NCBI GenBank assembly: GCA_964619725.1
Contig: CAZUFC010000006.1
Span: forward strand, 1-64,000
DNA length: 64,000 bases
Direction of reading: 5' to 3'
Source of the DNA: an uncultured bacterium
GTDB taxonomy: Bacteria; CSSED10-310; CAZUFC01
Made by a program: the position numbers and the translations under genes
Shown here: piece by piece, positions 1 through 64,000 of the stretch
Numbering within the stretch: position 1 is the stretch's first letter
Layout of the letters: every line of letters begins with the position of its first letter
Notes under the pieces: generated by a model
Told to the model about the DNA's origin: nothing
Databases searched by the model: none
The model's input: the letters and a program-made list of their open reading frames with translations, nothing else

Positions 1-50
1 TGTCCAGCATTAAATTTTGAATCGACAATCGAGTTTATGGACAGGCACTA
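1..50. repeat. ~55-bp palindromic dispersed repeat, copy 1 (left arm cut by the window edge)
   Basis: TGTCCAGCATTAAATTTTGAATCGACAATCGAGTTTATGGACAGGCACTA nearly matches the reverse complement of 29885-29937 and resembles 52562-52618. Its last 3 nt are the stop codon of the 48..2981 gene. Confidence 0.85.
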
Positions 51-2981
51 ATTAGCTGGAATCCAGCTTACATTTCTGTTGGGAAAGACGATTTCCACTA
101 TAATCAGATCGTCAGGATGGAGCGACCCGCTGATGAAGAAAAGCTCGGTGATGTCCTCCGGCAGTTGAATTAGAAGAGGAGGAGTCGATTCCATCGGTAG
201 AATGTTCGCGTGATCGAAAGTGATAAGTTCTCCTCCGCATCGACCGACGATCAGGAGATGCCTCAGGTTGTCATGGTGCATCTCGGACTTGAGTTCCGGA
301 TGCAGTTCGATCGTCATCCCGCCGGCGTGTCTCATCGAAAAAGAAGCAACACCGTCGGAAGTTAAGCGAACACAGTCAGATGCAGATGCAGATTCATATT
401 CTTTTGTTTTAGCGTATGGAGCAAAACCGGTCGGTTTTTGCGGCGGCGTTTCACCGGCGAAGACTTTAATTTCGCTGACGGCCAGAGTTAATTGTCTGGG
501 GTCGTTCCCCGTAAAATAATCGCTGTTTTTAAACGCATCATCTCCAGTTACGAAGACGACCTCGTTGCACCAATCAGATAGAGTTCCTGCTGGAATTTTC
601 AATTCGTAAGAATCCCAGTTCCTCGCTACTTTCAATGTTCCCAGAAACAGCAATTCATCAGGCTTTTTCAGGAATACATCGACTTCATGAGGCACTTCGA
701 TATCCGACAAATAGGACCAGGTTTTCAATTGAAGCGTTAATTCACTTTTTTGCCCGAACAAATAGATGGAAGAGTTTGCACCGTGCATCCAACTGAAACT
801 GGTATGATTATCGTCTCTTTCAGGGATGCTCCATCCCGTCCCCAGCGCACAACGGCCTTCGGGTTCTCCTGGACGTATGTATTGTCCGTCGCCCAGGAAT
901 TGATGAGCAAGAGTGCGCTCCTGCAGCGAAGGTTTTTTGAAAAAGGTGAAACGGCACATAGGAACAGTTTTATCCTGGGCGGCGTACCAGGAGACGCCTG
1001 ATTCTCCGTAGAGCCAGGGAAGGAGTGACAATTTAGCGGTGCCGAGGGGGAAGTAATCTTTTTCCTGTTTTCCGACCAGGAGGGCATCGATATTCAAGGA
1101 GCGCATGATGAAGAAGGCATCGGAATAATCCAGCGTTTCAAACATCCTGATGATTATTTCTTTTCTGCGGAAATAATCCCATCCGTCGCCGACATAAAGC
1201 ACTGAGTGATGTCTGTCGGTAACCCCTGCGGGACGTTGGCTGAAGGCAGGCAGCAGGTGAGCGTTGTGAACGTCCCGGGTGGGCAGGGCTTGCACCAGGC
1301 TCTGACGGGGGAGGTTCTGCGAAGCCCATTGGGCGGCCGCGACATCTTTGTGCAGGAAGAGGGCGCGAAAGCGAGGATGATGCACGTTTATTGAATTATA
1401 AAAATCCATGAAGAGTGTCGGTAAGGCGGGTAATATGAGTACCAAGGCGATCAACGCGTATAGTTTTCTGAATTTTTTCAATGGAGCTGTCGAGGCTGCA
1501 CCGGCGAGCAGCGCGAATTGAACGTTCAGGGCTTGACCGAGTTTAAGGCTGACGTCTCCTTTGTTTTCTTGAAAAGCGATGGTGGACATGAGAAGGAAGC
1601 AGGTGAGGATCAGCAGGGTGATGAAGTGAAGTCCTGGCATCGCCGTCGCCGCCGAAGTTCGATTTTTGTGATGCAGGGTCCATAAACCAATGATTCCCAA
1701 GGGAAGATAGGCGCCGAAATTAACGAGCATAATGGGGACAAAAAGCAAACAGACACGCCATCCTAAAATGAAATGAAAGCGTCCGGCAGCGCTTTCGGCC
1801 ATCTCCATCCACAGAATCAGCAAACCAGTAAGAATAATGGGTAGTGTAAAGGCTGCGATACGGAGCATGCAAGGCAAGCGATCGCTTTTTTTCAGCATGG
1901 AGATAATGCCGGCAAGCCCCAATGCAGCGATGACTGCGAAACCGATAAAAAAATTATAAGCCAGCGCCCCTGCAGCCGCCGTTCCGATAAGAACGGCCCG
2001 AACGCAGGTGATGGATTTGCCTCGCCACAGGAAATGCCACAAGGCCGTTAAAGTCAGGCCGTGACACAGTTGATGCGGAGGAGTATACAGAAAACTTCTG
2101 TACAGGGTGTCCACCTGGAGGGGAAGCCAGCGCCATCTTGTAAACGCGTCTACATTATAATCGGTCCATTGACCGTAAGTTTCAGGATCAAGCGCTGAAT
2201 GAATCAGCACGGCAACTCCTTCATAACTCGTAGCCAATCCCAGTCCGAAAAGAGCAACCAGTCGGCCTTTGGTTGAAGATATCATTCGCCTTGAGATCGA
2301 ATGGAAAGCAAGAAGGAAGCTTAACAGGAAAAAGGTCTGTTGAACTGCAATGACCCGGATCGGCGAACCCCCGGTCTTAAGAAGGTCCAGAGCGGTCCGG
2401 GGAAACAGGTAAAACAGCCAGTAATAATGAAGCCGGTGTCCCGACAGAAAAGGATTCGGCGGCGGCCATTCTCCCGTGCCCAGCGCCCCGGTCACTCCCA
2501 TATGTTTCAACATATCGCCGTAAAAGTAGCTTCGAAACACGATACCCTTCGGAAGGACTTCACCGATCCTGCAGAGAGGCGGAAGAGTAAAAAAGAGCAG
2601 AATACCGGCGAAGAGTGCGAACAAACCCCAATCGCCCGCTGTCCAGGGTCTCGCTGATTGAGCTGAGGCAGAGGAAAAATTTTTCCGGGGCAGAAGAAAA
2701 GCAATAACGGTGATTCCGGAAAGCGACAGAAGCCAGAGTCCAGCCGGTATGTTAAAAAAATAAAGCGCCGACAGATGAATAACCTGTGAAACGAAGAGTC
2801 CCGGCAGTCCGCCCAGCCACAAACCTTCCGGTCTGCGCCATGAAATCGGCGTTACCAGTCGATGATAAAGCGCTATTCCCGGCAAAGCGCTTAAAATCAA
2901 CACCAACAGTCCCGCTCCGGCATCTCTCACTATAATCGATAACGGAACACCAAGCATCCCGGGAGGCATCCAGTGATTCAA
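48..2981 (-). CDS. Large polytopic membrane protein, probable GT-C-fold glycosyltransferase with a C-terminal extracytoplasmic domain
   Basis: 977 aa with more than 12 hydrophobic segments. The first-loop motif GDMLKH...WPPPNPFLSGHRLHYYW is typical of uncharacterised GT-C-like proteins. TTG start with AGGAGG RBS. Confidence 0.6.
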   Translation of the reverse strand: MNHWMPPGMLGVPLSIIVRDAGAGLLVLILSALPGIALYHRLVTPISWRRPEGLWLGGLPGLFVSQVIHLSALYFFNIPAGLWLLSLSGITVIAFLLPRKNFSSASAQSARPWTAGDWGLFALFAGILLFFTLPPLCRIGEVLPKGIVFRSYFYGDMLKHMGVTGALGTGEWPPPNPFLSGHRLHYYWLFYLFPRTALDLLKTGGSPIRVIAVQQTFFLLSFLLAFHSISRRMISSTKGRLVALFGLGLATSYEGVAVLIHSALDPETYGQWTDYNVDAFTRWRWLPLQVDTLYRSFLYTPPHQLCHGLTLTALWHFLWRGKSITCVRAVLIGTAAAGALAYNFFIGFAVIAALGLAGIISMLKKSDRLPCMLRIAAFTLPIILTGLLILWMEMAESAAGRFHFILGWRVCLLFVPIMLVNFGAYLPLGIIGLWTLHHKNRTSAATAMPGLHFITLLILTCFLLMSTIAFQENKGDVSLKLGQALNVQFALLAGAASTAPLKKFRKLYALIALVLILPALPTLFMDFYNSINVHHPRFRALFLHKDVAAAQWASQNLPRQSLVQALPTRDVHNAHLLPAFSQRPAGVTDRHHSVLYVGDGWDYFRRKEIIIRMFETLDYSDAFFIMRSLNIDALLVGKQEKDYFPLGTAKLSLLPWLYGESGVSWYAAQDKTVPMCRFTFFKKPSLQERTLAHQFLGDGQYIRPGEPEGRCALGTGWSIPERDDNHTSFSWMHGANSSIYLFGQKSELTLQLKTWSYLSDIEVPHEVDVFLKKPDELLFLGTLKVARNWDSYELKIPAGTLSDWCNEVVFVTGDDAFKNSDYFTGNDPRQLTLAVSEIKVFAGETPPQKPTGFAPYAKTKEYESASASDCVRLTSDGVASFSMRHAGGMTIELHPELKSEMHHDNLRHLLIVGRCGGELITFDHANILPMESTPPLLIQLPEDITELFFISGSLHPDDLIIVEIVFPNRNVSWIPAN

Positions 2982-3161
2982 GTCAAAACCTCCTGGAGTA
3001 ATCGAAAAGCCAGTTTTAACGGATCATCGCCCAAAATACGCTCATTTCCAGCCGGGAAAGACAACCAGGATCGAAAATACCACAATAATGTAGACAGGCA
3101 AAGGTGAAATCCGAAAAAATCACGAACGAAACAGCTTCGCTCATCACTATTGCAAGAAGTC

Positions 3162-3190
3162 TTGACTTTGTATCGACCGGTGATTATCTT
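3162..3190 (+). promoter_or_regulatory. Putative sigma70 promoter
   Basis: TTGACT-17 nt-TATCTT upstream of the 3275 gene. Confidence 0.5.
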
Positions 3191-3274
3191 GGCAGGGCGA
3201 AGTTAACGTTCAACGGGAGTCTTACGGAATAATGCCCGGAAAACAAAAAGCGGCATTTGCCTCGGTTGCATATC

Positions 3275-4987
3275 ATGTCTAAAGAAAAACAAAGCTTTCC
3301 TCTGAAAAGTCTACTCGTACTCCTGATACCGCTGATCTGTTCCTATTACTTCATCAACGCCTTCCTGCGCCCGGGGCTGCCCACTGGGCACGAAGCCGCA
3401 ATGGACTCCCTGGTCCGACTGGAACAAATGGACTTGGCCGTCCGTGATGGTCATATTCCTCCTCGCTGGATGCCTGACATGAGCGGCGGCTACGGATTGC
3501 CTTTTTTCAGTTTTTACCCGCCGCTTTTTTACTATGTATCTGAAGTTTTCTGTCTTCTGGGGACTAATTGCGTCGATGCGATCAAGGCGGGACTGATCCT
3601 GTTTTTAATTTTTTCCATCGCTTCCATGTTCTTTTTCGCCAGACGATTATGGGGAAACTGGGGCGGCGCCGTTTCAGCAGTCCTGTTCATTTATTCTCCT
3701 TATTACATCGCTGATATTTATATTCGTAATACGCTTGCCGAATACTCTTCATTCGGGTTTCTGCCGGCGCTGTTCTTCTTGGGTCTGAAAACCGCCGAAT
3801 CAAACAAAGTCCGCTGGGGGATTCTCTTTTCTTTGACGCTCGGTCTTTTTTCATTGAGTCATAACGCTATTCTTTTGACCTTTCCTGCTTTTTTCGCCGT
3901 ATATCTCCTTCTTTTATTTTTTCATTTCAAAAAGATCTGCATACTGAGAAAATTTTTGTTTTACGGACTGCTCGGTACCGCACTCGGCGCTTTTTTCTGG
4001 TTTCCCGCCTTAATGGAAAAAGGGCTGACGCATGTGGACAGAATGAGGGAAGGTTATTTTGCAGCGGAGTCCCATTTATTGTATCCGAAACAATTGATCG
4101 ATTTGAAATGGCAGACAGGAGCCAGTTACGGGGCGCGAGAAGACACTTTTCCATTCGGTTTGGGTTTGATCCACATGATAGTAGGCGGCATTTCTCTAAT
4201 TCTGGGCATTCGTTTAAGAAAAGACAGTTCGTTTGTTTTCAAAAACTGGTTGTTCTTCGTCGCATTCATTGCCGTCAATATATTCCTGACCGTTCACTAT
4301 TCCCGGTTTATTTGGAAAAGCGCGCCGATTCTTCAATTCGTTCAATTCCCCTGGCGTCTGCTCGTATTCATCTCTACGGGAATAGCGATACTTGGAGGAG
4401 GCGCGGTCAAAGCATTAACGATAAATACGCCCTTTAACAAACGATTTGTCAAGACAGCGGCTTCACTCATCATCATAATTCTGACGACCTTCCATTACCG
4501 CACTTACTTCAAGTTTCCTCACGACGAAGCATTCCATAACTTCCCGGATTATCACAGGGTTGAGGCCATTTTATGGTTCCTCCACACGACAGCCTCAAAT
4601 GAGTATTTACCGAGACATGTAGATGAAGAGCCTGAGGAGCCTGCCATAAAGAAGATCGAAATAGTCTCCGGCGAAGCGGAAATCAAAGATTTGGAGGAAA
4701 AAGTTCACCGAACGGAGTTTACCGTTGAGTCTGAAGAGGAGACTCGAATCCGTATGAATACTTTCTATTATCCGGGGTGGAGGCTCAGCATTGATGGTCA
4801 GAGGCGGACCATTCAGCCGACGGAGAAAACCGGTCTGATTGAATTCGTTTTGAATCCTGGAATTCATGAGGTGGTCTTAAAGTTTCACCGGACTAATGTG
4901 CGACTGGTTGCCGAGCTTGTGTCTTTGGGGACCTTGCTGGCATTGGCAGGTCTGTCGATATGTCACATTGTAAAGAAAAATTATTGA
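3275..4987 (+). CDS. Membrane GT-C-like protein (PTPS-related membrane protein / YfhO-like family)
   Basis: PPRWMPDMSGGYGLPFFSFYPPL, 'AFFWFPALME', 'QFPWR' and C-terminal 'FYYPGW' are hallmark motifs; multiple TM helices. ATG 3275 preferred over TTG 3257. Confidence 0.75.
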   Translation: MSKEKQSFPLKSLLVLLIPLICSYYFINAFLRPGLPTGHEAAMDSLVRLEQMDLAVRDGHIPPRWMPDMSGGYGLPFFSFYPPLFYYVSEVFCLLGTNCVDAIKAGLILFLIFSIASMFFFARRLWGNWGGAVSAVLFIYSPYYIADIYIRNTLAEYSSFGFLPALFFLGLKTAESNKVRWGILFSLTLGLFSLSHNAILLTFPAFFAVYLLLLFFHFKKICILRKFLFYGLLGTALGAFFWFPALMEKGLTHVDRMREGYFAAESHLLYPKQLIDLKWQTGASYGAREDTFPFGLGLIHMIVGGISLILGIRLRKDSSFVFKNWLFFVAFIAVNIFLTVHYSRFIWKSAPILQFVQFPWRLLVFISTGIAILGGGAVKALTINTPFNKRFVKTAASLIIIILTTFHYRTYFKFPHDEAFHNFPDYHRVEAILWFLHTTASNEYLPRHVDEEPEEPAIKKIEIVSGEAEIKDLEEKVHRTEFTVESEEETRIRMNTFYYPGWRLSIDGQRRTIQPTEKTGLIEFVLNPGIHEVVLKFHRTNVRLVAELVSLGTLLALAGLSICHIVKKNY

Positions 4988-5053
4988 TCATGCTATGCTG
5001 ATTTGTTAATATCACTTCGATGAAGCGAGGATAATGCGGGAGGTACAGGATTT

Positions 5054-6877
5054 ATGAACTTGAAGAGGTTAAAACGATTTAAACTCAAAATTATTTATCT
5101 GCTGTTTTCATTCCTTATGGCCGCGATTTTCATCTTAGCTTTGTCCGAGTCCGCTGTTCTAGCCGGCGAATGGAACCCTCCTCTTTTGGCGACCGAAACG
5201 CCGCTCGAAACGATAACCCCGGGGCCGTCGTCAACGCCTGATGCGACGCCTACGCCGTCAATGCTGACACCTACGCCCGTCATTTCCGTTACCCCGGAGA
5301 TTTCTCCCTTTGCGACCGTCACCCTTGTTCCGACGAATTTTATAACGCCGACGGCGCTTCCTGAACCTGGTATTCCTGAACTGGTTTATCCCGATGATGA
5401 TGCTCGTTTTGGAGCAAGCAGCGTGCCTTTTGCTTTTGAGTGGTCTGAGGTTGAATTTGCGGACAGCTATGAGATAGAAATAGCGATAGATGAGGATTTT
5501 ACGGCCTCTACGGGTTCAATAGCGACGACCGGCACGATATATGATCTGGCGGAAATTATTACTGGTGAAGACTGGGTTGAACTGGTTTTCAGCGCTTTCT
5601 GGAGAGTCAGGGCCGTCAATTCAGCAGGCGCTCCGGGCGAGTGGAGCATTGTGTATGAATTTTCCAAAACCATGATGAATGCGCCTCAAATTATAACACC
5701 TGAAAACGATGCCAGATACGGCATCGGCGATACTCCGCCCTATTTTGAATGGAGCCGTATCGTGAGAGCTAATCTTTACGTTTTTTCATTGTATGGCGAC
5801 CCGGAGTGTGAAAATTATCTGGGTGAACTTGCACTCACGGCCACTACTTTATTTTTGAGCGATTATATTGATCAAGGCGACTGGAATCCGGTCATAGGCA
5901 CTTTTTACTACAGAATCGAACCCGTCAATGAGTACGGTAATCCCGGCCCGAAAAGCGAAGTGCGTTATTTCTCTAAAACGACGATATCCTCTCCGGAAAT
6001 AAAAACCCCCGCAGACGATCATCATTATGCCTCGACCAGCGTGCCGCCGTACCTGGAATGGTCGGCGGTCGGCCAATTCCCTGATTATATGCTGGGCTTT
6101 TCCCCCGATCCCGATTTTACCGAAGATGTTTCCGTACTCGAATGGACCGGTACATCAATCGATTTTTCCGAATACGTTTCGGAAGCGGAGTGGAATGATG
6201 TTTACTTCACCATTTATTGGAGAGCATCGGCGATAGATCAGTACGGCAATCACGGAATATGGAGCGATGCACATTCCTTTACCAAAAACGGTAAATTACG
6301 CTTTATGGCTTACGGAGACAGCATTACAGGCGGATATGGGGCCGCAGACTTTCCGGACACCGGCTATTTTACTTATCTTGAAGCTATGCTGAAAAATATC
6401 TGCCCTGAAGCTGAGGTTGAATCTTACTGGTTCGGAGGCGGAAAATCAGGGTACGGCGACTTGAAACTGCCTGAAGCTATGAGAGAAGTTTGTCCTGATT
6501 ATGTTATGACGCTTTTCGGCACTGTAGATTTGGTCGATCCCAACGGCTGCGATCCGCCTTTCGACTGCAGAACCGTGGAGCATCTCGAAAATATATGTTT
6601 GCAGGTCAGAGAACGAAAAGCCGTTCCCATCATCGGAAAACTGCCGCCGCCTAATCCCGCCGGAACCGCTAGCTCAATGGACGGCATCGTTCAATACAGA
6701 AACTGGGAAATTGAAGAAATGGCTTACATTAACGGCTTCCTGGTCGCTGAAATCTATGACGATTTTCAGGCCGCTTCCTGGGACCTGAGTTCCCTGTTTT
6801 TCGATTATGTGCATCCCAACGATTTCGGGTACCAGGTCATGGCCGAAAGCTGGTTTAATGCCATTATGGGATATTAG
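5054..6877 (+). CDS. Secreted protein: Pro/Thr linker, three tandem FN3/Ig-like repeats, C-terminal SGNH/GDSL hydrolase
   Basis: Signal peptide; TPxP linker; three ~100-aa repeats (EWS...YWRxxA...G...FSKT); GDSIT and DYVHPN catalytic blocks. Confidence 0.75.
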   Translation: MNLKRLKRFKLKIIYLLFSFLMAAIFILALSESAVLAGEWNPPLLATETPLETITPGPSSTPDATPTPSMLTPTPVISVTPEISPFATVTLVPTNFITPTALPEPGIPELVYPDDDARFGASSVPFAFEWSEVEFADSYEIEIAIDEDFTASTGSIATTGTIYDLAEIITGEDWVELVFSAFWRVRAVNSAGAPGEWSIVYEFSKTMMNAPQIITPENDARYGIGDTPPYFEWSRIVRANLYVFSLYGDPECENYLGELALTATTLFLSDYIDQGDWNPVIGTFYYRIEPVNEYGNPGPKSEVRYFSKTTISSPEIKTPADDHHYASTSVPPYLEWSAVGQFPDYMLGFSPDPDFTEDVSVLEWTGTSIDFSEYVSEAEWNDVYFTIYWRASAIDQYGNHGIWSDAHSFTKNGKLRFMAYGDSITGGYGAADFPDTGYFTYLEAMLKNICPEAEVESYWFGGGKSGYGDLKLPEAMREVCPDYVMTLFGTVDLVDPNGCDPPFDCRTVEHLENICLQVRERKAVPIIGKLPPPNPAGTASSMDGIVQYRNWEIEEMAYINGFLVAEIYDDFQAASWDLSSLFFDYVHPNDFGYQVMAESWFNAIMGY

Positions 6878-7046
6878 CGCTTCCCATAACTATGATAAAT
6901 CCCTTATGCTCTTTGCTCATGACCCATCACTTCTGATCTCCTGACATTAATGAAGAAGCAATTGTGTATGGTATTATGGTATCAAGGCTCTGAATGAAAA
7001 AAGTCCCCCTGCTTCCACTGATTGATAGAAGTTAAAAGAACGTTCC

Positions 7047-8648
7047 ATGACCTCGAATATTTCACTCCCGCTCAGTAAAAAACAACAGGTGCTCTTCTTC
7101 GTTCTTTTCCTGGCGATTATTTTCAGCCTCAGTCTGTTCAGTTCATTTAACAAGTCCATCACCTACGATGAACCCAATCATCAGAGATACGGCATAAAAA
7201 TACTGAACCTCAACTCCGACAGAATTGGCCTGTGCCAGGACGGCACCATGCCTGTTTCAGCATTGAACGCCATCCCTGCTTTCGTCAGCTCTCAAATGCA
7301 ACCCGGTCCCTGGAAGGAATTCCTCGGCAAAATGGAAACCGGCCGTTATGCGAGTATCCTCATGACGCTTCTCCTGGCCTTTTTCGTCTTTCAATGGAGC
7401 AAGTCATTATATGGAACCTTACCCGCCTTCTTTTCACTCTTTCTTTTTACGTTTTCGCCTAATATTATCGCTCATTCCCGGCTGATGACGACGGAAATTC
7501 CAGGGACCCTCATGATTACGGCCGCTCTCTATTACTTCTGGAAATTCATGAACGACAAAAGCATCGGAAAAGCCTTCGTGAGCGCATCTGTCCTCGGAAT
7601 CAGCCTACTGACGAAATACACCTGCGTGCTCCTGTTCCCTATATTCCTCATCATATTCATCGTGAATCATTCCAATGAATTAATGATGACGATGCGTCGG
7701 AAGGATTTAAAAAAAGCGGCGAGAGGATGCTTCGCCTTCTTTAAATATTCATTAATCTTCATTATCGCTTCCATCGTGATCCTCAATATAGGATTCCTCT
7801 TTAATCGAACTTTCACGCCTCTGGAAGAATATGAATTCAGAAGCCGGCCTTATAAAAACATGCAGGCGAAACTCGATTTCATGAAACGCGTCCCGGTTCC
7901 CATTCCTTATCCCATTTTATACGGCCTGGACTGGCATACTTTCAGGGAACAGACAGGCGAAGCGTACGGAAATTTCTATCTTCTCGGCGAAATTCAAGAC
8001 GGTAAACCCTTCAGAAATTACTTCTTCATAGGATTCCTGTACAAGGTTCCGCTGGCTGTCCAATTCTTTTTACTGCTTTCCCTGATCCTTTACATCTTTA
8101 AACGGAAATTCCGGACATTTAGAGAAAACGAAACCTTTCTCCTGATTCCTCTGGTTTTCTTCGCCATGTATTTCAATTACTTCTTCAGAATGCAGATAGG
8201 ATTCCGTCATATGCTGGTCGTGTTTCCGCTCATACATGTTTTTTGCGGAAGCCTGGCGACCTTTTTTGCAGATTACGGGAATAAATTTAAAGCTATGGTC
8301 GGCTTATTATCGCTTTACCTGGCCGTTTCAACCCTCTCCTATTTCCCCCATTTCCTTTCCTACTTCAATGAACTGGTATGGGACAGGAAAATGGCTTATA
8401 AAATCATGTCCGACTCGAATCTGGATTGGGGACAGAACCTCCGGTACCTGGAAAAATACCTGGAGAACAATCCTGATGTAATTTTGGAACCCGAAGAGCC
8501 CATAGCGGCCAGGGTCATAGTTCCCGTCAGAGAGCTGACCGGAATTTTCGATGAAGAGAAGTATCGTTGGCTGAGAGAAAACTTCGAGCCCGACGATCAT
8601 GTGGCTTATACTTATCTCCTATATGATTTAAGGCCCTCCGGAGATTGA
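7047..8648 (+). CDS. ArnT/PMT-like GT-C glycosyltransferase
   Basis: TYDEP motif after TM1, FSPNIIAHS, TKYT, QIGFRH, DSNLDWGQ; polytopic. Confidence 0.8.
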   Translation: MTSNISLPLSKKQQVLFFVLFLAIIFSLSLFSSFNKSITYDEPNHQRYGIKILNLNSDRIGLCQDGTMPVSALNAIPAFVSSQMQPGPWKEFLGKMETGRYASILMTLLLAFFVFQWSKSLYGTLPAFFSLFLFTFSPNIIAHSRLMTTEIPGTLMITAALYYFWKFMNDKSIGKAFVSASVLGISLLTKYTCVLLFPIFLIIFIVNHSNELMMTMRRKDLKKAARGCFAFFKYSLIFIIASIVILNIGFLFNRTFTPLEEYEFRSRPYKNMQAKLDFMKRVPVPIPYPILYGLDWHTFREQTGEAYGNFYLLGEIQDGKPFRNYFFIGFLYKVPLAVQFFLLLSLILYIFKRKFRTFRENETFLLIPLVFFAMYFNYFFRMQIGFRHMLVVFPLIHVFCGSLATFFADYGNKFKAMVGLLSLYLAVSTLSYFPHFLSYFNELVWDRKMAYKIMSDSNLDWGQNLRYLEKYLENNPDVILEPEEPIAARVIVPVRELTGIFDEEKYRWLRENFEPDDHVAYTYLLYDLRPSGD

Positions 8649-8651
8649 AAT

Positions 8652-9866
8652 TCAGGGGCAGAAAATTTTTCTTATCTTCTCCATAGCCCAGTCGATCTGC
8701 TCTTTCGTGATAATGAGGGGCGGTGCAATGCGAAGAACGCTTTCGTGAGTTTCTTTGCAGAGCAGTCCTTCTTCCGCTAGTTTTTCGCAGAAGGGTCTTG
8801 CGACGCCGAATTCGGGTTTAATTTCGACGCCTATCAGAAGGCCTTTACCGCGTATTTCCTTGACGAATTTGGAGTTCATGTTTTTCAATTGCTGCATGAA
8901 ATAGTCGCCCAGCTCGGTTGCTTTTCTGTCCATTTCTTCCTCTTCCAGCGACTCCAGGGCGGCCAGTCCGACGGCTGCGCCCAGAGGATTGCCGCCGAAT
9001 GTGCTGCCGTGGTCTCCCGGATGGAAAACCGACATGATTTCACGTGAGGATACGGTGGCGGATACGGGGTATACGCCGCCGCCCAGAGTTTTACCGAGTA
9101 TAAGCATATCGGGTTTGACGCCGTTTTCATGCTGGTAAGCAAAGCGTTTTCCAGTCCGGCAGAGGCCTGTCTGTATTTCATCCAGAACGAACAGCACGTT
9201 GTTCTTTTTACAGATGTCATAGGCTTCCTTCATCCAGCCTTCGGGAGGAACCAGAATACCGCCTTCAGCCTGTATGGGTTCGACCAGGAAAGCTGCGGTG
9301 TTTTCCGTTATGGCGATTCTGAGTGCGCTGATGTCGCCGAAAGGTATCATGAGGAATCCGGGAGTAAAAGGACCGAATCCCGCTTTATATTGATCTTCAG
9401 AAGAAAAACCTACGATCGTGGTTGTCCGTCCGTGAAAATTGTTTTCGCAGACGATAATTTCCGCCTTGTTTTCCTCTATGCCCTTCTTTTCGTAACCCCA
9501 TTTTCTGACCGTTTTTATGGCCGTTTCAACCGCTTCGGCTCCGGTATTCATAGGCAGGGCCATCTCCATGTCGCAATATTCCACCAGCTTTTTCAAAAAA
9601 CGTCCCATCATGTCGTTGTGGAAAGCACGTGAGGTCAAAGTCACTCTGTCGGCCTGCTGCTTCAAAGCTTTAACAATCCTGGGATGCCGGTGACCGTGAC
9701 TCAATGCCGAATAAGCGCTCAAAAAATCCATGTATTTGTTTCCATCCGCATCCCATACCCAGCACCCTTCTCCTTCATTGATTACAACGGGCAACGGATG
9801 ATAATTCGAGGCGCTGTAAGTTTCCGCTTCATGTATGTACTTTCGCGTTTCTTCACCGATTTTCAT
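8652..9866 (-). CDS. rocD: Ornithine--oxo-acid aminotransferase
   Basis: NYHPLPVV, MDFLSAYSA, EPIQAEGG, DEIQTGL, LGKTLGGG (PLP lysine), HGSTFGGNPL. ATG 9866 has an AGGAGG RBS. Confidence 0.92.
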   Translation of the reverse strand: MKIGEETRKYIHEAETYSASNYHPLPVVINEGEGCWVWDADGNKYMDFLSAYSALSHGHRHPRIVKALKQQADRVTLTSRAFHNDMMGRFLKKLVEYCDMEMALPMNTGAEAVETAIKTVRKWGYEKKGIEENKAEIIVCENNFHGRTTTIVGFSSEDQYKAGFGPFTPGFLMIPFGDISALRIAITENTAAFLVEPIQAEGGILVPPEGWMKEAYDICKKNNVLFVLDEIQTGLCRTGKRFAYQHENGVKPDMLILGKTLGGGVYPVSATVSSREIMSVFHPGDHGSTFGGNPLGAAVGLAALESLEEEEMDRKATELGDYFMQQLKNMNSKFVKEIRGKGLLIGVEIKPEFGVARPFCEKLAEEGLLCKETHESVLRIAPPLIITKEQIDWAMEKIRKIFCP

Positions 9867-10084
9867 CTTAAATGCCTCCTGGCGCTGATTGTGTTTTCTC
9901 TCATAAGAGACTCCTCCTAAACCATACGCCTGCCCCGGCGAAAAGGTCAAGCCGATAATAAGCCCCGGCCCGGAAATTCCTACTGCAATCGACGTTTCCG
10001 AAGGGCTCTGACCCCCTCGTCAGGCCTTGCTTTTTCGATTATCCTGTTGAAATGATTCTGTTTTTTTTGTATTCATTAGAGGCC

Positions 10085-11338
10085 ATGAAGCGGAAACTGC
10101 TCGGACTAGGTTTTTCACTTTTTATTATCGTTTTGATCGAAACAGCGCTTCGCATTTTTTTTCCTTCACTGGAGAAAGAAGCGGAAAAATTACTGGTTGA
10201 GGCGGCCAAGGAAGAGAATCGCAAGGTATCTGTCGTTAAAGAGGCGGATACTGATTTGTTGTGGCGGTTGAAAGCCGGTGCGCAGCTTTTTGAAAACGAG
10301 AGATTGAACAGGCATGGATTCAGGGGGCCTGGTTTTACGGTAAAGAAACCGCCCGGCTGTTATCGCGTAGTGTGCCTGGGCGATTCCAGAACCTTTGGAT
10401 TCGGCGTTTCTGATTATTCTCATACCTTTTGCGGACGCATAACCCGCACGATACGCAATCAAAATATGGATGCCCGGCTGGAGATTATTAACCTGGGTGT
10501 TCTCGGATATTCCTCCTTTCAGGGCAAAAGGCTTATGGATAAATTCGGATGGTCGCTGGACCCTGATCTCGTGGTTGCCTGGTTCGGTTACAATGACGTT
10601 ATGTTCTTCCATCTGATGGATAAAGAAGCTGCGGAAAGGGGCAAATTAATCAGAAAAATGGAATCCTGGCTGAACCGGTTGCGCCTGTTCCAATTCATGC
10701 GGAAAACCGGCGAGCTGATGAGGAGAAGGTCAAATGAACCCATACAGGTTGGACAGAGAATCGTGCGGCGCGTCACCCCGGAAGATTATGCCGCTAATTT
10801 AAGAGAACTGGCTGTTGAGGCTGAACGACGGAACTCGCGGTTGACCCTCATGAATACGCCTGTCCGGCCGGGAATCCCCATGATCATGAATCCTAAACTA
10901 ATCCGGTTTGAAAATGATAAAGGTCGACTCTGCGAACGCCTGGAACTGCAATACGATCTCGAAGGTTTCTGGTTGATGGACGCGACAGAGTTTCCCGGCC
11001 CTGAAGCAAAACTGGACGAACTTATGCAACGATATCCGGAATTTCCTATATTGCATTACTTTAAATATAAATTTTTAAAAAAGAACGGCGATTATGATGC
11101 CGCTCGCCGGGAACTGCTGTTAAGCCGGGAACTCGATACGGAAAGACGGGTCATCTCCGAATATAACGATCGACTACTGTCGGTCGCTCAAGACAGACAA
11201 ATTCCTGTTATTGACCTGGTTTCGACTTTCGATGAAATAGCTGATGCGAGTCTTTTCGTTGATGAAAGCCATCCCAATAAAGCCGGACATGCGCTCATCG
11301 CCGACCAAATCATTAATCTTTTAACAGGCGGCGAATAA
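10085..11338 (+). CDS. Membrane-anchored SGNH/GDSL hydrolase family protein
   Basis: N-terminal TM; blocks GDSRTFG, NLGVLGYSS, FGYND, DESHPN. Start could be 10052. Confidence 0.8.
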   Translation: MKRKLLGLGFSLFIIVLIETALRIFFPSLEKEAEKLLVEAAKEENRKVSVVKEADTDLLWRLKAGAQLFENERLNRHGFRGPGFTVKKPPGCYRVVCLGDSRTFGFGVSDYSHTFCGRITRTIRNQNMDARLEIINLGVLGYSSFQGKRLMDKFGWSLDPDLVVAWFGYNDVMFFHLMDKEAAERGKLIRKMESWLNRLRLFQFMRKTGELMRRRSNEPIQVGQRIVRRVTPEDYAANLRELAVEAERRNSRLTLMNTPVRPGIPMIMNPKLIRFENDKGRLCERLELQYDLEGFWLMDATEFPGPEAKLDELMQRYPEFPILHYFKYKFLKKNGDYDAARRELLLSRELDTERRVISEYNDRLLSVAQDRQIPVIDLVSTFDEIADASLFVDESHPNKAGHALIADQIINLLTGGE

Positions 11339-11444
11339 TCGGTCAAATGGCTGTAAAGGCTTACAGAATTCGCGAAGCGGGAACAATATCTTGACATTAC
11401 GGGATTAATGCTTTATTCAGAAGAAAGCCGGGAGAGGAAACACG

Positions 11445-11933
11445 ATGGAAAAAATCGACATTGAACTCACGATAAACAAAAAAAATTACAAGTTGAACAT
11501 ACCAGCCTCATGGCGATTGCTCGACGTTCTAAGGGAAGAGCTCGGATTAACGGGGTCGAAGGAAGGTTGCGGCAAGGGCGAATGCGGCGCCTGCACCGTT
11601 ATAATGGACGGCCGGGCAGTTAATTCATGTCTCATATTGGCCGGTCAGGCGGACGGTTCGGAAATCACTACGATTGAGGGCATTTCCCTAAACGGTAAAC
11701 CCGATCCTGTTCAAAAGAAATTCGTTGAGTATGGGGCTGTGCAATGCGGTTTCTGCACGCCGGGCATCATTATGTCTGTTCATGCGTTGCTCCGGGAGAA
11801 TCCCGATCCGACGGAAGAGGAGATAAAAAGGGCCATAGCCGGCAATCTGTGTCGCTGCACGGGATACGTCAAGATCATCCAGGCGATTAAAGAGGCGGCT
11901 CAGGAGCTGAAAAAGAGCCATGCCGTCAGTTAA
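11445..11933 (+). CDS. (2Fe-2S)-binding small subunit, CoxS/xanthine dehydrogenase family
   Basis: KEGCGKGECGACTV, QCGFCTPG, GNLCRCTGY. Confidence 0.92.
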   Translation: MEKIDIELTINKKNYKLNIPASWRLLDVLREELGLTGSKEGCGKGECGACTVIMDGRAVNSCLILAGQADGSEITTIEGISLNGKPDPVQKKFVEYGAVQCGFCTPGIIMSVHALLRENPDPTEEEIKRAIAGNLCRCTGYVKIIQAIKEAAQELKKSHAVS

Positions 11934-12255
11934 GCGCCGACCGGATGACCTGAATCGAATTATTCTGGAGGAGCTGCGAGCGGGACGATCCCTTGTTGCG
12001 GCGACTATAGTAGAATCCAGAGGATCGACGCCGAGAAAAGCGGGAACCAAGTGTCTCATCCTGGAAAACGGCCAACTAATAAAAACCATCGGCGGCGGTT
12101 TCGTCGAAGACGACGTCATTAAAAAGGCTCGGGAAATCATGCAAGAGGGCGATCCCTGCCTGATGCAGTTTGATCTGAGCAACGAAGAAGCGGCTGCAGC
12201 CGGTTTGATCTGCGGCGGACATCTCAAGATTTTCCTGGAACCCCTCAGACCTTGA
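11920..12255 (+). CDS. XdhC/CoxI N-terminal domain protein (Moco chaperone-like)
   Basis: GSTPRKAG, TIGGG, GLICGG motifs; overlaps the upstream gene end. Confidence 0.85.
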   Translation: MPSVKRRPDDLNRIILEELRAGRSLVAATIVESRGSTPRKAGTKCLILENGQLIKTIGGGFVEDDVIKKAREIMQEGDPCLMQFDLSNEEAAAAGLICGGHLKIFLEPLRP

Positions 12256-12273
12256 AAAGGTTCCATAAAAACT

Positions 12274-13323
12274 GTGAAAGGCAATACCATAACTCCTTCA
12301 CCCTTTACGGATTCCTTACGCTCTTTCCTGTCGAACATAATTAAAAACAAAGATTTTTTATTAGAAGCGCTGAAGTCGGGCGCTTCGGACCGGATAACGT
12401 ATCGCATTAAAGGACCTGCCGCTGAATCCTATGATGCCGATTCCATCATTGCCGTTATCTACAGGGAAATTTCCGGGCACGGCATGGAAGGTTTCATCGA
12501 GACGCAGAAACGTTTTAAAGGTCTGGGCGTAAATGTGCCGGAAGTATACGACTTTTTCCCCGGGGAAAGGGTTATTTTGCTGGAAGACGGCGGAGACCTT
12601 TCGCTGGAAAAATTCATCGGGTCGAGACCTGATAAAGATCAGGTCCTCAAAATTTATTCCGCAGTCATTGATGACATATCCCGGCTGCATGCGGTATCCG
12701 ACCCGGAAAATTTCTGGCGGCGGCACTACGACAGGGGAAGCCGGCGGGTCGCTGTAGAGGATATTTATCTTTACGATCTTCAGTTTCATGTGCAGGAAAT
12801 CTTATTGGGAGAGTATTTTCAATTAATTCCTTCCAGGGAAACGAGAGATGCGTTGTTTTCCTTCTATCGGGCTATAGCGGATAAATTAAAACAGGCCATG
12901 ACCGGAATAATTTACAGAGACCTGCAGTCGCAGAATATCCTCCTTAATGAGAAATGCGAGCCCATGTACATCGATTTCCAGGATGCCCGCTTCGGATGTC
13001 CGGTCTACGACGCAGCTTCGCTTCTATGGGACTCATACGCTGAGCCGGACGACACAGTTAAATCAGAGCTGCTTGAATACTTCCGGAAAAAAATGAATTA
13101 TGAGTCCTCTGCATTTCAGGAATTGCTGAAAGCCGCCGTCATACAAAGGAAACTCCACGACGCGGGGGCCTTCGCCTTGGCTGTGATGAGACAGAACAAG
13201 AGAAAATATGAGCAATATATAAAACCGGCATTATGTTCTGTTCTGGAAATAATGGAACGAATGGATTCTTTGGCCGCTATCAGAGGGATTTTCGAGGATT
13301 TGGCGGGTAAATTCGAAATTTAA
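12274..13323 (+). CDS. Aminoglycoside-phosphotransferase-fold kinase, AmgK (MurNAc/GlcNAc kinase)-like
   Basis: GASDR, LEDGGD, YRDLQSQNI, IDFQDA, YDAASLL, QRKL. Confidence 0.7.
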   Translation: MKGNTITPSPFTDSLRSFLSNIIKNKDFLLEALKSGASDRITYRIKGPAAESYDADSIIAVIYREISGHGMEGFIETQKRFKGLGVNVPEVYDFFPGERVILLEDGGDLSLEKFIGSRPDKDQVLKIYSAVIDDISRLHAVSDPENFWRRHYDRGSRRVAVEDIYLYDLQFHVQEILLGEYFQLIPSRETRDALFSFYRAIADKLKQAMTGIIYRDLQSQNILLNEKCEPMYIDFQDARFGCPVYDAASLLWDSYAEPDDTVKSELLEYFRKKMNYESSAFQELLKAAVIQRKLHDAGAFALAVMRQNKRKYEQYIKPALCSVLEIMERMDSLAAIRGIFEDLAGKFEI

Positions 13324-13328
13324 GGTAT

Positions 13329-14195
13329 TCAAGCCGGTTCGATCCGTTCGATAAGCTGGAGGAAGAAATCCCTTGACCATACGTCCAGAATGCGGGGTTC
13401 CCTGAGGAAGGGAGCTGCATCCTTTTTCGCTGATTCGACGTCTAATTCATTGACCGCTTTTTTCAGTTTCACTCGAAGCGAATCGACAGTAAACGGTTCA
13501 TCCTCCTGATAATGACCCGTTTGTCTCATTCGGGCTTCCAGATGATCCAGGTTTACCTTGGAGTTCTTCCGGATGAACCAGATAAGATCATGCCAGTCCC
13601 TCCCTTTTACTCGCTTTCCCCAGCTTCGGCACATAACGGCGTGCAATTTTCCGGCAAAAAGGTCGGGCAGACAATAAGCCCTGACATTAAAAGGTATGGG
13701 CTGCAACACATATTTCGTTTCAGTTTTAAATCCTGCCGGCGGATCAATGTCAACTTCCAATTTTATCTTCAGAATTTTTGCTGGGTGAAGGTCTTTCAGC
13801 AATTCTTCCGATGCTTCGATTATGAATAAGTGTTTTTTAGTATTCGTTTTCAGAAATGCCGACTCTATCGGACTCTCCTTTTGTTTCCTCTTTCGTTCAA
13901 ATTCAATTTCAAATCCGAAACTTTGTATCTCTCTTTTCAGAGCTTCACCGTACGCTTTTAATGTAAAAGTCGGGTCTGGCTTTAACAGTGAAAAATCCAT
14001 ATCCTCAGAATAACGCTCCATCCCATACACTATTCTAAGCGCTGTTCCCCCGTAAAACGCAGCTTTTTCAAAAAACTTGGATCGCCACAAACCGAGCAGC
14101 GCCGTTGACTGAAGTATTTCTCGAAGGGCATTAACATAATGAGACCGGTTTTTGAGAGAATATCGTTTCAACATGTCCCGAACGGCTTCATGCAT
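13329..14195 (-). CDS. abiEii: Type IV toxin-antitoxin AbiEii-family nucleotidyltransferase toxin
   Basis: FYGGTALR..RYSEDMDF, GKLHA, KGRDWHD. ATG 14195 with GGAGGA RBS overlaps the end of the antitoxin gene. Confidence 0.88.
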   Translation of the reverse strand: MHEAVRDMLKRYSLKNRSHYVNALREILQSTALLGLWRSKFFEKAAFYGGTALRIVYGMERYSEDMDFSLLKPDPTFTLKAYGEALKREIQSFGFEIEFERKRKQKESPIESAFLKTNTKKHLFIIEASEELLKDLHPAKILKIKLEVDIDPPAGFKTETKYVLQPIPFNVRAYCLPDLFAGKLHAVMCRSWGKRVKGRDWHDLIWFIRKNSKVNLDHLEARMRQTGHYQEDEPFTVDSLRVKLKKAVNELDVESAKKDAAPFLREPRILDVWSRDFFLQLIERIEPA

Positions 14196-14838
14196 GATCG
14201 ATCCTCCTGTAATTCTCCAAAAAGCGTAAAAGGTTATCGATTTTAACGGATGCATAGGCATCGACTATTCGTCTCATCCTGCCGAAGTCCAGACGCTCTA
14301 TCATTTCATCGTCAATTCGTAAATCATCGAAAAGAAAATCGGAGAAATCGGCAATGCGAATTCCGTTGAACCGTTTATCGCACCAAACTTTATCGATAAT
14401 CGCTTTCTCCGGGCAGGCCATGAGATAACCCGTTCGACCGGAACCATCCAGCGCCGCTCCCAAAGAGTATCGTTGCAAACTAAGTATTCGATACGAAAAG
14501 GTTCCCAATGGCGTATCGAACTCACGCGAGCGTCCCGTTGTTACTGACGTAACAGTTTCAACGCGCTCCGGTATAAGATTATGATAACTCAAAGCATAAT
14601 CCAGACTGACGTAAGAAGGACCGTATATCAAATTAGCAATGTATTCCCTTATCAAAGGCTCACGGCGGAATGCATCCCCGAAACAGTACAACCCCTTCTT
14701 TATCCTTATGATCGCACCCTCCGAAAGAAGATTCGTTATTTTATCACGTGGCTTTTTATAATCGCTCAGGGCGTCCAGCAACATCTGGTAATCAAACACA
14801 TCCCTGTCTATTTTTGTCATCATTTCAGCAATAATCAC
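14188..14838 (-). CDS. abiEi: AbiEi-family antitoxin / transcriptional regulator
   Basis: IIRIKKGLY, PSYVSLDYALSYHNLIPE, ACPEKAIID; directly upstream of abiEii. Confidence 0.85.
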   Translation of the reverse strand: MIIAEMMTKIDRDVFDYQMLLDALSDYKKPRDKITNLLSEGAIIRIKKGLYCFGDAFRREPLIREYIANLIYGPSYVSLDYALSYHNLIPERVETVTSVTTGRSREFDTPLGTFSYRILSLQRYSLGAALDGSGRTGYLMACPEKAIIDKVWCDKRFNGIRIADFSDFLFDDLRIDDEMIERLDFGRMRRIVDAYASVKIDNLLRFLENYRRIDHA

Positions 14839-14867
14839 GGGGCCTCATCCTTAAAAAAAAGAACAGT

Positions 14868-14915
14868 AAGTCCACTTTTCATGGACATAATATGTTAAAA
14901 ATATTGGACCGTCAA
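14868..14915 (-). promoter_or_regulatory. Putative sigma70 promoter of the abiE operon with an adjacent short palindrome
   Basis: Minus strand TTGACG-17 nt-TATTAT; GTCCA-N7-TGGAC at 14870-14886 immediately downstream of the -10. Confidence 0.55.
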
Positions 14916-15019
14916 GTCAAAGGAAACGTTGCGGATTGCAATTTATCTTCTGAATGTGATATCGTTTACAGGAGCAAACAGGGAATACATTAAGAGTTTT
15001 TTTTCGCAGGGGATGCCTT

Positions 15020-16597
15020 ATGAGCGATAATCATGAAAAACGACGCAGGTTGGATATTTTCATATCATCCACAGGGCGTGACCTGGAAGAACACCGTAAG
15101 AAAGTAATCGAAACCGTTTTGGGCATGAGAGATCATCCTGTCAATATGGAAGCATTCGGTTCACGCCCTGACAGACCTTTGGATGTATGCCTTGAAGAAG
15201 TTGCCGCATCCGATATTTTCGTTATTTTTCTGGCTCACCGCTATGGTTGCGTTCCGTCAAAGGAAGCCGGTGGAGACGGCCAGACGTCGATGACACAATT
15301 CGAACTGGAAGAGGCGCAAAAACTGGAAAAACCGGTTTTCGCTTTCCTGGTGGATGAAGAAGCGGACTGGCGGTATGAAAAGGAAGAGCAGCGTTTGAAA
15401 AATGCGAAATCTGAGGAAGAAGGATTGTCAATTTGGCGTGCGGTCAGAAAACTTCAGGAATTGAAGACGCATATCAGGACCTGTTTCACATGTTCGGACT
15501 TTACCGATGAGAGCGATCTGGCGTTAAAAGTCCAAACAGCCGTCACCCAATGGAAAGACAAAAAATTCGGTTCCCGGAATGCCGTTATACAAGCGCAGGT
15601 TCAAAGCGATCACCTGAACGAATATCTGGATCATCTGATCGAAGAAACCGGTCGGATAGACATAAGGGGCATAGCGGCGGAATCAGGCGATGCGGAAAAA
15701 GCTCAATCTTTTGCCATTGAGGAAATGTATACGCCGCTTACGACCCGTAATCCGGTGAGGTCGTGTGAGCGCCCGGAAACGGCCGGCGATTTCCAGGGGG
15801 AACCGGGCGATATTGACGCATCCGTATCGCTGTCTTCCCTTCTTTCCGAATTCCGGCGTCTTTTGATCGTGGGCGATCCCGGCGGCGGAAAAACCACCTT
15901 TTTGCGATATATCGCCTGCATACTGGCCAAAGATATTCTGAACGAGCGAAAAAACGATAAAAAATACAATCCGCAGCGGCTTCTCCATCTGGGCATGCCG
16001 CTTGATGAAAAGTCGCCCGTTCCTGTTCTGGTGAAATTAACCGATCTGGCGGAGAAAATAGCGAAAAGTCATAATGTAAAAACAGGAACCGGTGTTGATG
16101 CGGAACAGATGACGGACTTTCTCAAGGAAAAACAGGGTGATGAAAAAGCGGAAATATTGAAACGGTTTCTGAATAAGGGAAAGGCTGTGCTGTTGCTTGA
16201 CGGTCTGGATGAGGTTACAAACCCGAAATTGCGTCCCCTGGTCGTTAAATTCGTGGAAAGCATATTGGAGAAATGGGGCCGGGACAATATCATGGTATTG
16301 ACTTCACGACCGTAGGGTTACGAGGGCATTTCAAAACATAACGATATTGAAACCGTTTTCATCGACGATTTTGGAGAATATCAAATAAAGGAGTTTCTGG
16401 AACGATGGGTCAAGGCGCTTTTTCCTGCGGCATCAAAACAGCGATCAGCGGAACATTGCAAGGAGCTGGAAGATGCGCTGGCGTCTTCCGCCGACATACG
16501 CCGCATGGTTACTTATAGCGGCAATGATGACAAAACGACAAAGATTTTGTTGTTTTGTAAGAACATGACAATAAAAATGACATTTTCAGGTTTTTAA
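15020..16597 (+). pseudogene. DUF4062 + NACHT NTPase, interrupted by TAG and truncated
   Basis: IFISST..DL..R (DUF4062), Walker A GDPGGGKTT, Walker B LLLDGLDEV. TSRP*GY at 16313-16315, after which the same frame continues with NACHT-like FGEYQIKEFLERW...IRRM, then loses similarity and stops at 16597. Confidence 0.8.
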
Positions 16598-16987
16598 AAG
16601 GACGAAAAGGGCAAGGGACGAAAGGGACCTAAAGGACCTAAGGGACCTAAGGGACAAAAAGGACGACAGAATTTATTTTTTACGCTTCAAAAATTCCTGT
16701 TCAGATCAGAGACCCGTGTTTTGAGGTTACATTTTTTGGCGACTTGAATAATTAAGAAGCTTTGGAAATACGTTAAAGACAAAACATATCGTCTCGAAAT
16801 TATTTGTCCCGATCCTGATATCGACCCCGATCCCGATACTGATTATTGAAACAAACTGTCAAACTTGTCGAAAGAAGTATAACCACGCTTTGCCCCGTCC
16901 CAATGATATTATATTCCAAACGTCCCTTCTGTCCCTTAGGTCTCTTAGGTCCCTTAGGTCCCTTTGTCCCTTTGTCCCTTTTACCTG
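16587..16987. repeat. Pair of inverted 9-bp tandem arrays (AAGGGACCT)n
   Basis: The left array at 16587-16665 and the right array at 16921-16987 are approximate reverse complements, ~255 bp apart. Confidence 0.85.
16699..16901 (-). mobile_element. MITE-like dispersed element, degenerate copy
   Basis: Shares TTTTGAGGTTACA, the (CCGATx)n hexamer tract, TGAAACAAACTGTCAAA and TAACC...GTCCC with 51025-51177. Confidence 0.6.
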
Positions 16988-17000
16988 TTGTCTTTTTGTA

Positions 17001-20000
17001 TCAAGGCCCGTACCCAAATTCAATCACATCATAAGCGCCTCTGATATCGTTCATTTCGTCGTTCAGCATGGCGCCCCAGAATTTCAGTCCCTGGATTTCG
17101 CTTTGGCCGGTATCGGGCCAGGTGAATTGGTTTAGAATGGTAATTTCGGCGGTTCCCGTTTCAACGACCACATTGTCGAAATCCATTTGCGGAGAGGGCG
17201 TCCATGTCGGCCAGAACCAGTATTGTTCGAATACGTCCAGGAATATGAACAGCGGGACGTCTTGCATGGTAGGACCCGGGTTTCCCAGCAATGCATTCAG
17301 GTAAAAGGTATCGCCGGGGCGATAGTAATCTGACGGCATTACCAGGTTTACGCCGAGCATAACGGTTGGAGTGGAAACGGGGAATCGGGTTGCAGCCGGC
17401 GTGGGACTGGGGGCAGCCGGAGGGGTTGACGTCGGGATGCCGGTCGGTGTGGGGACGCTTGTTCCTGTTGCTGTCGGCGTTTCGGTGGGAATTTCAGTGG
17501 GGGATGCTGTCGGCGAAAGAGTGGGACTCGGTGTGTATGACGGCGTATATGTTGGGCTGCCGATCTGCGTTACGGTTCGGGTCGGCGAATATGTCGGGGT
17601 GCGGCTGGGCGTGTTTGTCGGGCTCGGCGTCTCGGTTGCCGTACCGGTGGGAACTGATGTCGGTGAGTTCGTCGGCGTCAGAGTCGGCGTGTCGGACATT
17701 GTTGCGGTAGGGCTTTGGGTCGGGGTCCTGCTCGGGGTCGGCGTGGGCGTGTCCGTCATTGTTGCGGTTGGACTTAGAGTCGGCGTCCTGGTTGGGGTTT
17801 GTGTCGGGGTCCTGGTGGGCGTCAGAGTCGGCGTGTCTGTCATCGATGCTGTCGGGCTCAGGGTCGGCGTTCGAGTGGGCGTATTCGTCGGGCTGGGAGT
17901 CTCGGTTGCAGTATTGGTGGGAACTAATGTCGGCGAGTTCGTCGGCGTCAGAGTGGGCGTATCTGTTATCGATGCGGTTGGACTTTGGGTGGGCGTCCTG
18001 GTCGGCGTTTTTGTAGGTGATCTGGTGGGAGAGCTTGTCGGCATGGGAGAAAAAGTGGGCGTCCGGGTCGGTGTCCTGGTGGAAGTTCGGCTCGGCGTTT
18101 TCGTCGGCGTCCTGGTGGGAGAGATGGTCGGCGTGGGAGAAAACGTGGGGGTTCTGGTCGGCGTCCTGGTAGGAGAATGGGTGGCCGTCGGAGAACGGGT
18201 CGGCGTTCGCGTCGGCGTCTTTGTGGGAGTATCGGTTCCCGTCGGCGAATTCGTCGGCGTCCTGGTCGGCGTTTTGGTCACTTCGTAAAAAGTTTTTATC
18301 CGGAAACAATAATCGAAATCAGAACCTATATCCGAATCGCCCTCATATTCGGATTCGGTATTGCCTCTCCAGAAGAACCCGTTGTCCGGCGAATGAGTTC
18401 CCGTATGATAAACGACCAGCTTGTAACCCAGGCCGGGGGCCGTGTCGACGCCTTCGGGAATATCGAAGACATTCCAACCTCTAACGCAGTCTTCGGGGGC
18501 CCTGAGGGCGCTCCATATTACAGAACCCACCGGGTCCTTGATTTTGAGCGTCAGTGTGCCGTTGGGCGATCCGGATTTTCCAAGTTTTACCTGAACCTGG
18601 CATATGGAACTCCTGGTGAGGAAAAATTGTTGCCATCGACGCGCCGAGTTTTCGAAGTAGTAGCCGTAATTATGGTCGAGCACTTTTTCATCGATGTTAC
18701 AGATATAAACAGGCGTTTCGTTGGGGAGGGGAGTCGGCGTGCGCGTGGGCGTAGGGCTGACCGTTCGTGTTACAGGTATCGTTCCTGTAGGCATGACGGG
18801 CGGCGGATCAGAATTGTAATAGACGTCATTGGTGTCGTTGCGCCTGTCGGACCAGACGGCGTAGAGTCGATTCTGCGACGGATTATAGACCATACTGAGC
18901 GCATGGTAATGATAAGCCAGGTTGGATTCATCGTCGGATACCTGGACGGGAGAACTCCAGCCTGTTCCCGATAAGCCTTGCGTGTAAAACGCCTTGGTCA
19001 ATCCGGCAGCTCTGTAGACGCACCGGCATTTTGTGCCGTTGAGCCTGCCGTATGCATATTTAAAATTGTAACTGTCGTCAAGGCTCGCCATATCGAAGGT
19101 ATAAGCGTTGCTGTCTGTGCTGTAATAAGCTCCGATATTATATGTCGTATGAAAATAATCCGTCTCGAATACAATAAGGGTCTTGTTCGCGTGTGTGGAT
19201 AAATGGGGACGAACGTCGTCGCCCAGGGTCCACCAGTTGTGATTGTCCAGCGAGAATCCCGTCCGTTCGTAACATACGACGGCGATATCCCCTTCACTGA
19301 CGTTTTCAACCTGGCAGGCCACATTGAGAAAATCCGAAGTGAACTTACCCGAAGCATATCTGACGTCGAAATCAAATCCGCCCTGTTCAAACGAAAAGTA
19401 GTTCCCTTCCCAGGCAGCGCCTCCATTAATCGTCATCAGCGTCAGAAGAGAATAATGGCTGTCGCCCGTGTTGATGCTCGGATAGCTGACCGAAATTTCC
19501 AGATTAGTATCCACGCAGATGGAGGGGGCGCCGGAATAACCGTCCCGTGTGGGTGAGGGGAATATGGACCATCCCTGCGGCCAGAACTCAAATATATCAT
19601 CAGGTTCATCAGTTCGGACGTATGCGGCATAAGGCGTGTCGGCTATTACTATTGTAGCGGCGAGATAAATATAGCCGCCGGCATCAACGACGACTTCGGG
19701 ATGCATGAGTTCCGCTCCGGATGCATTGATTATCACCCCGTTCCAGGAGTATCCGTCGGCGGACTGGTATAGACAGATATAGCCGTTTTCAGCGCTGAAA
19801 GCCACATATGTGTATTCGTCAAAAACAGCGGTCGACGTTTTATACTCATCGACCGGGACAGGAGGCGAACCCGTCTCAACCCCTCCCAGCAAATAATCCG
19901 TCGGGTTGAAGTTGTTCGTATCCCGGGGATCGTTCTTGATCGTGAATTTTTCCGCTATCGAAACAGGAATATTGAAAACATTTACCGGAGAAATCCTTGT

Positions 20001-20132
20001 TACCGTTGATTCATCCGAATGCCTTTGTTCGAGCGCCGGATACTGCCCGTTGCCGATTGATTCCGAAGCATTTGCGTGACATGTTAAAACGACCATGAAA
20101 ATGAGCAAGGTTTTAATAAAGTTCCAGCGCAT
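17001..20132 (-). CDS. Large secreted protein: beta-rich N-terminal region, ~300-aa Pro/Thr repeat linker, conserved ~118-aa C-terminal domain
   Basis: Signal peptide; BNR-like SxDGxSW; TPTRTPT repeats at ~17371-18288; tail homologous to those of the 40415 and 42387 proteins. Confidence 0.8.
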
Positions 20133-20226
20133 TGTAATCTCTCCTTATGATATCCTTATTGCCCAAAAATGTTTTTTCTGGGTAGCGTGTGTGAAACATC
20201 CTGGTCTGAAAGGTTATGAGCAAAAG

Positions 20227-20257
20227 AAAACCGCGAATCCCGGGGATTCGCGGTTTT
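20227..20257 (-). terminator. Rho-independent terminator
   Basis: AAAACCGCGAATCC-CGG-GGATTCGCGGTTTT perfect stem, U-rich tail on the minus strand, just downstream of the 20285..22030 gene. Confidence 0.85.
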
Positions 20258-20284
20258 AATATTTATGGTTGCCGGAACGTTACA

Positions 20285-22030
20285 TCAGTTCCGTAATTTT
20301 TTTTCTTTCCTGGTTGCGGATAAAAGCAAGCTGCCCAATCCGATCAGCAGGATGAACACACCGGTAGTACGCAATGTCGGGACCTGGTCGGGTACCTCTG
20401 TAGGAGTGGCGAAAGGCGACAATGTTGCGGTCGCTCCATCGGTAGGCGTCATAGTCGGCGTAAATGTGGGCATAGGCGCGACTGTAAAGGTGTTCGTAGG
20501 CGTATTTGTCGGCGTGAAAGTCGGTATGGGAGCGATTGTGTTGGTTGCTGTAGCGGTTAAAGTCGGCGTAAATGTGGGTATGGGCGCCATGGTATTGGTG
20601 GGAGTCAAAGTGAATGTATGAATCGGCGTATTTGTCGGCGTGAAGGTGGGTATGGGAACGAAGGTGTTTGTCGGAGTGAAGGTGAACAGAGAGAATGTCG
20701 GCGTTCGCGAAGGAGTCCGTGTGGGAGTGAATGTATTGAGCGGTCCCATGGTATTGGTCGGGGTTCTTGTGGGCGTCCAGGTGTAGGCTGGTAAAGTGGG
20801 CGTTCTAGTTGGAGTATAGGAATGTATGGGCGTCGGCGTATCCGTTCCTGTGGGGGCTGTGCCGGTTATAGTCGGCGTGGGCGTGAATGTGCCTGTGGGA
20901 GTAGCTCCGGTGCCGGTCGGCGTGGCCGTAGGCGAGACGGTTTGGGTCGGCGTCGGTCCTGAAGGAGTGGGTGAAACGGTGCCTGTCGGCGTTGGTCCTG
21001 AAGGCGTTGCGGTGGGTGATGTCGTGCCTGTCGGCGTCGGTCCTGACGGCGTTGCTGTAGGCGATGTAGTACCAGTCGGCGTTGCTCCTGACGGTGTTGA
21101 AGTCGGAGTGGCCGTAGTAGTGGGTGTGGCTCCTGACGGAGTTGATGTCGGAGTGGCTGTTGTGGTCGGTGTGGCGCCTGTCGACGTTCCTGTCGGCGTA
21201 TTCGTGGCTGTTGTGGTCGGTGTGGCTCCTGTTGGAGTCGACGTCGGCGTTGCAGTCGTCGTTGGAGTTGTTCCAGTCGATGTTCCTGTCGGCGTGTTCG
21301 TGGCTGTTGTGGTCGGGGTGACTCCCGTCGGCGTAGAAGTCGGCGGGGACGTCCCAGTCGGCGTATTTCCTGTCGGCGTATTCGTCGGAGTTGCCGTAGT
21401 CGTCGGTCCTGTGCTCGTGCTGGTGGGCGTCCTGGTCGGCGTCGATGTGCTCGACGGCTGCGTGCTCGTGCTCGTCGGCGTCCTCGTCGGCGTCGATGTG
21501 CTCGACGGAGACGTGTTGGTCGGCGTCGGCGAAGGCGCGCTTCCCGTATCCCACCACGTCATATAGTTGGCGGAGGTGCTGCCCGAATAATAACGAATCT
21601 CCACATAATAATAGCCGGAATAATACGGCGTAAAAGTGCATTCCTCGTCCGCAGAACCACCGGCAAGGGAAGAACATAACAATGAATTATCATGACAGTC
21701 TCCGGTCCCTCCCCAGACATATAAATCAAGGTCTACGCCGTCGGGAACCTGGAGACCGACGGTTACCTGCTGCGTGCTCCCGTAAATGAAATACCACCAG
21801 TCTCTCGGATCGCCGGAATCGTATATCGATCCGAACACGCATACGCCTGTCGGAATCTCATTAGCATAATAACAGTCATCGTTCGGTTCCGGTTCAATGT
21901 CTTTCGATCCTCCGTCTGCCGGCAGCAAATTTTTGGGCATGCGGACTTTCTCTACCAGAGCCGAATCCGCTGCCGCAGCAGCAAGCAAGACTGATACGGC
22001 CAGAATGATCAAAATCGGATATCTTTTCAT
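20285..22030 (-). CDS. Secreted PPC-like domain protein with ~380-aa Thr/Pro stalk and IPTL-CTERM-like tail
   Basis: Signal peptide; EPEPND..DWWYF..DLDLYV..YYVEI (PPC-like); ends VPTL + hydrophobic helix + RKEKKLRN. Confidence 0.8.
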
Positions 22031-22311
22031 AAATCCCCTTCCTTCGATTGAATATTCAAAAGGTTACCCCCATAAATCGGTCTCTTCTTTTTGACTTTTT
22101 TTATTCAAATACGTTTTCCTAAGCTTCAAAAATCCTCAACAGATGCTTACGAGGAGATCACCAATTTTTTTAATAACTGAAAAAATGGCATCAAGTCAAG
22201 AAACGAAGAAACTTTTTTATTGAAATCTTTTTATTTTTATTCGAAAAATGATAGAGTAAGGGACGGCTAACGAAGTCGTTTCGACTAATTTCGAAAGGAA
22301 GACAATTATTC

Positions 22312-24216
22312 ATGAGCAAAGTTATTGATGCCATAAACTCACCGGATGATCTGAAAAAGCTGGATATGCAGGAATTAGAGCAGCTTTCTTCGGAAATACG
22401 AAAGTTCATCATCAGTTCGGTTTCGAAGACGGGCGGGCATCTGGCGTCCAATCTGGGTACGATAGAATTGACGCTGGCGCTGCATTATGTTTTCAACACG
22501 CCGACGGATAAAATTATCTGGGATGTGGGACATCAGTGTTACACCCATAAAATAATAACGGGCCGGAAGGACAAGTTTCACACGTTACGGCAATACAAGG
22601 GGATATCGGGTTTTCCGAAGAGGAGCGAGAGCGTATACGACACTTTCGATACGGGTCACAGCGGAACGTCGATATCGTGTGCATTGGGATTGACTGAAGC
22701 CCGTGACATATTAGGAGACGACTATTTTGTAATAGCCGTAATCGGTGACGGATCGACGACGTCCGGACTGGCGTTTGAAGGAATGAATCAGACGGGAGCG
22801 CGCAAAAAGAAGAAAATGATAGTCATCTTGAACGACAACGAGATGTCGATATCTCCGAATGTAGGAGCGTTATCCGAATATTTCAGTCGCAAGGCGATTT
22901 CAAGGCGGCAATTGCGATTACGAGAGTCTGTGAAGTCGTTATTGGAGATCATTCCGAGTTTGGGCTCCGGGATGGTGAAATTCATCCAGAAATTAGAAGA
23001 AGCGTTGAAAGGCATGATTGTACCGGGCATGTTTTTTGAGGAGTTGGGGTACAGGTATGTGGGGCCTTTGGACGGCAATAACGTACCGGAGCTTATAAAC
23101 ACGCTGGAGAACGTCAAGAATCTGCCCGGTCCCGTTCTGGTGCATGTATTGACGAAGAAGGGAAAGGGGTATTCTCCGGCTGAAAATTACGCCTCCATTT
23201 ATCATGGCGCGCCGCCTTTTAAAATCAGTACCGGCGAATTCCAGAAGAAGTCGACTGTGCCCACATATACGGAAGTATTCGGAAAAACGATGCTGCAATT
23301 GGCTGAGCAGGAATCCCGGATGGTTGCCATTACTGCGGCCATGTGCGAGGGAACGGGCCTTGTGGAATTCAGAGAACGTTATCCAGACCGCTTTTTCGAC
23401 GTGGGCATTGCCGAGCAGCATGCGGTGACGTTCGCCGCAGGTCTGGCATTAAACGGAATCAAACCCGTCGTAGCCATTTATTCGACCTTTTTGCAGAGAG
23501 CTCTGGATCAGGTCATACACGACGTTTGTCTGCAGAATTTACCAGTGGTTTTCGCCATTGACCGCGCCGGGCTCGTAGGCGCTGACGGAGAAACTCATCA
23601 GGGAGAATTCGATATTTCATTTCTCCGTTATATCCCGAATTTGACCTTTATGGCGCCGAAAGATGAAAGGGAGTTTCAGGACATGTTGAAGACGGCTCTG
23701 GAGCTGGGCGGACCCGCTGCAGTAAGGTATCCGCGTCGAAAAGGCTGGGGCGCGCCTTTGGCGGAAGGCGATTTTAAATCTCTGCCTGTCGGAAAAGGAG
23801 AAATCATCAGAGAAGGCGAAGACTTGGTGATGATAGCCATCGGACAGATGGTGAACCATGCGGTCGAAGCGGCCGAACGGCTTCAGAAAGAGGGTATTTC
23901 TGCGGGCGTCATTAATGCGAGGTTCATCAAACCTCTTGATAAAAAACTTATTGTCGAGGCGGCTGAAAAATACGGTAATGTTTTGACTATAGAGGAAAAT
24001 GTGCCGGCCGGCGGATTCGGCGGCGCTGCGGCGGAGGCTCTGGCTGAGGCTGAATGCAAGGCTAATATAAGAATGATGGGCATCCCTGACAGGTTCATCG
24101 AGCACGGCAATCAGAATACTCTGCTGGATTCCATTAATTTGAATGTTGACGGCATTCTGGAACAAAGCAGGAAGTTGCTGAATTACGCATCAGTAAGCAT
24201 GAATAACCGCTACTAA
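22312..24216 (+). CDS. dxs: 1-deoxy-D-xylulose-5-phosphate synthase
   Basis: GGHLASNLG, WDVGHQ, GDG..NDNEMSIS, DVGIAEQHAVT, DRAG, THQG. Confidence 0.97.
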   Translation: MSKVIDAINSPDDLKKLDMQELEQLSSEIRKFIISSVSKTGGHLASNLGTIELTLALHYVFNTPTDKIIWDVGHQCYTHKIITGRKDKFHTLRQYKGISGFPKRSESVYDTFDTGHSGTSISCALGLTEARDILGDDYFVIAVIGDGSTTSGLAFEGMNQTGARKKKKMIVILNDNEMSISPNVGALSEYFSRKAISRRQLRLRESVKSLLEIIPSLGSGMVKFIQKLEEALKGMIVPGMFFEELGYRYVGPLDGNNVPELINTLENVKNLPGPVLVHVLTKKGKGYSPAENYASIYHGAPPFKISTGEFQKKSTVPTYTEVFGKTMLQLAEQESRMVAITAAMCEGTGLVEFRERYPDRFFDVGIAEQHAVTFAAGLALNGIKPVVAIYSTFLQRALDQVIHDVCLQNLPVVFAIDRAGLVGADGETHQGEFDISFLRYIPNLTFMAPKDEREFQDMLKTALELGGPAAVRYPRRKGWGAPLAEGDFKSLPVGKGEIIREGEDLVMIAIGQMVNHAVEAAERLQKEGISAGVINARFIKPLDKKLIVEAAEKYGNVLTIEENVPAGGFGGAAAEALAEAECKANIRMMGIPDRFIEHGNQNTLLDSINLNVDGILEQSRKLLNYASVSMNNRY

Positions 24217-24457
24217 GAATTATGAATTGAGACGGCCCGGGAATCGCATCCTTTGTTTTTCGCACTGGAACATGCTTGTTCAGGCCGCATTGACGGTATG
24301 GAAAGCTCATCGTAAGATATCCTCTTTCGCCGGATCGAGGAGAAATGAGCCTCGATTAAAACGGTCGAAGCCATCATAGTAATGCAATGTTGTTTTCATC
24401 TTTAACCGGCTAGGCGTTCATCAACCGATTACAGAGTGTCGGGGCGCTGCTGGATTC

Positions 24458-25201
24458 ATGGGAAGCGTTAAATTGAAAAGAGTTGACCGAATATTGGTGG
24501 ACAAAGGTTTAGTGAGCGGGAGGGACAAGGCTGTCAGGGCCGTCAAGGCAGGGCTGGTTTATATCGGCGATCAAAGAATCGACAAAGCTTCCATGAGGAT
24601 TGATGAGGAAGCCCCGCTTCGATTGCTTGGGAAAAAGACCGGTTTTGTGGGAAGAGGAGGAGAGAAGCTTTCGCATGCGCTGGATGAGTTCAATATAAAT
24701 CCCGATGGCTGGTGGGCTATGGATGTCGGCGTTTCAACAGGCGGATTCACTGATTGTCTTATAAAAAAAGGCGTTTTGCGCGTGTATGCTGTGGATTGCG
24801 GATACGGACAGACAGACTGGTCGCTTCGTCGCGATACCAGGGTATACCTTTACGAAAGAACCAATTTTCGCTATTTTACTCCTGAAGATTTGCCCGTCAG
24901 AGTCGATTTGACGGTCATCGACGTTTCCTTTATTTCACTGGAAAAAATATTGCCCTCAGCCGCTCCGTTTCTGAAAAAAGAAGGGATCATTATTTCCCTG
25001 GTAAAGCCCCAATTTGAACTGGACAGAAAACAAGTCGGAAAAGGGGGAATAGTGAAGGACCGTGGTGCGGCGTTAAAAGCGGTTGAAAAAATTGAGAAAT
25101 TCGGGGAAAAATTGGGATTGAGGCACGGGGGTTCCATAGCGTCGAAGGTTAAGGGCGCGGACGGCAACCAGGAATATTTTGCGTTATTTCAGGGACAATG
25201 A
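24458..25201 (+). CDS. tlyA: TlyA family rRNA 2'-O-methyltransferase
   Basis: S4 domain, RGGEKL, DVGVSTGGFTD, DVSFISL, LVKPQFE; conserved dxs-tlyA-nadK-recN synteny. Confidence 0.93.
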   Translation: MGSVKLKRVDRILVDKGLVSGRDKAVRAVKAGLVYIGDQRIDKASMRIDEEAPLRLLGKKTGFVGRGGEKLSHALDEFNINPDGWWAMDVGVSTGGFTDCLIKKGVLRVYAVDCGYGQTDWSLRRDTRVYLYERTNFRYFTPEDLPVRVDLTVIDVSFISLEKILPSAAPFLKKEGIIISLVKPQFELDRKQVGKGGIVKDRGAALKAVEKIEKFGEKLGLRHGGSIASKVKGADGNQEYFALFQGQ

Positions 25202-26070
25202 GCAGTACAATGACATTTAAAAAGATAGGCATCATCGCGAAAGTCACGAAACAAGAAACCGTAGAAGTGGTGCGTAATCTTCTGGAATATCTGAAGAGGC
25301 GCGACCGGGAGGCGTATCTCGATATTGATACGGCGAAGGCGACGGATTGCAAGCCTCTGTATCAGAAGAAGGAAATACCGGAGCTTGCGGATTTAATCAT
25401 CGTACTGGGCGGGGACGGAACATTGCTGTCTGTGGCCAGGCTGACGGCTCATCATGACGTTCCATTGCTGGCCGTAAACATCGGCAGCCTGGGATTTCTG
25501 ACGTCGACTCCGCAGGATGAGCTTTACACATCGTTGGATTCGGTTTTCAAAGGGGATTTCACGGTGTCGAGGCGAATGACGATCGACGTGAAAGTGATTG
25601 CAGAATCAAGAATCATCAAAGAGATGACGCTGCTCAACGACGCTGTGATCAACAAGGCGGCGCTGGCGCGCATAATAGATATTCAGACTTACATCGACGG
25701 GCATTACGTGACTACTTACAAATCCGACGGTTTAATCATTTCTACCCCCACTGGTTCTACGGGGTATTCTTTGTCCGCAGGCGGGCCGATCATTTATCCG
25801 GAACTCAATTGCCTCATTCTGGCGCCTATCTGTCCTCATACCCTGACCAACCGTCCCATCATAGTCCATGACAGCGCGGTGATCGATTTGAAGCTTTCAT
25901 CGAAAGATGAGGATTCCGTAGTCACGCTCGACGGTCAGAAAGGTTTGCCCCTGCATTACGGTTATGTCGTTCAGGTTAAAAAATCCCAGTCTGTCATTTC
26001 ATTAATCAAGCCGCCCGGTTTTGATTATTTTGATGTATTGCGCAAGAAACTGAAGTGGGGCGAACGATAG
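25198..26070 (+). CDS. nadK: NAD+ kinase
   Basis: GGDGT, LND, DGLIISTPTGSTGYSLSAGGP, PICPH. Confidence 0.95.
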   Translation: MSSTMTFKKIGIIAKVTKQETVEVVRNLLEYLKRRDREAYLDIDTAKATDCKPLYQKKEIPELADLIIVLGGDGTLLSVARLTAHHDVPLLAVNIGSLGFLTSTPQDELYTSLDSVFKGDFTVSRRMTIDVKVIAESRIIKEMTLLNDAVINKAALARIIDIQTYIDGHYVTTYKSDGLIISTPTGSTGYSLSAGGPIIYPELNCLILAPICPHTLTNRPIIVHDSAVIDLKLSSKDEDSVVTLDGQKGLPLHYGYVVQVKKSQSVISLIKPPGFDYFDVLRKKLKWGER

Positions 26071-26080
26071 AGAATCAGAA

Positions 26081-27775
26081 ATGCTGCTTGAATTAAATAT
26101 CAAAGATTTTGCGGTTATATCGGAGCTGCATCTTGAATTAAGGGAGGGTTTTAATGTGTTGACGGGCGAAACAGGCGCGGGGAAATCCATTCTCGTCGGC
26201 GCGCTTTCTCTTATACTCGGCGCACGCAGTTCAACCGACATGATCCGCACGGGCTGCAAAAAAGCTGAAATAAGCGCCTGCTTTAAAATGCCTGAAAATG
26301 ACGAACTCGAAGCCATTTTTCAAAGCCAGGGACTGAAAAAACCGAAGGACGGCATTTTGAGAATCCGGCGGGAGATAAACAGTTCCGGCCGGTCGCGTTC
26401 ATTCATTCAGGACAATCAGGAACCGCTCAATTCGCTCAATGCCCTGGGCCGCAGACTGGTGGATATTCATGGACAGCATGAGCATCAGTCTTTATTGAAT
26501 ACCGAGCGTCATCTTTTTATTCTTGATTCTTTTGGTGGTCTTGAGAAACAAAGAAAAAAAGTTGAAGAACTTTATGATCTGCAGGAAAAGCTCACGAAAG
26601 AAACGGCACGATTGAAAAGGTTGAAAGCCAAACAGAAGGAAAGGGAAGCGCTGCTGGAATATCAGAAGGCGGAAATCGACAAAGCGCAGCTCAAAGAGAA
26701 TGAAATAGTTGCACTGGATAAAGAGCTTGCCGTATTGAGAAACGCTGAATCGCTGAAACAGACATCTTCGGATATTTATACCGCCCTGTATGAATCGGAA
26801 GGGTCCCTGTACGATGCGTTAAGCGCAAAATTGCGCTCATTGGCGACCATTACGGAAATCGACGATTCGCTGCAACCGGTCGATGAGATTCTCAACAGCG
26901 TCCTGGTGCAGATTCAGGAAGCCTCGGACATGTTACGCAGTTACAGCGACGGCATCGATTTGGACCAGGAACGCTTGGAACTTAGCGAAGAGCGGTTGAC
27001 ACTGTTGGAGGGTCTGGAACGCAAGTACCAGATGAGTATCGATGAAATAATCGATTACAGGCGGAAAATTGAAAAAGAAACGGAAGATTATTCGACCCTG
27101 GAGGAAGCCATAGAAGAAAAGGACGCTGAGTTGCTGCAAACGGAGGAGAAGTTGCGACAAAACGCTCTGAAACTATCGCAAAATAGAAAAATTATTGCGG
27201 AATCCCTTCAGAAAGAAATTGATGAAGAATTAAAAGAACTCGGTATGAAAGACGGCAGGTTCCGGGTTCAATTTAAAGAAAATGAAGACAAAGACGATGA
27301 AATAACTGTGGGCAGGGAAGGAATCGATAATATCGAATTCATGTTTTCAGCGAACATAGGCGAAAACATACGCCCTCTGGCCAAAGCGGCTTCCGGCGGC
27401 GAATTGTCCCGCATCATGCTGGCGATCAAAAACAGGCTAACCTCTGCTGATTTCATCCCCACGCTCATTTTTGACGAAGTGGATGCCGGCATAGGAGGCA
27501 GAACAGCGGAAATTGTCGGCAAAAAATTGAAAAAACTGGCGGCGGAACACCAGGTTATGGTGGTGACCCATTTACCTCAAATAGCGGCCTTGGCCGATGC
27601 TCACTTTTCCGTATCGAAATTTGAGAAAAGCGGCCGCGTTCAGACGCGGGTAGACCTGCTGGACTGGCCGGGAAGAGAAACCGAACTGGCCAGGATGATA
27701 GGCGGCGAGTCATTCAGCGAAGCCGCTCGCAAAACAGCGGCCGAGATTGTAAAATTAAAGAGAAACGAAAAGTGA
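26081..27775 (+). CDS. recN: DNA repair protein RecN
   Basis: GETGAGKS, IHGQHEHQ, coiled coil, ASGGELSR, FDEVDAG, THLPQ. Confidence 0.96.
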   Translation: MLLELNIKDFAVISELHLELREGFNVLTGETGAGKSILVGALSLILGARSSTDMIRTGCKKAEISACFKMPENDELEAIFQSQGLKKPKDGILRIRREINSSGRSRSFIQDNQEPLNSLNALGRRLVDIHGQHEHQSLLNTERHLFILDSFGGLEKQRKKVEELYDLQEKLTKETARLKRLKAKQKEREALLEYQKAEIDKAQLKENEIVALDKELAVLRNAESLKQTSSDIYTALYESEGSLYDALSAKLRSLATITEIDDSLQPVDEILNSVLVQIQEASDMLRSYSDGIDLDQERLELSEERLTLLEGLERKYQMSIDEIIDYRRKIEKETEDYSTLEEAIEEKDAELLQTEEKLRQNALKLSQNRKIIAESLQKEIDEELKELGMKDGRFRVQFKENEDKDDEITVGREGIDNIEFMFSANIGENIRPLAKAASGGELSRIMLAIKNRLTSADFIPTLIFDEVDAGIGGRTAEIVGKKLKKLAAEHQVMVVTHLPQIAALADAHFSVSKFEKSGRVQTRVDLLDWPGRETELARMIGGESFSEAARKTAAEIVKLKRNEK

Positions 27776-28836
27776 GCCGATCCACCAAATCGCGCATACA
27801 TGATTATGTGAAGCCTTTGAAATTAAAGGCAGGTTGGTCTTTCAGGCGTGAATTGAACGGCGCGCTGAACAGGTTGCAGGCGCGCAAGCTTCAGAATGCT
27901 CATGTGCTGGGTTATCCCAAGCATTTAATGGTCGATCCGACGAATATATGCAACCTCAAGTGTCCCCTGTGTCCTTCAGGCAAGGGAGCGTTGAAGCGGC
28001 CGACAGGATTCATGGACCTGAAACTGTTCAAAAAACTCATGGATGAAACCGGACCATACATTTACACATTGACCCTGGCCAATTGGGGCGAACCGCTGCT
28101 GCATCCGAAGCTGACCGACATGATAGCGTATGCAAAGAGATATAAAATCTATGTGGGTTTCAGCTCCAATTTCCATCATTTAAAGGAAGAAACAGCCGAA
28201 AAACTGATAGAAGCCCGCCTGGATGAGGTTGCGGTATCATTGGATGGAGTGACTCCTGAAACTTACCGGAAAGTCAGAGCAGGCGGTAACCTGGAAACGG
28301 TCATGAAGAACCTGGAGCTTCTTATTGAGACACGGCGACGAAAAAATTCGAGTTTACCCCGCATCAGGTGGCAGTTCCTGGTTACCTCCCAAAATGAGCA
28401 TGAGATGAAGGCGGCAGAAGAAAAGGCAAAAGAAATGGGTTTGGACTCGGTCGTTTTCGTGCCTATTTATCTCGATATTGGAGGTTTATTGTGCCGGCCG
28501 CCGGACGAACGGTACGCCCGGGAATCGGAATGGTTGCCTTCGCACGACGAACACAGGCTTTACGATCCGAAAACAGGACGGTTGAAAAATGAACCGGACG
28601 TCTGTCTGCAGCTCTGGGAAGCCGCCACCGTTAACTGGGACGGCGGCGTTTCTCCGTGTTGTGCTGTCATTGATGAAAAGGATGACTTTGGAAAATTCGG
28701 GCCCCAAACATTTAAACAAATCTGGAACAACGAAAAATACAAAGCCGCAAGAAAACTGATGAAAGGCTGCGAAATAGATGAAAAAATGAAAATAATTTGC
28801 CGCTTCTGCAGAAAATTCGGCATCCCCATATTTTAA
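27772..28836 (+). CDS. Radical SAM protein with SPASM/twitch domain
   Basis: CNLKCPLC, WGEPLLHP, C-terminal CLQLW..DG.VSPCC..CRFC; GTGA overlap with recN. Confidence 0.88.
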   Translation: MSRSTKSRIHDYVKPLKLKAGWSFRRELNGALNRLQARKLQNAHVLGYPKHLMVDPTNICNLKCPLCPSGKGALKRPTGFMDLKLFKKLMDETGPYIYTLTLANWGEPLLHPKLTDMIAYAKRYKIYVGFSSNFHHLKEETAEKLIEARLDEVAVSLDGVTPETYRKVRAGGNLETVMKNLELLIETRRRKNSSLPRIRWQFLVTSQNEHEMKAAEEKAKEMGLDSVVFVPIYLDIGGLLCRPPDERYARESEWLPSHDEHRLYDPKTGRLKNEPDVCLQLWEAATVNWDGGVSPCCAVIDEKDDFGKFGPQTFKQIWNNEKYKAARKLMKGCEIDEKMKIICRFCRKFGIPIF

Positions 28837-28837
28837 T

Positions 28838-29851
28838 ATGAAATTGTCACATAAAAAAACGGTTATAGGGAACCTCAAGCGTAAATTGAAACGCTCCTGG
28901 GCCTATAAAAAAGTACCCCTGCCCCGATCAATGCAGCTCGAAGTCGCCAATGCGTGCAATTTCCGGTGCAAAATGTGTCCCGCTCACGGCATGAGAAGCA
29001 AAGGAACCAGAAAAGTAGGCTTCATGGATTGGGACCTTTTCCGCAAAATCGTGGATGAAGCGGCTGAAGAATTTCCCGGGATGCATATCATTCCGCAGGG
29101 GGCCGGAGAATCTTTCATGCATCCGAAGTTTCCACAGATGCTGGGATATTTGAAAGCTGCGGATAATTTCCGGATCGGCTTCAACACCAACGGCGCGCTT
29201 TTGAATGAAAAATTGATGAATCTGATAGTCGACCTGGAAATAGACGATTTTGGGTTCAGTATAGACGCCTTTGACGCGGAGACGTTTAAAGATATCACCG
29301 GTAAGGATTCTTATGAAAAGGTTAAAGCAAATGTGCACCGATTAAGAGAAATTAAATCAGAGAAAAAAGCTTCTCGGCCCCGATTAAGGGTACTGATGGT
29401 TGAGATGGACGAAAACAGGGACAAGATCGACAATTATCTGGACTACTGGCTTCAGTTCGTCGATGAAGCCGTCATTCAGATGGAAAGAGTCGAAAACGGC
29501 AGAACTGCCGCAGATCATTATATCCCGGAGACGAAAAGAGAACCCTGCATGCATCTGTGGAACACCGTCTTCGTTCAATGGGACGGCGATATGGTCATTT
29601 GTTGCGACGACTGGGAAAGCCGTCAAGTGTTGGGCAATTTAAAGGACACGACGATCAGAAGCTTATGGTACGGGGATAAAATGAAGGAAAAACGGGAAAT
29701 TCACCTGAAGGGACAATTCGATAAAATAGATATATGCGAAGAATGCTGCTCCTGGGTTGATAAACCTTTCCGGCTGTACGAATCAGACGATAGAGCCATG
29801 AACGTCGATGCATTGGTGAAAACTTACCGGAAAAAAAGCGAATCGTCCTGA
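28838..29851 (+). CDS. Radical SAM protein with SPASM/twitch domain
   Basis: CNFRCKMC, GESFMHP, NTNG, PCMHLW..DG..CC.D..GN..CEEC. Confidence 0.88.
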   Translation: MKLSHKKTVIGNLKRKLKRSWAYKKVPLPRSMQLEVANACNFRCKMCPAHGMRSKGTRKVGFMDWDLFRKIVDEAAEEFPGMHIIPQGAGESFMHPKFPQMLGYLKAADNFRIGFNTNGALLNEKLMNLIVDLEIDDFGFSIDAFDAETFKDITGKDSYEKVKANVHRLREIKSEKKASRPRLRVLMVEMDENRDKIDNYLDYWLQFVDEAVIQMERVENGRTAADHYIPETKREPCMHLWNTVFVQWDGDMVICCDDWESRQVLGNLKDTTIRSLWYGDKMKEKREIHLKGQFDKIDICEECCSWVDKPFRLYESDDRAMNVDALVKTYRKKSESS

Positions 29852-29884
29852 CCGGCGATTCGAATAAAGAGCTCTTTGTCTAGG

Positions 29885-29937
29885 TAGTGTCTGTCCATAA
29901 ACTCGAATCTCGATTCAAAATTTAATGCTGGACAGGC
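29885..29937. repeat. ~55-bp palindromic dispersed repeat, copy 2 (opposite orientation)
   Basis: TAGTGTCTGTCCATAAACTCGAATCTCGATTCAAAATTTAATGCTGGACAGGC. Confidence 0.85.
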
Positions 29938-29996
29938 GGTGCGAGCTTTCGATTCTTTGACATGAGCGGAATCATTTTAATAATATTTAACGGGTT

Positions 29997-30875
29997 TTGT
30001 TTTCAGAGGAGCTGCGATTGAAAGCGATCATTCGTACAATACTTTACGTCATTTCTTACCCGGTATTCTCCCGTTTGTTCGGTATGCTTGTCAGGATAAA
30101 GCATCCGAAGTTTCTGGTCGCTCAGGTTATCGACCTGTATCAGAAGAGTTTCAGGATCGACATGGATGAATTTGAAGGGGATGTTACCGATTACGATAGT
30201 CTTGCTGATTTTTTTGTAAGGAAACTGGATGAGAAAAAACGCCCGCTTGAGCCGAGGCCGGAGTTTTTCCTGTCGCCGGCGGACGGAATTCTGACGGAAT
30301 GGGAGCGGATAACCGGGGACCGGGCTGTGCAGGTCAAGGGAATCACCTATAAAATCAGCGAGCTGCTTGAAAGCGATATCGGATTCGATCAGGGATGGTA
30401 TGTGTTTACGGTTTATCTGTCTCCTGCCGATTATCACAGGTTTCATACTCCCGTGGATTGCGTTCTTGATGCCTGGCTGCATACCGGCGGTCGCCTCTAC
30501 CCGGTCAATTCCCTTTCTGTTACGACCGTCCAGGATTTGTTTGTGAAAAATGAACGGATAGTCTGTGCGATGTCTTACGAAAAAATGAAATTTTACTATG
30601 TAGCGGTGGGCGCTACTTTCGTAGGCGGCATAAAAATGGTTTTCATCGATAAAGACGTAAAACGGGAATGGGTGACGTCAAACCGTAAATTCAGTCAGAA
30701 TGATGAATTCGGCCGCTTCGACATGGGTTCCACGATTATTCTCGTCACGCCTGAAAAGATGGTGGAGTCCGTCACGGTCAAAAAAGGACAGAGAATCAAA
30801 ACAGGCGATCCTCTGTTTAAAATGAGAAGCGGACTTCAAAATTTGCCTGAGATGAAAGATAAAAATTCGCCGTGA
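29997..30875 (+). CDS. psd: Phosphatidylserine decarboxylase proenzyme
   Basis: FFVRKL, SPADG, QVKG..Y, YLSPADYHRFH, NER, VGAT.VG, F.MGST self-cleavage motif. Confidence 0.92.
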   Translation: MFSEELRLKAIIRTILYVISYPVFSRLFGMLVRIKHPKFLVAQVIDLYQKSFRIDMDEFEGDVTDYDSLADFFVRKLDEKKRPLEPRPEFFLSPADGILTEWERITGDRAVQVKGITYKISELLESDIGFDQGWYVFTVYLSPADYHRFHTPVDCVLDAWLHTGGRLYPVNSLSVTTVQDLFVKNERIVCAMSYEKMKFYYVAVGATFVGGIKMVFIDKDVKREWVTSNRKFSQNDEFGRFDMGSTIILVTPEKMVESVTVKKGQRIKTGDPLFKMRSGLQNLPEMKDKNSP

Positions 30876-30916
30876 CGGGAGCTTTGAACGAGACAAAATA
30901 TAACGACGTTTTTCAA

Positions 30917-32035
30917 ATGAAGCGCAACGGAAATAAATTTCGTTTGATTGATGTTTTTGCCGGTGCCGGCGGTATGACGTTGGGATTCTCCTCCCGATTC
31001 GGGCATGCCTTCGAACCGGTATGGGCGATTGATTTCGAAAGGCATTGCGTAGAAACATATAAAGCCAATTTTGGTGATCATTGCCTGTGCGGCGATATCG
31101 TCGACATTCTCAACGATCCGTCAATCGTCATACCGGGAGCCGATGCAGTAATCGGAGGGCCGCCCTGTCAGGGATTCAGTCTGTTGAACAAAAAAAGGGA
31201 CAAAGACCCCCGGAAGAGCCTCTGGCGACCTTTTTTAGAGCTTGTCGAAAGGTCCGGAGCAAAAGTGTTCGTGATGGAAAACGTTCCTCAACTGCTGGGT
31301 TCGCAAGAATATGACGATATAGTCGAAACGGCTGGAGAGATGGGTTTCAAAGTATGCGGTGAGGTATTATGCGCAGCGGATTACGGGGTGCCGCAGACTC
31401 GCCGCCGGGCTTTTATACTGGGGTGTAAGCATCTCGATCCCGGATTTGCATTTCCGCCGCCGAGGACGCATTTCAATCCTGGATATGACGGGAAACGAAC
31501 TATACCGGTTTTCGATGATGAAATATACGTACCTGATGCGGAAAGATGGCGAACCGTTCGGGATGCCATAGAGGACTTACCCGGCCCTGAAGGTACGTCC
31601 ATAAGGAAAATTCCGCCGCCGCTGGCTTTGCACTTCGGACGAAATCCTACTGAATTGAGCAAAAAACGATATCGTGCGATCCCGGAGGAGGGCATGAATC
31701 GTTTCGATTTGCAGCGGATCGCTCCTGAGCTGACCCCGGAATGCTGGATAAGAAAAAAAACAGGCGGTACCGATCTGTTTGGTAGGTTGTGGTGGGACCG
31801 TCCTGCATTTACGATTCGCACGGAATTCTTCAAACCGGAAAAAGGGCGCTATCTCCACCCGGAACAGCACCGACCGATAACTCATCGTGAAGCCGCCCGT
31901 CTGCAATCCTTCCCGGATGATTTTATTTTCAAAGGAACGAAGACGGAAATAGCCAGGCAAATAGGAAACGCCGTCCCGCCGCTTCTGGCAGCCCGCATAG
32001 CCGATTCGGTTTGCCGCCTTTTGAACTATGGGTAG
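30917..32035 (+). CDS. dcm: DNA (cytosine-5)-methyltransferase
   Basis: FAGAGG, GGPPCQGFS, ENV, YGVPQTRRR, REAARLQSFPD, QIGNAVPP. Start could be GTG 30872. Confidence 0.93.
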   Translation: MKRNGNKFRLIDVFAGAGGMTLGFSSRFGHAFEPVWAIDFERHCVETYKANFGDHCLCGDIVDILNDPSIVIPGADAVIGGPPCQGFSLLNKKRDKDPRKSLWRPFLELVERSGAKVFVMENVPQLLGSQEYDDIVETAGEMGFKVCGEVLCAADYGVPQTRRRAFILGCKHLDPGFAFPPPRTHFNPGYDGKRTIPVFDDEIYVPDAERWRTVRDAIEDLPGPEGTSIRKIPPPLALHFGRNPTELSKKRYRAIPEEGMNRFDLQRIAPELTPECWIRKKTGGTDLFGRLWWDRPAFTIRTEFFKPEKGRYLHPEQHRPITHREAARLQSFPDDFIFKGTKTEIARQIGNAVPPLLAARIADSVCRLLNYG

Positions 32036-32087
32036 CGCTGTTGATTTTATGTTGCGGAAGAACGAGCGGAGAAGGAGGAATAAAGCC

Positions 32088-32549
32088 TTGTTGAATATCT
32101 TCGTGGACGCAGATGCCTGTCCTGTAAAGAAAGAAGTTTTTCGCGTCGCCGGACGTTATGGACTGAAGGTTATTTTGGCTGCGGCATCCTGGATGAGAAT
32201 ACCGAAGGACCCGCTTATTACGCTTGAGGTTATTGAAGCTGGATTCGACGCGGTTGATGACTGGATTGTGAAGCATGTCGAAGAGGATGATATTGTGGTG
32301 ACGGCCGATATTCTGCTTGCAGATCGCTGTTTAAAGAAGGGGGCTCGCTCCATAGGGACGACCGGGAAACCTTTCACCGAAGACAATATAGGCGCTGCCG
32401 TCGCTATGCGCAATCTTCTGGCGGAATTCCGGAGCGCGGGTGAGATAACGGGCGGACCGTCGCCGATAAAAAAACGGGACAGATCACGTTTTCTGGAAAA
32501 ACTGGATGAAACGGTTCGGTCGATTCGCCGCAAGCATGATATGGAATAG
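32088..32549 (+). CDS. YaiI/YqxD family protein (UPF0178)
   Basis: IFVDADACPVK, DAVDDWI, DIVVTADI.LA; AAGGAGG RBS before TTG 32088. Confidence 0.9.
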   Translation: MLNIFVDADACPVKKEVFRVAGRYGLKVILAAASWMRIPKDPLITLEVIEAGFDAVDDWIVKHVEEDDIVVTADILLADRCLKKGARSIGTTGKPFTEDNIGAAVAMRNLLAEFRSAGEITGGPSPIKKRDRSRFLEKLDETVRSIRRKHDME

Positions 32550-32610
32550 ACTGTAACCGCTGAAGAGCCGCTGTCGATGATATCAGAAAACAAGTCTCAA
32601 GCAGGCGTTT

Positions 32611-33393
32611 TCATTTTTGCATTTTAAGTTTTAAATCTTTTTGAAGGATATTTTTGAATCGTGTTGCGCTGATGGGATGATCAGCCAGAAGCCGGCCTTC
32701 ATAAATCAGGCAAAAAGTCCCGGAAGGCGAAGGCATTATTTGACGCGCTTCAGCCGGGGTTTTCAATTCAACGAGTTCGAGATGAACGCCGTGTTTTTCG
32801 GCCATGGGCGGCAGCTCTCGGACGGCCTTACCGATATAGGGGCATTGACCGGCGTAAAGCAGCTTTAAACCGCTGAAACGGGACAGCCTCTCTTTCCAGT
32901 TTTGAGGAAACGCCGGCGTTTTATAATTTCCCGTCCTTTTAACCAGCAATTGATAGTGCGGTTCTGCTTTATCGACCTGCTCGAAACCTGTTTTGACGAA
33001 AATATCCCCGGAAGCCATCCATGGACCGTCGCTGCTTACTACTGCTACGCCCTTTTTACCGGTCTTTTCAGCATCTTTAAAACAATCTTCCAGTAACACG
33101 GCTGCCAGGCCTTCTGTTTCGAATTTTTTCGATTTCGTCCATATGCAATGGATAATGAAGTAACCGGGTGCCTCAACGACTCGCCAGGAATATTCCGCAG
33201 GAACGTATTCCAAAAAACCAGTGGGCTTTCCTCCGGGATCGACGATTAATTTAATGCGCAGTCCCTCTTCAAAGCGTGTCTTCAACCATTCCGCCTTGGT
33301 CGTGTAACCGGGATGTTTTTTGTTTTTAACGCAGAATAATCCCAGTTTCTCGAAATTGGAAGAATCAACCCTCATTATTTTAAATTCAGCCAT
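32611..33393 (-). CDS. GNAT-fold / YoaP-domain protein
   Basis: K.EWL..RF.EGL, GFLEYVPAEYSWR, IHCIW, QCPY, L..HPIS. Confidence 0.75.
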   Translation of the reverse strand: MAEFKIMRVDSSNFEKLGLFCVKNKKHPGYTTKAEWLKTRFEEGLRIKLIVDPGGKPTGFLEYVPAEYSWRVVEAPGYFIIHCIWTKSKKFETEGLAAVLLEDCFKDAEKTGKKGVAVVSSDGPWMASGDIFVKTGFEQVDKAEPHYQLLVKRTGNYKTPAFPQNWKERLSRFSGLKLLYAGQCPYIGKAVRELPPMAEKHGVHLELVELKTPAEARQIMPSPSGTFCLIYEGRLLADHPISATRFKNILQKDLKLKMQK

Positions 33394-33696
33394 AGTCCTT
33401 CTTCAAGTTAAAAGGAATCATACTCCATCCAAACATTAACTTCAAATTTTCAGCAACTTTGGCGTAAATCAGGATCGCCGAACGTTAAAGGTACAAACGA
33501 TGAAGGTTCCGTCTTTAAAAGGCTTTGAGCCTTGCGTCGCCTGGAGGGCGAAAACCAATACATTGATAAGGATTGGAGGGGCGCTGAACGCAGTAACAGG
33601 CCAATTCCTCTACAGAATAGGGCTCCGCTTGACTGGTTTTTTAATAGTGCAGTAGAAATCCTCCGATATGTGGAATTATGTCCTGCCCAATTATTC

Positions 33697-33862
33697 GGGA
33701 CTGATCAAGCCGGGGTTACAATTCTTTCAAAACTTTTGACAATTTGTGTCGACATCGCAATCGGTATCGGGGTCGGTATCGCAATCGTGATCGAAATCGA
33801 AACAAAATGACAGACGATTCTGTCGCATTGTAACCTCAAAAGAGGCTTTTTTGATCAATGCC
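33697..33862 (+). mobile_element. MITE-like dispersed element
   Basis: Ends GGGACTGATCAA..GGTTACA and TGTAACC..TTGATCAATGCC are imperfect inverted repeats; central (ATCGxx)n tract; similar copies at 38805, 51025 and 16699. Confidence 0.7.
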
Positions 33863-33892
33863 AATTATTCAACTACCAGAGAGGATTTGACT

Positions 33893-33926
33893 GATAATCA
33901 AATCAGTCCCCGTTGATTTGATTATC
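33893..33926. promoter_or_regulatory. Perfect 13-bp inverted repeat, possible operator
   Basis: GATAATCAAATCA-N8-TGATTTGATTATC, ~65 bp upstream of the 33993 start. Confidence 0.4.
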
Positions 33927-33992
33927 CGGGAGGAATAAGTTTAAATGAAAGAGAGTTCTGGCGCTTGAACTTTATCAGGAGATAAACGGCTG

Positions 33993-36155
33993 ATGATCAG
34001 AAAAAGCATCATATTATTTCTCTTTTTGTTGTTGAGTAGACCTGTCGATGTTTTCGCGGAATACGTCATAACGTATATCCGGGATGGGGCATTGTGGGTG
34101 CGGGGCGGAACGGGGGATTCGGTTCGTGTTGTGTGGCAGGATTATTATGGCGGAGACCGCAGCGTAAATTACATATATTTTCAGGGGCCAGACGGCAGCG
34201 TATTGGACAGGATATTCCTGGATTACAATGATCCCGGCGGTGAGGTGATTTACGATTTGAATGAGGGTTTTGGGGATTACCGGATCGAATTTCCAGGATA
34301 TTTTTACAGAATAGCGCAGGTGACGGCTCAAGGGGCTGCTCAGCTTGTTTTCGAGCCGGCATGCGGTCACAGAGCCTATCATCCTAACGGCGTTCCCCTG
34401 TATTTCAACGTTCCGTCGGGATTATTATCTTTTACATTGTGCGGCAAATACAATATCGGCACGACCGGGATCAGGCTTTACCGTCCTGACGGCGAGTATT
34501 ACGACACGTTGATGCTTGTCGATGATCCGGCGACGCTGTATTTCGACAGGATGGAAGTGAATGATCCGGAGGCTGGAACCTGGCGGATTGAATTTGAAGG
34601 CGACGGAAAAGTCGGGTTCTGGCTTGACGGAGCGCCGAATTATTTTGCGCCGGCGGCGGAAAGTTTGTTTGAGCCTGAACCGTCGCCGGGAACCGCGGTT
34701 TTTGAGGGCGAAGGAGAAACCGGAGAAATGGGACTAATCGGAGCGTCTCTCGTCAACCTCGGTTATCCCGATGAAATATTTGAGAACATCGAGTATATGG
34801 GCCTGGAAACATTTAACTACTACAACAACATATACTGGCGAGAACCTTACAATCCCTCATTTCCTTTCGGCGGAGACAATGATGATCCGCATCTGTTCGA
34901 CTGGTCCTGGTATGTCTGGGACGATGCACGCATTTCCTGGTACCGGGAGGACCTGGGAGCGCAGATCAGCAGCCTGTTCGATGCGAAAGAGAGTTGGCTG
35001 GGCCCGCCGTTAGAGTCCTGGCAGCAGGAGGAATTCGCAGAGTTTGCGCTGGCTTATCTCATTCACGCCAATGCAGACCAGCAATATGGGATGAAATGGT
35101 TTTCTCCCTGGGACGAACCCAATCTCAGCGTTTTCACTTATGAAGAATATGAAGCGCTCTTGTTGGAAATGGCCGGAAGAATCAAAGACCCGGCGAATCC
35201 TCCTGAAGTGATTAATACTCCATTAATGGCCGTCAGCAGTTCGGGATGGGAAAATTGCAATACCGGTCCGGAAAGGATAGGACGGCTCTGGGCGGAAAAC
35301 CTCTATTTCAATTATGATCACCTGGTGGACGGCATAGCCTTCGATCACTGGGAGTTTCGCGACCTGATCGAATCCTGGCGTTTCGGCAATTCCGTGAACA
35401 TCGCGGCTGACATCATCAGAGCCAACGACACGGACGGCGACGCGGACGAAGAAATCGTCATCAATCAAACCAGCATGAGTTCCGGGAGCGGCTCCAGCGC
35501 CTATGACGTAAATTCTCATTTCAGCGCTTTATGGCTTACGGGTGCGATCTGCAGTGCCTTCAGCAAAGCAGAACTGGATGCATTTCATTATTTCACGACC
35601 GTAGACGACAACCGGCATATGAAAGGTCTGATGTATTCAGAGAATCCGCCTGAACCCCTGCCCTATCGACCGCAGGCCCAACCTTACCAGTTGAAACCCA
35701 TGGGGCATGCCATGGCCATGATAAATGAAGCAGTTCTAGATGAAATACTCATTACGGAATCGGATTCAGTGGAAGTCAATGCCCTGCTTACGACCGATGA
35801 AACAAATACTTCCGCCGCGCTCATAGCCGTCAACAAATTTCCGCGTATCAATCTGCTCATTCTCGACGCTGTATTACCAGCGGAAATGAAGAACAAATGT
35901 TATAAGGTTACCGGAGAATGCCTGGGGCCTCAGGATGAATCCCCCGAACCTCTGCAGGATTCATTGGCAATCTGCGCTGACGATACGCTCCATTTTGAAT
36001 ATGAACTCAATCCGGAAACAGTTTACGCGTTCAGGTTTTCAATTTTTACGCCAGAATTGCCGGCAATGCGAAAAGAAGCGGCCATTCCGGTCATTATATG
36101 TTTTTCCATTGGAATAAGGACGTTCTGTCGGCGGCGAAAGACGATCAAGCCATAA
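33993..36155 (+). CDS. Secreted clan GH-A (GH39-like) TIM-barrel protein with possible IPTL-CTERM-like tail
   Basis: Signal peptide; FSPWDEPN resembles the WNEP acid/base motif; DGIAFDHW; ends LPAM + hydrophobic stretch + RRRK. Confidence 0.55.
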   Translation: MIRKSIILFLFLLLSRPVDVFAEYVITYIRDGALWVRGGTGDSVRVVWQDYYGGDRSVNYIYFQGPDGSVLDRIFLDYNDPGGEVIYDLNEGFGDYRIEFPGYFYRIAQVTAQGAAQLVFEPACGHRAYHPNGVPLYFNVPSGLLSFTLCGKYNIGTTGIRLYRPDGEYYDTLMLVDDPATLYFDRMEVNDPEAGTWRIEFEGDGKVGFWLDGAPNYFAPAAESLFEPEPSPGTAVFEGEGETGEMGLIGASLVNLGYPDEIFENIEYMGLETFNYYNNIYWREPYNPSFPFGGDNDDPHLFDWSWYVWDDARISWYREDLGAQISSLFDAKESWLGPPLESWQQEEFAEFALAYLIHANADQQYGMKWFSPWDEPNLSVFTYEEYEALLLEMAGRIKDPANPPEVINTPLMAVSSSGWENCNTGPERIGRLWAENLYFNYDHLVDGIAFDHWEFRDLIESWRFGNSVNIAADIIRANDTDGDADEEIVINQTSMSSGSGSSAYDVNSHFSALWLTGAICSAFSKAELDAFHYFTTVDDNRHMKGLMYSENPPEPLPYRPQAQPYQLKPMGHAMAMINEAVLDEILITESDSVEVNALLTTDETNTSAALIAVNKFPRINLLILDAVLPAEMKNKCYKVTGECLGPQDESPEPLQDSLAICADDTLHFEYELNPETVYAFRFSIFTPELPAMRKEAAIPVIICFSIGIRTFCRRRKTIKP

Positions 36156-36276
36156 TACATTAAGAAATAAGGAAAAAGTAACGGAAAAACAAAGATTTTC
36201 ATATCTGCTTAATCAAAGGCCGGCCGACTTTTTGACCGCACTTTTCAGACAAGTTTAAACATTGAAAACGACTATT

Positions 36277-36324
36277 TCCTTATCCGTATTCACTCAATCC
36301 TTATCCGTATTCACTCAATCCTTA
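36277..36324. repeat. 21-bp tandem duplication
   Basis: TCCTTATCCGTATTCACTCAA twice plus partial TCCTTA, followed by TTGACA at 36327. Confidence 0.9.
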
Positions 36325-36483
36325 ATTTGACATTTCAATCCATTCGATTAAAAAGAAAAGAGTCGGTGAAAAGTATCCCGGCGATTATTGTTCTGCCTTT
36401 ATTGCGTTGAAGGTATGAAAAGCGGGATTTATTGGCCTGTATTCAAATGATTTTCTGGAAATTTTAATGAAAGGATTCAAAGA

Positions 36484-38766
36484 ATGAAACGATCTATTTT
36501 ATTTATCTGTGCGGCAGCAGCGCTGGCCTTTATTTCTGATGTGAGGGGCGCCGTGCCTCGTCAGATAAGTTATCAGGGTCATTTAACCGATTCGGTGAGC
36601 GGCGAGCCTCTGGACGGAACGTTCAATTTTCATTTTTCATTGTATGATGCGGATATCGGCGGGACGCTGTTGTGGAGTGAGACGCAGCCTGATGTCGATG
36701 TCGATCAGGGCGTATTTCATGTTATTTTAGGCGCTTCCGTGCCGTTTCCTTCGGAATTGCATTTTGACGAGACGTATTGGCTTGAGATAGGCATAGACGA
36801 CGGCGCGAATCCCGTGGAAATTTTAGAGCCGAGGCAACAACTGACCAGCGCGGGTCAGGCTTTGGAAGCTGCCGACGTTTATGACCAGGATATTCATCCG
36901 CGAAGCCTGGGTATAACGGGATATGAAAAAGGTATGGTAATAAATGAATACGGCGAATGGACAGGACCGCCGACAGGATTGACGGGTCCTACCGGTCCTG
37001 CAGGTCCGCAAGGCGATACAGGTCTCATAGGTCCTCAAGGATACACGGGACCCATCGGCCCGCAGGGGCAAACCGGTCCGACAGGTCCCCAGGGCGATAC
37101 AGGTGCAGCGGGAGCTGATGGCGAAACTGGTCCTGTCGGTCCGCAAGGGGATACAGGATTCATCGGTCCCCAAGGGTTCACTGGTCCTGCCGGTCCTCAA
37201 GGCGACACGGGTTACGTCGGCCCCCAGGGCGAAACCGGTCCCACCGGCCCTCAAGGTCAAACCGGTCCCGCCGGTCCTCAGGGCGATACCGGACCGACAG
37301 GCGCCGTCGGCGACACTGGCCCTGTCGGTCCACGAGGGGACACGGGGCAAACAGGCCCTCATGGCGAAACCGGCCCCACCGGCCCTCAAGGTCAAACCGG
37401 TCCCGTCGGTCCTCAAGGCGACACGGGGCCTGTCGGCGGTAATGACGGGCAGTTAATTTATAACGACGCCGGCAACGCCGCCGGAGCCGAAATATACTAC
37501 GACAAGACGACCGGATATGTGGGAGTGGGAACGACTAATCCTCTTGAGCTTTTGCATGTTGGCGGTTCGATAGAGGCTGCCGGGCGTCTGACTTTATTGG
37601 AAGGCGGTTTCAGCAATCCGTCCGTCCGTTTCGTCGATGCAACCGACGGCACAGGCGGAGTCGTCGGAATGAGCGATTCGGATAATGCGCTTCGACTGGA
37701 AGGGGGCAGCGACACGACGAACGGGGCCTGGATCAGTCTTTACGGATCGGAAGTCGTCACTCCTGCAGATATGGCGGGCGGCATACTTTTCAACGGAACG
37801 GAAGAAGACAGTAAATTTGTTTTCCGGATGAACGGCGATACGGACGATTACCTTCAATTTTCAGTCGAGAGCGGATTGCCGCACATCAGGGCGATCGGAC
37901 TGGGGACCTCATCATCGCACCGTTTGACTTTCGGATTTGATGTTCACGAAGCCTTCATGGGTTTGAGACCGACTTCAACCGACGGCATCCAGCTTAGATT
38001 AGGGACTGCAGAGGACGGCATAACCGGCGGCAGCTCCTGTGCCTTAATGCTGTGGGCGCACGGCGACGAAAGTACGACCCGACCAGGAGAAGTGGATATC
38101 TACGGCAGCGGCGTTCCGGTAAACATCATCGCAAACGGCGATCAGAGCGATTATTTCCAGTTCAGGCAGGACAGTGAAGGATTGCCCAGCATAAAGGTGC
38201 ATTCTCACACCAGCGCAGAACAAATGTCGATTGAATCCGTCAGCGGAAGCATGTACCTGAAATTAAAATCCGCCGCGCCGACAGGATTCGCTTCCATTTC
38301 ATTCTGGGACGGCGACGGCAATACCTCAAGCATAGGACAGAATTCTGTCGATTCAATGTATGTTAACTCTTTCAGCAATATAATAATCAAAACAAACGGC
38401 GGAACCGACCGCTGGCTGTTTGAGACCGACGGAGATTTTATCCCTTATCTGAACAGGGAATACGACATAGGATCGTCTGGTGCGCGCGTCGACAATATAT
38501 ATTGCGATGAAATATACGCCAATACCTGCTGCGATTATGTTTTCGATGACGATTACGAACTGAGGAGCCTGGCGGAAGTGAAAGAACACATCCTGTCGAA
38601 TGGAAGACTACCGGAAATCGACGATGATGTGTCGATAAACGATTTGCTGAAAAAGGTTGAAGAACTGACTCTTTATACTTTGCAGCAGAGTGAGAAAATA
38701 GATGAACTGGTACGGGACAGGGATGAATTGAGGTTGCGGATTAGAGAGCTTGAAAGACGGATGTGA
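36484..38766 (+). CDS. Secreted collagen-like / fibre-like trimeric protein
   Basis: Signal peptide; [10 protein letters not shown]...LWSE N-domain; 51 uninterrupted G-X-Y triplets (36976-37434); [11 protein letters not shown]-terminal DYVF..Y.L..L...[11 protein letters not shown] coiled-coil/chaperone-like tail. Confidence 0.85.
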
Positions 38767-38804
38767 AAAGCCGTTCAGGGATGACGACATAATTAATCTT
38801 TAAT

Positions 38805-38965
38805 GGAACCGATCAACCCGGCGTTACGCTTTTTTCAAAATTTTCGTCAGTTTGTTTCAGTAATCGGGATCGGGATTTGTATCTGGATAGCAATCGCAAT
38901 CGAAACAAAATGCTGGGATATTCTGAAAAAGTGTAACCTCAAAAGACGCAGTTTTGATGAATGCC
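38805..38965 (+). mobile_element. MITE-like dispersed element
   Basis: GGAACCGATCAACCCGGCGTTAC...(ATCGxx)n...TGTAACCTCAAAAGA...TTGATGAATGCC, collinear with 33697-33862. Confidence 0.7.
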
Positions 38966-39057
38966 GAGAATTTTGTTAGAATGAATATCGTGAATCGACT
39001 TTTGTCCCGGAAGGCAATGCCGAGAATTCACGAATCAGCCGTTATTGGGGCAGGAAA

Positions 39058-39258
39058 ATGATGGAAGAGAAAATGCGGAAAGACAGGTTGGATGTAGTTG
39101 ATCTGAAGGACGCTGACGGTTCTGATTACTGGCTCGAAAGGCCTCCTATTGAAAGAATAGAGGCGATTGAGTTTATGAGAAGGGTTATGTACGGTCATGA
39201 TCGAGTTTCCCGAAGACTTCAGAGAGTTCTTACAGTTGTTGAACTCAAAAGAAATTGA
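39058..39258 (+). CDS. Small protein coupled to a nucleotidyltransferase (putative antitoxin/partner)
   Basis: 66 aa with YWL.RPP.ERIEA.E.MR..YG...RLQRV, a pattern seen upstream of such NTases; overlaps the next gene by 62 nt. Confidence 0.65.
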   Translation: MMEEKMRKDRLDVVDLKDADGSDYWLERPPIERIEAIEFMRRVMYGHDRVSRRLQRVLTVVELKRN

Positions 39259-39661
39259 ATATCTGGTCATCGGAGGATATGCCGTCGGATATCACGGATA
39301 CCCGCGATCTACCGGCGACCTGGATATCTGGACCGCCGTGAGCGACTCGAATGCCGGAAAATTGGTTAAGGCGTTAAAAGAATTCGGATTCAGCGTCCCG
39401 GAACTCCGAAAGGAATTGTTTTTGGAGGAACGAAAAATAATAAGAATGGGTATACCGCCTATGCGCCTGGAAATCGTCACGGGTATAGACGGGATAACCT
39501 TTGAACAAAGTTATAAAAATCGGGTAATTGCGGATTTCGGAACTTTTAAGGTAAATTTTATTTCAAAGCCGGATTTGATGAAAAATAAGCGTGCGAGCGG
39601 CCGTCCCCAGGACCTTGTCGATTATGAGAAGCTGAGGGGTAAAGGAAAGAAATCGTCGTAA
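39197..39661 (+). CDS. Minimal nucleotidyltransferase (Pol-beta superfamily), putative TA component
   Basis: YLVIGGYAV..HG.PR.T.DLD and K.ASGRPQD..D motifs. Confidence 0.85.
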   Translation: MIEFPEDFREFLQLLNSKEIEYLVIGGYAVGYHGYPRSTGDLDIWTAVSDSNAGKLVKALKEFGFSVPELRKELFLEERKIIRMGIPPMRLEIVTGIDGITFEQSYKNRVIADFGTFKVNFISKPDLMKNKRASGRPQDLVDYEKLRGKGKKSS

Positions 39662-39752
39662 AGTTATTCAAGTTCAGGCGGTGATAAAAATATCCGGTTA
39701 TTTGAAAACAAAGACAGAGAATTATCAACCACGGATTCAATTCACCCATTTC

Positions 39753-40015
39753 TTATTCAGCAAAGACCTCAATGCGGAAGGAATAGCCCAATCTTCTGAG
39801 GAACCTCTCATAATCTTCCCAGGTTAACCCGAAGGCTTTCACATCAGCAACGCCGGACGACTTACGATATCGCGGATAGTCTCATAATTTTCGTCAGCGA
39901 ATTCTCCCTCCATCATAGCCTGCTCCGCCCAGTCAGTTAATTCGGAAATGGATAATTCATGGCGTAAATACCCCGTCAGCATGTCCGCCAGACTACGTGA
40001 CGTTATCTTTTTCAT
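39753..40015 (-). pseudogene. Small conserved-type hypothetical gene with a 1-nt frameshift
   Basis: MKKITSRSLADMLTGYLRHELSISELTDWAEQAMMEGEF...IRDIVSR continues in another frame as GVADVKAFGLTWEDYERFLRRLGY...; span is 263 nt (3n-1), break near 39856; AAGGAG RBS. Confidence 0.7.
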
Positions 40016-40239
40016 CATTTCTCCTTGTTTATGCGCTTATGTCCCTTGTCTTCGGGATATTTCTGATGAAATTCGACTAATTCGCCATGATCGTCGTAAA
40101 TTTCCTGAAGGAAACGCACAGTCCGCTCATCTTCATCGACTTCTTTAACATAACGCTCTGTTCAATGCAAACGACCTTTTACATCATACCAGTAGCTTCT
40201 TCCCCCCTCAGGCAACTCAATCCAATGATCAAATTTCAC
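40015..40239 (-). pseudogene. Small hypothetical gene with an internal TGA and probably a missing 5' end
   Basis: KFDHWIELPEGGRSYWYDVKGRLH*TERYVKEVDEDERTVRFLQEIYDDHGELVEFHQKYPEDKGH; in-frame TGA at 40162-40164; its stop overlaps the ATG of the next pseudogene. Confidence 0.65.
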
Positions 40240-40414
40240 ATCTCCTGATATCGACTGACAAAAAATTGTGATATGAAATTGAAATCCCCGTCACACTTTG
40301 TTGTTTTTATCATCTTAGACAATTGAAGGTTGCTTTACTCGTTGATGGCGATAAAAAGAATTTTTCTCTTTTTTATCCCCTTGATATCATGTAAAAAAGG
40401 AGAGGAGGTTAGTG

Positions 40415-42157
40415 ATGAAAAATTTTTTGAGAGAAAGAATAATGATTAAACATTTTTGGTTAGTGATGTTTCCGCTATCCTTGTCGATCGTTTTATTGTC
40501 TCCATCCGGCGAGTCTGAGATTATACGTATCCCTTTTGATTATCCTACAATTCAAGAGGGGATCAATGCTTCTGAAGAAGGCGATACTGTTCTTATCACC
40601 GAGGGTATATATACAGGACAGGGAAACAGGGATATCACTTTTAATGGGAAAGCCATTAAAGTAACTTCAGAAAGTGGAGCAGAAAAAACTATAATTGAAC
40701 CGAATGGAAATGAACAAGAGCCTTATTGTGGGTTCATTTTCAATAACGGGGAAAATGAAAACTCGGTACTTGATGGATTTACAATTAGAAAAGGGGCCAG
40801 ATTCGGAAATCCGGGAGGTGGGGGAATTGAAATCAACAGCTCTTCACCAAGCATAGAAAATTGCATAATCGAAAACAATAAAGGAGGCGGCATCGGTGTC
40901 TGCTCTCAGGGTTCCGTCAACGCGTCTCCGTTAATTGCCAATTGTCAAATATCAGGTAATGATGATTGGGGAGGCATGGCTGGAGGAATAGCTTGTTGTG
41001 CCAGTACTGCACCCTATATTGTAGATTGTACAATTAGCGACAATTCTGGTTCCGGGTTGCATTGTTATAATTCGTATTCTTCTCCAACCATAGTAAATAC
41101 TAGAATAATGTGTAATTCTGCAAACAAAGGAGCTGGAATACATGCAATCGTCCATACTTTTCCCACAATAAGTAACTGTTTGATCATATCGAACAGTGCC
41201 GCATACGCAGGAGGAGGAATATATTTTGAACACCCTCTGGGTCCCTCTGTTAAAATTGAAAACTGTACTATTTCAGAAAACAGCGCCGATTATGGAGGGG
41301 GCATTTATTGTCTTGAATGTGAAAATTCCATTGAAATTTTAAACAGTATCCTTTGGGATAATAGCGCGGATCACGGGTCTGAAATTTATATGGATCGATT
41401 GGATATCATAAGCATCAGCTACAGCGATGTATACGGCGGACAACAAAATATTCATATTTGCGACAATTGCACCCTTCAGTGGGGATCAGGCATGATCAAC
41501 CAAGACCCTCTATTTTCATCAGGATACTGGGGAAGCCATTATCTAAGTCATATTGCCGCTGGTCAGTTAATGGACAGTCCTTGTATCGATACTGGCAGTG
41601 AACTGGCAAAGGATATTTTTTACTTGAGTTTGAATGAAACAATTTACATGGATGAAATGACAACCAGAAGGGATCATGTCGAAGACAGCGGCTTCGTCGA
41701 TATAGGATATCATTGTTCGATAAACATTCCAACACGGTCCCCTACACCAACTGGGACTTGGTTTTCTCCCACTCAAACGCCTACATTTCCTTGTATTTCC
41801 ACAGGAATAAAGCTGGAAATGCCGTCTCACACATTTAAAACAGGCGACTTATGTTATCTTTGGATGTTTGTCTGCAACTTAAATGGCGATCCAATGACAC
41901 AATATCCTTTATTCTTAATCCTTGATGTATATGGCGATTACTGGTTCGCTCCTTCATGGAAATCTAACCAGGAGGGTTTTGATTATTATATTTCAAACTG
42001 GCCGGAAGGACTCACGGAATTCGTCGTAATTGATGCCTTCGTCTGGCCCGGAGATATTGGCGAAGCTTCCGGAATAACATTCCATGCCGCCTTCACAGAT
42101 CCACAAATGACAAGGATTTTGGGAGAAACGGATTCGTGGACTTTCGGATGGGAGTAG
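40415..42157 (+). CDS. Secreted right-handed beta-helix repeat protein with the conserved C-terminal domain
   Basis: DYPTIQEGI..GDTV, repeated GGGI / NC.I..N motifs, short PT linker, tail shared with the 17001 and 42387 proteins; visibly more AT-rich than its neighbours. Confidence 0.85.
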   Translation: MKNFLRERIMIKHFWLVMFPLSLSIVLLSPSGESEIIRIPFDYPTIQEGINASEEGDTVLITEGIYTGQGNRDITFNGKAIKVTSESGAEKTIIEPNGNEQEPYCGFIFNNGENENSVLDGFTIRKGARFGNPGGGGIEINSSSPSIENCIIENNKGGGIGVCSQGSVNASPLIANCQISGNDDWGGMAGGIACCASTAPYIVDCTISDNSGSGLHCYNSYSSPTIVNTRIMCNSANKGAGIHAIVHTFPTISNCLIISNSAAYAGGGIYFEHPLGPSVKIENCTISENSADYGGGIYCLECENSIEILNSILWDNSADHGSEIYMDRLDIISISYSDVYGGQQNIHICDNCTLQWGSGMINQDPLFSSGYWGSHYLSHIAAGQLMDSPCIDTGSELAKDIFYLSLNETIYMDEMTTRRDHVEDSGFVDIGYHCSINIPTRSPTPTGTWFSPTQTPTFPCISTGIKLEMPSHTFKTGDLCYLWMFVCNLNGDPMTQYPLFLILDVYGDYWFAPSWKSNQEGFDYYISNWPEGLTEFVVIDAFVWPGDIGEASGITFHAAFTDPQMTRILGETDSWTFGWE

Positions 42158-42164
42158 CTGGTTT

Positions 42165-42211
42165 AACTCAAAAGCAATTGAATATATGGTCATCGGAGGA
42201 TATGCCGTTGG
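42165..42211 (+). repeat. 47-bp direct copy of an internal segment of the nucleotidyltransferase gene (39242-39288)
   Basis: AACTCAAAAGcAATTGAATATaTGGTCATCGGAGGATATGCCGTtGG, 44/47 identical. Confidence 0.85.
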
Positions 42212-42386
42212 TTTGCTGCTTGACGGTCGCTGGGGAGTATGATCGGGTCCCATTTTTTGACTTCCAGATGGTGAGGTAATAAAAAGGAAATGTTTCCGGT
42301 TGCGCGGCGGGAAGAGTAGAAGCGGACGCGTGACGGGAAAATGAGCGCTGATAGTTGATCATTAAATACTGCGGAAAGGGTAACAG

Positions 42387-45300
42387 ATGAAAATATCACG
42401 GAATTGTTCTGCGATTTTTGTATTTTTGATTATATTATTTTTTTCAGTGGTTTCGGGAGAGTTTTCGACATCGGCTGCCGGCTGGTTTTCGTTTGCTGAT
42501 GCGGATGAATCTTCTTCGATTGAGGTTAAAAACCTGAATATGGGGCCCGACGGCCTGGAATTTGAGATCGAATTTCCCGGCATGTTTTTTCAGGAGGTTC
42601 AGATCAGGAATCGACGGTTCGTTGAGGTTGATATGCCGGGAGCGGGACGTTGCGGGGAGACGGGACATCCATCTTTGCCTGCTTTCAGGCGTTTTATTCA
42701 TATACCTTTTTGCGAGGGTTTTTCGATTGAAACGGAAATACTGGAGAAGGGAACCGTGACTTTGGCTCAAGTCGGTTACGGTCTGGAAATATCTCCTGTG
42801 CAGCCGCCGCTGGATAAAATACCCGGAGCCTATGAATCAATGAGGGTGGAGTATGATGAAAGCGCTTATCGCAGGGATGGTTACAGTCCTGAAATTTCGG
42901 CTTCGGTCGGTTATCCCGGCATGGCCAGGGGGCATCGGACGGTTCTGTTGGAAGCTTTTCCCGTGTCTTACAATGCTGTTGAAAGGGCTGTCGAATACTG
43001 TTCCGGAATGCGGATAAAAATAACTTTCCAGAATGCGGACATAATGAGGACGAAGAAATGCCTGAAGCGGTACCGGAATGTGTTGTTCGACCGGCTGGTA
43101 TCGAGTTTTTTAATCAACCCGGAGTTTATGTATTTTTTGACTGATTATCCGCCGCTTCCGCCGCCCTCCTTTTTAATTATCGTTCACGACGAATTTGAAT
43201 CGGCCGTTTATCCTTTCGCTCAGGTGAAGCAAAGCCTGGGTTATGACGTTTCTATAGCGAATACGAGTGAAACGGGCGATACGGCTTCAGAAATAAAAGA
43301 GTATATTTCAGAAGCCTATGATACCTGGCCCAATCCTCCGGTTTATGTCTTGCTGGTAGGGGATACGGATTACATACCGGCGTGGTGGGGAAGCCACAGT
43401 TATTCAGAAACGGATATCGATTATTCATTGCTTCAGGACGGCGATTATCTTCCTGACGTAGCGTTGGGTCGATGGCCTGTCAATAGCCTGTTGCAGACGG
43501 CGATCATAGTGGAAAAGACGCTGGCGTATGAATTGGCGGAAATGGAGGAGGATTCGTTTTACGGTCAGGGCGTCTTTATTGCCTCATCCGATGCCGGGGG
43601 AATGGCGGAGGATACGCATAACTGGGTGATCAGCAATTACCTGGAGCCTGACGGTCATATGGCTCACAGGGTCTGGGAATCCCAGGGCGGCAATACGAGC
43701 GACGTCATCGAGAATTTGAACGAGGGGCGCGGGTGGTGCGTTTATTCGGGGCATGGATCGCCGTCCGGATGGTTATGCGTTTACTTTCAGAAAGGCCATA
43801 TCAAAAACGACCTGACGAATTACGAAAAGTATCCGCTGGTGAGTTCTCACGCTTGTTCGACAAACACCTATGAGGATGCGGAATGTTTCGGGGAAACCTG
43901 GCTGGTGGAGGAGGAGACGGGCGGCATAGCGTTCTGGGGAGCATCGGCTACGACTCAATGGGACGAGGATGATATAATCGAGAAGGGGCAGTTCAGGGGA
44001 TTAGTGGAGGATAAAATATATGCGTATTCCATGACGACGGATTACGGCAAGTATGATCTTGTGTTGGAGTATGGCTGGTCAGGCAGCGTCTATGATTATT
44101 ATGAGAAGTATGTGGTGCACGGTGATCCTTCAATCGACCCGTTTACGGATGTGCCGGAGGAATTGACGGTGGTTCATGATCCGACGGCTCCGGTAGGCGA
44201 GTATGATTACGAGGTATATGTAGAAGGAGCGGGAGGAGCTGTGGAAGGGGCATTGGTGAATTTGATGCTGGATGAGGTAGCATTGGCGACAGGTTACACG
44301 GATTCGTCGGGCAGCGTCGCTTTAACGATATATCCGCAAGCAGCCGGCGAGATGTCGGTCAACGTATCGGCTCATAATGCAGCGCCGTATTTTGGGATAT
44401 GCATGGTTACGCCGCAGGGTTGCGGATTCATTGATTTGGACCGCGAAATATACGCATGCGGTATGGAAGCGGAAATAGCCGCCTGGGACACTGACCTTAA
44501 TAGTGATCCGGGAGTCGTCGATACGGCGGAGGTTTTTCTTTGGAGCGACTCGGAGCCTGACCCGGAGACGCTGACGATAACGGAGACGGGGAACGATACG
44601 AATGAATTCCGGGGAACCATACTGCTGTCAGGCAGTCAGGGCGGACCGGGATATTTGCTTGTTTCTCACGGCGATACGGTAACCCTGAATTATTACGATG
44701 AAGATTGCGAGGGTGAGCCTGCGGACGTATATGATTATGCGGTCATGGATTGTGCCGGTCCGGTTATAACGGGAATATCTTCGAGTGAAATAACGGATGA
44801 TGGAGCGTTGATAAGCTGGATCACGGATGAACTATCTGACAGCATTGTTGATTATGGCCCGACCTTGCCGCCGGAAAGGAGCGTTTCCGATTCGAGTATG
44901 ACGACGGAACACAGCATGAGGTTAAGCGCACTGGAGTGTTGCGAGGAATATTATTTCCGTGTGACTTCGACCGATTCGCTGGGCAATACGACGATAGACG
45001 ACAATGGAGGCGATTATTACGTTTTTTCTACTTTGGGGCGCTTTTTGGTGATGAACGCTGAGATGAACAGCGATCCGGTATGGGCCATTTCCGGAGGCGA
45101 TTGGGAATACGGCATACCGTTGGGGGAAGGGGGTTTCGCCGGTTCTCCCGACCCTGAATCGGGGCATACGGGCGATCACGTCTACGGTTACAACCTGGAA
45201 GGCGATTACGACAACAGCGTGCCGGCATATCATCTGACGACGCTGCCGGTCGATTGTTCTGCAGCAGGCGCAACGATCCTGAGTTTCTACAGGTGGCTGG

Positions 45301-47345
45301 GAGCTTCTTATTCCGACCAGGCCCTGTTGTCGGCATCAAACGACGGAGAAAATTGGGATGAATACTATCGCAGCAGTTCTTACATCTCTGATGATGAATG
45401 GGTAGAATGCACGTACGATATCTCGGAAACGGCCAACGGACATTCCGAAGTATATGTTCGTTGGACGATGGGACCGACCACACAGAGCGTAACATCGTGC
45501 GGATGGAATATCGACGACGTGCAAATTTCTATGCTGGCGTCCTGCAACGCGCCGGTTCTGGGCTATGTCGAGCACGGCATTGACGATTCTTTCGGAAACG
45601 GCGACAGTGAACCGAATCCCGGCGAGATAATCGAATCATGTATAACGCTTCACAACCATTCTGCAACAACGGCGACGGGGCTCCAGGCATTCGTTACTGA
45701 AGATGGAGATGCGATTACGGTCCTCAACGGAGATATCGTTTTTCCGGATATTCCACCTGAAAGCGAGGGAATTTCGATTCCGCCCGGTTTGATCATACAG
45801 ATCAGTCCGCAGGCGCAGGATGGAGACGTCGTCAGATTCGACATGGAATGGACGTCGGCCGAGACGTCTGGAACGGTTTATTTCTCCGAAAGGGTTGTGG
45901 CTCCTGTAATTGAATTCAGGGATTTCACCATAGACGATTCAGCAGGAAACAATGATCTTAAAATAGACCCTGGTGAATTCATCCGCCTGCCCGTTCTGTT
46001 GAAAAACGCCGGCCATGGAACCGCTGCAGTAATAACCGGCTTATTGAGCTCAGATTCTGCTTATATAGAGATAAACGACGAGACCGCCTCCTGGGAAAGT
46101 ATGGAGTCGCAGGAAGCTTGTTGGAGTTCGGAACATTTCGGCTTTACTGTCGATGATGCAGCGCCCATCGGCGAAATCGTTACTTTTCGTCTGGACATAG
46201 AGACGCAATATTTTTCCGGCATTTTTTATTTTAAAACTCACATCGGAGCGCGTCCGGTCCTGGTTATTGATGATGATGCAGGTCCGTTCGCTGAATTGTT
46301 CGTTTCAATTCTGACCGATGCAGGATTCGCTGTTTCGCTGCAGACTGCCGCAGAAACTCAGGCGTCGGAATGGCCGGATTATTTGTTCATCGTCTGGAGC
46401 GCCGGGGCCTGCATTAATCCTTTGATTGAAGATGAGTGGAGAGAGAATCTGGTAAATTACGTCAATGAAGGCGGCCGATTGCTGATCGAAGGGGGTGAAA
46501 TATGCCGCGACTTCGAATACGGAGATTGGGATTTTCTTTACACGGTATGTCATGTTGACGACTGGAATGCGAACAGTTCAGGAAATCTTCATCTAAACGA
46601 ACCCGGTCACCCTCTGGCCAATTCACCTTATGTCTTGCCTTCAGAAATTCAACATAACGACCTTAACGCGGGGGATGAGGATGCGTGCGAGGTCGCAGAC
46701 GGAGCCGATCTGATTTACCGGTGGACTGCCGAACCGGGCGGAGGCGTAATTGCATACGACGATGACGACGATGCTGAAAATGGCGGACAGACAGTCTTTT
46801 ACTCCTTTACCCTGGGCCGAATCCCCAATGCGGACGTCAGGGCAAGATTGTTGAAAAATACGGCAGGATGGCTACTGGGCATTCCCGACGCACCCTTCAC
46901 GCCTACTCCGGACCCGACGACAACGCCGACCGGCATGCCCACCTGTATTCCGACGCCGACTACCGTCCCTACTTCACTTCCCACGATATCCCCCACGCCT
47001 TCCAGCGTCATTTTCAAACTTATCCTGAACAAAAACAGATTCCGTGCCGGCGATGATTTTATTCTGGACAGACGATTGAGTAATCCCGGCGAGTCCTTGG
47101 CGGCCTATGAATTCATTATTCTCGACATTTACGGAGAATACTGGTTTTACGATGACTGGACGCGGCAAATCGACTGGCTTGATATCCTGGTCCCAGCTCG
47201 CTCGGATCAGACGAAAAATATACTGTCCTTCATTTGGCCGGATGCCGCCGGTTCCAGTCAGGGCTTGAAATTCTGGGGAGCATTGCTCGACGATCAATCC
47301 AACCTGATCAGCAATATCGATTCGTTTGAATGGAGTTTTGAGTAA
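42387..47345 (+). CDS. Gingipain-like peptidase C25 with propeptide, Ig/FN3 domains, PT linker and the conserved C-terminal domain
   Basis: Propeptide G.P.LP; YVLLVGD..IP, D..Y..D..PD..GR; catalytic YSGHG and HAC; F.E.W, GD.S; tail shared with two other proteins. Confidence 0.88.
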   Translation: MKISRNCSAIFVFLIILFFSVVSGEFSTSAAGWFSFADADESSSIEVKNLNMGPDGLEFEIEFPGMFFQEVQIRNRRFVEVDMPGAGRCGETGHPSLPAFRRFIHIPFCEGFSIETEILEKGTVTLAQVGYGLEISPVQPPLDKIPGAYESMRVEYDESAYRRDGYSPEISASVGYPGMARGHRTVLLEAFPVSYNAVERAVEYCSGMRIKITFQNADIMRTKKCLKRYRNVLFDRLVSSFLINPEFMYFLTDYPPLPPPSFLIIVHDEFESAVYPFAQVKQSLGYDVSIANTSETGDTASEIKEYISEAYDTWPNPPVYVLLVGDTDYIPAWWGSHSYSETDIDYSLLQDGDYLPDVALGRWPVNSLLQTAIIVEKTLAYELAEMEEDSFYGQGVFIASSDAGGMAEDTHNWVISNYLEPDGHMAHRVWESQGGNTSDVIENLNEGRGWCVYSGHGSPSGWLCVYFQKGHIKNDLTNYEKYPLVSSHACSTNTYEDAECFGETWLVEEETGGIAFWGASATTQWDEDDIIEKGQFRGLVEDKIYAYSMTTDYGKYDLVLEYGWSGSVYDYYEKYVVHGDPSIDPFTDVPEELTVVHDPTAPVGEYDYEVYVEGAGGAVEGALVNLMLDEVALATGYTDSSGSVALTIYPQAAGEMSVNVSAHNAAPYFGICMVTPQGCGFIDLDREIYACGMEAEIAAWDTDLNSDPGVVDTAEVFLWSDSEPDPETLTITETGNDTNEFRGTILLSGSQGGPGYLLVSHGDTVTLNYYDEDCEGEPADVYDYAVMDCAGPVITGISSSEITDDGALISWITDELSDSIVDYGPTLPPERSVSDSSMTTEHSMRLSALECCEEYYFRVTSTDSLGNTTIDDNGGDYYVFSTLGRFLVMNAEMNSDPVWAISGGDWEYGIPLGEGGFAGSPDPESGHTGDHVYGYNLEGDYDNSVPAYHLTTLPVDCSAAGATILSFYRWLGASYSDQALLSASNDGENWDEYYRSSSYISDDEWVECTYDISETANGHSEVYVRWTMGPTTQSVTSCGWNIDDVQISMLASCNAPVLGYVEHGIDDSFGNGDSEPNPGEIIESCITLHNHSATTATGLQAFVTEDGDAITVLNGDIVFPDIPPESEGISIPPGLIIQISPQAQDGDVVRFDMEWTSAETSGTVYFSERVVAPVIEFRDFTIDDSAGNNDLKIDPGEFIRLPVLLKNAGHGTAAVITGLLSSDSAYIEINDETASWESMESQEACWSSEHFGFTVDDAAPIGEIVTFRLDIETQYFSGIFYFKTHIGARPVLVIDDDAGPFAELFVSILTDAGFAVSLQTAAETQASEWPDYLFIVWSAGACINPLIEDEWRENLVNYVNEGGRLLIEGGEICRDFEYGDWDFLYTVCHVDDWNANSSGNLHLNEPGHPLANSPYVLPSEIQHNDLNAGDEDACEVADGADLIYRWTAEPGGGVIAYDDDDDAENGGQTVFYSFTLGRIPNADVRARLLKNTAGWLLGIPDAPFTPTPDPTTTPTGMPTCIPTPTTVPTSLPTISPTPSSVIFKLILNKNRFRAGDDFILDRRLSNPGESLAAYEFIILDIYGEYWFYDDWTRQIDWLDILVPARSDQTKNILSFIWPDAAGSSQGLKFWGALLDDQSNLISNIDSFEWSFE

Positions 47346-47636
47346 AATCAATCAATTTTTAATCGTTGCTGAGTCATTATTTATGCAGGTCGTTTTTACG
47401 GCAGCAAATAAATCTATTTCGCTCCCCATAAATTCTTGACATCAGTCGAATTTTCCTTAATATGAAAATGTTAAGCGGTTAGTATCGCGTGTGACGCCGC
47501 TTCAACACTCCACAATAAACCCACCCAAAAAGAAACATTATTTCATTTGTAATATTGACTTAAGGATTTTTATTCTAACGTTATTTTTTCTTAATGAATA
47601 TCTTTCCCAACGATGACGCGGGAAAAGTACTAAAGC

Positions 47637-47660
47637 AAAACGGGTACAAAAACGGGTACA
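47637..47660. repeat. 12-bp tandem direct repeat immediately upstream of the kinase start
   Basis: AAAACGGGTACA twice. Confidence 0.8.
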
Positions 47661-47665
47661 ATTGA

Positions 47666-50600
47666 ATGAGTGCAGGAAAAAGCATTGATCCGGAACAAAA
47701 AGAACGAGCAGCAGAAGACAATGCTGGTGATAGTTCTGAAGAGAATATTGAAGCCTTGCTGGAAGAATTTTTCGAGCAGGAAAAAGATAATGTTCCTGAA
47801 AAGCGGCGACGAATAATCGAAGCTTTTCGAAGAAGCGAAGCCCGGTACAGAAATCTTTTCGACAATGCTCAGGTGGGTCTTTTTCGAACAAGGTTAAGCG
47901 ACGGAAAGGCTTTGGAATGTAACCAACTGATGGCGGAGATGCTGGGATATGAGAACATTGAGGAATGCAAGGAGCACATAGTTGCATCAGAAATGTATGC
48001 GGACCCGGGGCGTCGAGATGAGATGCTGAGGGAATTAGAGAGGAAAGGGCGAGTAAGAAATTTTGAGGTAAAGGGAAGGCACAAGGACGGGTCGACGTTC
48101 TGGATGAGCTTTTCCGCAGCGATGTTCAAGGAATCAGGATATCTGGAAGGAGCTGTTATTGATATTACCGATAAGAAAGCAGCTGTTGAATCGCTTCGGG
48201 AGAGTGAACAGAATTACAGGATGCTTACGGAAGGGTTGCATGACATCGTGTTTGTAATTTCTTCAACGGGTATTGTGGAATATTGCAGTCCGGCGGTCCG
48301 TGAATTCGGGGGATATGACCCGGAGGAAGAGGTCGGCAAACATGTCGGGAAATATTTCGCGAAAAAGCCGGAGTTGCTCAAAGCGCTGATGCTGATGAAG
48401 AAGGTTATCGTAAATAAGAAATCCGCGCAGATGGAAGTTATGTATCGGCCGAAAAGGGGGGATCCTTTTTACGTGGAGGTCACGGGCAAACCCTTGATAA
48501 GAAGCAACGGACGCGCCAATGTGCTTTGTCTTATGAGGGATATCAGGGAGCGAAAACGTAATGAGAATCTTCTGAAGATTCAAAGAGACATCGGTAATAT
48601 ATTGAGTTCTCAATGTAATTTGGAGGAAGCGCTGAGCCAGATATTAAAAGCGGTGTGTCGATTGGACGGAGTGGAATGCGGAGGAGTGTACAGGATAGAT
48701 AAGCGAACTGGGGAGATAAGACTGGTATCCCATCTGAACTTATCGAGAAATTTCGTCGAGAGAGTTACTTGTTTCGACCCAGACTCTTCCCAGGCAAGAT
48801 CCGCCAGGAAAGGTAAGCCGCTTTATTTTAACAGGACAGGCAAATATGCTTCAGTCAGCCGCAATGTCTCCAGGGAAGGGGTGCTCAGTTATGTATTGTT
48901 ACCGGTCAAAAAGGGTAAAGAGACTATAGCCGTTCTGAATTTAGGGTCCAGAACATATCATGAAATACCTGAATCTTCTCGCAATGCTCTGGAAATAATA
49001 GCCGCACAGGCGGGCGGCATTATCGCGAGAGTAGAAGCGGAGGATGCGCTGCTTGAAAGTGAGCGAAAATACAGAAATCTGTTTGAATCTTCCCGCGATG
49101 CAATAATGATGCTGGATAGGGAGCAAATTTTCGATTGTAATCAGGCTACGTTAGACCTTTATCGATATGCGACCAAAAGTGATTTTCTGAAAAAGAGTTT
49201 CAGCGATTTGACGGATTCTTCTCAAATGAAATGCGAGAATTTTCGTTTTGAACTGGAAAAGCATATCGATAGCGCTTACGAAACGGGCGGTGATTTTTTC
49301 GAATGGGTGCATAAACGGGCAGACGGAACCGAATTCAATTCAGAGATATCTATGACTCGTTTTGAGCTTGATGGCCGGGATGTCTTGCAGGTGATGGTCC
49401 GCGACATAACCGATCGAAAGTTAGTGGAACAGGAGCTGAACAAATTCAAAACAATAACGGACAGGGCCAATTACGGAGCGGCCATAATGAGTCTTGGGGG
49501 GAATTTTCTATATGTAAACGGGTGTTTTGCGAGTATGCACCGGTATGATGCGGATGACCTCATTAACAAACCGGGGAGTATACTTTATGATGATTTGCCT
49601 CGTAAGCGTTTCGCCCGACTGATGGAGAAGGTCAGAATACAGGGAGGCGTTGCAGCGGAGGAACTGGAGCACAAAAGGAGCGACGGGACCCGATTTACCG
49701 GGCTGAACAACATATATTTAATAAAGGACGAGGAGAATCTGCCGCTGTATATATCTGCGACGACGATCGACATATCGGACAAGAAGCGTCTGCAGGCGAG
49801 ATTGCAGCGCGCTCAGAAAATGGAAGCGATAGGAACGCTGGCAGGAGGAGTTGCGCATGATCTGAACAATATTTTAAGCGGTCTGGTGAGTTATCCTGAG
49901 CTTATTCTGATGGACCTGCCGGAAGAGAGCAATTTGCGGCAGCCTATCGCAACGATAAAGAAAGCGGGAGATAAAGCTGCGGCAGTGGTTCAGGATTTGC
50001 TGACGCTGGCCAGAAGAAATGTTGCCGTAACGGAAATAGTAAATTTGAACGACATCGTCACGGAATATTTCCATACGCCGGAATTCCAGAAACTCAAAAA
50101 TACATACCCGGAAATCGACTTCAAGCTTGACCTGAAGGAAGATTTAATGAATATAACCGGATCGCCGGTCCATTTATCGAAAACATTGATGAATCTGGTG
50201 ACGAATGCGGTTGAGGCTATTGAAGGAGAAGGCGCGGTTAAAATTTCAACGGACAACGGATACGTGGATCGAAATCTGAGGGGTTATGACAATATTAAAG
50301 AAGGAGATTATGCTGTATTGACGGTCGAAGACGACGGCATGGGCATATCGGACGAAGACAGGGATAAAATTTTTGAGCCGTTCTTCACGAAAAAGATTAT
50401 GGGAAGAAGCGGAACCGGACTGGGAATGTCGGTGGTCTGGGCCAGCGTCAAGGATCACAATGGATTCATTGATCTTCACACCTCGGTTAACCGGGGGACG
50501 GTCTTCAAATTATATTTTCCGACGACCCGAAAAGAAGCTAAAACCGAATCCGAGGCTTCATCGATAGAAGCATGTATGGGCTCCGGAGAAACTGTTCTGG

Positions 50601-51004
50601 TTGTGGATGATATTAAAGAGCAACGCGAAATTGCAGAACATATATTGAAAAAACTTGGCTACAAGGTCTTCACGGCAAAGTGCGGAGAAGATGCTGTCGA
50701 ATACATGCGAGAAAATAGTGCGGAGTTGCTTCTTCTTGATATGATCATGGACCCGGGCATGGACGGACTGGCGACATACAGGGAAATACTGAAATTGCAC
50801 CCCGGTCAGAAAGCCGTAATAGCCAGCGGTTTCAGCGAAACAACGAAGGTAAGGGAGGCGCAGAAGGCGGGTGCCGGACCATATTTGAGAAAACCCTACA
50901 GTTTGAGAAAACTGGGCATAGCCATAAAAAAAGAGTTGGAAAGAAGAGAAAAAAACCCGCCGCCTGACGTAAAGCGACGGGTCCGTTTGGATGCAGTGAA
51001 TTGA
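47666..51004 (+). CDS. Cytoplasmic hybrid sensor histidine kinase (multiple PAS, GAF, HisKA, HATPase, receiver)
   Basis: Repeated DIT/DIR/DIS PAS ends; QKMEAIGTLAGGVAHDLNN; NLVTNA, D.G.G, FEPFFT, GTGLG; VLVVDD, LLDMIM, KPY. Confidence 0.93.
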   Translation: MSAGKSIDPEQKERAAEDNAGDSSEENIEALLEEFFEQEKDNVPEKRRRIIEAFRRSEARYRNLFDNAQVGLFRTRLSDGKALECNQLMAEMLGYENIEECKEHIVASEMYADPGRRDEMLRELERKGRVRNFEVKGRHKDGSTFWMSFSAAMFKESGYLEGAVIDITDKKAAVESLRESEQNYRMLTEGLHDIVFVISSTGIVEYCSPAVREFGGYDPEEEVGKHVGKYFAKKPELLKALMLMKKVIVNKKSAQMEVMYRPKRGDPFYVEVTGKPLIRSNGRANVLCLMRDIRERKRNENLLKIQRDIGNILSSQCNLEEALSQILKAVCRLDGVECGGVYRIDKRTGEIRLVSHLNLSRNFVERVTCFDPDSSQARSARKGKPLYFNRTGKYASVSRNVSREGVLSYVLLPVKKGKETIAVLNLGSRTYHEIPESSRNALEIIAAQAGGIIARVEAEDALLESERKYRNLFESSRDAIMMLDREQIFDCNQATLDLYRYATKSDFLKKSFSDLTDSSQMKCENFRFELEKHIDSAYETGGDFFEWVHKRADGTEFNSEISMTRFELDGRDVLQVMVRDITDRKLVEQELNKFKTITDRANYGAAIMSLGGNFLYVNGCFASMHRYDADDLINKPGSILYDDLPRKRFARLMEKVRIQGGVAAEELEHKRSDGTRFTGLNNIYLIKDEENLPLYISATTIDISDKKRLQARLQRAQKMEAIGTLAGGVAHDLNNILSGLVSYPELILMDLPEESNLRQPIATIKKAGDKAAAVVQDLLTLARRNVAVTEIVNLNDIVTEYFHTPEFQKLKNTYPEIDFKLDLKEDLMNITGSPVHLSKTLMNLVTNAVEAIEGEGAVKISTDNGYVDRNLRGYDNIKEGDYAVLTVEDDGMGISDEDRDKIFEPFFTKKIMGRSGTGLGMSVVWASVKDHNGFIDLHTSVNRGTVFKLYFPTTRKEAKTESEASSIEACMGSGETVLVVDDIKEQREIAEHILKKLGYKVFTAKCGEDAVEYMRENSAELLLLDMIMDPGMDGLATYREILKLHPGQKAVIASGFSETTKVREAQKAGAGPYLRKPYSLRKLGIAIKKELERREKNPPPDVKRRVRLDAVN

Positions 51005-51024
51005 TCGTTTGTGTTGTAACTTTT

Positions 51025-51177
51025 GGCATTGATCAAAAATGGGTCTTTTGAGGTTACAATTATTCCGAATTTCCCCCTTTAGTTTCGATTCCGATTGCGA
51101 TACCGACCCCGACCCCGATTACTGAAACAAACTGTCAAAAGTTTTGAAAAAAATGTAACCCCGGTTTGATCAGTCCC
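51025..51177 (-). mobile_element. MITE-like dispersed element
   Basis: GGCATTGATCAA..GAGGTTACA...TGTAACCCCGGTTTGATCAGTCCC; reverse complement of the 33697 copy. Confidence 0.7.
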
Positions 51178-51231
51178 TGACTTTTCTTTCTCTTCTTCTT
51201 CCTTTGATCCTAAGTGGAGCGAACTACAGAT

Positions 51232-52392
51232 TTACTTCCTCCGCCTTTTTTTTCTGATCATAAGAAGCGGAAAACCGGCCAAAAGAAGGAAAATTCCGAT
51301 GAAAGAGAGTGCCGGTGTTTGGATTTCGTCTGTAGCGTAGGCCATAACCGAGTCTGGGGGGTACCAGTCAGGAGCGTAATAAGCCAGGTAAAGGATGTCG
51401 CCGTTTTGCGCATGGGGTTCATATGGCCTGTCGCCGTATTTAAAACAAAGGCTTGATACTCCTTCGGCGGCCGGATATAGATCGTCGAACAGCACATGAT
51501 CGCCGGTATTTTTATCGACCTGGTAAACGGCGGCGACGCGTGGAGTGACGAACCAGTCGACGGAAGAGACGAACAAATCTCCTTCGATGTCCTGCGTAAT
51601 GTCATAGCCTCCGCCCAGCGCTGAGGTCAGGGTGGTGATTTCTCCCGGATCGTCGATACAATCGCGGTCATCGTTGACGTCTTCCAATCTGTAGACGTAT
51701 CCGCCGGAATCATTGGCGTAAATCACGTTCGGGTCCGCATTGTCGACGACCACCCCGCCCATACAGGCGTAAAGCGATTCCAAATCCATGGCATATGCCT
51801 GCAGCTCACCGGTATCCTTGCAATCATGGTCATCGTTTAAATCTTCCAGCACATAGATGTTGGCGCCGCCGGCACAGGTTGAGTTCGTTGCAAATATCTT
51901 AACATGAGCCGATTCCGGGCATAAACAGATATCCTGTATATTATCCATGGCATCAATCGCAATGAATTCAATCCATTCCCCGACATCATCGAAATCATCG
52001 TCCTCATTTATATCCTCCAGCCGAACGATGTACCCTTCGCCGTCCGGAAAGGATTCTTCCAGCGGATTGTTGTCCGCTATGTAAAATACGGGAATCATCC
52101 CAGAGTCATCGATTGCTATTGAACTAATGCTGCCGAATCCGTCTGCTACCAATTCAGCCGTTCCGGAAAATTCATCCATTCGATAAACCGCATCGGACAT
52201 GCCGTAACCGGGGTCCATTACCCCGTCTGAATCATGCGAAAAATACAATACGCCAAATGAATTCGTCGCCAAAGCTCCGTTTTCCGCGACATCGGTTGAA
52301 TATTCGGTCCTTACGTAACCAGTCGGCGGCTCCGCCAGAGCCGATCCGGTCATTATTAAAAAAACGGCCAGCGCCGCTGTCATCATTTTCAT
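51232..52392 (-). CDS. Secreted acidic, probable beta-propeller protein with IPTL-CTERM-like tail
   Basis: Signal peptide; three LEDxNxDxDxxDxGE repeats; ends TPALS + hydrophobic helix + RKKRRRK; AGGAGGAG RBS. Confidence 0.75.
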   Translation of the reverse strand: MKMMTAALAVFLIMTGSALAEPPTGYVRTEYSTDVAENGALATNSFGVLYFSHDSDGVMDPGYGMSDAVYRMDEFSGTAELVADGFGSISSIAIDDSGMIPVFYIADNNPLEESFPDGEGYIVRLEDINEDDDFDDVGEWIEFIAIDAMDNIQDICLCPESAHVKIFATNSTCAGGANIYVLEDLNDDHDCKDTGELQAYAMDLESLYACMGGVVVDNADPNVIYANDSGGYVYRLEDVNDDRDCIDDPGEITTLTSALGGGYDITQDIEGDLFVSSVDWFVTPRVAAVYQVDKNTGDHVLFDDLYPAAEGVSSLCFKYGDRPYEPHAQNGDILYLAYYAPDWYPPDSVMAYATDEIQTPALSFIGIFLLLAGFPLLMIRKKRRRK

Positions 52393-52561
52393 CGTTACTC
52401 CTCCTTCTTCTGGTTAGTTTTTGTCCATAAACAGCGAATTTCCCCCAATGCTCCGTTAGGCTGCGGATTTGCTCAGTCAACGTACAATAAATACGACTCC
52501 TTTGCAAATGCTTGCCTTCCTTGCCTTAAGGAAAATTCGTTCGTTTATGGATCAAAAACCG

Positions 52562-52618
52562 CAGTGACTGTCCTGCATTAAATTTTGAATCGAGATTCGA
52601 GTTTGCGGACAGTCACTG
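52562..52618. repeat. ~55-bp palindromic dispersed repeat, copy 3
   Basis: CAGTGACTGTCC...GGACAGTCACTG, perfect 12-bp arms around the same GCATTAAATTTTGAATCGAGATTCGAGTTT core. Confidence 0.85.
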
Positions 52619-52861
52619 GTTAACATTAGAAACATGAAATGCAATTCCCAGGATTGCCTGGTTTTATCCTTTCCCCGTTCATCACCTCCCCTGGGCTCGC
52701 TTTTCCGGCTTCCTGTGCACATAAGGACTCTCCGGCTGCAAAACAGGTTTTGCGTGCGAGCTGTAAAAATGTCGGGGCTGTTAATAAAATGAATAAGAGT
52801 CGAAATGGATGATCGACAAAACACAGCTTTCTCACCTCGCCCCTCGAAGGGTCAAAAGTCA

Positions 52862-53029
52862 GCAATCGGTTGGGTTTCCTGGCTTCCGGATCATCCTACT
52901 TCCTGAGCCTTCCCGGCGTGCATCTTGAAGCGCCAGTGGCATAAGACAGGTTTCGTCCCCGGTTACAGTTGCGGGTCAGCGCCGGCTTTTCACCGGCTTC
53001 CCCGATTCCCTGGCGGGACTCCCGACTGC
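52862..53029 (-). ncRNA. Cobalamin (B12) riboswitch
   Basis: Minus strand: GGGAAGCCGGTGAAAAGCCGGCGCTGACCCGCAACTGTAA...GCCACTG...GGGAAGG...AAGCCAGGAAACC (B12 box); P1 GCAGTCGG/CCGATTGC. Confidence 0.93.
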
Positions 53030-53052
53030 AGTAAGGAATCATTGCCGATAAT

Positions 53053-53081
53053 GTTATAATGATGAAAAGACCGTTTGTCAA
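53053..53081 (-). promoter_or_regulatory. Sigma70 promoter for the riboswitch leader
   Basis: TTGACA-17 nt-TATAAC just upstream of the riboswitch. Confidence 0.75.
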
Positions 53082-53262
53082 TCGGCAGATTTCCTGCTTC
53101 TTCCTGCAGGCTTTGTTTTACTTTTTCCGAAATTATGAAAATGATGAATAGATTAAAATTGCAGATTCTTTCTTTTTAAAAACGTCATTAACTTAACGGC
53201 GCCTGTCGACAAAGTCATTTATAGTTTGAGATGCTATGGAGTACAGGCGAGGTTCAGAATAA

Positions 53263-53475
53263 TTACGAGGGAGCGGAGGGAGTAGCTGTTCTTTCAACCG
53301 CAGGAGATGGCGTCCCTTCCGGCGCTGCCTCCTGTTTTCCCATGAGCTTGCCGGTCAATATCACATAAATGAAAGCGATCAGGATAGCTCCGCCCAGCAT
53401 AACGTATTCCCAGGTCTTGATTCGTTCGCTGGGTTTCTTTTTTTTCTTTCCTTTATAAGGTTTAACTCTTGCCAT
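53263..53475 (-). CDS. Small single-pass membrane protein
   Basis: 70 aa: Lys-rich N-terminus, one TM helix, Pro/Thr/Ala tail. Confidence 0.6.
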   Translation of the reverse strand: MARVKPYKGKKKKKPSERIKTWEYVMLGGAILIAFIYVILTGKLMGKQEAAPEGTPSPAVERTATPSAPS

Positions 53476-53691
53476 TGATTAAATCGGGCCCCCTTTCTCA
53501 ATCGTCTGAAAATCAAGAATCAAACGGTATTCTCACCGATTACGTCCGATATGCGATAGTCAAAATAAGTCAACCTTGGAAGCCGGCGGTCAGTCCGGCA
53601 TCAGGACTTCGGTTTCATGATGCCTAAAAAGGAGGGAAGAATGCAAGTGTTTGACCGGTCCCCATTTTTCAGTGATGAAAATTTGCTCATC

Positions 53692-53720
53692 TTGACAATC
53701 GCTGGAGGATTTTTTACCCT
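53692..53720 (+). promoter_or_regulatory. Putative sigma70 promoter of smpB
   Basis: TTGACA-17 nt-TACCCT. Confidence 0.5.
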
Positions 53721-53786
53721 TCTTTGAGGCATTGAACGGCAATAAACATGAGATTTAACGAAAAAAAAACGAAATAAGCAAGAATC

Positions 53787-54257
53787 ATGGGCATCAAAAT
53801 AGTTTCAAAAAATAAAAAAGCTTACGCTGATTTCCAGATTGACGAAAAATATGAGGCGGGTCTGGTGTTACAGGGAACCGAGGTGAAATCGTTGCGTGAG
53901 GGCAGAATCAGTTTAAAAGAGAGTTATGCGGGATTCAATCAGGACGGAGAAGTATATCTGTATCACTGTCATATTCCCGAATACCGTTTCGGCAACAGGG
54001 CGAATCACGAACCGTTAAGACCGAGAAAGTTGCTTTTGAAAAAGGAAGAAATAAGAAGATTGAACGGCAAAGTAAAAGAACGGGGCTACACGCTGATTCC
54101 TCTCAGCATTTACTTCAATGAAAAGGGACTGGTCAAGGCGGAAATCGGATTAGCCAGAGGAAAACGGAAGTATGACAAGCGGGCGGCCATAAAGGAGCGG
54201 GATTTGAAACGGGAAGAGGAGAGGGAATTGAAAGAGATGCGCACTCGCTACAGTTGA
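53787..54257 (+). CDS. smpB: SsrA-binding protein
   Basis: NKKA, EAGLVLQGTEVKSLR, HIPEY, R.RKLLL, GKRKYDKR. Confidence 0.97.
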   Translation: MGIKIVSKNKKAYADFQIDEKYEAGLVLQGTEVKSLREGRISLKESYAGFNQDGEVYLYHCHIPEYRFGNRANHEPLRPRKLLLKKEEIRRLNGKVKERGYTLIPLSIYFNEKGLVKAEIGLARGKRKYDKRAAIKERDLKREEERELKEMRTRYS

Positions 54258-54349
54258 TGAACTGGAAGAGACGATATGAACTGAATACGATCTGAGATCG
54301 TCAATTTGAGGGACAATTGCTGTTAGTTTCAGATGAAAGGATGCGCAGC

Positions 54350-55246
54350 ATGAGAAAAATAAAAATTTTAATGCTGACCGGTTTTATTTTTCTGACAGGA
54401 GAAATTTTCAATCATCAGACTGTCGTCGCAGCGGATTTTTCCATCGGTGTGAAGTACTGGATGTCAGCCTGGGAAATATCCGGAATGCCGCTGTATTTTC
54501 CGGTCAATCTGGAAATATCGTACGGCGGGGAATCTTACAGCATAAGCCCTCATTGGGTGTATGCGGACCAAATGGAAATCGAGGGACCGGGATTGCCGGG
54601 GGTAACGGCCCTGTTCAAACCGGCTGCTGATTGGGCGCTGGCGGTCAGTTTTCTTCAGGGCAATTATGATTTCGACATCGATCAGACGTTTATGGAAGAG
54701 TTTGAAGGCGCTGCCGCGGAAACCCGTATAGAAAAAAGATTCAACGTGGAGCGCCGTGATATTGATATAACCCTGAGTTATATCATGACGCCCAGCGTAT
54801 CCTTTTTCGCGGGTTTAAAATATTTAAGCTATTCGTACGGCCGACAGATCAAGGAGACGTTCACAGAGGGCTCCATCGGTCCCTTTACTCAAAGGTCTCA
54901 GGTCTATCCCGTAGAATTTCCTTCGTATAAAGCCGAATACCGGGGAGGCGGAGCCGGCGCCACTTTTTTCAAGGTACTGGGTAATTCACGGTTCAGTTTC
55001 TTTTCGGCGGTATCAGCTATGCCCTGGTTCATAGTTTCAACGTCCGGCGATGACAGGTTCGACGATTCGCAGGGTTGGGCCGCCACAGGAGAAGCCGGTT
55101 TCGGCTATACGCTGGGTCGCCTGCCGCTGTCGTTGAAATTGTCCTATAAGTACCAGAAATTCGATGGTTTTGAATTGAAAGAAGTGGATGAAACAGAAGA
55201 CAGCGCTTATTCCGGAGCAGTTCTTGCCGCAAGCTGGATGTTTTGA
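54350..55246 (+). CDS. Probable outer-membrane beta-barrel protein
   Basis: Signal peptide, alternating amphipathic strands, C-terminal ..AASWMF BAM-type signal. Confidence 0.7.
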   Translation: MRKIKILMLTGFIFLTGEIFNHQTVVAADFSIGVKYWMSAWEISGMPLYFPVNLEISYGGESYSISPHWVYADQMEIEGPGLPGVTALFKPAADWALAVSFLQGNYDFDIDQTFMEEFEGAAAETRIEKRFNVERRDIDITLSYIMTPSVSFFAGLKYLSYSYGRQIKETFTEGSIGPFTQRSQVYPVEFPSYKAEYRGGGAGATFFKVLGNSRFSFFSAVSAMPWFIVSTSGDDRFDDSQGWAATGEAGFGYTLGRLPLSLKLSYKYQKFDGFELKEVDETEDSAYSGAVLAASWMF

Positions 55247-55353
55247 GGACTTCCGTAGAGAAGACATTAAGGGAACATTCGTTTTCGTCGTCAGGAAAGG
55301 GTTTTTGCGCAACAGGCGAACATGGAAAAATAAAGGATACATTGCAGTCAAAG

Positions 55354-56736
55354 ATGAAAAAGAAATATTCGATTTTTACAGTTTGGGCATTGATAAGCTT
55401 TTCCTGTTATTGGCCGGTTTTATGTCAGTCAGAGGATAAAGAACGACTCGAGCCTGTTTTCTCGACAACTGACGATTCCGGTGCAGGCATGGAAAAAGAA
55501 ATGAATCTTGAAGAAGTTATTGAGACAGCGTTGGCCAATAATCCGGAAATCGCTGCGAAGGAATGGGATGTAAAGGCTTCTCAGGCAAAGGCGGAACAGG
55601 TATACGGAAAGCGGTTTCCCCGTATAGGTATGGTCGGCGGATATTCTCATTCGCTTAAGCCGCAACGTCTTTTCGGGTCCGTGATGTCGGGCGATTCTGC
55701 GATTTTCAGCCGCGATATTGTCACAAGTGACCTGACATTTTCCCTGCCGCTGTTCACTGCGGGTCGATTGACGGACGAGCTAAAAGCGGCTCAACTGCTT
55801 AAGGATGCATCCGCATATAGATTGGCTCGGAACAGGAGGGAACTGGAATTCAATATAACCAGCGTATTTTTCGGAATTCTCGTGCAGAAGCGCGTTATAA
55901 GATCGCTTGAGTTTTCCTACCAGGCGCTGGAGGAGCATCTGAACCGGATTGATGAACTGGTAAAAGCGGAAAAGGCTGCTCGAGTGGATCGGATGCGGGT
56001 GGAGGTGCGTCTTGCGAATATCCGGCAGGAAAAGGTTCGGGCTGAAAATTTAATGGTTGTTCAATGTCGTGTTCTGGCAAGTCTGGCAGGGTTGGAAAAC
56101 CCTTCGGAAAATATATATCCACGAGGCAATCTGGAGGAAGCAACGATCAGTCCGTTGCCTGATTTGGAGGATGCGCTCTCAACAGCGAGGAATAATCGAA
56201 AAGATTATCTCGCGGCGAAGGCAGAAAAGGCGGCACAGGTATCGAATCTGGAAGCGGCAGCGTCAGAACGTTATCCTATGTTTTCTGTTAAGGGGACTTA
56301 CGGCGGTCGATGGGCTTTGGGCGCGATAAACGGATCGGGTGACAGGGAAGGGGATGTTGGACAAATTGCCATGGTGATGGAAATACCAATATTTGAAGGC
56401 GGAAGCCTAAGCGGGAGAATCCGTGAAATGCGTTTCCGTGTTGCGGCTGCCGGGGAACGGCTTCGGGCCTTGGATTATGAATTGAGACTGGAAGTGGAAA
56501 CAGCGTTGCTTAATGTGGAGTCACAGCGTGAGCGGGCGAAAGCTATTCATAAGTCCATAGAGCAGGCGAGGGAGAATCTGAGTATCGAGAAACAGAAATA
56601 TGAATTAGGCAGTGGTGCGGTAGTGGATGTGCTGGATGCCCAGGCCGACCTTTTGGAGATAGAAACGACTTATAGCCGGGTGTTGGCTGAGCTTCAAACA
56701 TCACTGGCTCAACTGAGACTGGCGACAGGTGAATGA
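55354..56736 (+). CDS. TolC family outer-membrane efflux protein
   Basis: L.E.I..AL.NNP, PLF.AG, Y.LG...DVLDAQ, L..ATG; first gene of the efflux triad. ATG 55354 preferred. Confidence 0.88.
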   Translation: MKKKYSIFTVWALISFSCYWPVLCQSEDKERLEPVFSTTDDSGAGMEKEMNLEEVIETALANNPEIAAKEWDVKASQAKAEQVYGKRFPRIGMVGGYSHSLKPQRLFGSVMSGDSAIFSRDIVTSDLTFSLPLFTAGRLTDELKAAQLLKDASAYRLARNRRELEFNITSVFFGILVQKRVIRSLEFSYQALEEHLNRIDELVKAEKAARVDRMRVEVRLANIRQEKVRAENLMVVQCRVLASLAGLENPSENIYPRGNLEEATISPLPDLEDALSTARNNRKDYLAAKAEKAAQVSNLEAAASERYPMFSVKGTYGGRWALGAINGSGDREGDVGQIAMVMEIPIFEGGSLSGRIREMRFRVAAAGERLRALDYELRLEVETALLNVESQRERAKAIHKSIEQARENLSIEKQKYELGSGAVVDVLDAQADLLEIETTYSRVLAELQTSLAQLRLATGE

Positions 56737-57878
56737 TGGAATTGCAGACAATGCTGATCAGATGGCTATCGCTAACTATTATAGCGGGAATGTTGACGTC
56801 ATGCGGCGGTCCGCCGGGAAAGCCTGAAGCGAAACGTTCCCAGGAAGAAAAAAAACGTTTCCAGGCAGTGGAAGTGATTACGGCAGCAGTAGCGAGCATA
56901 TCGCAATATCTGGAGCTGACGGGTTCGGTGGAGCCATATAGGACCGCCAGACTGGCATCGCCCGCAGAAGGTCCTGTTTCACATATCTGGGTAAGGGAAG
57001 GGGACCCGGTGAAAGCCGGTGATTCGCTTCTTTCCATTGGTCGAAAGGAAGGCATTGAGGCGCTGATAGCATCACTCCAGAAAGATATTAAAAAGGAGCA
57101 GGAGAATCTGGAAAGAACCAGGCGTTTAGTGCAAAGCGAGGCGCTTCCCGGCGAACGATTGGACGAAGTTCGTTCTGCAGTGGAGAGAATTCGCGCTCAA
57201 TTGGTCAAAGCGAAGGAAACTGCCGGTGATTATTCCATAACAGCGCCTTGGGACGGGATAGTCTCCGATGTGCTGGTAAGGGAAGGCGAATTCACGGCGC
57301 CTCGAACGAATTTAATGGAGTTATATGATCCTTCAAGTTTGGTCATTCGCTGCGGAATACCGGAACAGCATGCCGTTGAGATAAAAGTGGGCATGCGTGT
57401 TGAAGCGCGATTGGATGCCTATCCGCGAGATATTCTGCAAGCCCGCGTGACGCGAGTTTTTCCATATTTAGACCCGCATTTTCGAACCCGGCCCGTTGAA
57501 ATCGTGCCTGACAAGGCAGTCGATCTTCTTCCAGGGATGTTCGCCAGGTTGAAAATATTGATTAAAAAAGAAGAAGACGCACTTGTCTTGCCCTTGGATG
57601 CAGTCATAACGACAGCAGAAGGACCGATGGTGTTTATCGTTGAGGACGGCAGGGCGGTTGTGCGTATGGTAGAAACCGGAATTGAAGATGCCGACAGGAT
57701 TCAGATTCTCACCAATGTGGAACCGGGCGAAAAGGTGATAGTATCCGGCAATGTAAATCTGAAAAACGGCGTTCCTGTGCGGCCTGCAGGAAAAGAATCT
57801 TCAGGTAATAACAAGCAGTCCGAAAGACCGGTTTTGCCCATGAAAAAGCAATCCGGCATGACCGGTGAGAAGAAATGA
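56733..57878 (+). CDS. RND efflux periplasmic adaptor (MFP)
   Basis: Lipobox LTSC; V.EGD.V.AG, I.AP.DG.V, L.PGMF. Confidence 0.9.
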   Translation: MMELQTMLIRWLSLTIIAGMLTSCGGPPGKPEAKRSQEEKKRFQAVEVITAAVASISQYLELTGSVEPYRTARLASPAEGPVSHIWVREGDPVKAGDSLLSIGRKEGIEALIASLQKDIKKEQENLERTRRLVQSEALPGERLDEVRSAVERIRAQLVKAKETAGDYSITAPWDGIVSDVLVREGEFTAPRTNLMELYDPSSLVIRCGIPEQHAVEIKVGMRVEARLDAYPRDILQARVTRVFPYLDPHFRTRPVEIVPDKAVDLLPGMFARLKILIKKEEDALVLPLDAVITTAEGPMVFIVEDGRAVVRMVETGIEDADRIQILTNVEPGEKVIVSGNVNLKNGVPVRPAGKESSGNNKQSERPVLPMKKQSGMTGEKK

Positions 57879-60800
57879 AAATAACTCATTATGCCATCAA
57901 TCGCCGCCTGGCTGCCGCCGCTATACTCGTCGTTTTAATTGTCCTCGGAATTTACGGATATCGAAGAATCTCTGTGGATTATCTGCCGGCGATAACTTAT
58001 CCTCTCATAAAGCTGCAGATCAGGTGGCCTGCAGCTACGCCGGAGGAAATCGATGCGGATATAGCTGAACCCGTTGAAAGAATTATGGCTACAATTGACC
58101 GACTGGACTATATTGAATCCTCAGCTTTGGAAGGATTGTATTCTCTGGACGTTCATTTTGAATACGGTACGAATATCGATGTGGCTTTCCAGGATGTGCT
58201 GGCCGCATTAACTCGCGCCCAGCGAGGACTTCCCCCGGACATCGAACCGCCCTTCGTGTTTAAAGCCGACCCTTCTCAGCTTCCGGTAATGAGGTTGACG
58301 GTCAGTTCTGAAACCTGGAACGTCGTTGAGCTCAGAGAGTGGGCTGATAACTGGTCGCAGGATCGAATTCTTGCTGTTGCGGGTGTGGCCGGCGTTGAGA
58401 TCATCGGCGGCCTGGCGCGTGAAATAAGAATTCAAATAGACCCGGAAACGCTTGAAAAATATTCTTTCACACTCGATTCTGTAATCAGTCGGATATCGAA
58501 GGAAAACATAGATTTGACAGCCGGACGCGTGACTGTGGGTTCCCGTGAAATTATCGCCCGTACCATAGGAGAATTTACGAGTCTGGAGGATATCCGCAAT
58601 ATTGTGCTCTCGGATGAAGGACATAAAAAAGTCTATCTTCGCGATATCGCTGATGTAGTTGATAGTCATGAAGAAGCGCGAATCATCACCCGCTTTAACC
58701 AAGAGACGTGTGTAACCTTATCGGTACTCAAACAGGCCGAAGCGAATACGGTCGAAACGGCCAATGCCGTCGATCTGGCCCTGAAAGAATTGCAGCCTGC
58801 TCTGCCTGCAGGTATTCAGCTCGATTACGTGGAAAATCAGGCGGTCTATGTGACGCAGGCTCTGGCGGGAGTGCGTAATGCCGCAATCGCAGCCGCTGTG
58901 CTCTTGATATTGGTGATTTATTTCTTCCTGGGCAGCGTAAGACAAGTATTGGTAATGATCATTGCTCTTCCGTCAACTTTGATTGTGAATTTCGGGTTCA
59001 TGAAACTGGCCGGCTTTTCGCTTAATATCTTCTCTCTCGGCGGATTAGTCGTAGCCATCGGCGTAGTGCTGGACAATTCCACTGTCGTGCTTGAAAACAT
59101 TACTCGAATGAAACGGAAAAAAACAGATCAGAAGCTTGTGGTAACCGCAGAGGAAGCGACAGGTGATGTGGGTCCTGCTCTTGTCGCTGCAACTCTTTCT
59201 TTTTTGGCGCTGTTCATGCCGTTTCTCATCGTTCCGGGACTGATCAGCCTTCTCTTTCGGGAGCTGATCTTCGTTATCGCAGGTATTGTGGTAATAAGCC
59301 TTGCAGTAGCTGCTACAACGACTCCGATGCTCGCAGCAATACTTTTAGGTGAAGGCCGGTCTGACATAGGGACAGGATGGTTCGAACGCTTCTTTGCACG
59401 GATTACGGCGGATTACGGCAAAGGGCTGAACAGGATTATCCGCCGGCGATGGGGAGTCATAGCGATCTTTATAATCGCATTAGCGGCAGCATATGCTTTG
59501 CTTGGAAGCCTGGGAGGAGAATTCCTTCCCCTGATTGATGACGGTCGGATTATGATCAAAACCAGAATGGCTACCGGTTCCTCGCTGAAGAAAACAGACG
59601 CCGTTCTTCGCAGGATAGAAAAGAAAATCGCTGAGGAGCCGCTTATTCAGAGTATATTCACGCTGGCTGGAGGACGATTGCAGGGATTGACCATTTTAGA
59701 AATCGCCGCTGAAGGTGAAATTAACCTTCAGCTTATACCTCTCAACGAGCGAAACGTCTCCACAAGCGAATATGTCCTCCGCTTGCGTCGGATCATAGGC
59801 AATATTCGGGTGCCCGGCGGAAAGATAATGGTCAGACAGATGCCCATCCGAGGCATACCGGGTATGCGGCAATCGGATATAATTTTGTATGTTCGCGGAC
59901 AAAAAACGGACGTGTTGTCCGGCATTGCAGAACAGGCTGCGCAAACCCTTTCCGATTTGGATTCATTCCAGAACGTGATCGTTTCCATGGATATCTCCAA
60001 ACCCGAATTCCAGGTGAGAATGGATCGGGCAAAAGCAACGGACCGGGGGCTCTCGGCATCAGAAGCAGCAAGATCGTTGCGCACGCTTATTACCGGAAAC
60101 GTCGTCACTCGATACCGTGACGGAACAGAATATTTCAATGTAAGAGTAATAGTTCCGGCAGAACGCCTCCGTTCACGTGAGGATGTTGCGAACCTTCCCG
60201 TCACGGGCTCCCGGGTGCCTCCCGTCAGGGTGAGAGATATCGCTTCCGTGGTCAGATCATACGGTCCCGTTGAAATTATAAGAAATAACCAGATAAAACA
60301 AATAACTGTGGAAGCGGACATCACAGGAGCGAATCTGGCCGGCGCCGTGAATAAATTGAAACAAACTTTTGCCGGAATAGACCTTCCCACGGGATATGAA
60401 TTCGATGTCGGCGGTCAGGCTGAACTTATGACGGAGATGAAAGAAACCATCCTGGCTGTTCTCGCATTCGCTTTGTTCTTTGCTTTTGTCGTTCTGACCG
60501 TTCAGTTCAACAGCCTTAAACTCCCCCTGCTGATTTTGGGCAGCATACCCTTCTGTCTGGCTGGAGTCGTCTTCGGCATGTACCTGGTAAATTTGCCGTT
60601 AGGAGCCACGGTGATCATCGGCGTTCTGGTTGTTGTTGCAGCAACCGTCAATGACGGCGTACTGCTTTTGACTTCAGCAGGCGAATTGCAGAAACGTCAG
60701 AGTTATCCTCCGCGCAAAGCCGTCGTCGAAGCTGCAAGCATACGCCTGCGTCCCAGAATCATGACCTCCATGACGACAATGGTTGGGTTCCTGCCGCTCG

Positions 60801-60958
60801 CCCTCAACCTGGAAGAGGGAGGCGATATGCTGCAGCCTATGGCTGTCGCCGCCATCGGCGGTATGATGATGGAAATCCTTGTGGCACTCATTCTGATTCC
60901 CTCTCTCTACGTCATCTTTTCCCGCACGCTGCTTTCTTCTGAATCCATTGGAGAATAA
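57875..60958 (+). CDS. RND efflux permease (AcrB/AcrD/AcrF family)
   Basis: 1027 aa; GVVLDNS..VLENI, RLRPR.MT; two TM blocks with large periplasmic loops. Confidence 0.93.
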   Translation: MKITHYAINRRLAAAAILVVLIVLGIYGYRRISVDYLPAITYPLIKLQIRWPAATPEEIDADIAEPVERIMATIDRLDYIESSALEGLYSLDVHFEYGTNIDVAFQDVLAALTRAQRGLPPDIEPPFVFKADPSQLPVMRLTVSSETWNVVELREWADNWSQDRILAVAGVAGVEIIGGLAREIRIQIDPETLEKYSFTLDSVISRISKENIDLTAGRVTVGSREIIARTIGEFTSLEDIRNIVLSDEGHKKVYLRDIADVVDSHEEARIITRFNQETCVTLSVLKQAEANTVETANAVDLALKELQPALPAGIQLDYVENQAVYVTQALAGVRNAAIAAAVLLILVIYFFLGSVRQVLVMIIALPSTLIVNFGFMKLAGFSLNIFSLGGLVVAIGVVLDNSTVVLENITRMKRKKTDQKLVVTAEEATGDVGPALVAATLSFLALFMPFLIVPGLISLLFRELIFVIAGIVVISLAVAATTTPMLAAILLGEGRSDIGTGWFERFFARITADYGKGLNRIIRRRWGVIAIFIIALAAAYALLGSLGGEFLPLIDDGRIMIKTRMATGSSLKKTDAVLRRIEKKIAEEPLIQSIFTLAGGRLQGLTILEIAAEGEINLQLIPLNERNVSTSEYVLRLRRIIGNIRVPGGKIMVRQMPIRGIPGMRQSDIILYVRGQKTDVLSGIAEQAAQTLSDLDSFQNVIVSMDISKPEFQVRMDRAKATDRGLSASEAARSLRTLITGNVVTRYRDGTEYFNVRVIVPAERLRSREDVANLPVTGSRVPPVRVRDIASVVRSYGPVEIIRNNQIKQITVEADITGANLAGAVNKLKQTFAGIDLPTGYEFDVGGQAELMTEMKETILAVLAFALFFAFVVLTVQFNSLKLPLLILGSIPFCLAGVVFGMYLVNLPLGATVIIGVLVVVAATVNDGVLLLTSAGELQKRQSYPPRKAVVEAASIRLRPRIMTSMTTMVGFLPLALNLEEGGDMLQPMAVAAIGGMMMEILVALILIPSLYVIFSRTLLSSESIGE

Positions 60959-61008
60959 TGTATACCTGAAATTCTTTGTAACTTAGCTCCATCAAATAAA
61001 CAAAAGCA

Positions 61009-61623
61009 TCATATGAATGAAAGTTGCTTACCTTTTACAGGATCATAGTCTTTTTCGTCAGAAACGCCCTCAGACAACTCATCTCCCCATTGATACCAGC
61101 CTTTCCTTTTATGTCTGGCGAACAACTCCAGAAAAGGCCCAGGGCTGCACTCTTCGATGATTTTGTATATTTCTTCAGGCTTTCTAGAATGTTCTCTTTT
61201 CCGTGACCGTATTATATTGACTTGTCTTCGTCCCGGTGGTTTTGTTCTTTTTTTTCCACGAATTCCAAAAAGCACCAGCTCTGTAACGTTTCGAAAGTAA
61301 AAACCGACTCCTCTGCCGTCGGGACCCCCATCTTTACGGATTTTATACCAGACTAAATTGGTTTTATAATTAAATCCCCAAGCATCTATGACTTCGAGCC
61401 CCCATTTCAGAAGCGCGTTCGGGACCCACAGATACAGATGGGACTCCTCCGCTACTATTTCTGGAATAGGTAATTGTTTTATTTCTTTTAAAGTCAGCGT
61501 TTGATACCGATGTAACCTTCGATGTTCAGGCGCCATTTTACCCGTTCTGTTTTGGAAGCGCCAAGGCGGATCAGCCAGGACAGCGCCGAATTTTATGTCC
61601 CAATACTTTTTCAAATCATTCAT
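61009..61623 (-). CDS. MT-A70 family adenine methyltransferase
   Basis: LADPPW, HLYLW, WGF.Y..W.K, G.G.YFRN.TE, REHSRKP, LELFAR. Confidence 0.9.
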   Translation of the reverse strand: MNDLKKYWDIKFGAVLADPPWRFQNRTGKMAPEHRRLHRYQTLTLKEIKQLPIPEIVAEESHLYLWVPNALLKWGLEVIDAWGFNYKTNLVWYKIRKDGGPDGRGVGFYFRNVTELVLFGIRGKKRTKPPGRRQVNIIRSRKREHSRKPEEIYKIIEECSPGPFLELFARHKRKGWYQWGDELSEGVSDEKDYDPVKGKQLSFI

Positions 61624-62221
61624 TTTTGTTTACGTAATCCTTTATATATAATTTTTTGGTGATTCCAAATGCAAGTATAGGACATCCGCCCCCACCGCCT
61701 CCTTCTATTTTTGGAAGCAGTTTACTCATATGAGTGGTAGAAGCTCCATACGATTTTCCTTTTTTCAGTATATTAAAAATTTGCTGTAATTCATCTGATC
61801 GAGTAATAAATACTCCCACACTCACAACATCCAATTGGTGAAGTAATCTAAAATTATTCAAGTCTCTGTCATAAAAAGGGTCTTTGTTGTTCCATTCCAT
61901 TTCAATGGCTATACGGTTTTTAAAGTAGTCGACATTATGAGTGGGCGATTCGTGCGGAACGTCGTCAACCACTACAGACACATCAAATTTTTTTTCGCTC
62001 CAACCCAAGCTCTGAAACATTCCGTTGACATTGACGGCAATAGGAGATTTCCTGCCGCCTGGCCTCAAAATGGAGGAGCTGAGTAATCTGAATCGACGGA
62101 GAACTGAGATAATGTCATTCCATTCTTCAGGAAAATCGTATTTTAAAATGGCGACGGCATGTTTCCACTCGTAAATTTCGTAGCTGGTTCTGATGTCTTG
62201 AGGAACATTTTTTAGTCCCAT
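61616..62221 (-). CDS. BglII/BstYI-like restriction endonuclease
   Basis: GW.E, TH.VDYFK.RIAIEMEWNNKDPFYDRDL (PD-ExK-like core); overlaps the MT-A70 gene. ATG 62221 preferred. Confidence 0.8.
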   Translation of the reverse strand: MGLKNVPQDIRTSYEIYEWKHAVAILKYDFPEEWNDIISVLRRFRLLSSSILRPGGRKSPIAVNVNGMFQSLGWSEKKFDVSVVVDDVPHESPTHNVDYFKNRIAIEMEWNNKDPFYDRDLNNFRLLHQLDVVSVGVFITRSDELQQIFNILKKGKSYGASTTHMSKLLPKIEGGGGGGCPILAFGITKKLYIKDYVNKNE

Positions 62222-62403
62222 TTTCTTGGAATTCGTCCTTTCCAACCAGTTCTTCGGTCATATCGGCAAGGTTCACTGCAAACCGTTTTTATAATACAAT
62301 GAAAGCAGAGGATATTTCAATGGAACTTTTCCGAATCGGTCATGTCTAAAGTATGTGCGCAATGATTTGGTTTTAACCGTCAATCCCAGGAAGGAGAGTG
62401 ACG

Positions 62404-64000
62404 ATGAAACGGAAGGTTCTGTTTGTTGTTTTCGTGATGTTTTCAGTGATTTTCAGCGGCTGGAGCGGAATGGACCCGGTTATGGCCGACGGATTCATTA
62501 TTATTCCGCCGCCGCATCCCCGTCCTCCGCGACCGGTGACGCCTCTGGCGATTCGTTATCACCGCGTGTCAGTGACGGTTCGGGACCAGGCTGTGGAGGT
62601 GAATATCGATCAATCGTTTTATAATCCTAATCCCATGGAGTTGGAAGGGGAGTATATTTTTCCGTTGCCGCCGGATGCATCGATATCGAAGTTTTCGCTG
62701 TATATTGAGGGAAAAGAGACGGAAGGGGAGTTGCTGGACAAGGAGAAGGCGGCGAGGATATACGAAGAGATCGTACGCCGGATGAAGGACCCGGCCTTAT
62801 TGGAGTATATGGGCCGCAACATGTTCCGGGCAAGGGTTTATCCGCTCCCTGCGCATGGGGAAAGGCGCGTCAAGTTGAGTTACGAGCAGGTTCTGACCCT
62901 GGAGGAGGGTATGCTTGAGCTGGTTTATCCTCTGGACACCGAGCGTTTTTCATCAGAACCGCTTCGGGACGTTTCCGTGCATGTGGACTTGAAGGCTTCT
63001 TCGCCGCTGAAATTGATATATTCGCCGTCCCATGAAATTGACGTGCAGCGAAAAGGTTCAAGCAGGGCAGATGTATCGTATGAAGAGACGAATGTCTTGC
63101 CTGACCGGGACTTCAAACTTATCTGGACCGTGAATCCTGACGATGTGGACATTAATCTGCTGACTCATAAATCGGACGGAGAGGACGGCTGGTATCTTCT
63201 CTTCATCACACCGGCGACCGAACTGGCTGAGGAAAAGGTCATACCGAAGGACATCGTGCTGGTCCTGGACACTTCCGGAAGCATGGCAGGGGAAAAATTG
63301 AACCAGGCGCTGGCGGCATTGAAATTCTGTATTCACAATTTGAATCCCAGGGACCGGTTCGGTCTCATTCGATTCAGCACAGAAGCGGAATTATTCTCCG
63401 ACTCCTTAAGGGAGATGTCGGATGAGAACAAGGAAAAGGCGCTGCAATTCGTGGAATCCATGAAAGCGCGTGGAGGAACCAATATATATGAGGCATTGCA
63501 TTCGGCGGTAGAGCTTTTCGATAATGCTGAACGTCCCAAAATGATATTTTTCCTGACTGACGGACGTCCTACCGTGGGAAAGGTGGAAATAGGGGAGATA
63601 CTGAAAGCGGTGGAATCCGATCTTGAAGGAAAACGCGTATTCACTTTCGGGCTGGGTTTCGACGTAAATACTATCCTGCTCGACAAGCTTGCGGAGGAAT
63701 CCAACGGCGACAACGAGTATGTAACCCCGGACGAGGACATTGAAATAAAAGTCAGTCGCCTTTATTCCAAGGTCAGTTCCCCCGCGCTTTCCGATACGTC
63801 CCTCCACGGACTGGACAGAATCGGCTCGTACGACCGGTATCCCAAAAAATTGCCCGATCTTTTCAAAGGTTCACAGTTAATGGCGGCAGGCCGTTACAAA
63901 AATGGCGGTCACGCTGCGGTCAAACTCCAGGGCAAACTTCAAAATACCGCGACACAATACGTTTATGAAGCCGTTTTCCCGCACAGAAACGAAGATAATT
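62404..64000 (+). CDS. Secreted VIT + von Willebrand factor A domain protein (runs off the window; absent from the ORF track)
   Basis: ATG 62404 with AAGGAG RBS; signal peptide; F.NP...LEGEYIFPLP..A, YEEIVRRMKDPALLEY (VIT); LVLDTSGSM MIDAS, GGTNI, FLTDG. I saw no in-frame stop in the parts I translated. Confidence 0.9.
   Translation, partial: MKRKVLFVVFVMFSVIFSGWSGMDPVMADGFIIIPPPHPRPPRPVTPLAIRYHRVSVTVRDQAVEVNIDQSFYNPNPMELEGEYIFPLPPDASISKFSLYIEGKETEGELLDKEKAARIYEEIVRRMKDPALLEYMGRNMFRARVYPLPAHGERRVKLSYEQVLTLEEGMLELVYPLDTERFSSEPLRDVSVHVDLKASSPLKLIYSPSHEIDVQRKGSSRADVSYEETNVLPDRDFKLIWTVNPDDVDINLLTHKSDGEDGWYLLFITPATELAEEKVIPKDIVLVLDTSGSMAGEKLNQALAALKFCIHNLNPRDRFGLIRFSTEAELFSDSLREMSDENKEKALQFVESMKARGGTNIYEALHSAVELFDNAERPKMIFFLTDGRPTVGKVEIGEILKAVESDLEGKRVFTFGLGFDVNTILLDKLAEESNGDNEYVTPDEDIEIKVSRLYSKVSSPALSDTSLHGLDRIGSYDRYPKKLPDLFKGSQLMAAGRYKNGGHAAVKLQGKLQNTATQYVYEAVFPHRNEDN

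Follow-up and report, generated by a model that had tools for sequence, protein, structure and literature searches.

We show that three proteins encoded in a 64,000-nucleotide stretch of an uncultured bacterial genome (the window) end in copies of a single domain, which, among the genomes examined, is confined to a subset of a rare uncultured phylum, and that many of the proteins carrying this tail in the genome have paralogs that end instead in a short anchor signal composed of a motif, a transmembrane (TM) helix, and a basic stretch. The exchange of tail and anchor signal on paralogous cargo is a new observation. We suggest that the tail could well be an autonomous, Ig-like docking or retention module of ~115 residues that acts outside the cytoplasm, tolerates different positions in the polypeptide, and provides an alternative to the motif/TM/basic anchor.

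The bodies of the three proteins (Table 1) are unrelated: that of P0001 matches no Pfam family, P0002 contains Beta_helix (E 6.4e-18), and P0003 contains Peptidase_C25 (2.8e-55) together with Propeptide_C25. An alignment of their C-terminal ~125 residues has 25 invariant columns, identity relative to the first sequence being 37%, and the boundaries of the HMM core, which spans the last ~115 to 120 residues, fall a few residues from the coordinates given in the first-pass annotation, which had described a shared tail on three unrelated exported proteins. As it also described, each protein begins with a hydrophobic, signal-peptide-like N-terminus, judged by eye without a predictor, and joins its tail through a Pro/Thr linker. 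The genes around them in the window serve housekeeping, restriction-modification, and efflux functions, and none is a candidate for associated machinery.

Table 1. Coordinates of the three tail-bearing proteins and their features in the window
Feature	Position	Strand	Description
P0001 gene	17001..20132	-	1043 aa; signal peptide, body without Pfam match, Pro/Thr linker, tail
P0001 tail domain	17004..17363	-	Residues 924-1043; HMM alignment
P0001 Pro/Thr/Ser-rich linker	17364..18260	-	Residues 625-923; 299 residues
P0001 signal-peptide-like N-terminus	20064..20132	-	About residues 1-23; by eye
P0002 gene	40412..42157	+	581 aa; signal peptide, right-handed beta-helix, short linker, tail
P0002 Pro/Thr linker	41741..41794	+	Residues 444-461; 18 residues
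P0002 tail domain	41795..42154	+	Residues 462-581; HMM alignment
P0003 gene	42387..47345	+	1652 aa; signal peptide, C25 propeptide and peptidase, linker, tail
P0003 further beta domains	within 42387..47345	+	Besides the C25 propeptide and C25 peptidase domains
P0003 Pro/Thr linker	46905..47003	+	Residues 1507-1539; 33 residues
P0003 tail domain	47004..47342	+	Residues 1540-1652; copy used for fold prediction

The alignment of the three tails is not a chance resemblance, because a profile built from them matched 217 ORFs of the same genome (G000; 90.9% complete). The iterated profile identified 224 tail domains in 223 ORFs, spread over 123 of the 344 contigs of this 9.2-Mb genome at a frequency of roughly one ORF per 41 kb. 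In 208 of the 224 cases, no more than 5 residues separate the end of the domain from that of the ORF, and in 214 no more than 15; in 179 of 187 database proteins the domain ends within 5 residues of the C-terminus. Profile searching was needed to find relatives, as a word search with one sequence recovered nothing beyond its own query; by profile, the family comprises 2458 protein clusters worldwide at 50% identity. The tail is present in 11 of 14 genomes of phylum CSSED10-310, at 57 to >150 copies per tail-bearing genome, versus none of 27 genomes outside the phylum, in agreement with the earlier expectation of numerous, nearly always C-terminal matches in a restricted lineage. The consensus originally drawn from three sequences holds across 198 tails, in which the most conserved positions are P91 (0.99), L52 (0.97), W90 (0.93), F88 (0.93), N39 (0.92), W64 (0.89), and F102 (0.86). 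Aromatic residues recur at positions 58-60, 122, and 124, and non-aromatic residues are rare at 58-61 and 64. Since adjacent residues of a strand point to opposite faces, some of the aromatics at 58-61 and 64 are probably exposed and may resemble a binding platform.

The first-pass annotation did not recognize the tail as a member of a named family, and database searches bear this out. No match was obtained in Pfam (31 tails, E ≤ 10) or NCBIfam (three tails, E ≤ 1), a carbohydrate-binding or FlgD-type match, a possibility raised at the outset, was not found, and a sequence-profile search of the PDB gave no credible match, the best of them, to LRP2 (E 0.003), being judged spurious. The ESM Atlas returned unnamed clusters alone. 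No account of the domain was found in the literature on CSSED10-310, IPTL-CTERM, C-terminal sorting domains, and secretin, cohesin, or dockerin, covered mostly at the level of listings. AlphaFold predicts the P0003 tail to be an eight-strand, all-beta, Ig-like sandwich (pLDDT 94.1) with no TM helix, the absence of which had been noted before. The fold neighbors are generic, with a best Z of 10.2 and many at 8-9, and include a porphyran-binding carbohydrate-binding module (CBM; 8wae), the Wzt carbohydrate-binding domain (6o14), and accessory domains of glycoside hydrolases.

Paralogous cargo in the genome, and in the window itself, bears another type of C-terminal tag, formed by an IPxLS-type motif, a TM helix, and basic residues; this class is larger than that of the tail and was overlooked in the first-pass annotation. 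Among 198 tail proteins, 91 have a body paralog (E ≤ 1e-10) that ends in this signal; for 66 of them the match reaches E ≤ 1e-30 and covers 200 residues or more, and the highest identity is 68% across 836 residues. In 48 of 71 strong pairs, the two sequences cease to be homologous no more than 60 residues from the tail (median, 6). No protein carries both tags, the sole ORF flagged for both having a false tail match (iE 0.02). Of 8 C25 peptidase ORFs examined in G001, a relative without the tail, no fewer than 4 have a VPTLS/TM/basic end. We describe the signal as IPTL-CTERM-like and do not assign it to that family, because only one of eight termini tested as proteins passed the cut-off of the IPTL-CTERM HMM. 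In six-frame searches, this 27-position model gave 1 to 2 matches in 5 of 14 genomes and is too weak to define a distribution complementary to that of the tail, an approach that was dropped. The swap of tags shows an equivalence of position, not of mechanism. Because the tail stands where paralogs have the anchor signal, it probably also sets the destination of the exported protein.

A signal-peptide-like start was found in 158 of 209 tail ORFs versus 937 of 2859 control ORFs, using one heuristic that is crude in that 33% of controls pass it. The cargo includes beta-helix/PMP, S8, C11, C25, C1, M1, transglutaminase, GH123, Kelch, BNR/sortilin, and FG-GAP proteins, and the 40 residues preceding the tail have a median Pro, Thr, and Ser fraction of 0.45 versus 0.198 in the bodies. 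We propose that the cargo is exported by Sec by virtue of its N-terminal signal peptide, and that the tail, tethered by a flexible Pro/Thr linker, makes a non-covalent contact with some abundant envelope or surface component, which may be a glycan or a receptor protein. Such binding would prevent the loss from the cell of cargo such as proteases, beta-helix adhesin-like proteins, and propellers, and the tail would be the lineage's alternative to the anchor signal of the paralogs. Many of the cargo types are themselves adhesin-like, suggesting that the tail holds proteins to the cell that produces them. We assume that tail proteins reside outside the outer membrane, and a periplasmic location could also apply.

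The first-pass annotation interpreted the tail as an export or surface-docking signal that implied an undescribed translocon or scaffold. Its description of an unnamed, lineage-restricted terminal domain on varied cargo stands, whereas the export signal and the translocon were not established, given the non-terminal copies described below. As an export signal, the tail would be an analog of the C-terminal domain (CTD) of type IX secretion (T9SS) substrates: a dedicated, undescribed outer-membrane route would recognize it in the periplasm, and it might afterward be cleaved off and an anchor put in its place. We consider this rather unlikely. The placement of 96% of copies at the extreme C-terminus would fit a secretion signal too, the copy numbers (57 to >150) resemble those of CTDs in CTD-rich control genomes (64 to >100), and T9SS CTDs are, like the predicted tail, beta sandwiches. 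By sequence, however, the tail is not itself a T9SS CTD, in agreement with the earlier remark that it lacks the T9SS motifs: alignment of 31 tails with 20 CTDs from control genomes by hhalign gave a probability of 1.9% over 8 aligned columns. No CTD structure is named among the Foldseek and VIA-align matches listed, but these are mostly generic sandwiches. The CTD model TIGR04183 had no match in a six-frame search of G000 and matched 13 of 27 outgroup genomes, and neither SprA_N (PF14349), whose absence the first-pass annotation had suggested checking, nor PorV (NF033710) was found in G000, G003, or G007, both being detected in the CTD-rich controls G017 and G040. With T9SS not found, an export signal would need some other route, and no translocon was found among the candidates searched.

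The copies that lie away from the C-terminus are hard to reconcile with a C-terminal export signal. In a TIG/FGE-sulfatase protein, a strong tail (E 1.5e-41) comes immediately after the signal peptide; a second is flanked on both sides by FGE-sulfatase domains, and in one database protein the tail comes first and FGE follows. The N-terminal and internal copies of this genome include those at G000:C153:3829-6570 and G000:C179:522-2942. Such copies are infrequent, amounting to about 5 of 224 in this genome when fragments and near-terminal copies are left out, and in 5 of 187 database proteins every copy lies more than 15 residues from the end. The first-pass annotation would have counted frequent N-terminal or internal placement against its proposal, and this was not observed. 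Docking modules tolerate N-terminal and internal placement, and these strong copies therefore disfavor a strictly C-terminal secretion signal. The great expansion of C25 (PorU-family) peptidases, with 26 matches in G000, would suit an export system, but these enzymes do not track the tail, occurring in all 14 genomes with 15 matches in the tail-free G001, a phyletic pattern that rules them out as a tail-specific sortase.

The tail might instead target its cargo to an environmental polymer in the manner of a CBM, and not to the cell's own surface. Pro/Thr linkers and tolerance of position are typical of CBMs, and the conserved aromatic runs of the tail and its structural neighbors 8wae, 6o14, and the glycoside hydrolase accessory domains are in keeping with such a role. 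We nevertheless find it improbable, as the cargo consists mainly of peptidases, beta-helix/PMP-like proteins, propellers, and FG-GAP proteins and not of glycoside hydrolases, a single uniform module is found across 223 proteins of all kinds, no CBM family matches the sequence, and the tail is exchanged with membrane-anchor signals.

A further possibility would involve a clade-restricted outer-membrane secretin (L072:10044-12578) that carries a cohesin module, at residues ~709-845, on a disordered tether of ~75 residues and is encoded in a conserved ECF-sigma/anti-sigma/TPR/secretin operon. The phyletic pattern of the secretin-fused cohesin roughly matches that of the tail, unlike that of other cohesins, and would also accord with an export signal. 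The tail would then be the address label of a secretin-based display route, in which the secretin-cohesin or another envelope receptor captures the cargo and passes it across or pins it at the outer membrane. We regard this as a long shot, but such a route, if real, would be a functional replacement of T9SS in a phylum where T9SS was not detected. Secretin counts alone (2-7 in each of the 14 genomes) do not discriminate, and cohesin numbers do not point to the receptor: every one of the 14 genomes has cohesins and dockerins (31 cohesin and 11 dockerin matches in G000), whose numbers do not follow the tail. It is scarcely tenable that the tail has no address function and serves its own polypeptide as a folding or stability domain, or as a PPC-like C-terminal propeptide: it is a small C-terminal beta domain and many of its cargo proteins are peptidases, but linkers of up to 299 residues separate it from its cargo, some of that cargo is not enzymatic, anchor signals take its place on paralogs, and it has no Pfam match to PPC (PF04151).

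Conserved terminal domains of secreted proteins have repeatedly led to sorting machinery, as for T9SS, sortases, and exosortases, and the tail belongs to a diderm lineage for which T9SS was not found. Giving the domain a name would at once supply annotation for the secreted proteins of an entire uncultured phylum, as well as a handle on whatever reads it, and the swap of tags on near-identical cargo is a natural experiment on why one enzyme is displayed in two ways.

Among known systems, the CARDB/E-set Ig-like domains (PF07705) belong to the same fold class and share an N-x-G turn after the second long strand. The tail superimposes on CARDB structure 3idu with a Z of 8.3 and an rmsd of 3.1 over 102 residues, a score not above that of unrelated sandwiches, many of which score equally or better, and the CARDB HMM matched none of 31 tails at E ≤ 10. 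T9SS CTDs (TIGR04183/PF18962 Por_Secre_tail) likewise end signal-peptide proteins of varied cargo, including the C25 gingipains, and are, as is predicted for the tail, small all-beta sandwiches; they too are clade-restricted and present in dozens to hundreds of copies per genome. They differ in lacking sequence or profile similarity to the tail, in their T9SS core genes, which were not found here, and in length (72 model positions versus ~115 residues). The tail motifs are N-x-G, LDVYG-YWF-P-W, and F-W-P, the PNP and G-Y-Y of the control CTD alignment being missing, and some tail copies are N-terminal or internal. Dockerins (PF00404), with their cohesin partners (PF00963), resemble the tail in being mostly C-terminal, linker-tethered, tolerant of other positions, and present on many secreted proteins, and the proposed non-covalent docking of the tail to a surface-anchored receptor would be a further parallel. 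Dockerins are calcium-binding helical modules of about 60 residues, whereas the tail is modeled as an all-beta sandwich of eight strands and has no Pfam match, and true dockerins and cohesins coexist with it in these genomes in numbers that do not follow its own. The IPTL-CTERM (TIGR04174), PEP-CTERM, and LPXTG class consists of ~30-residue signals of motif, TM helix, and basic residues, in contrast to the folded, soluble tail, and yet a signal of this kind is found at the corresponding position on paralogs of the tail's cargo, following a similar Pro/Thr linker.

The last ~125 residues of P0001, P0002 and P0003, three exported proteins of the window, are alignable (37% identity to the first sequence, 25 invariant columns), and their bodies differ in a Pfam search: that of P0001 matched no Pfam family, that of P0002 is a right-handed beta helix and that of P0003 comprises a C25 propeptide and a C25 peptidase domain. 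The first-pass annotation had described a C-terminal tail shared by unrelated bodies, each with a signal peptide and a Pro/Thr linker, and this description stands: its tail coordinates agree with the HMM-based cores of all three proteins (see table), each protein has a hydrophobic signal-peptide-like start as read by eye, and the tail is preceded by a Pro/Thr-rich linker of 299, 18 and 33 residues, respectively. The linker of P0001 (window 17364-18260, minus strand) is unusually long, connecting body to tail through Pro/Thr/Ser sequence with degenerate TPT/SPT repeats, and its minus-strand coding accounts for the markedly positive GC skew there. P0003 also gave weak PorU-related NCBIfam matches (36 bits against a 450-bit cut-off), which reflect the shared C25 fold and nothing more.

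Coordinates of the tail-bearing genes, their tail cores, the anchor-signal ORFs and the secretin-cohesin gene (window positions unless a locus is named; L072 is a stretch of contig C12 of G000, the window's own genome)
Feature	Position	Strand	Remarks
P0001 gene	17001-20132	-	1043 aa ORF
P0002 gene	40412-42157	+	581 aa ORF
P0003 gene	42387-47345	+	1652 aa ORF
Tail core of P0001	17004-17363	-	HMM-based boundaries
Tail core of P0002	41795-42154	+	HMM-based boundaries
Tail core of P0003	47004-47342	+	HMM-based boundaries
Anchor-signal ORF	20285-22030	-	motif/TM/basic end
Anchor-signal ORF	33993-36155	+	motif/TM/basic end
Anchor-signal ORF	51232-52392	-	motif/TM/basic end
Secretin-cohesin gene	L072:10044-12578 (G000:C12:72043-74577)		845 aa; operon from L072:7050

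The shared tail is not a product of chance and belongs to a very large family. The annotation had proposed searching the genome with a profile of the three tails, which matched 217 of the 29,275 ORFs of G000 (every stop-to-stop frame of 80 aa or more; 9.17 Mb assembly in 344 contigs, with 90.9% completeness and 6.5% contamination, the window being contig C6), and a profile rebuilt from 198 matches found 224 tail domains in 223 ORFs. These ORFs have a median length of 710 aa and are spread over 123 of the 344 contigs, 54 of them with a second tail ORF within 1 kb. Between domain end and ORF end lie at most 5 residues in 208 of 224 cases, at most 15 in 214 and more in 10. A crude hydrophobicity rule, permissive on control ORFs, assigned a signal-peptide-like start to 158 of 209 tail ORFs (200 aa or longer and preceded by a stop) versus 937 of 2859 other ORFs (at least 350 aa); because several tail ORFs that it rejects visibly begin with a signal peptide, the rule undercounts the tail set. 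P+T+S makes up a median fraction of 0.45 of the 40 residues upstream of the tail versus 0.198 of the bodies, and this fraction reaches at least 0.4 in 131 of 214. Cargo, surveyed in the C-terminal 635 aa or less of 28 G000 proteins, includes beta-helix/PMP repeats, S8, C11, C25, transglutaminase, GH123, Kelch, BNR/sortilin and CarboxypepD_reg, to which database relatives add C1, M1, FG-GAP/VCBS and FGE-sulfatase. A few short ORFs of 137-181 aa consist of the tail alone, with neither signal peptide nor body (C27:23003-23545 and C171:5618-6109, both plus strand, and minus-strand frames on C91 and C23), and are probably frameshifted or fragmented genes.

The tail was expected to mark a restricted clade, and among 41 genomes profiled (own, 13 of the same phylum and 27 of other phyla) the profile matched 11 of the 14 same-phylum genomes versus none of the 27 outside. 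The matching genomes fall in four families (f1, f4, f6 and f7), and the number of scored copies per genome ranges from 57 to over 150; the three same-phylum genomes without a match are G001, G002 and G004 (96, 87 and 93% complete). Among 1.84 billion cluster representatives, the profile matched 2458 proteins at E ≤ 1e-3, of which 2120 also pass at ≤ 1e-10 and 264 at ≤ 1e-30. Several database relatives are labelled "candidate division CSSED10-310 bacterium" by their source. In a set of 187 tail-bearing database proteins, drawn from the best-ranked matches listed and therefore not random, the domain ends within 5 residues of the C-terminus in 179 and within 15 in 182. Cells of the phylum have been predicted to be Gram-negative, probably motile and heterotrophic (PMC8248873), the available part of that paper making no mention of the tail domain, and the TolC-like OEP, HlyD and AcrB genes of the window fit a diderm.

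Other genes of the window encode a 760-aa protein (36484-38766, +) that has a signal peptide, collagen triple-helix repeats (E 5e-23) and a C-terminus resembling a coiled coil, as well as two PMT_2/PMT-type glycosyltransferases (3257-4987 and 7047-8648, both +) interleaved with two GDSL lipase/acylhydrolase proteins (5054-6877 and 10052-11338, both +). These glycosyltransferases may conceivably act on the Ser/Thr-rich linkers. Defence-type genes encode an AbiEii toxin-family nucleotidyltransferase (13329-14261, -), a C-5 cytosine methylase (30872-32035, +) and a BglII-type endonuclease adjoining an MT-A70 methylase (61009-62245, -).

No Pfam or NCBIfam model matched the three tails at E ≤ 1, a Pfam search with 31 tails at E ≤ 10 gave no family match beyond five families that each matched a single tail, and a profile search of PDB sequences returned nothing credible. 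AlphaFold2, run on the 31-tail alignment, predicts eight strands and no helix (pLDDT 94.1, pTM 0.81). Foldseek against the PDB gave weak matches (E ~1e-4, TM ~0.5) to RhoGDI, NPC2/ML domains, a porphyran-binding CBM, CARDB, RbmA and GH3 accessory domains, and an exhaustive VIA-align search ranked first a domain near the N-terminus of GH66 dextranase (Z 10.2, rmsd 3.0, 101 aligned), followed by a plateau at Z 8-9.5 of Spo0M, RbmA, GH2 Ig-like domains, transglutaminase barrels and CARDB. As modelled, the tail is a generic Ig-like (E-set-type) sandwich, from which no function can be deduced. Across 198 tails, conservation is highest at P91, L52, W90, F88, N39, W64 and F102, and positions 58-61, 64, 122 and 124 are nearly always aromatic.

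The annotation had also set the tail apart from the T9SS and suggested looking for absence of sprA. Alignment of the 31 tails to 20 CTDs of control genomes by hhalign gave a probability of 1.9% over 8 columns, and SprA_N and PorV had no matches in G000 or its relatives G003 and G007, both being detected in the CTD-rich controls G017 and G040. The CTD model TIGR04183 had no match in 12 of the 14 genomes of the phylum, G000 among them; it recovered CTDs in 13 of the 27 outgroup genomes, at up to more than 100 per genome, indicating that the search works. Judged by these profiles, the tail is not a T9SS CTD and the T9SS is lacking here. Two fragmented same-phylum assemblies, G013 (69% complete, 3% contamination) and G012 (78%, 5%), gave 10 and 1 TIGR04183 matches, which may represent either contamination or a real minority system.

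A second C-terminal tag accompanies the same kinds of cargo. A TM helix with basic residues ends 326 G000 ORFs of at least 200 aa, preceded in 159 by an [IVL]P[AST][LFM][SG]-type motif (consensus P-P-P-I-P-A-L-S-x-x-G), and the linker before this anchor signal has a median P+T+S fraction of 0.575. Among eight C25 ORFs examined at loci of the tail-free G001, an end with VPTLS-like motif, hydrophobic helix and K/R cluster was clear in four and probable in one, and another ran off its contig. Since only one of eight termini tested passed the IPTL-CTERM (TIGR04174) cut-off, with one passing the generic LPXTG_anchor model, we call the signal IPTL-CTERM-like; a diderm S-layer protein has a predicted IPTL-CTERM domain according to PMC8671808, suggesting that such signals can accompany surface proteins. 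G000 has one weak exosortase-family match (35.5 bits). A body paralogue among the 159 anchor-signal proteins was found at E ≤ 1e-10 for 91 of 198 tail proteins (body >150 aa), 66 of them with at least 200 residues aligned at E ≤ 1e-30, and the best pairs share 61-68% identity over 836-958 residues. Of the 71 strong pairs, 48 stay homologous until 60 residues or fewer before the tail (median 6), which places the tag exchange at the module boundary. No ORF of G000 genuinely carries both tags, the sole one flagged being a false tail match (iE 0.02). P0003 itself has an anchor-signal paralogue (38.5% identity over 833 residues), and the 14 C25 ORFs matched by its C25 domain include 8 with the tail and 3 with the anchor signal. 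ORFs of at least 2000 aa (n = 56) carry the anchor signal in 31 cases and the tail in 1. "Choice-of-anchor" is a term from NCBIfam naming, and by its logic the tail occupies the place of an address or anchor signal. The largest G000 ORF (12,092 aa, C34:1691-37966), which carries the anchor signal, contains Laminin_G_3, FG-GAP, CARDB, CarboxypepD_reg, Wzt_C and a terminal cohesin, and an ORF of 8,482 aa is nearly all beta-helix/NosD repeats. C25 (gingipain/PorU-family) peptidases are strongly expanded in the phylum: G000 has 26 matches, the other ten genomes with the tail have 8-16, and the tail-free G001, G002 and G004 have 15, 2 and 1.

We lean, with about as much doubt as confidence, to the tail being a docking or retention module that would bind at the cell's own surface, a picture built on the observed family, fold, position and clade restriction, the lack of a T9SS, the tag swap and the rare non-terminal copies. 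Cargo would be exported by Sec and would cross the outer membrane by some further route, for which secretins are available, and the tail would then dock non-covalently to an abundant envelope component. A dedicated export signal, also contemplated in the annotation, is somewhat unlikely. The ten tail domains away from the ORF end comprise two short fragments, one weak false match, two with ~31 residues after the domain and five truly elsewhere: directly after the signal peptide of a TIG/FGE-sulfatase protein (E 1.5e-41), after that of a 5'-nucleotidase-like protein, between two FGE-sulfatase domains, after a neprosin domain, and as the first of two tail copies in one ORF. The order of tail then FGE-sulfatase recurs in database proteins (P0027), and in 5 of the 187 top-ranked matches listed every copy stops more than 15 residues short of the C-terminus. 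At such N-terminal or internal positions a signal that is recognised from the C-terminal end should fail; binding modules (dockerins, SLH domains and CBMs) tolerate them. That tolerance would suit a substrate-binding module as well, a role that we find quite unlikely. A folding or propeptide role is very improbable.

For a docking module, the question becomes what reads it. The cohesin near the end of the 12,092-aa protein led us to count cohesins and dockerins across the phylum; each of the 14 genomes has both, G000 with 31 and 11 matches, respectively, and their counts do not track the tail. Dockerins reach 21-55 matches in family f6, with one each in G003, G008, G007 and G001. Secretins are likewise present in all 14 genomes, with 7 in G000, one of which combines TPR repeats, Secretin_N and Secretin with a C-terminal cohesin. 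The hmmscan score of this cohesin, 21.8 bits, falls short of the 24.1 cut-off; a six-frame search gave 25.6 bits. Residues ~709-845, folded from four orthologues, form a predicted sandwich for which all Foldseek matches listed are cohesin or cohesin-like (E ~1e-7, TM on target 0.6-0.75). The module follows a tether of ~75 residues modelled as disordered (pLDDT <50), and the overall secretin model is poor (pLDDT 65). G003, G005, G006, G009, G010, G012 and G013 each have a full-length orthologue of 32-37% identity, that of G012 being interrupted by the contig edge. In G008 the orthologue is divided between two contigs, and the search found none in G007 (86% complete) and G011 (60%). In the tail-free G001, G002 and G004 the secretin core alone was matched, at 22-26% identity, so the gene occurs in 9 of 11 tail-bearing versus 0 of 3 tail-free genomes of the phylum. 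Its operon of ECF sigma, anti-sigma, TPR protein and secretin is kept in all four genomes compared. In a rough calibration on G001, G002, G004, G006 and G013, none of three arbitrary proteins of unknown function gave a clean tail-like pattern, and two were present in G001. By DXS identity, G001 (55-56%) is at least as close to G000 as the tail-bearing families (52-56%), on a single marker rather than a tree. The genomes are kin and do not count as independent cases, and the controls number only three, so this co-occurrence of genes makes the secretin-cohesin a weak candidate for the reader of the tail; its cohesin may simply bind true dockerins.

We found no description of the tail domain in the literature searched. 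Terminal address modules common to many secreted proteins are well known as a kind; what is new here is the family itself, its fold-level identity and the question of its partner.
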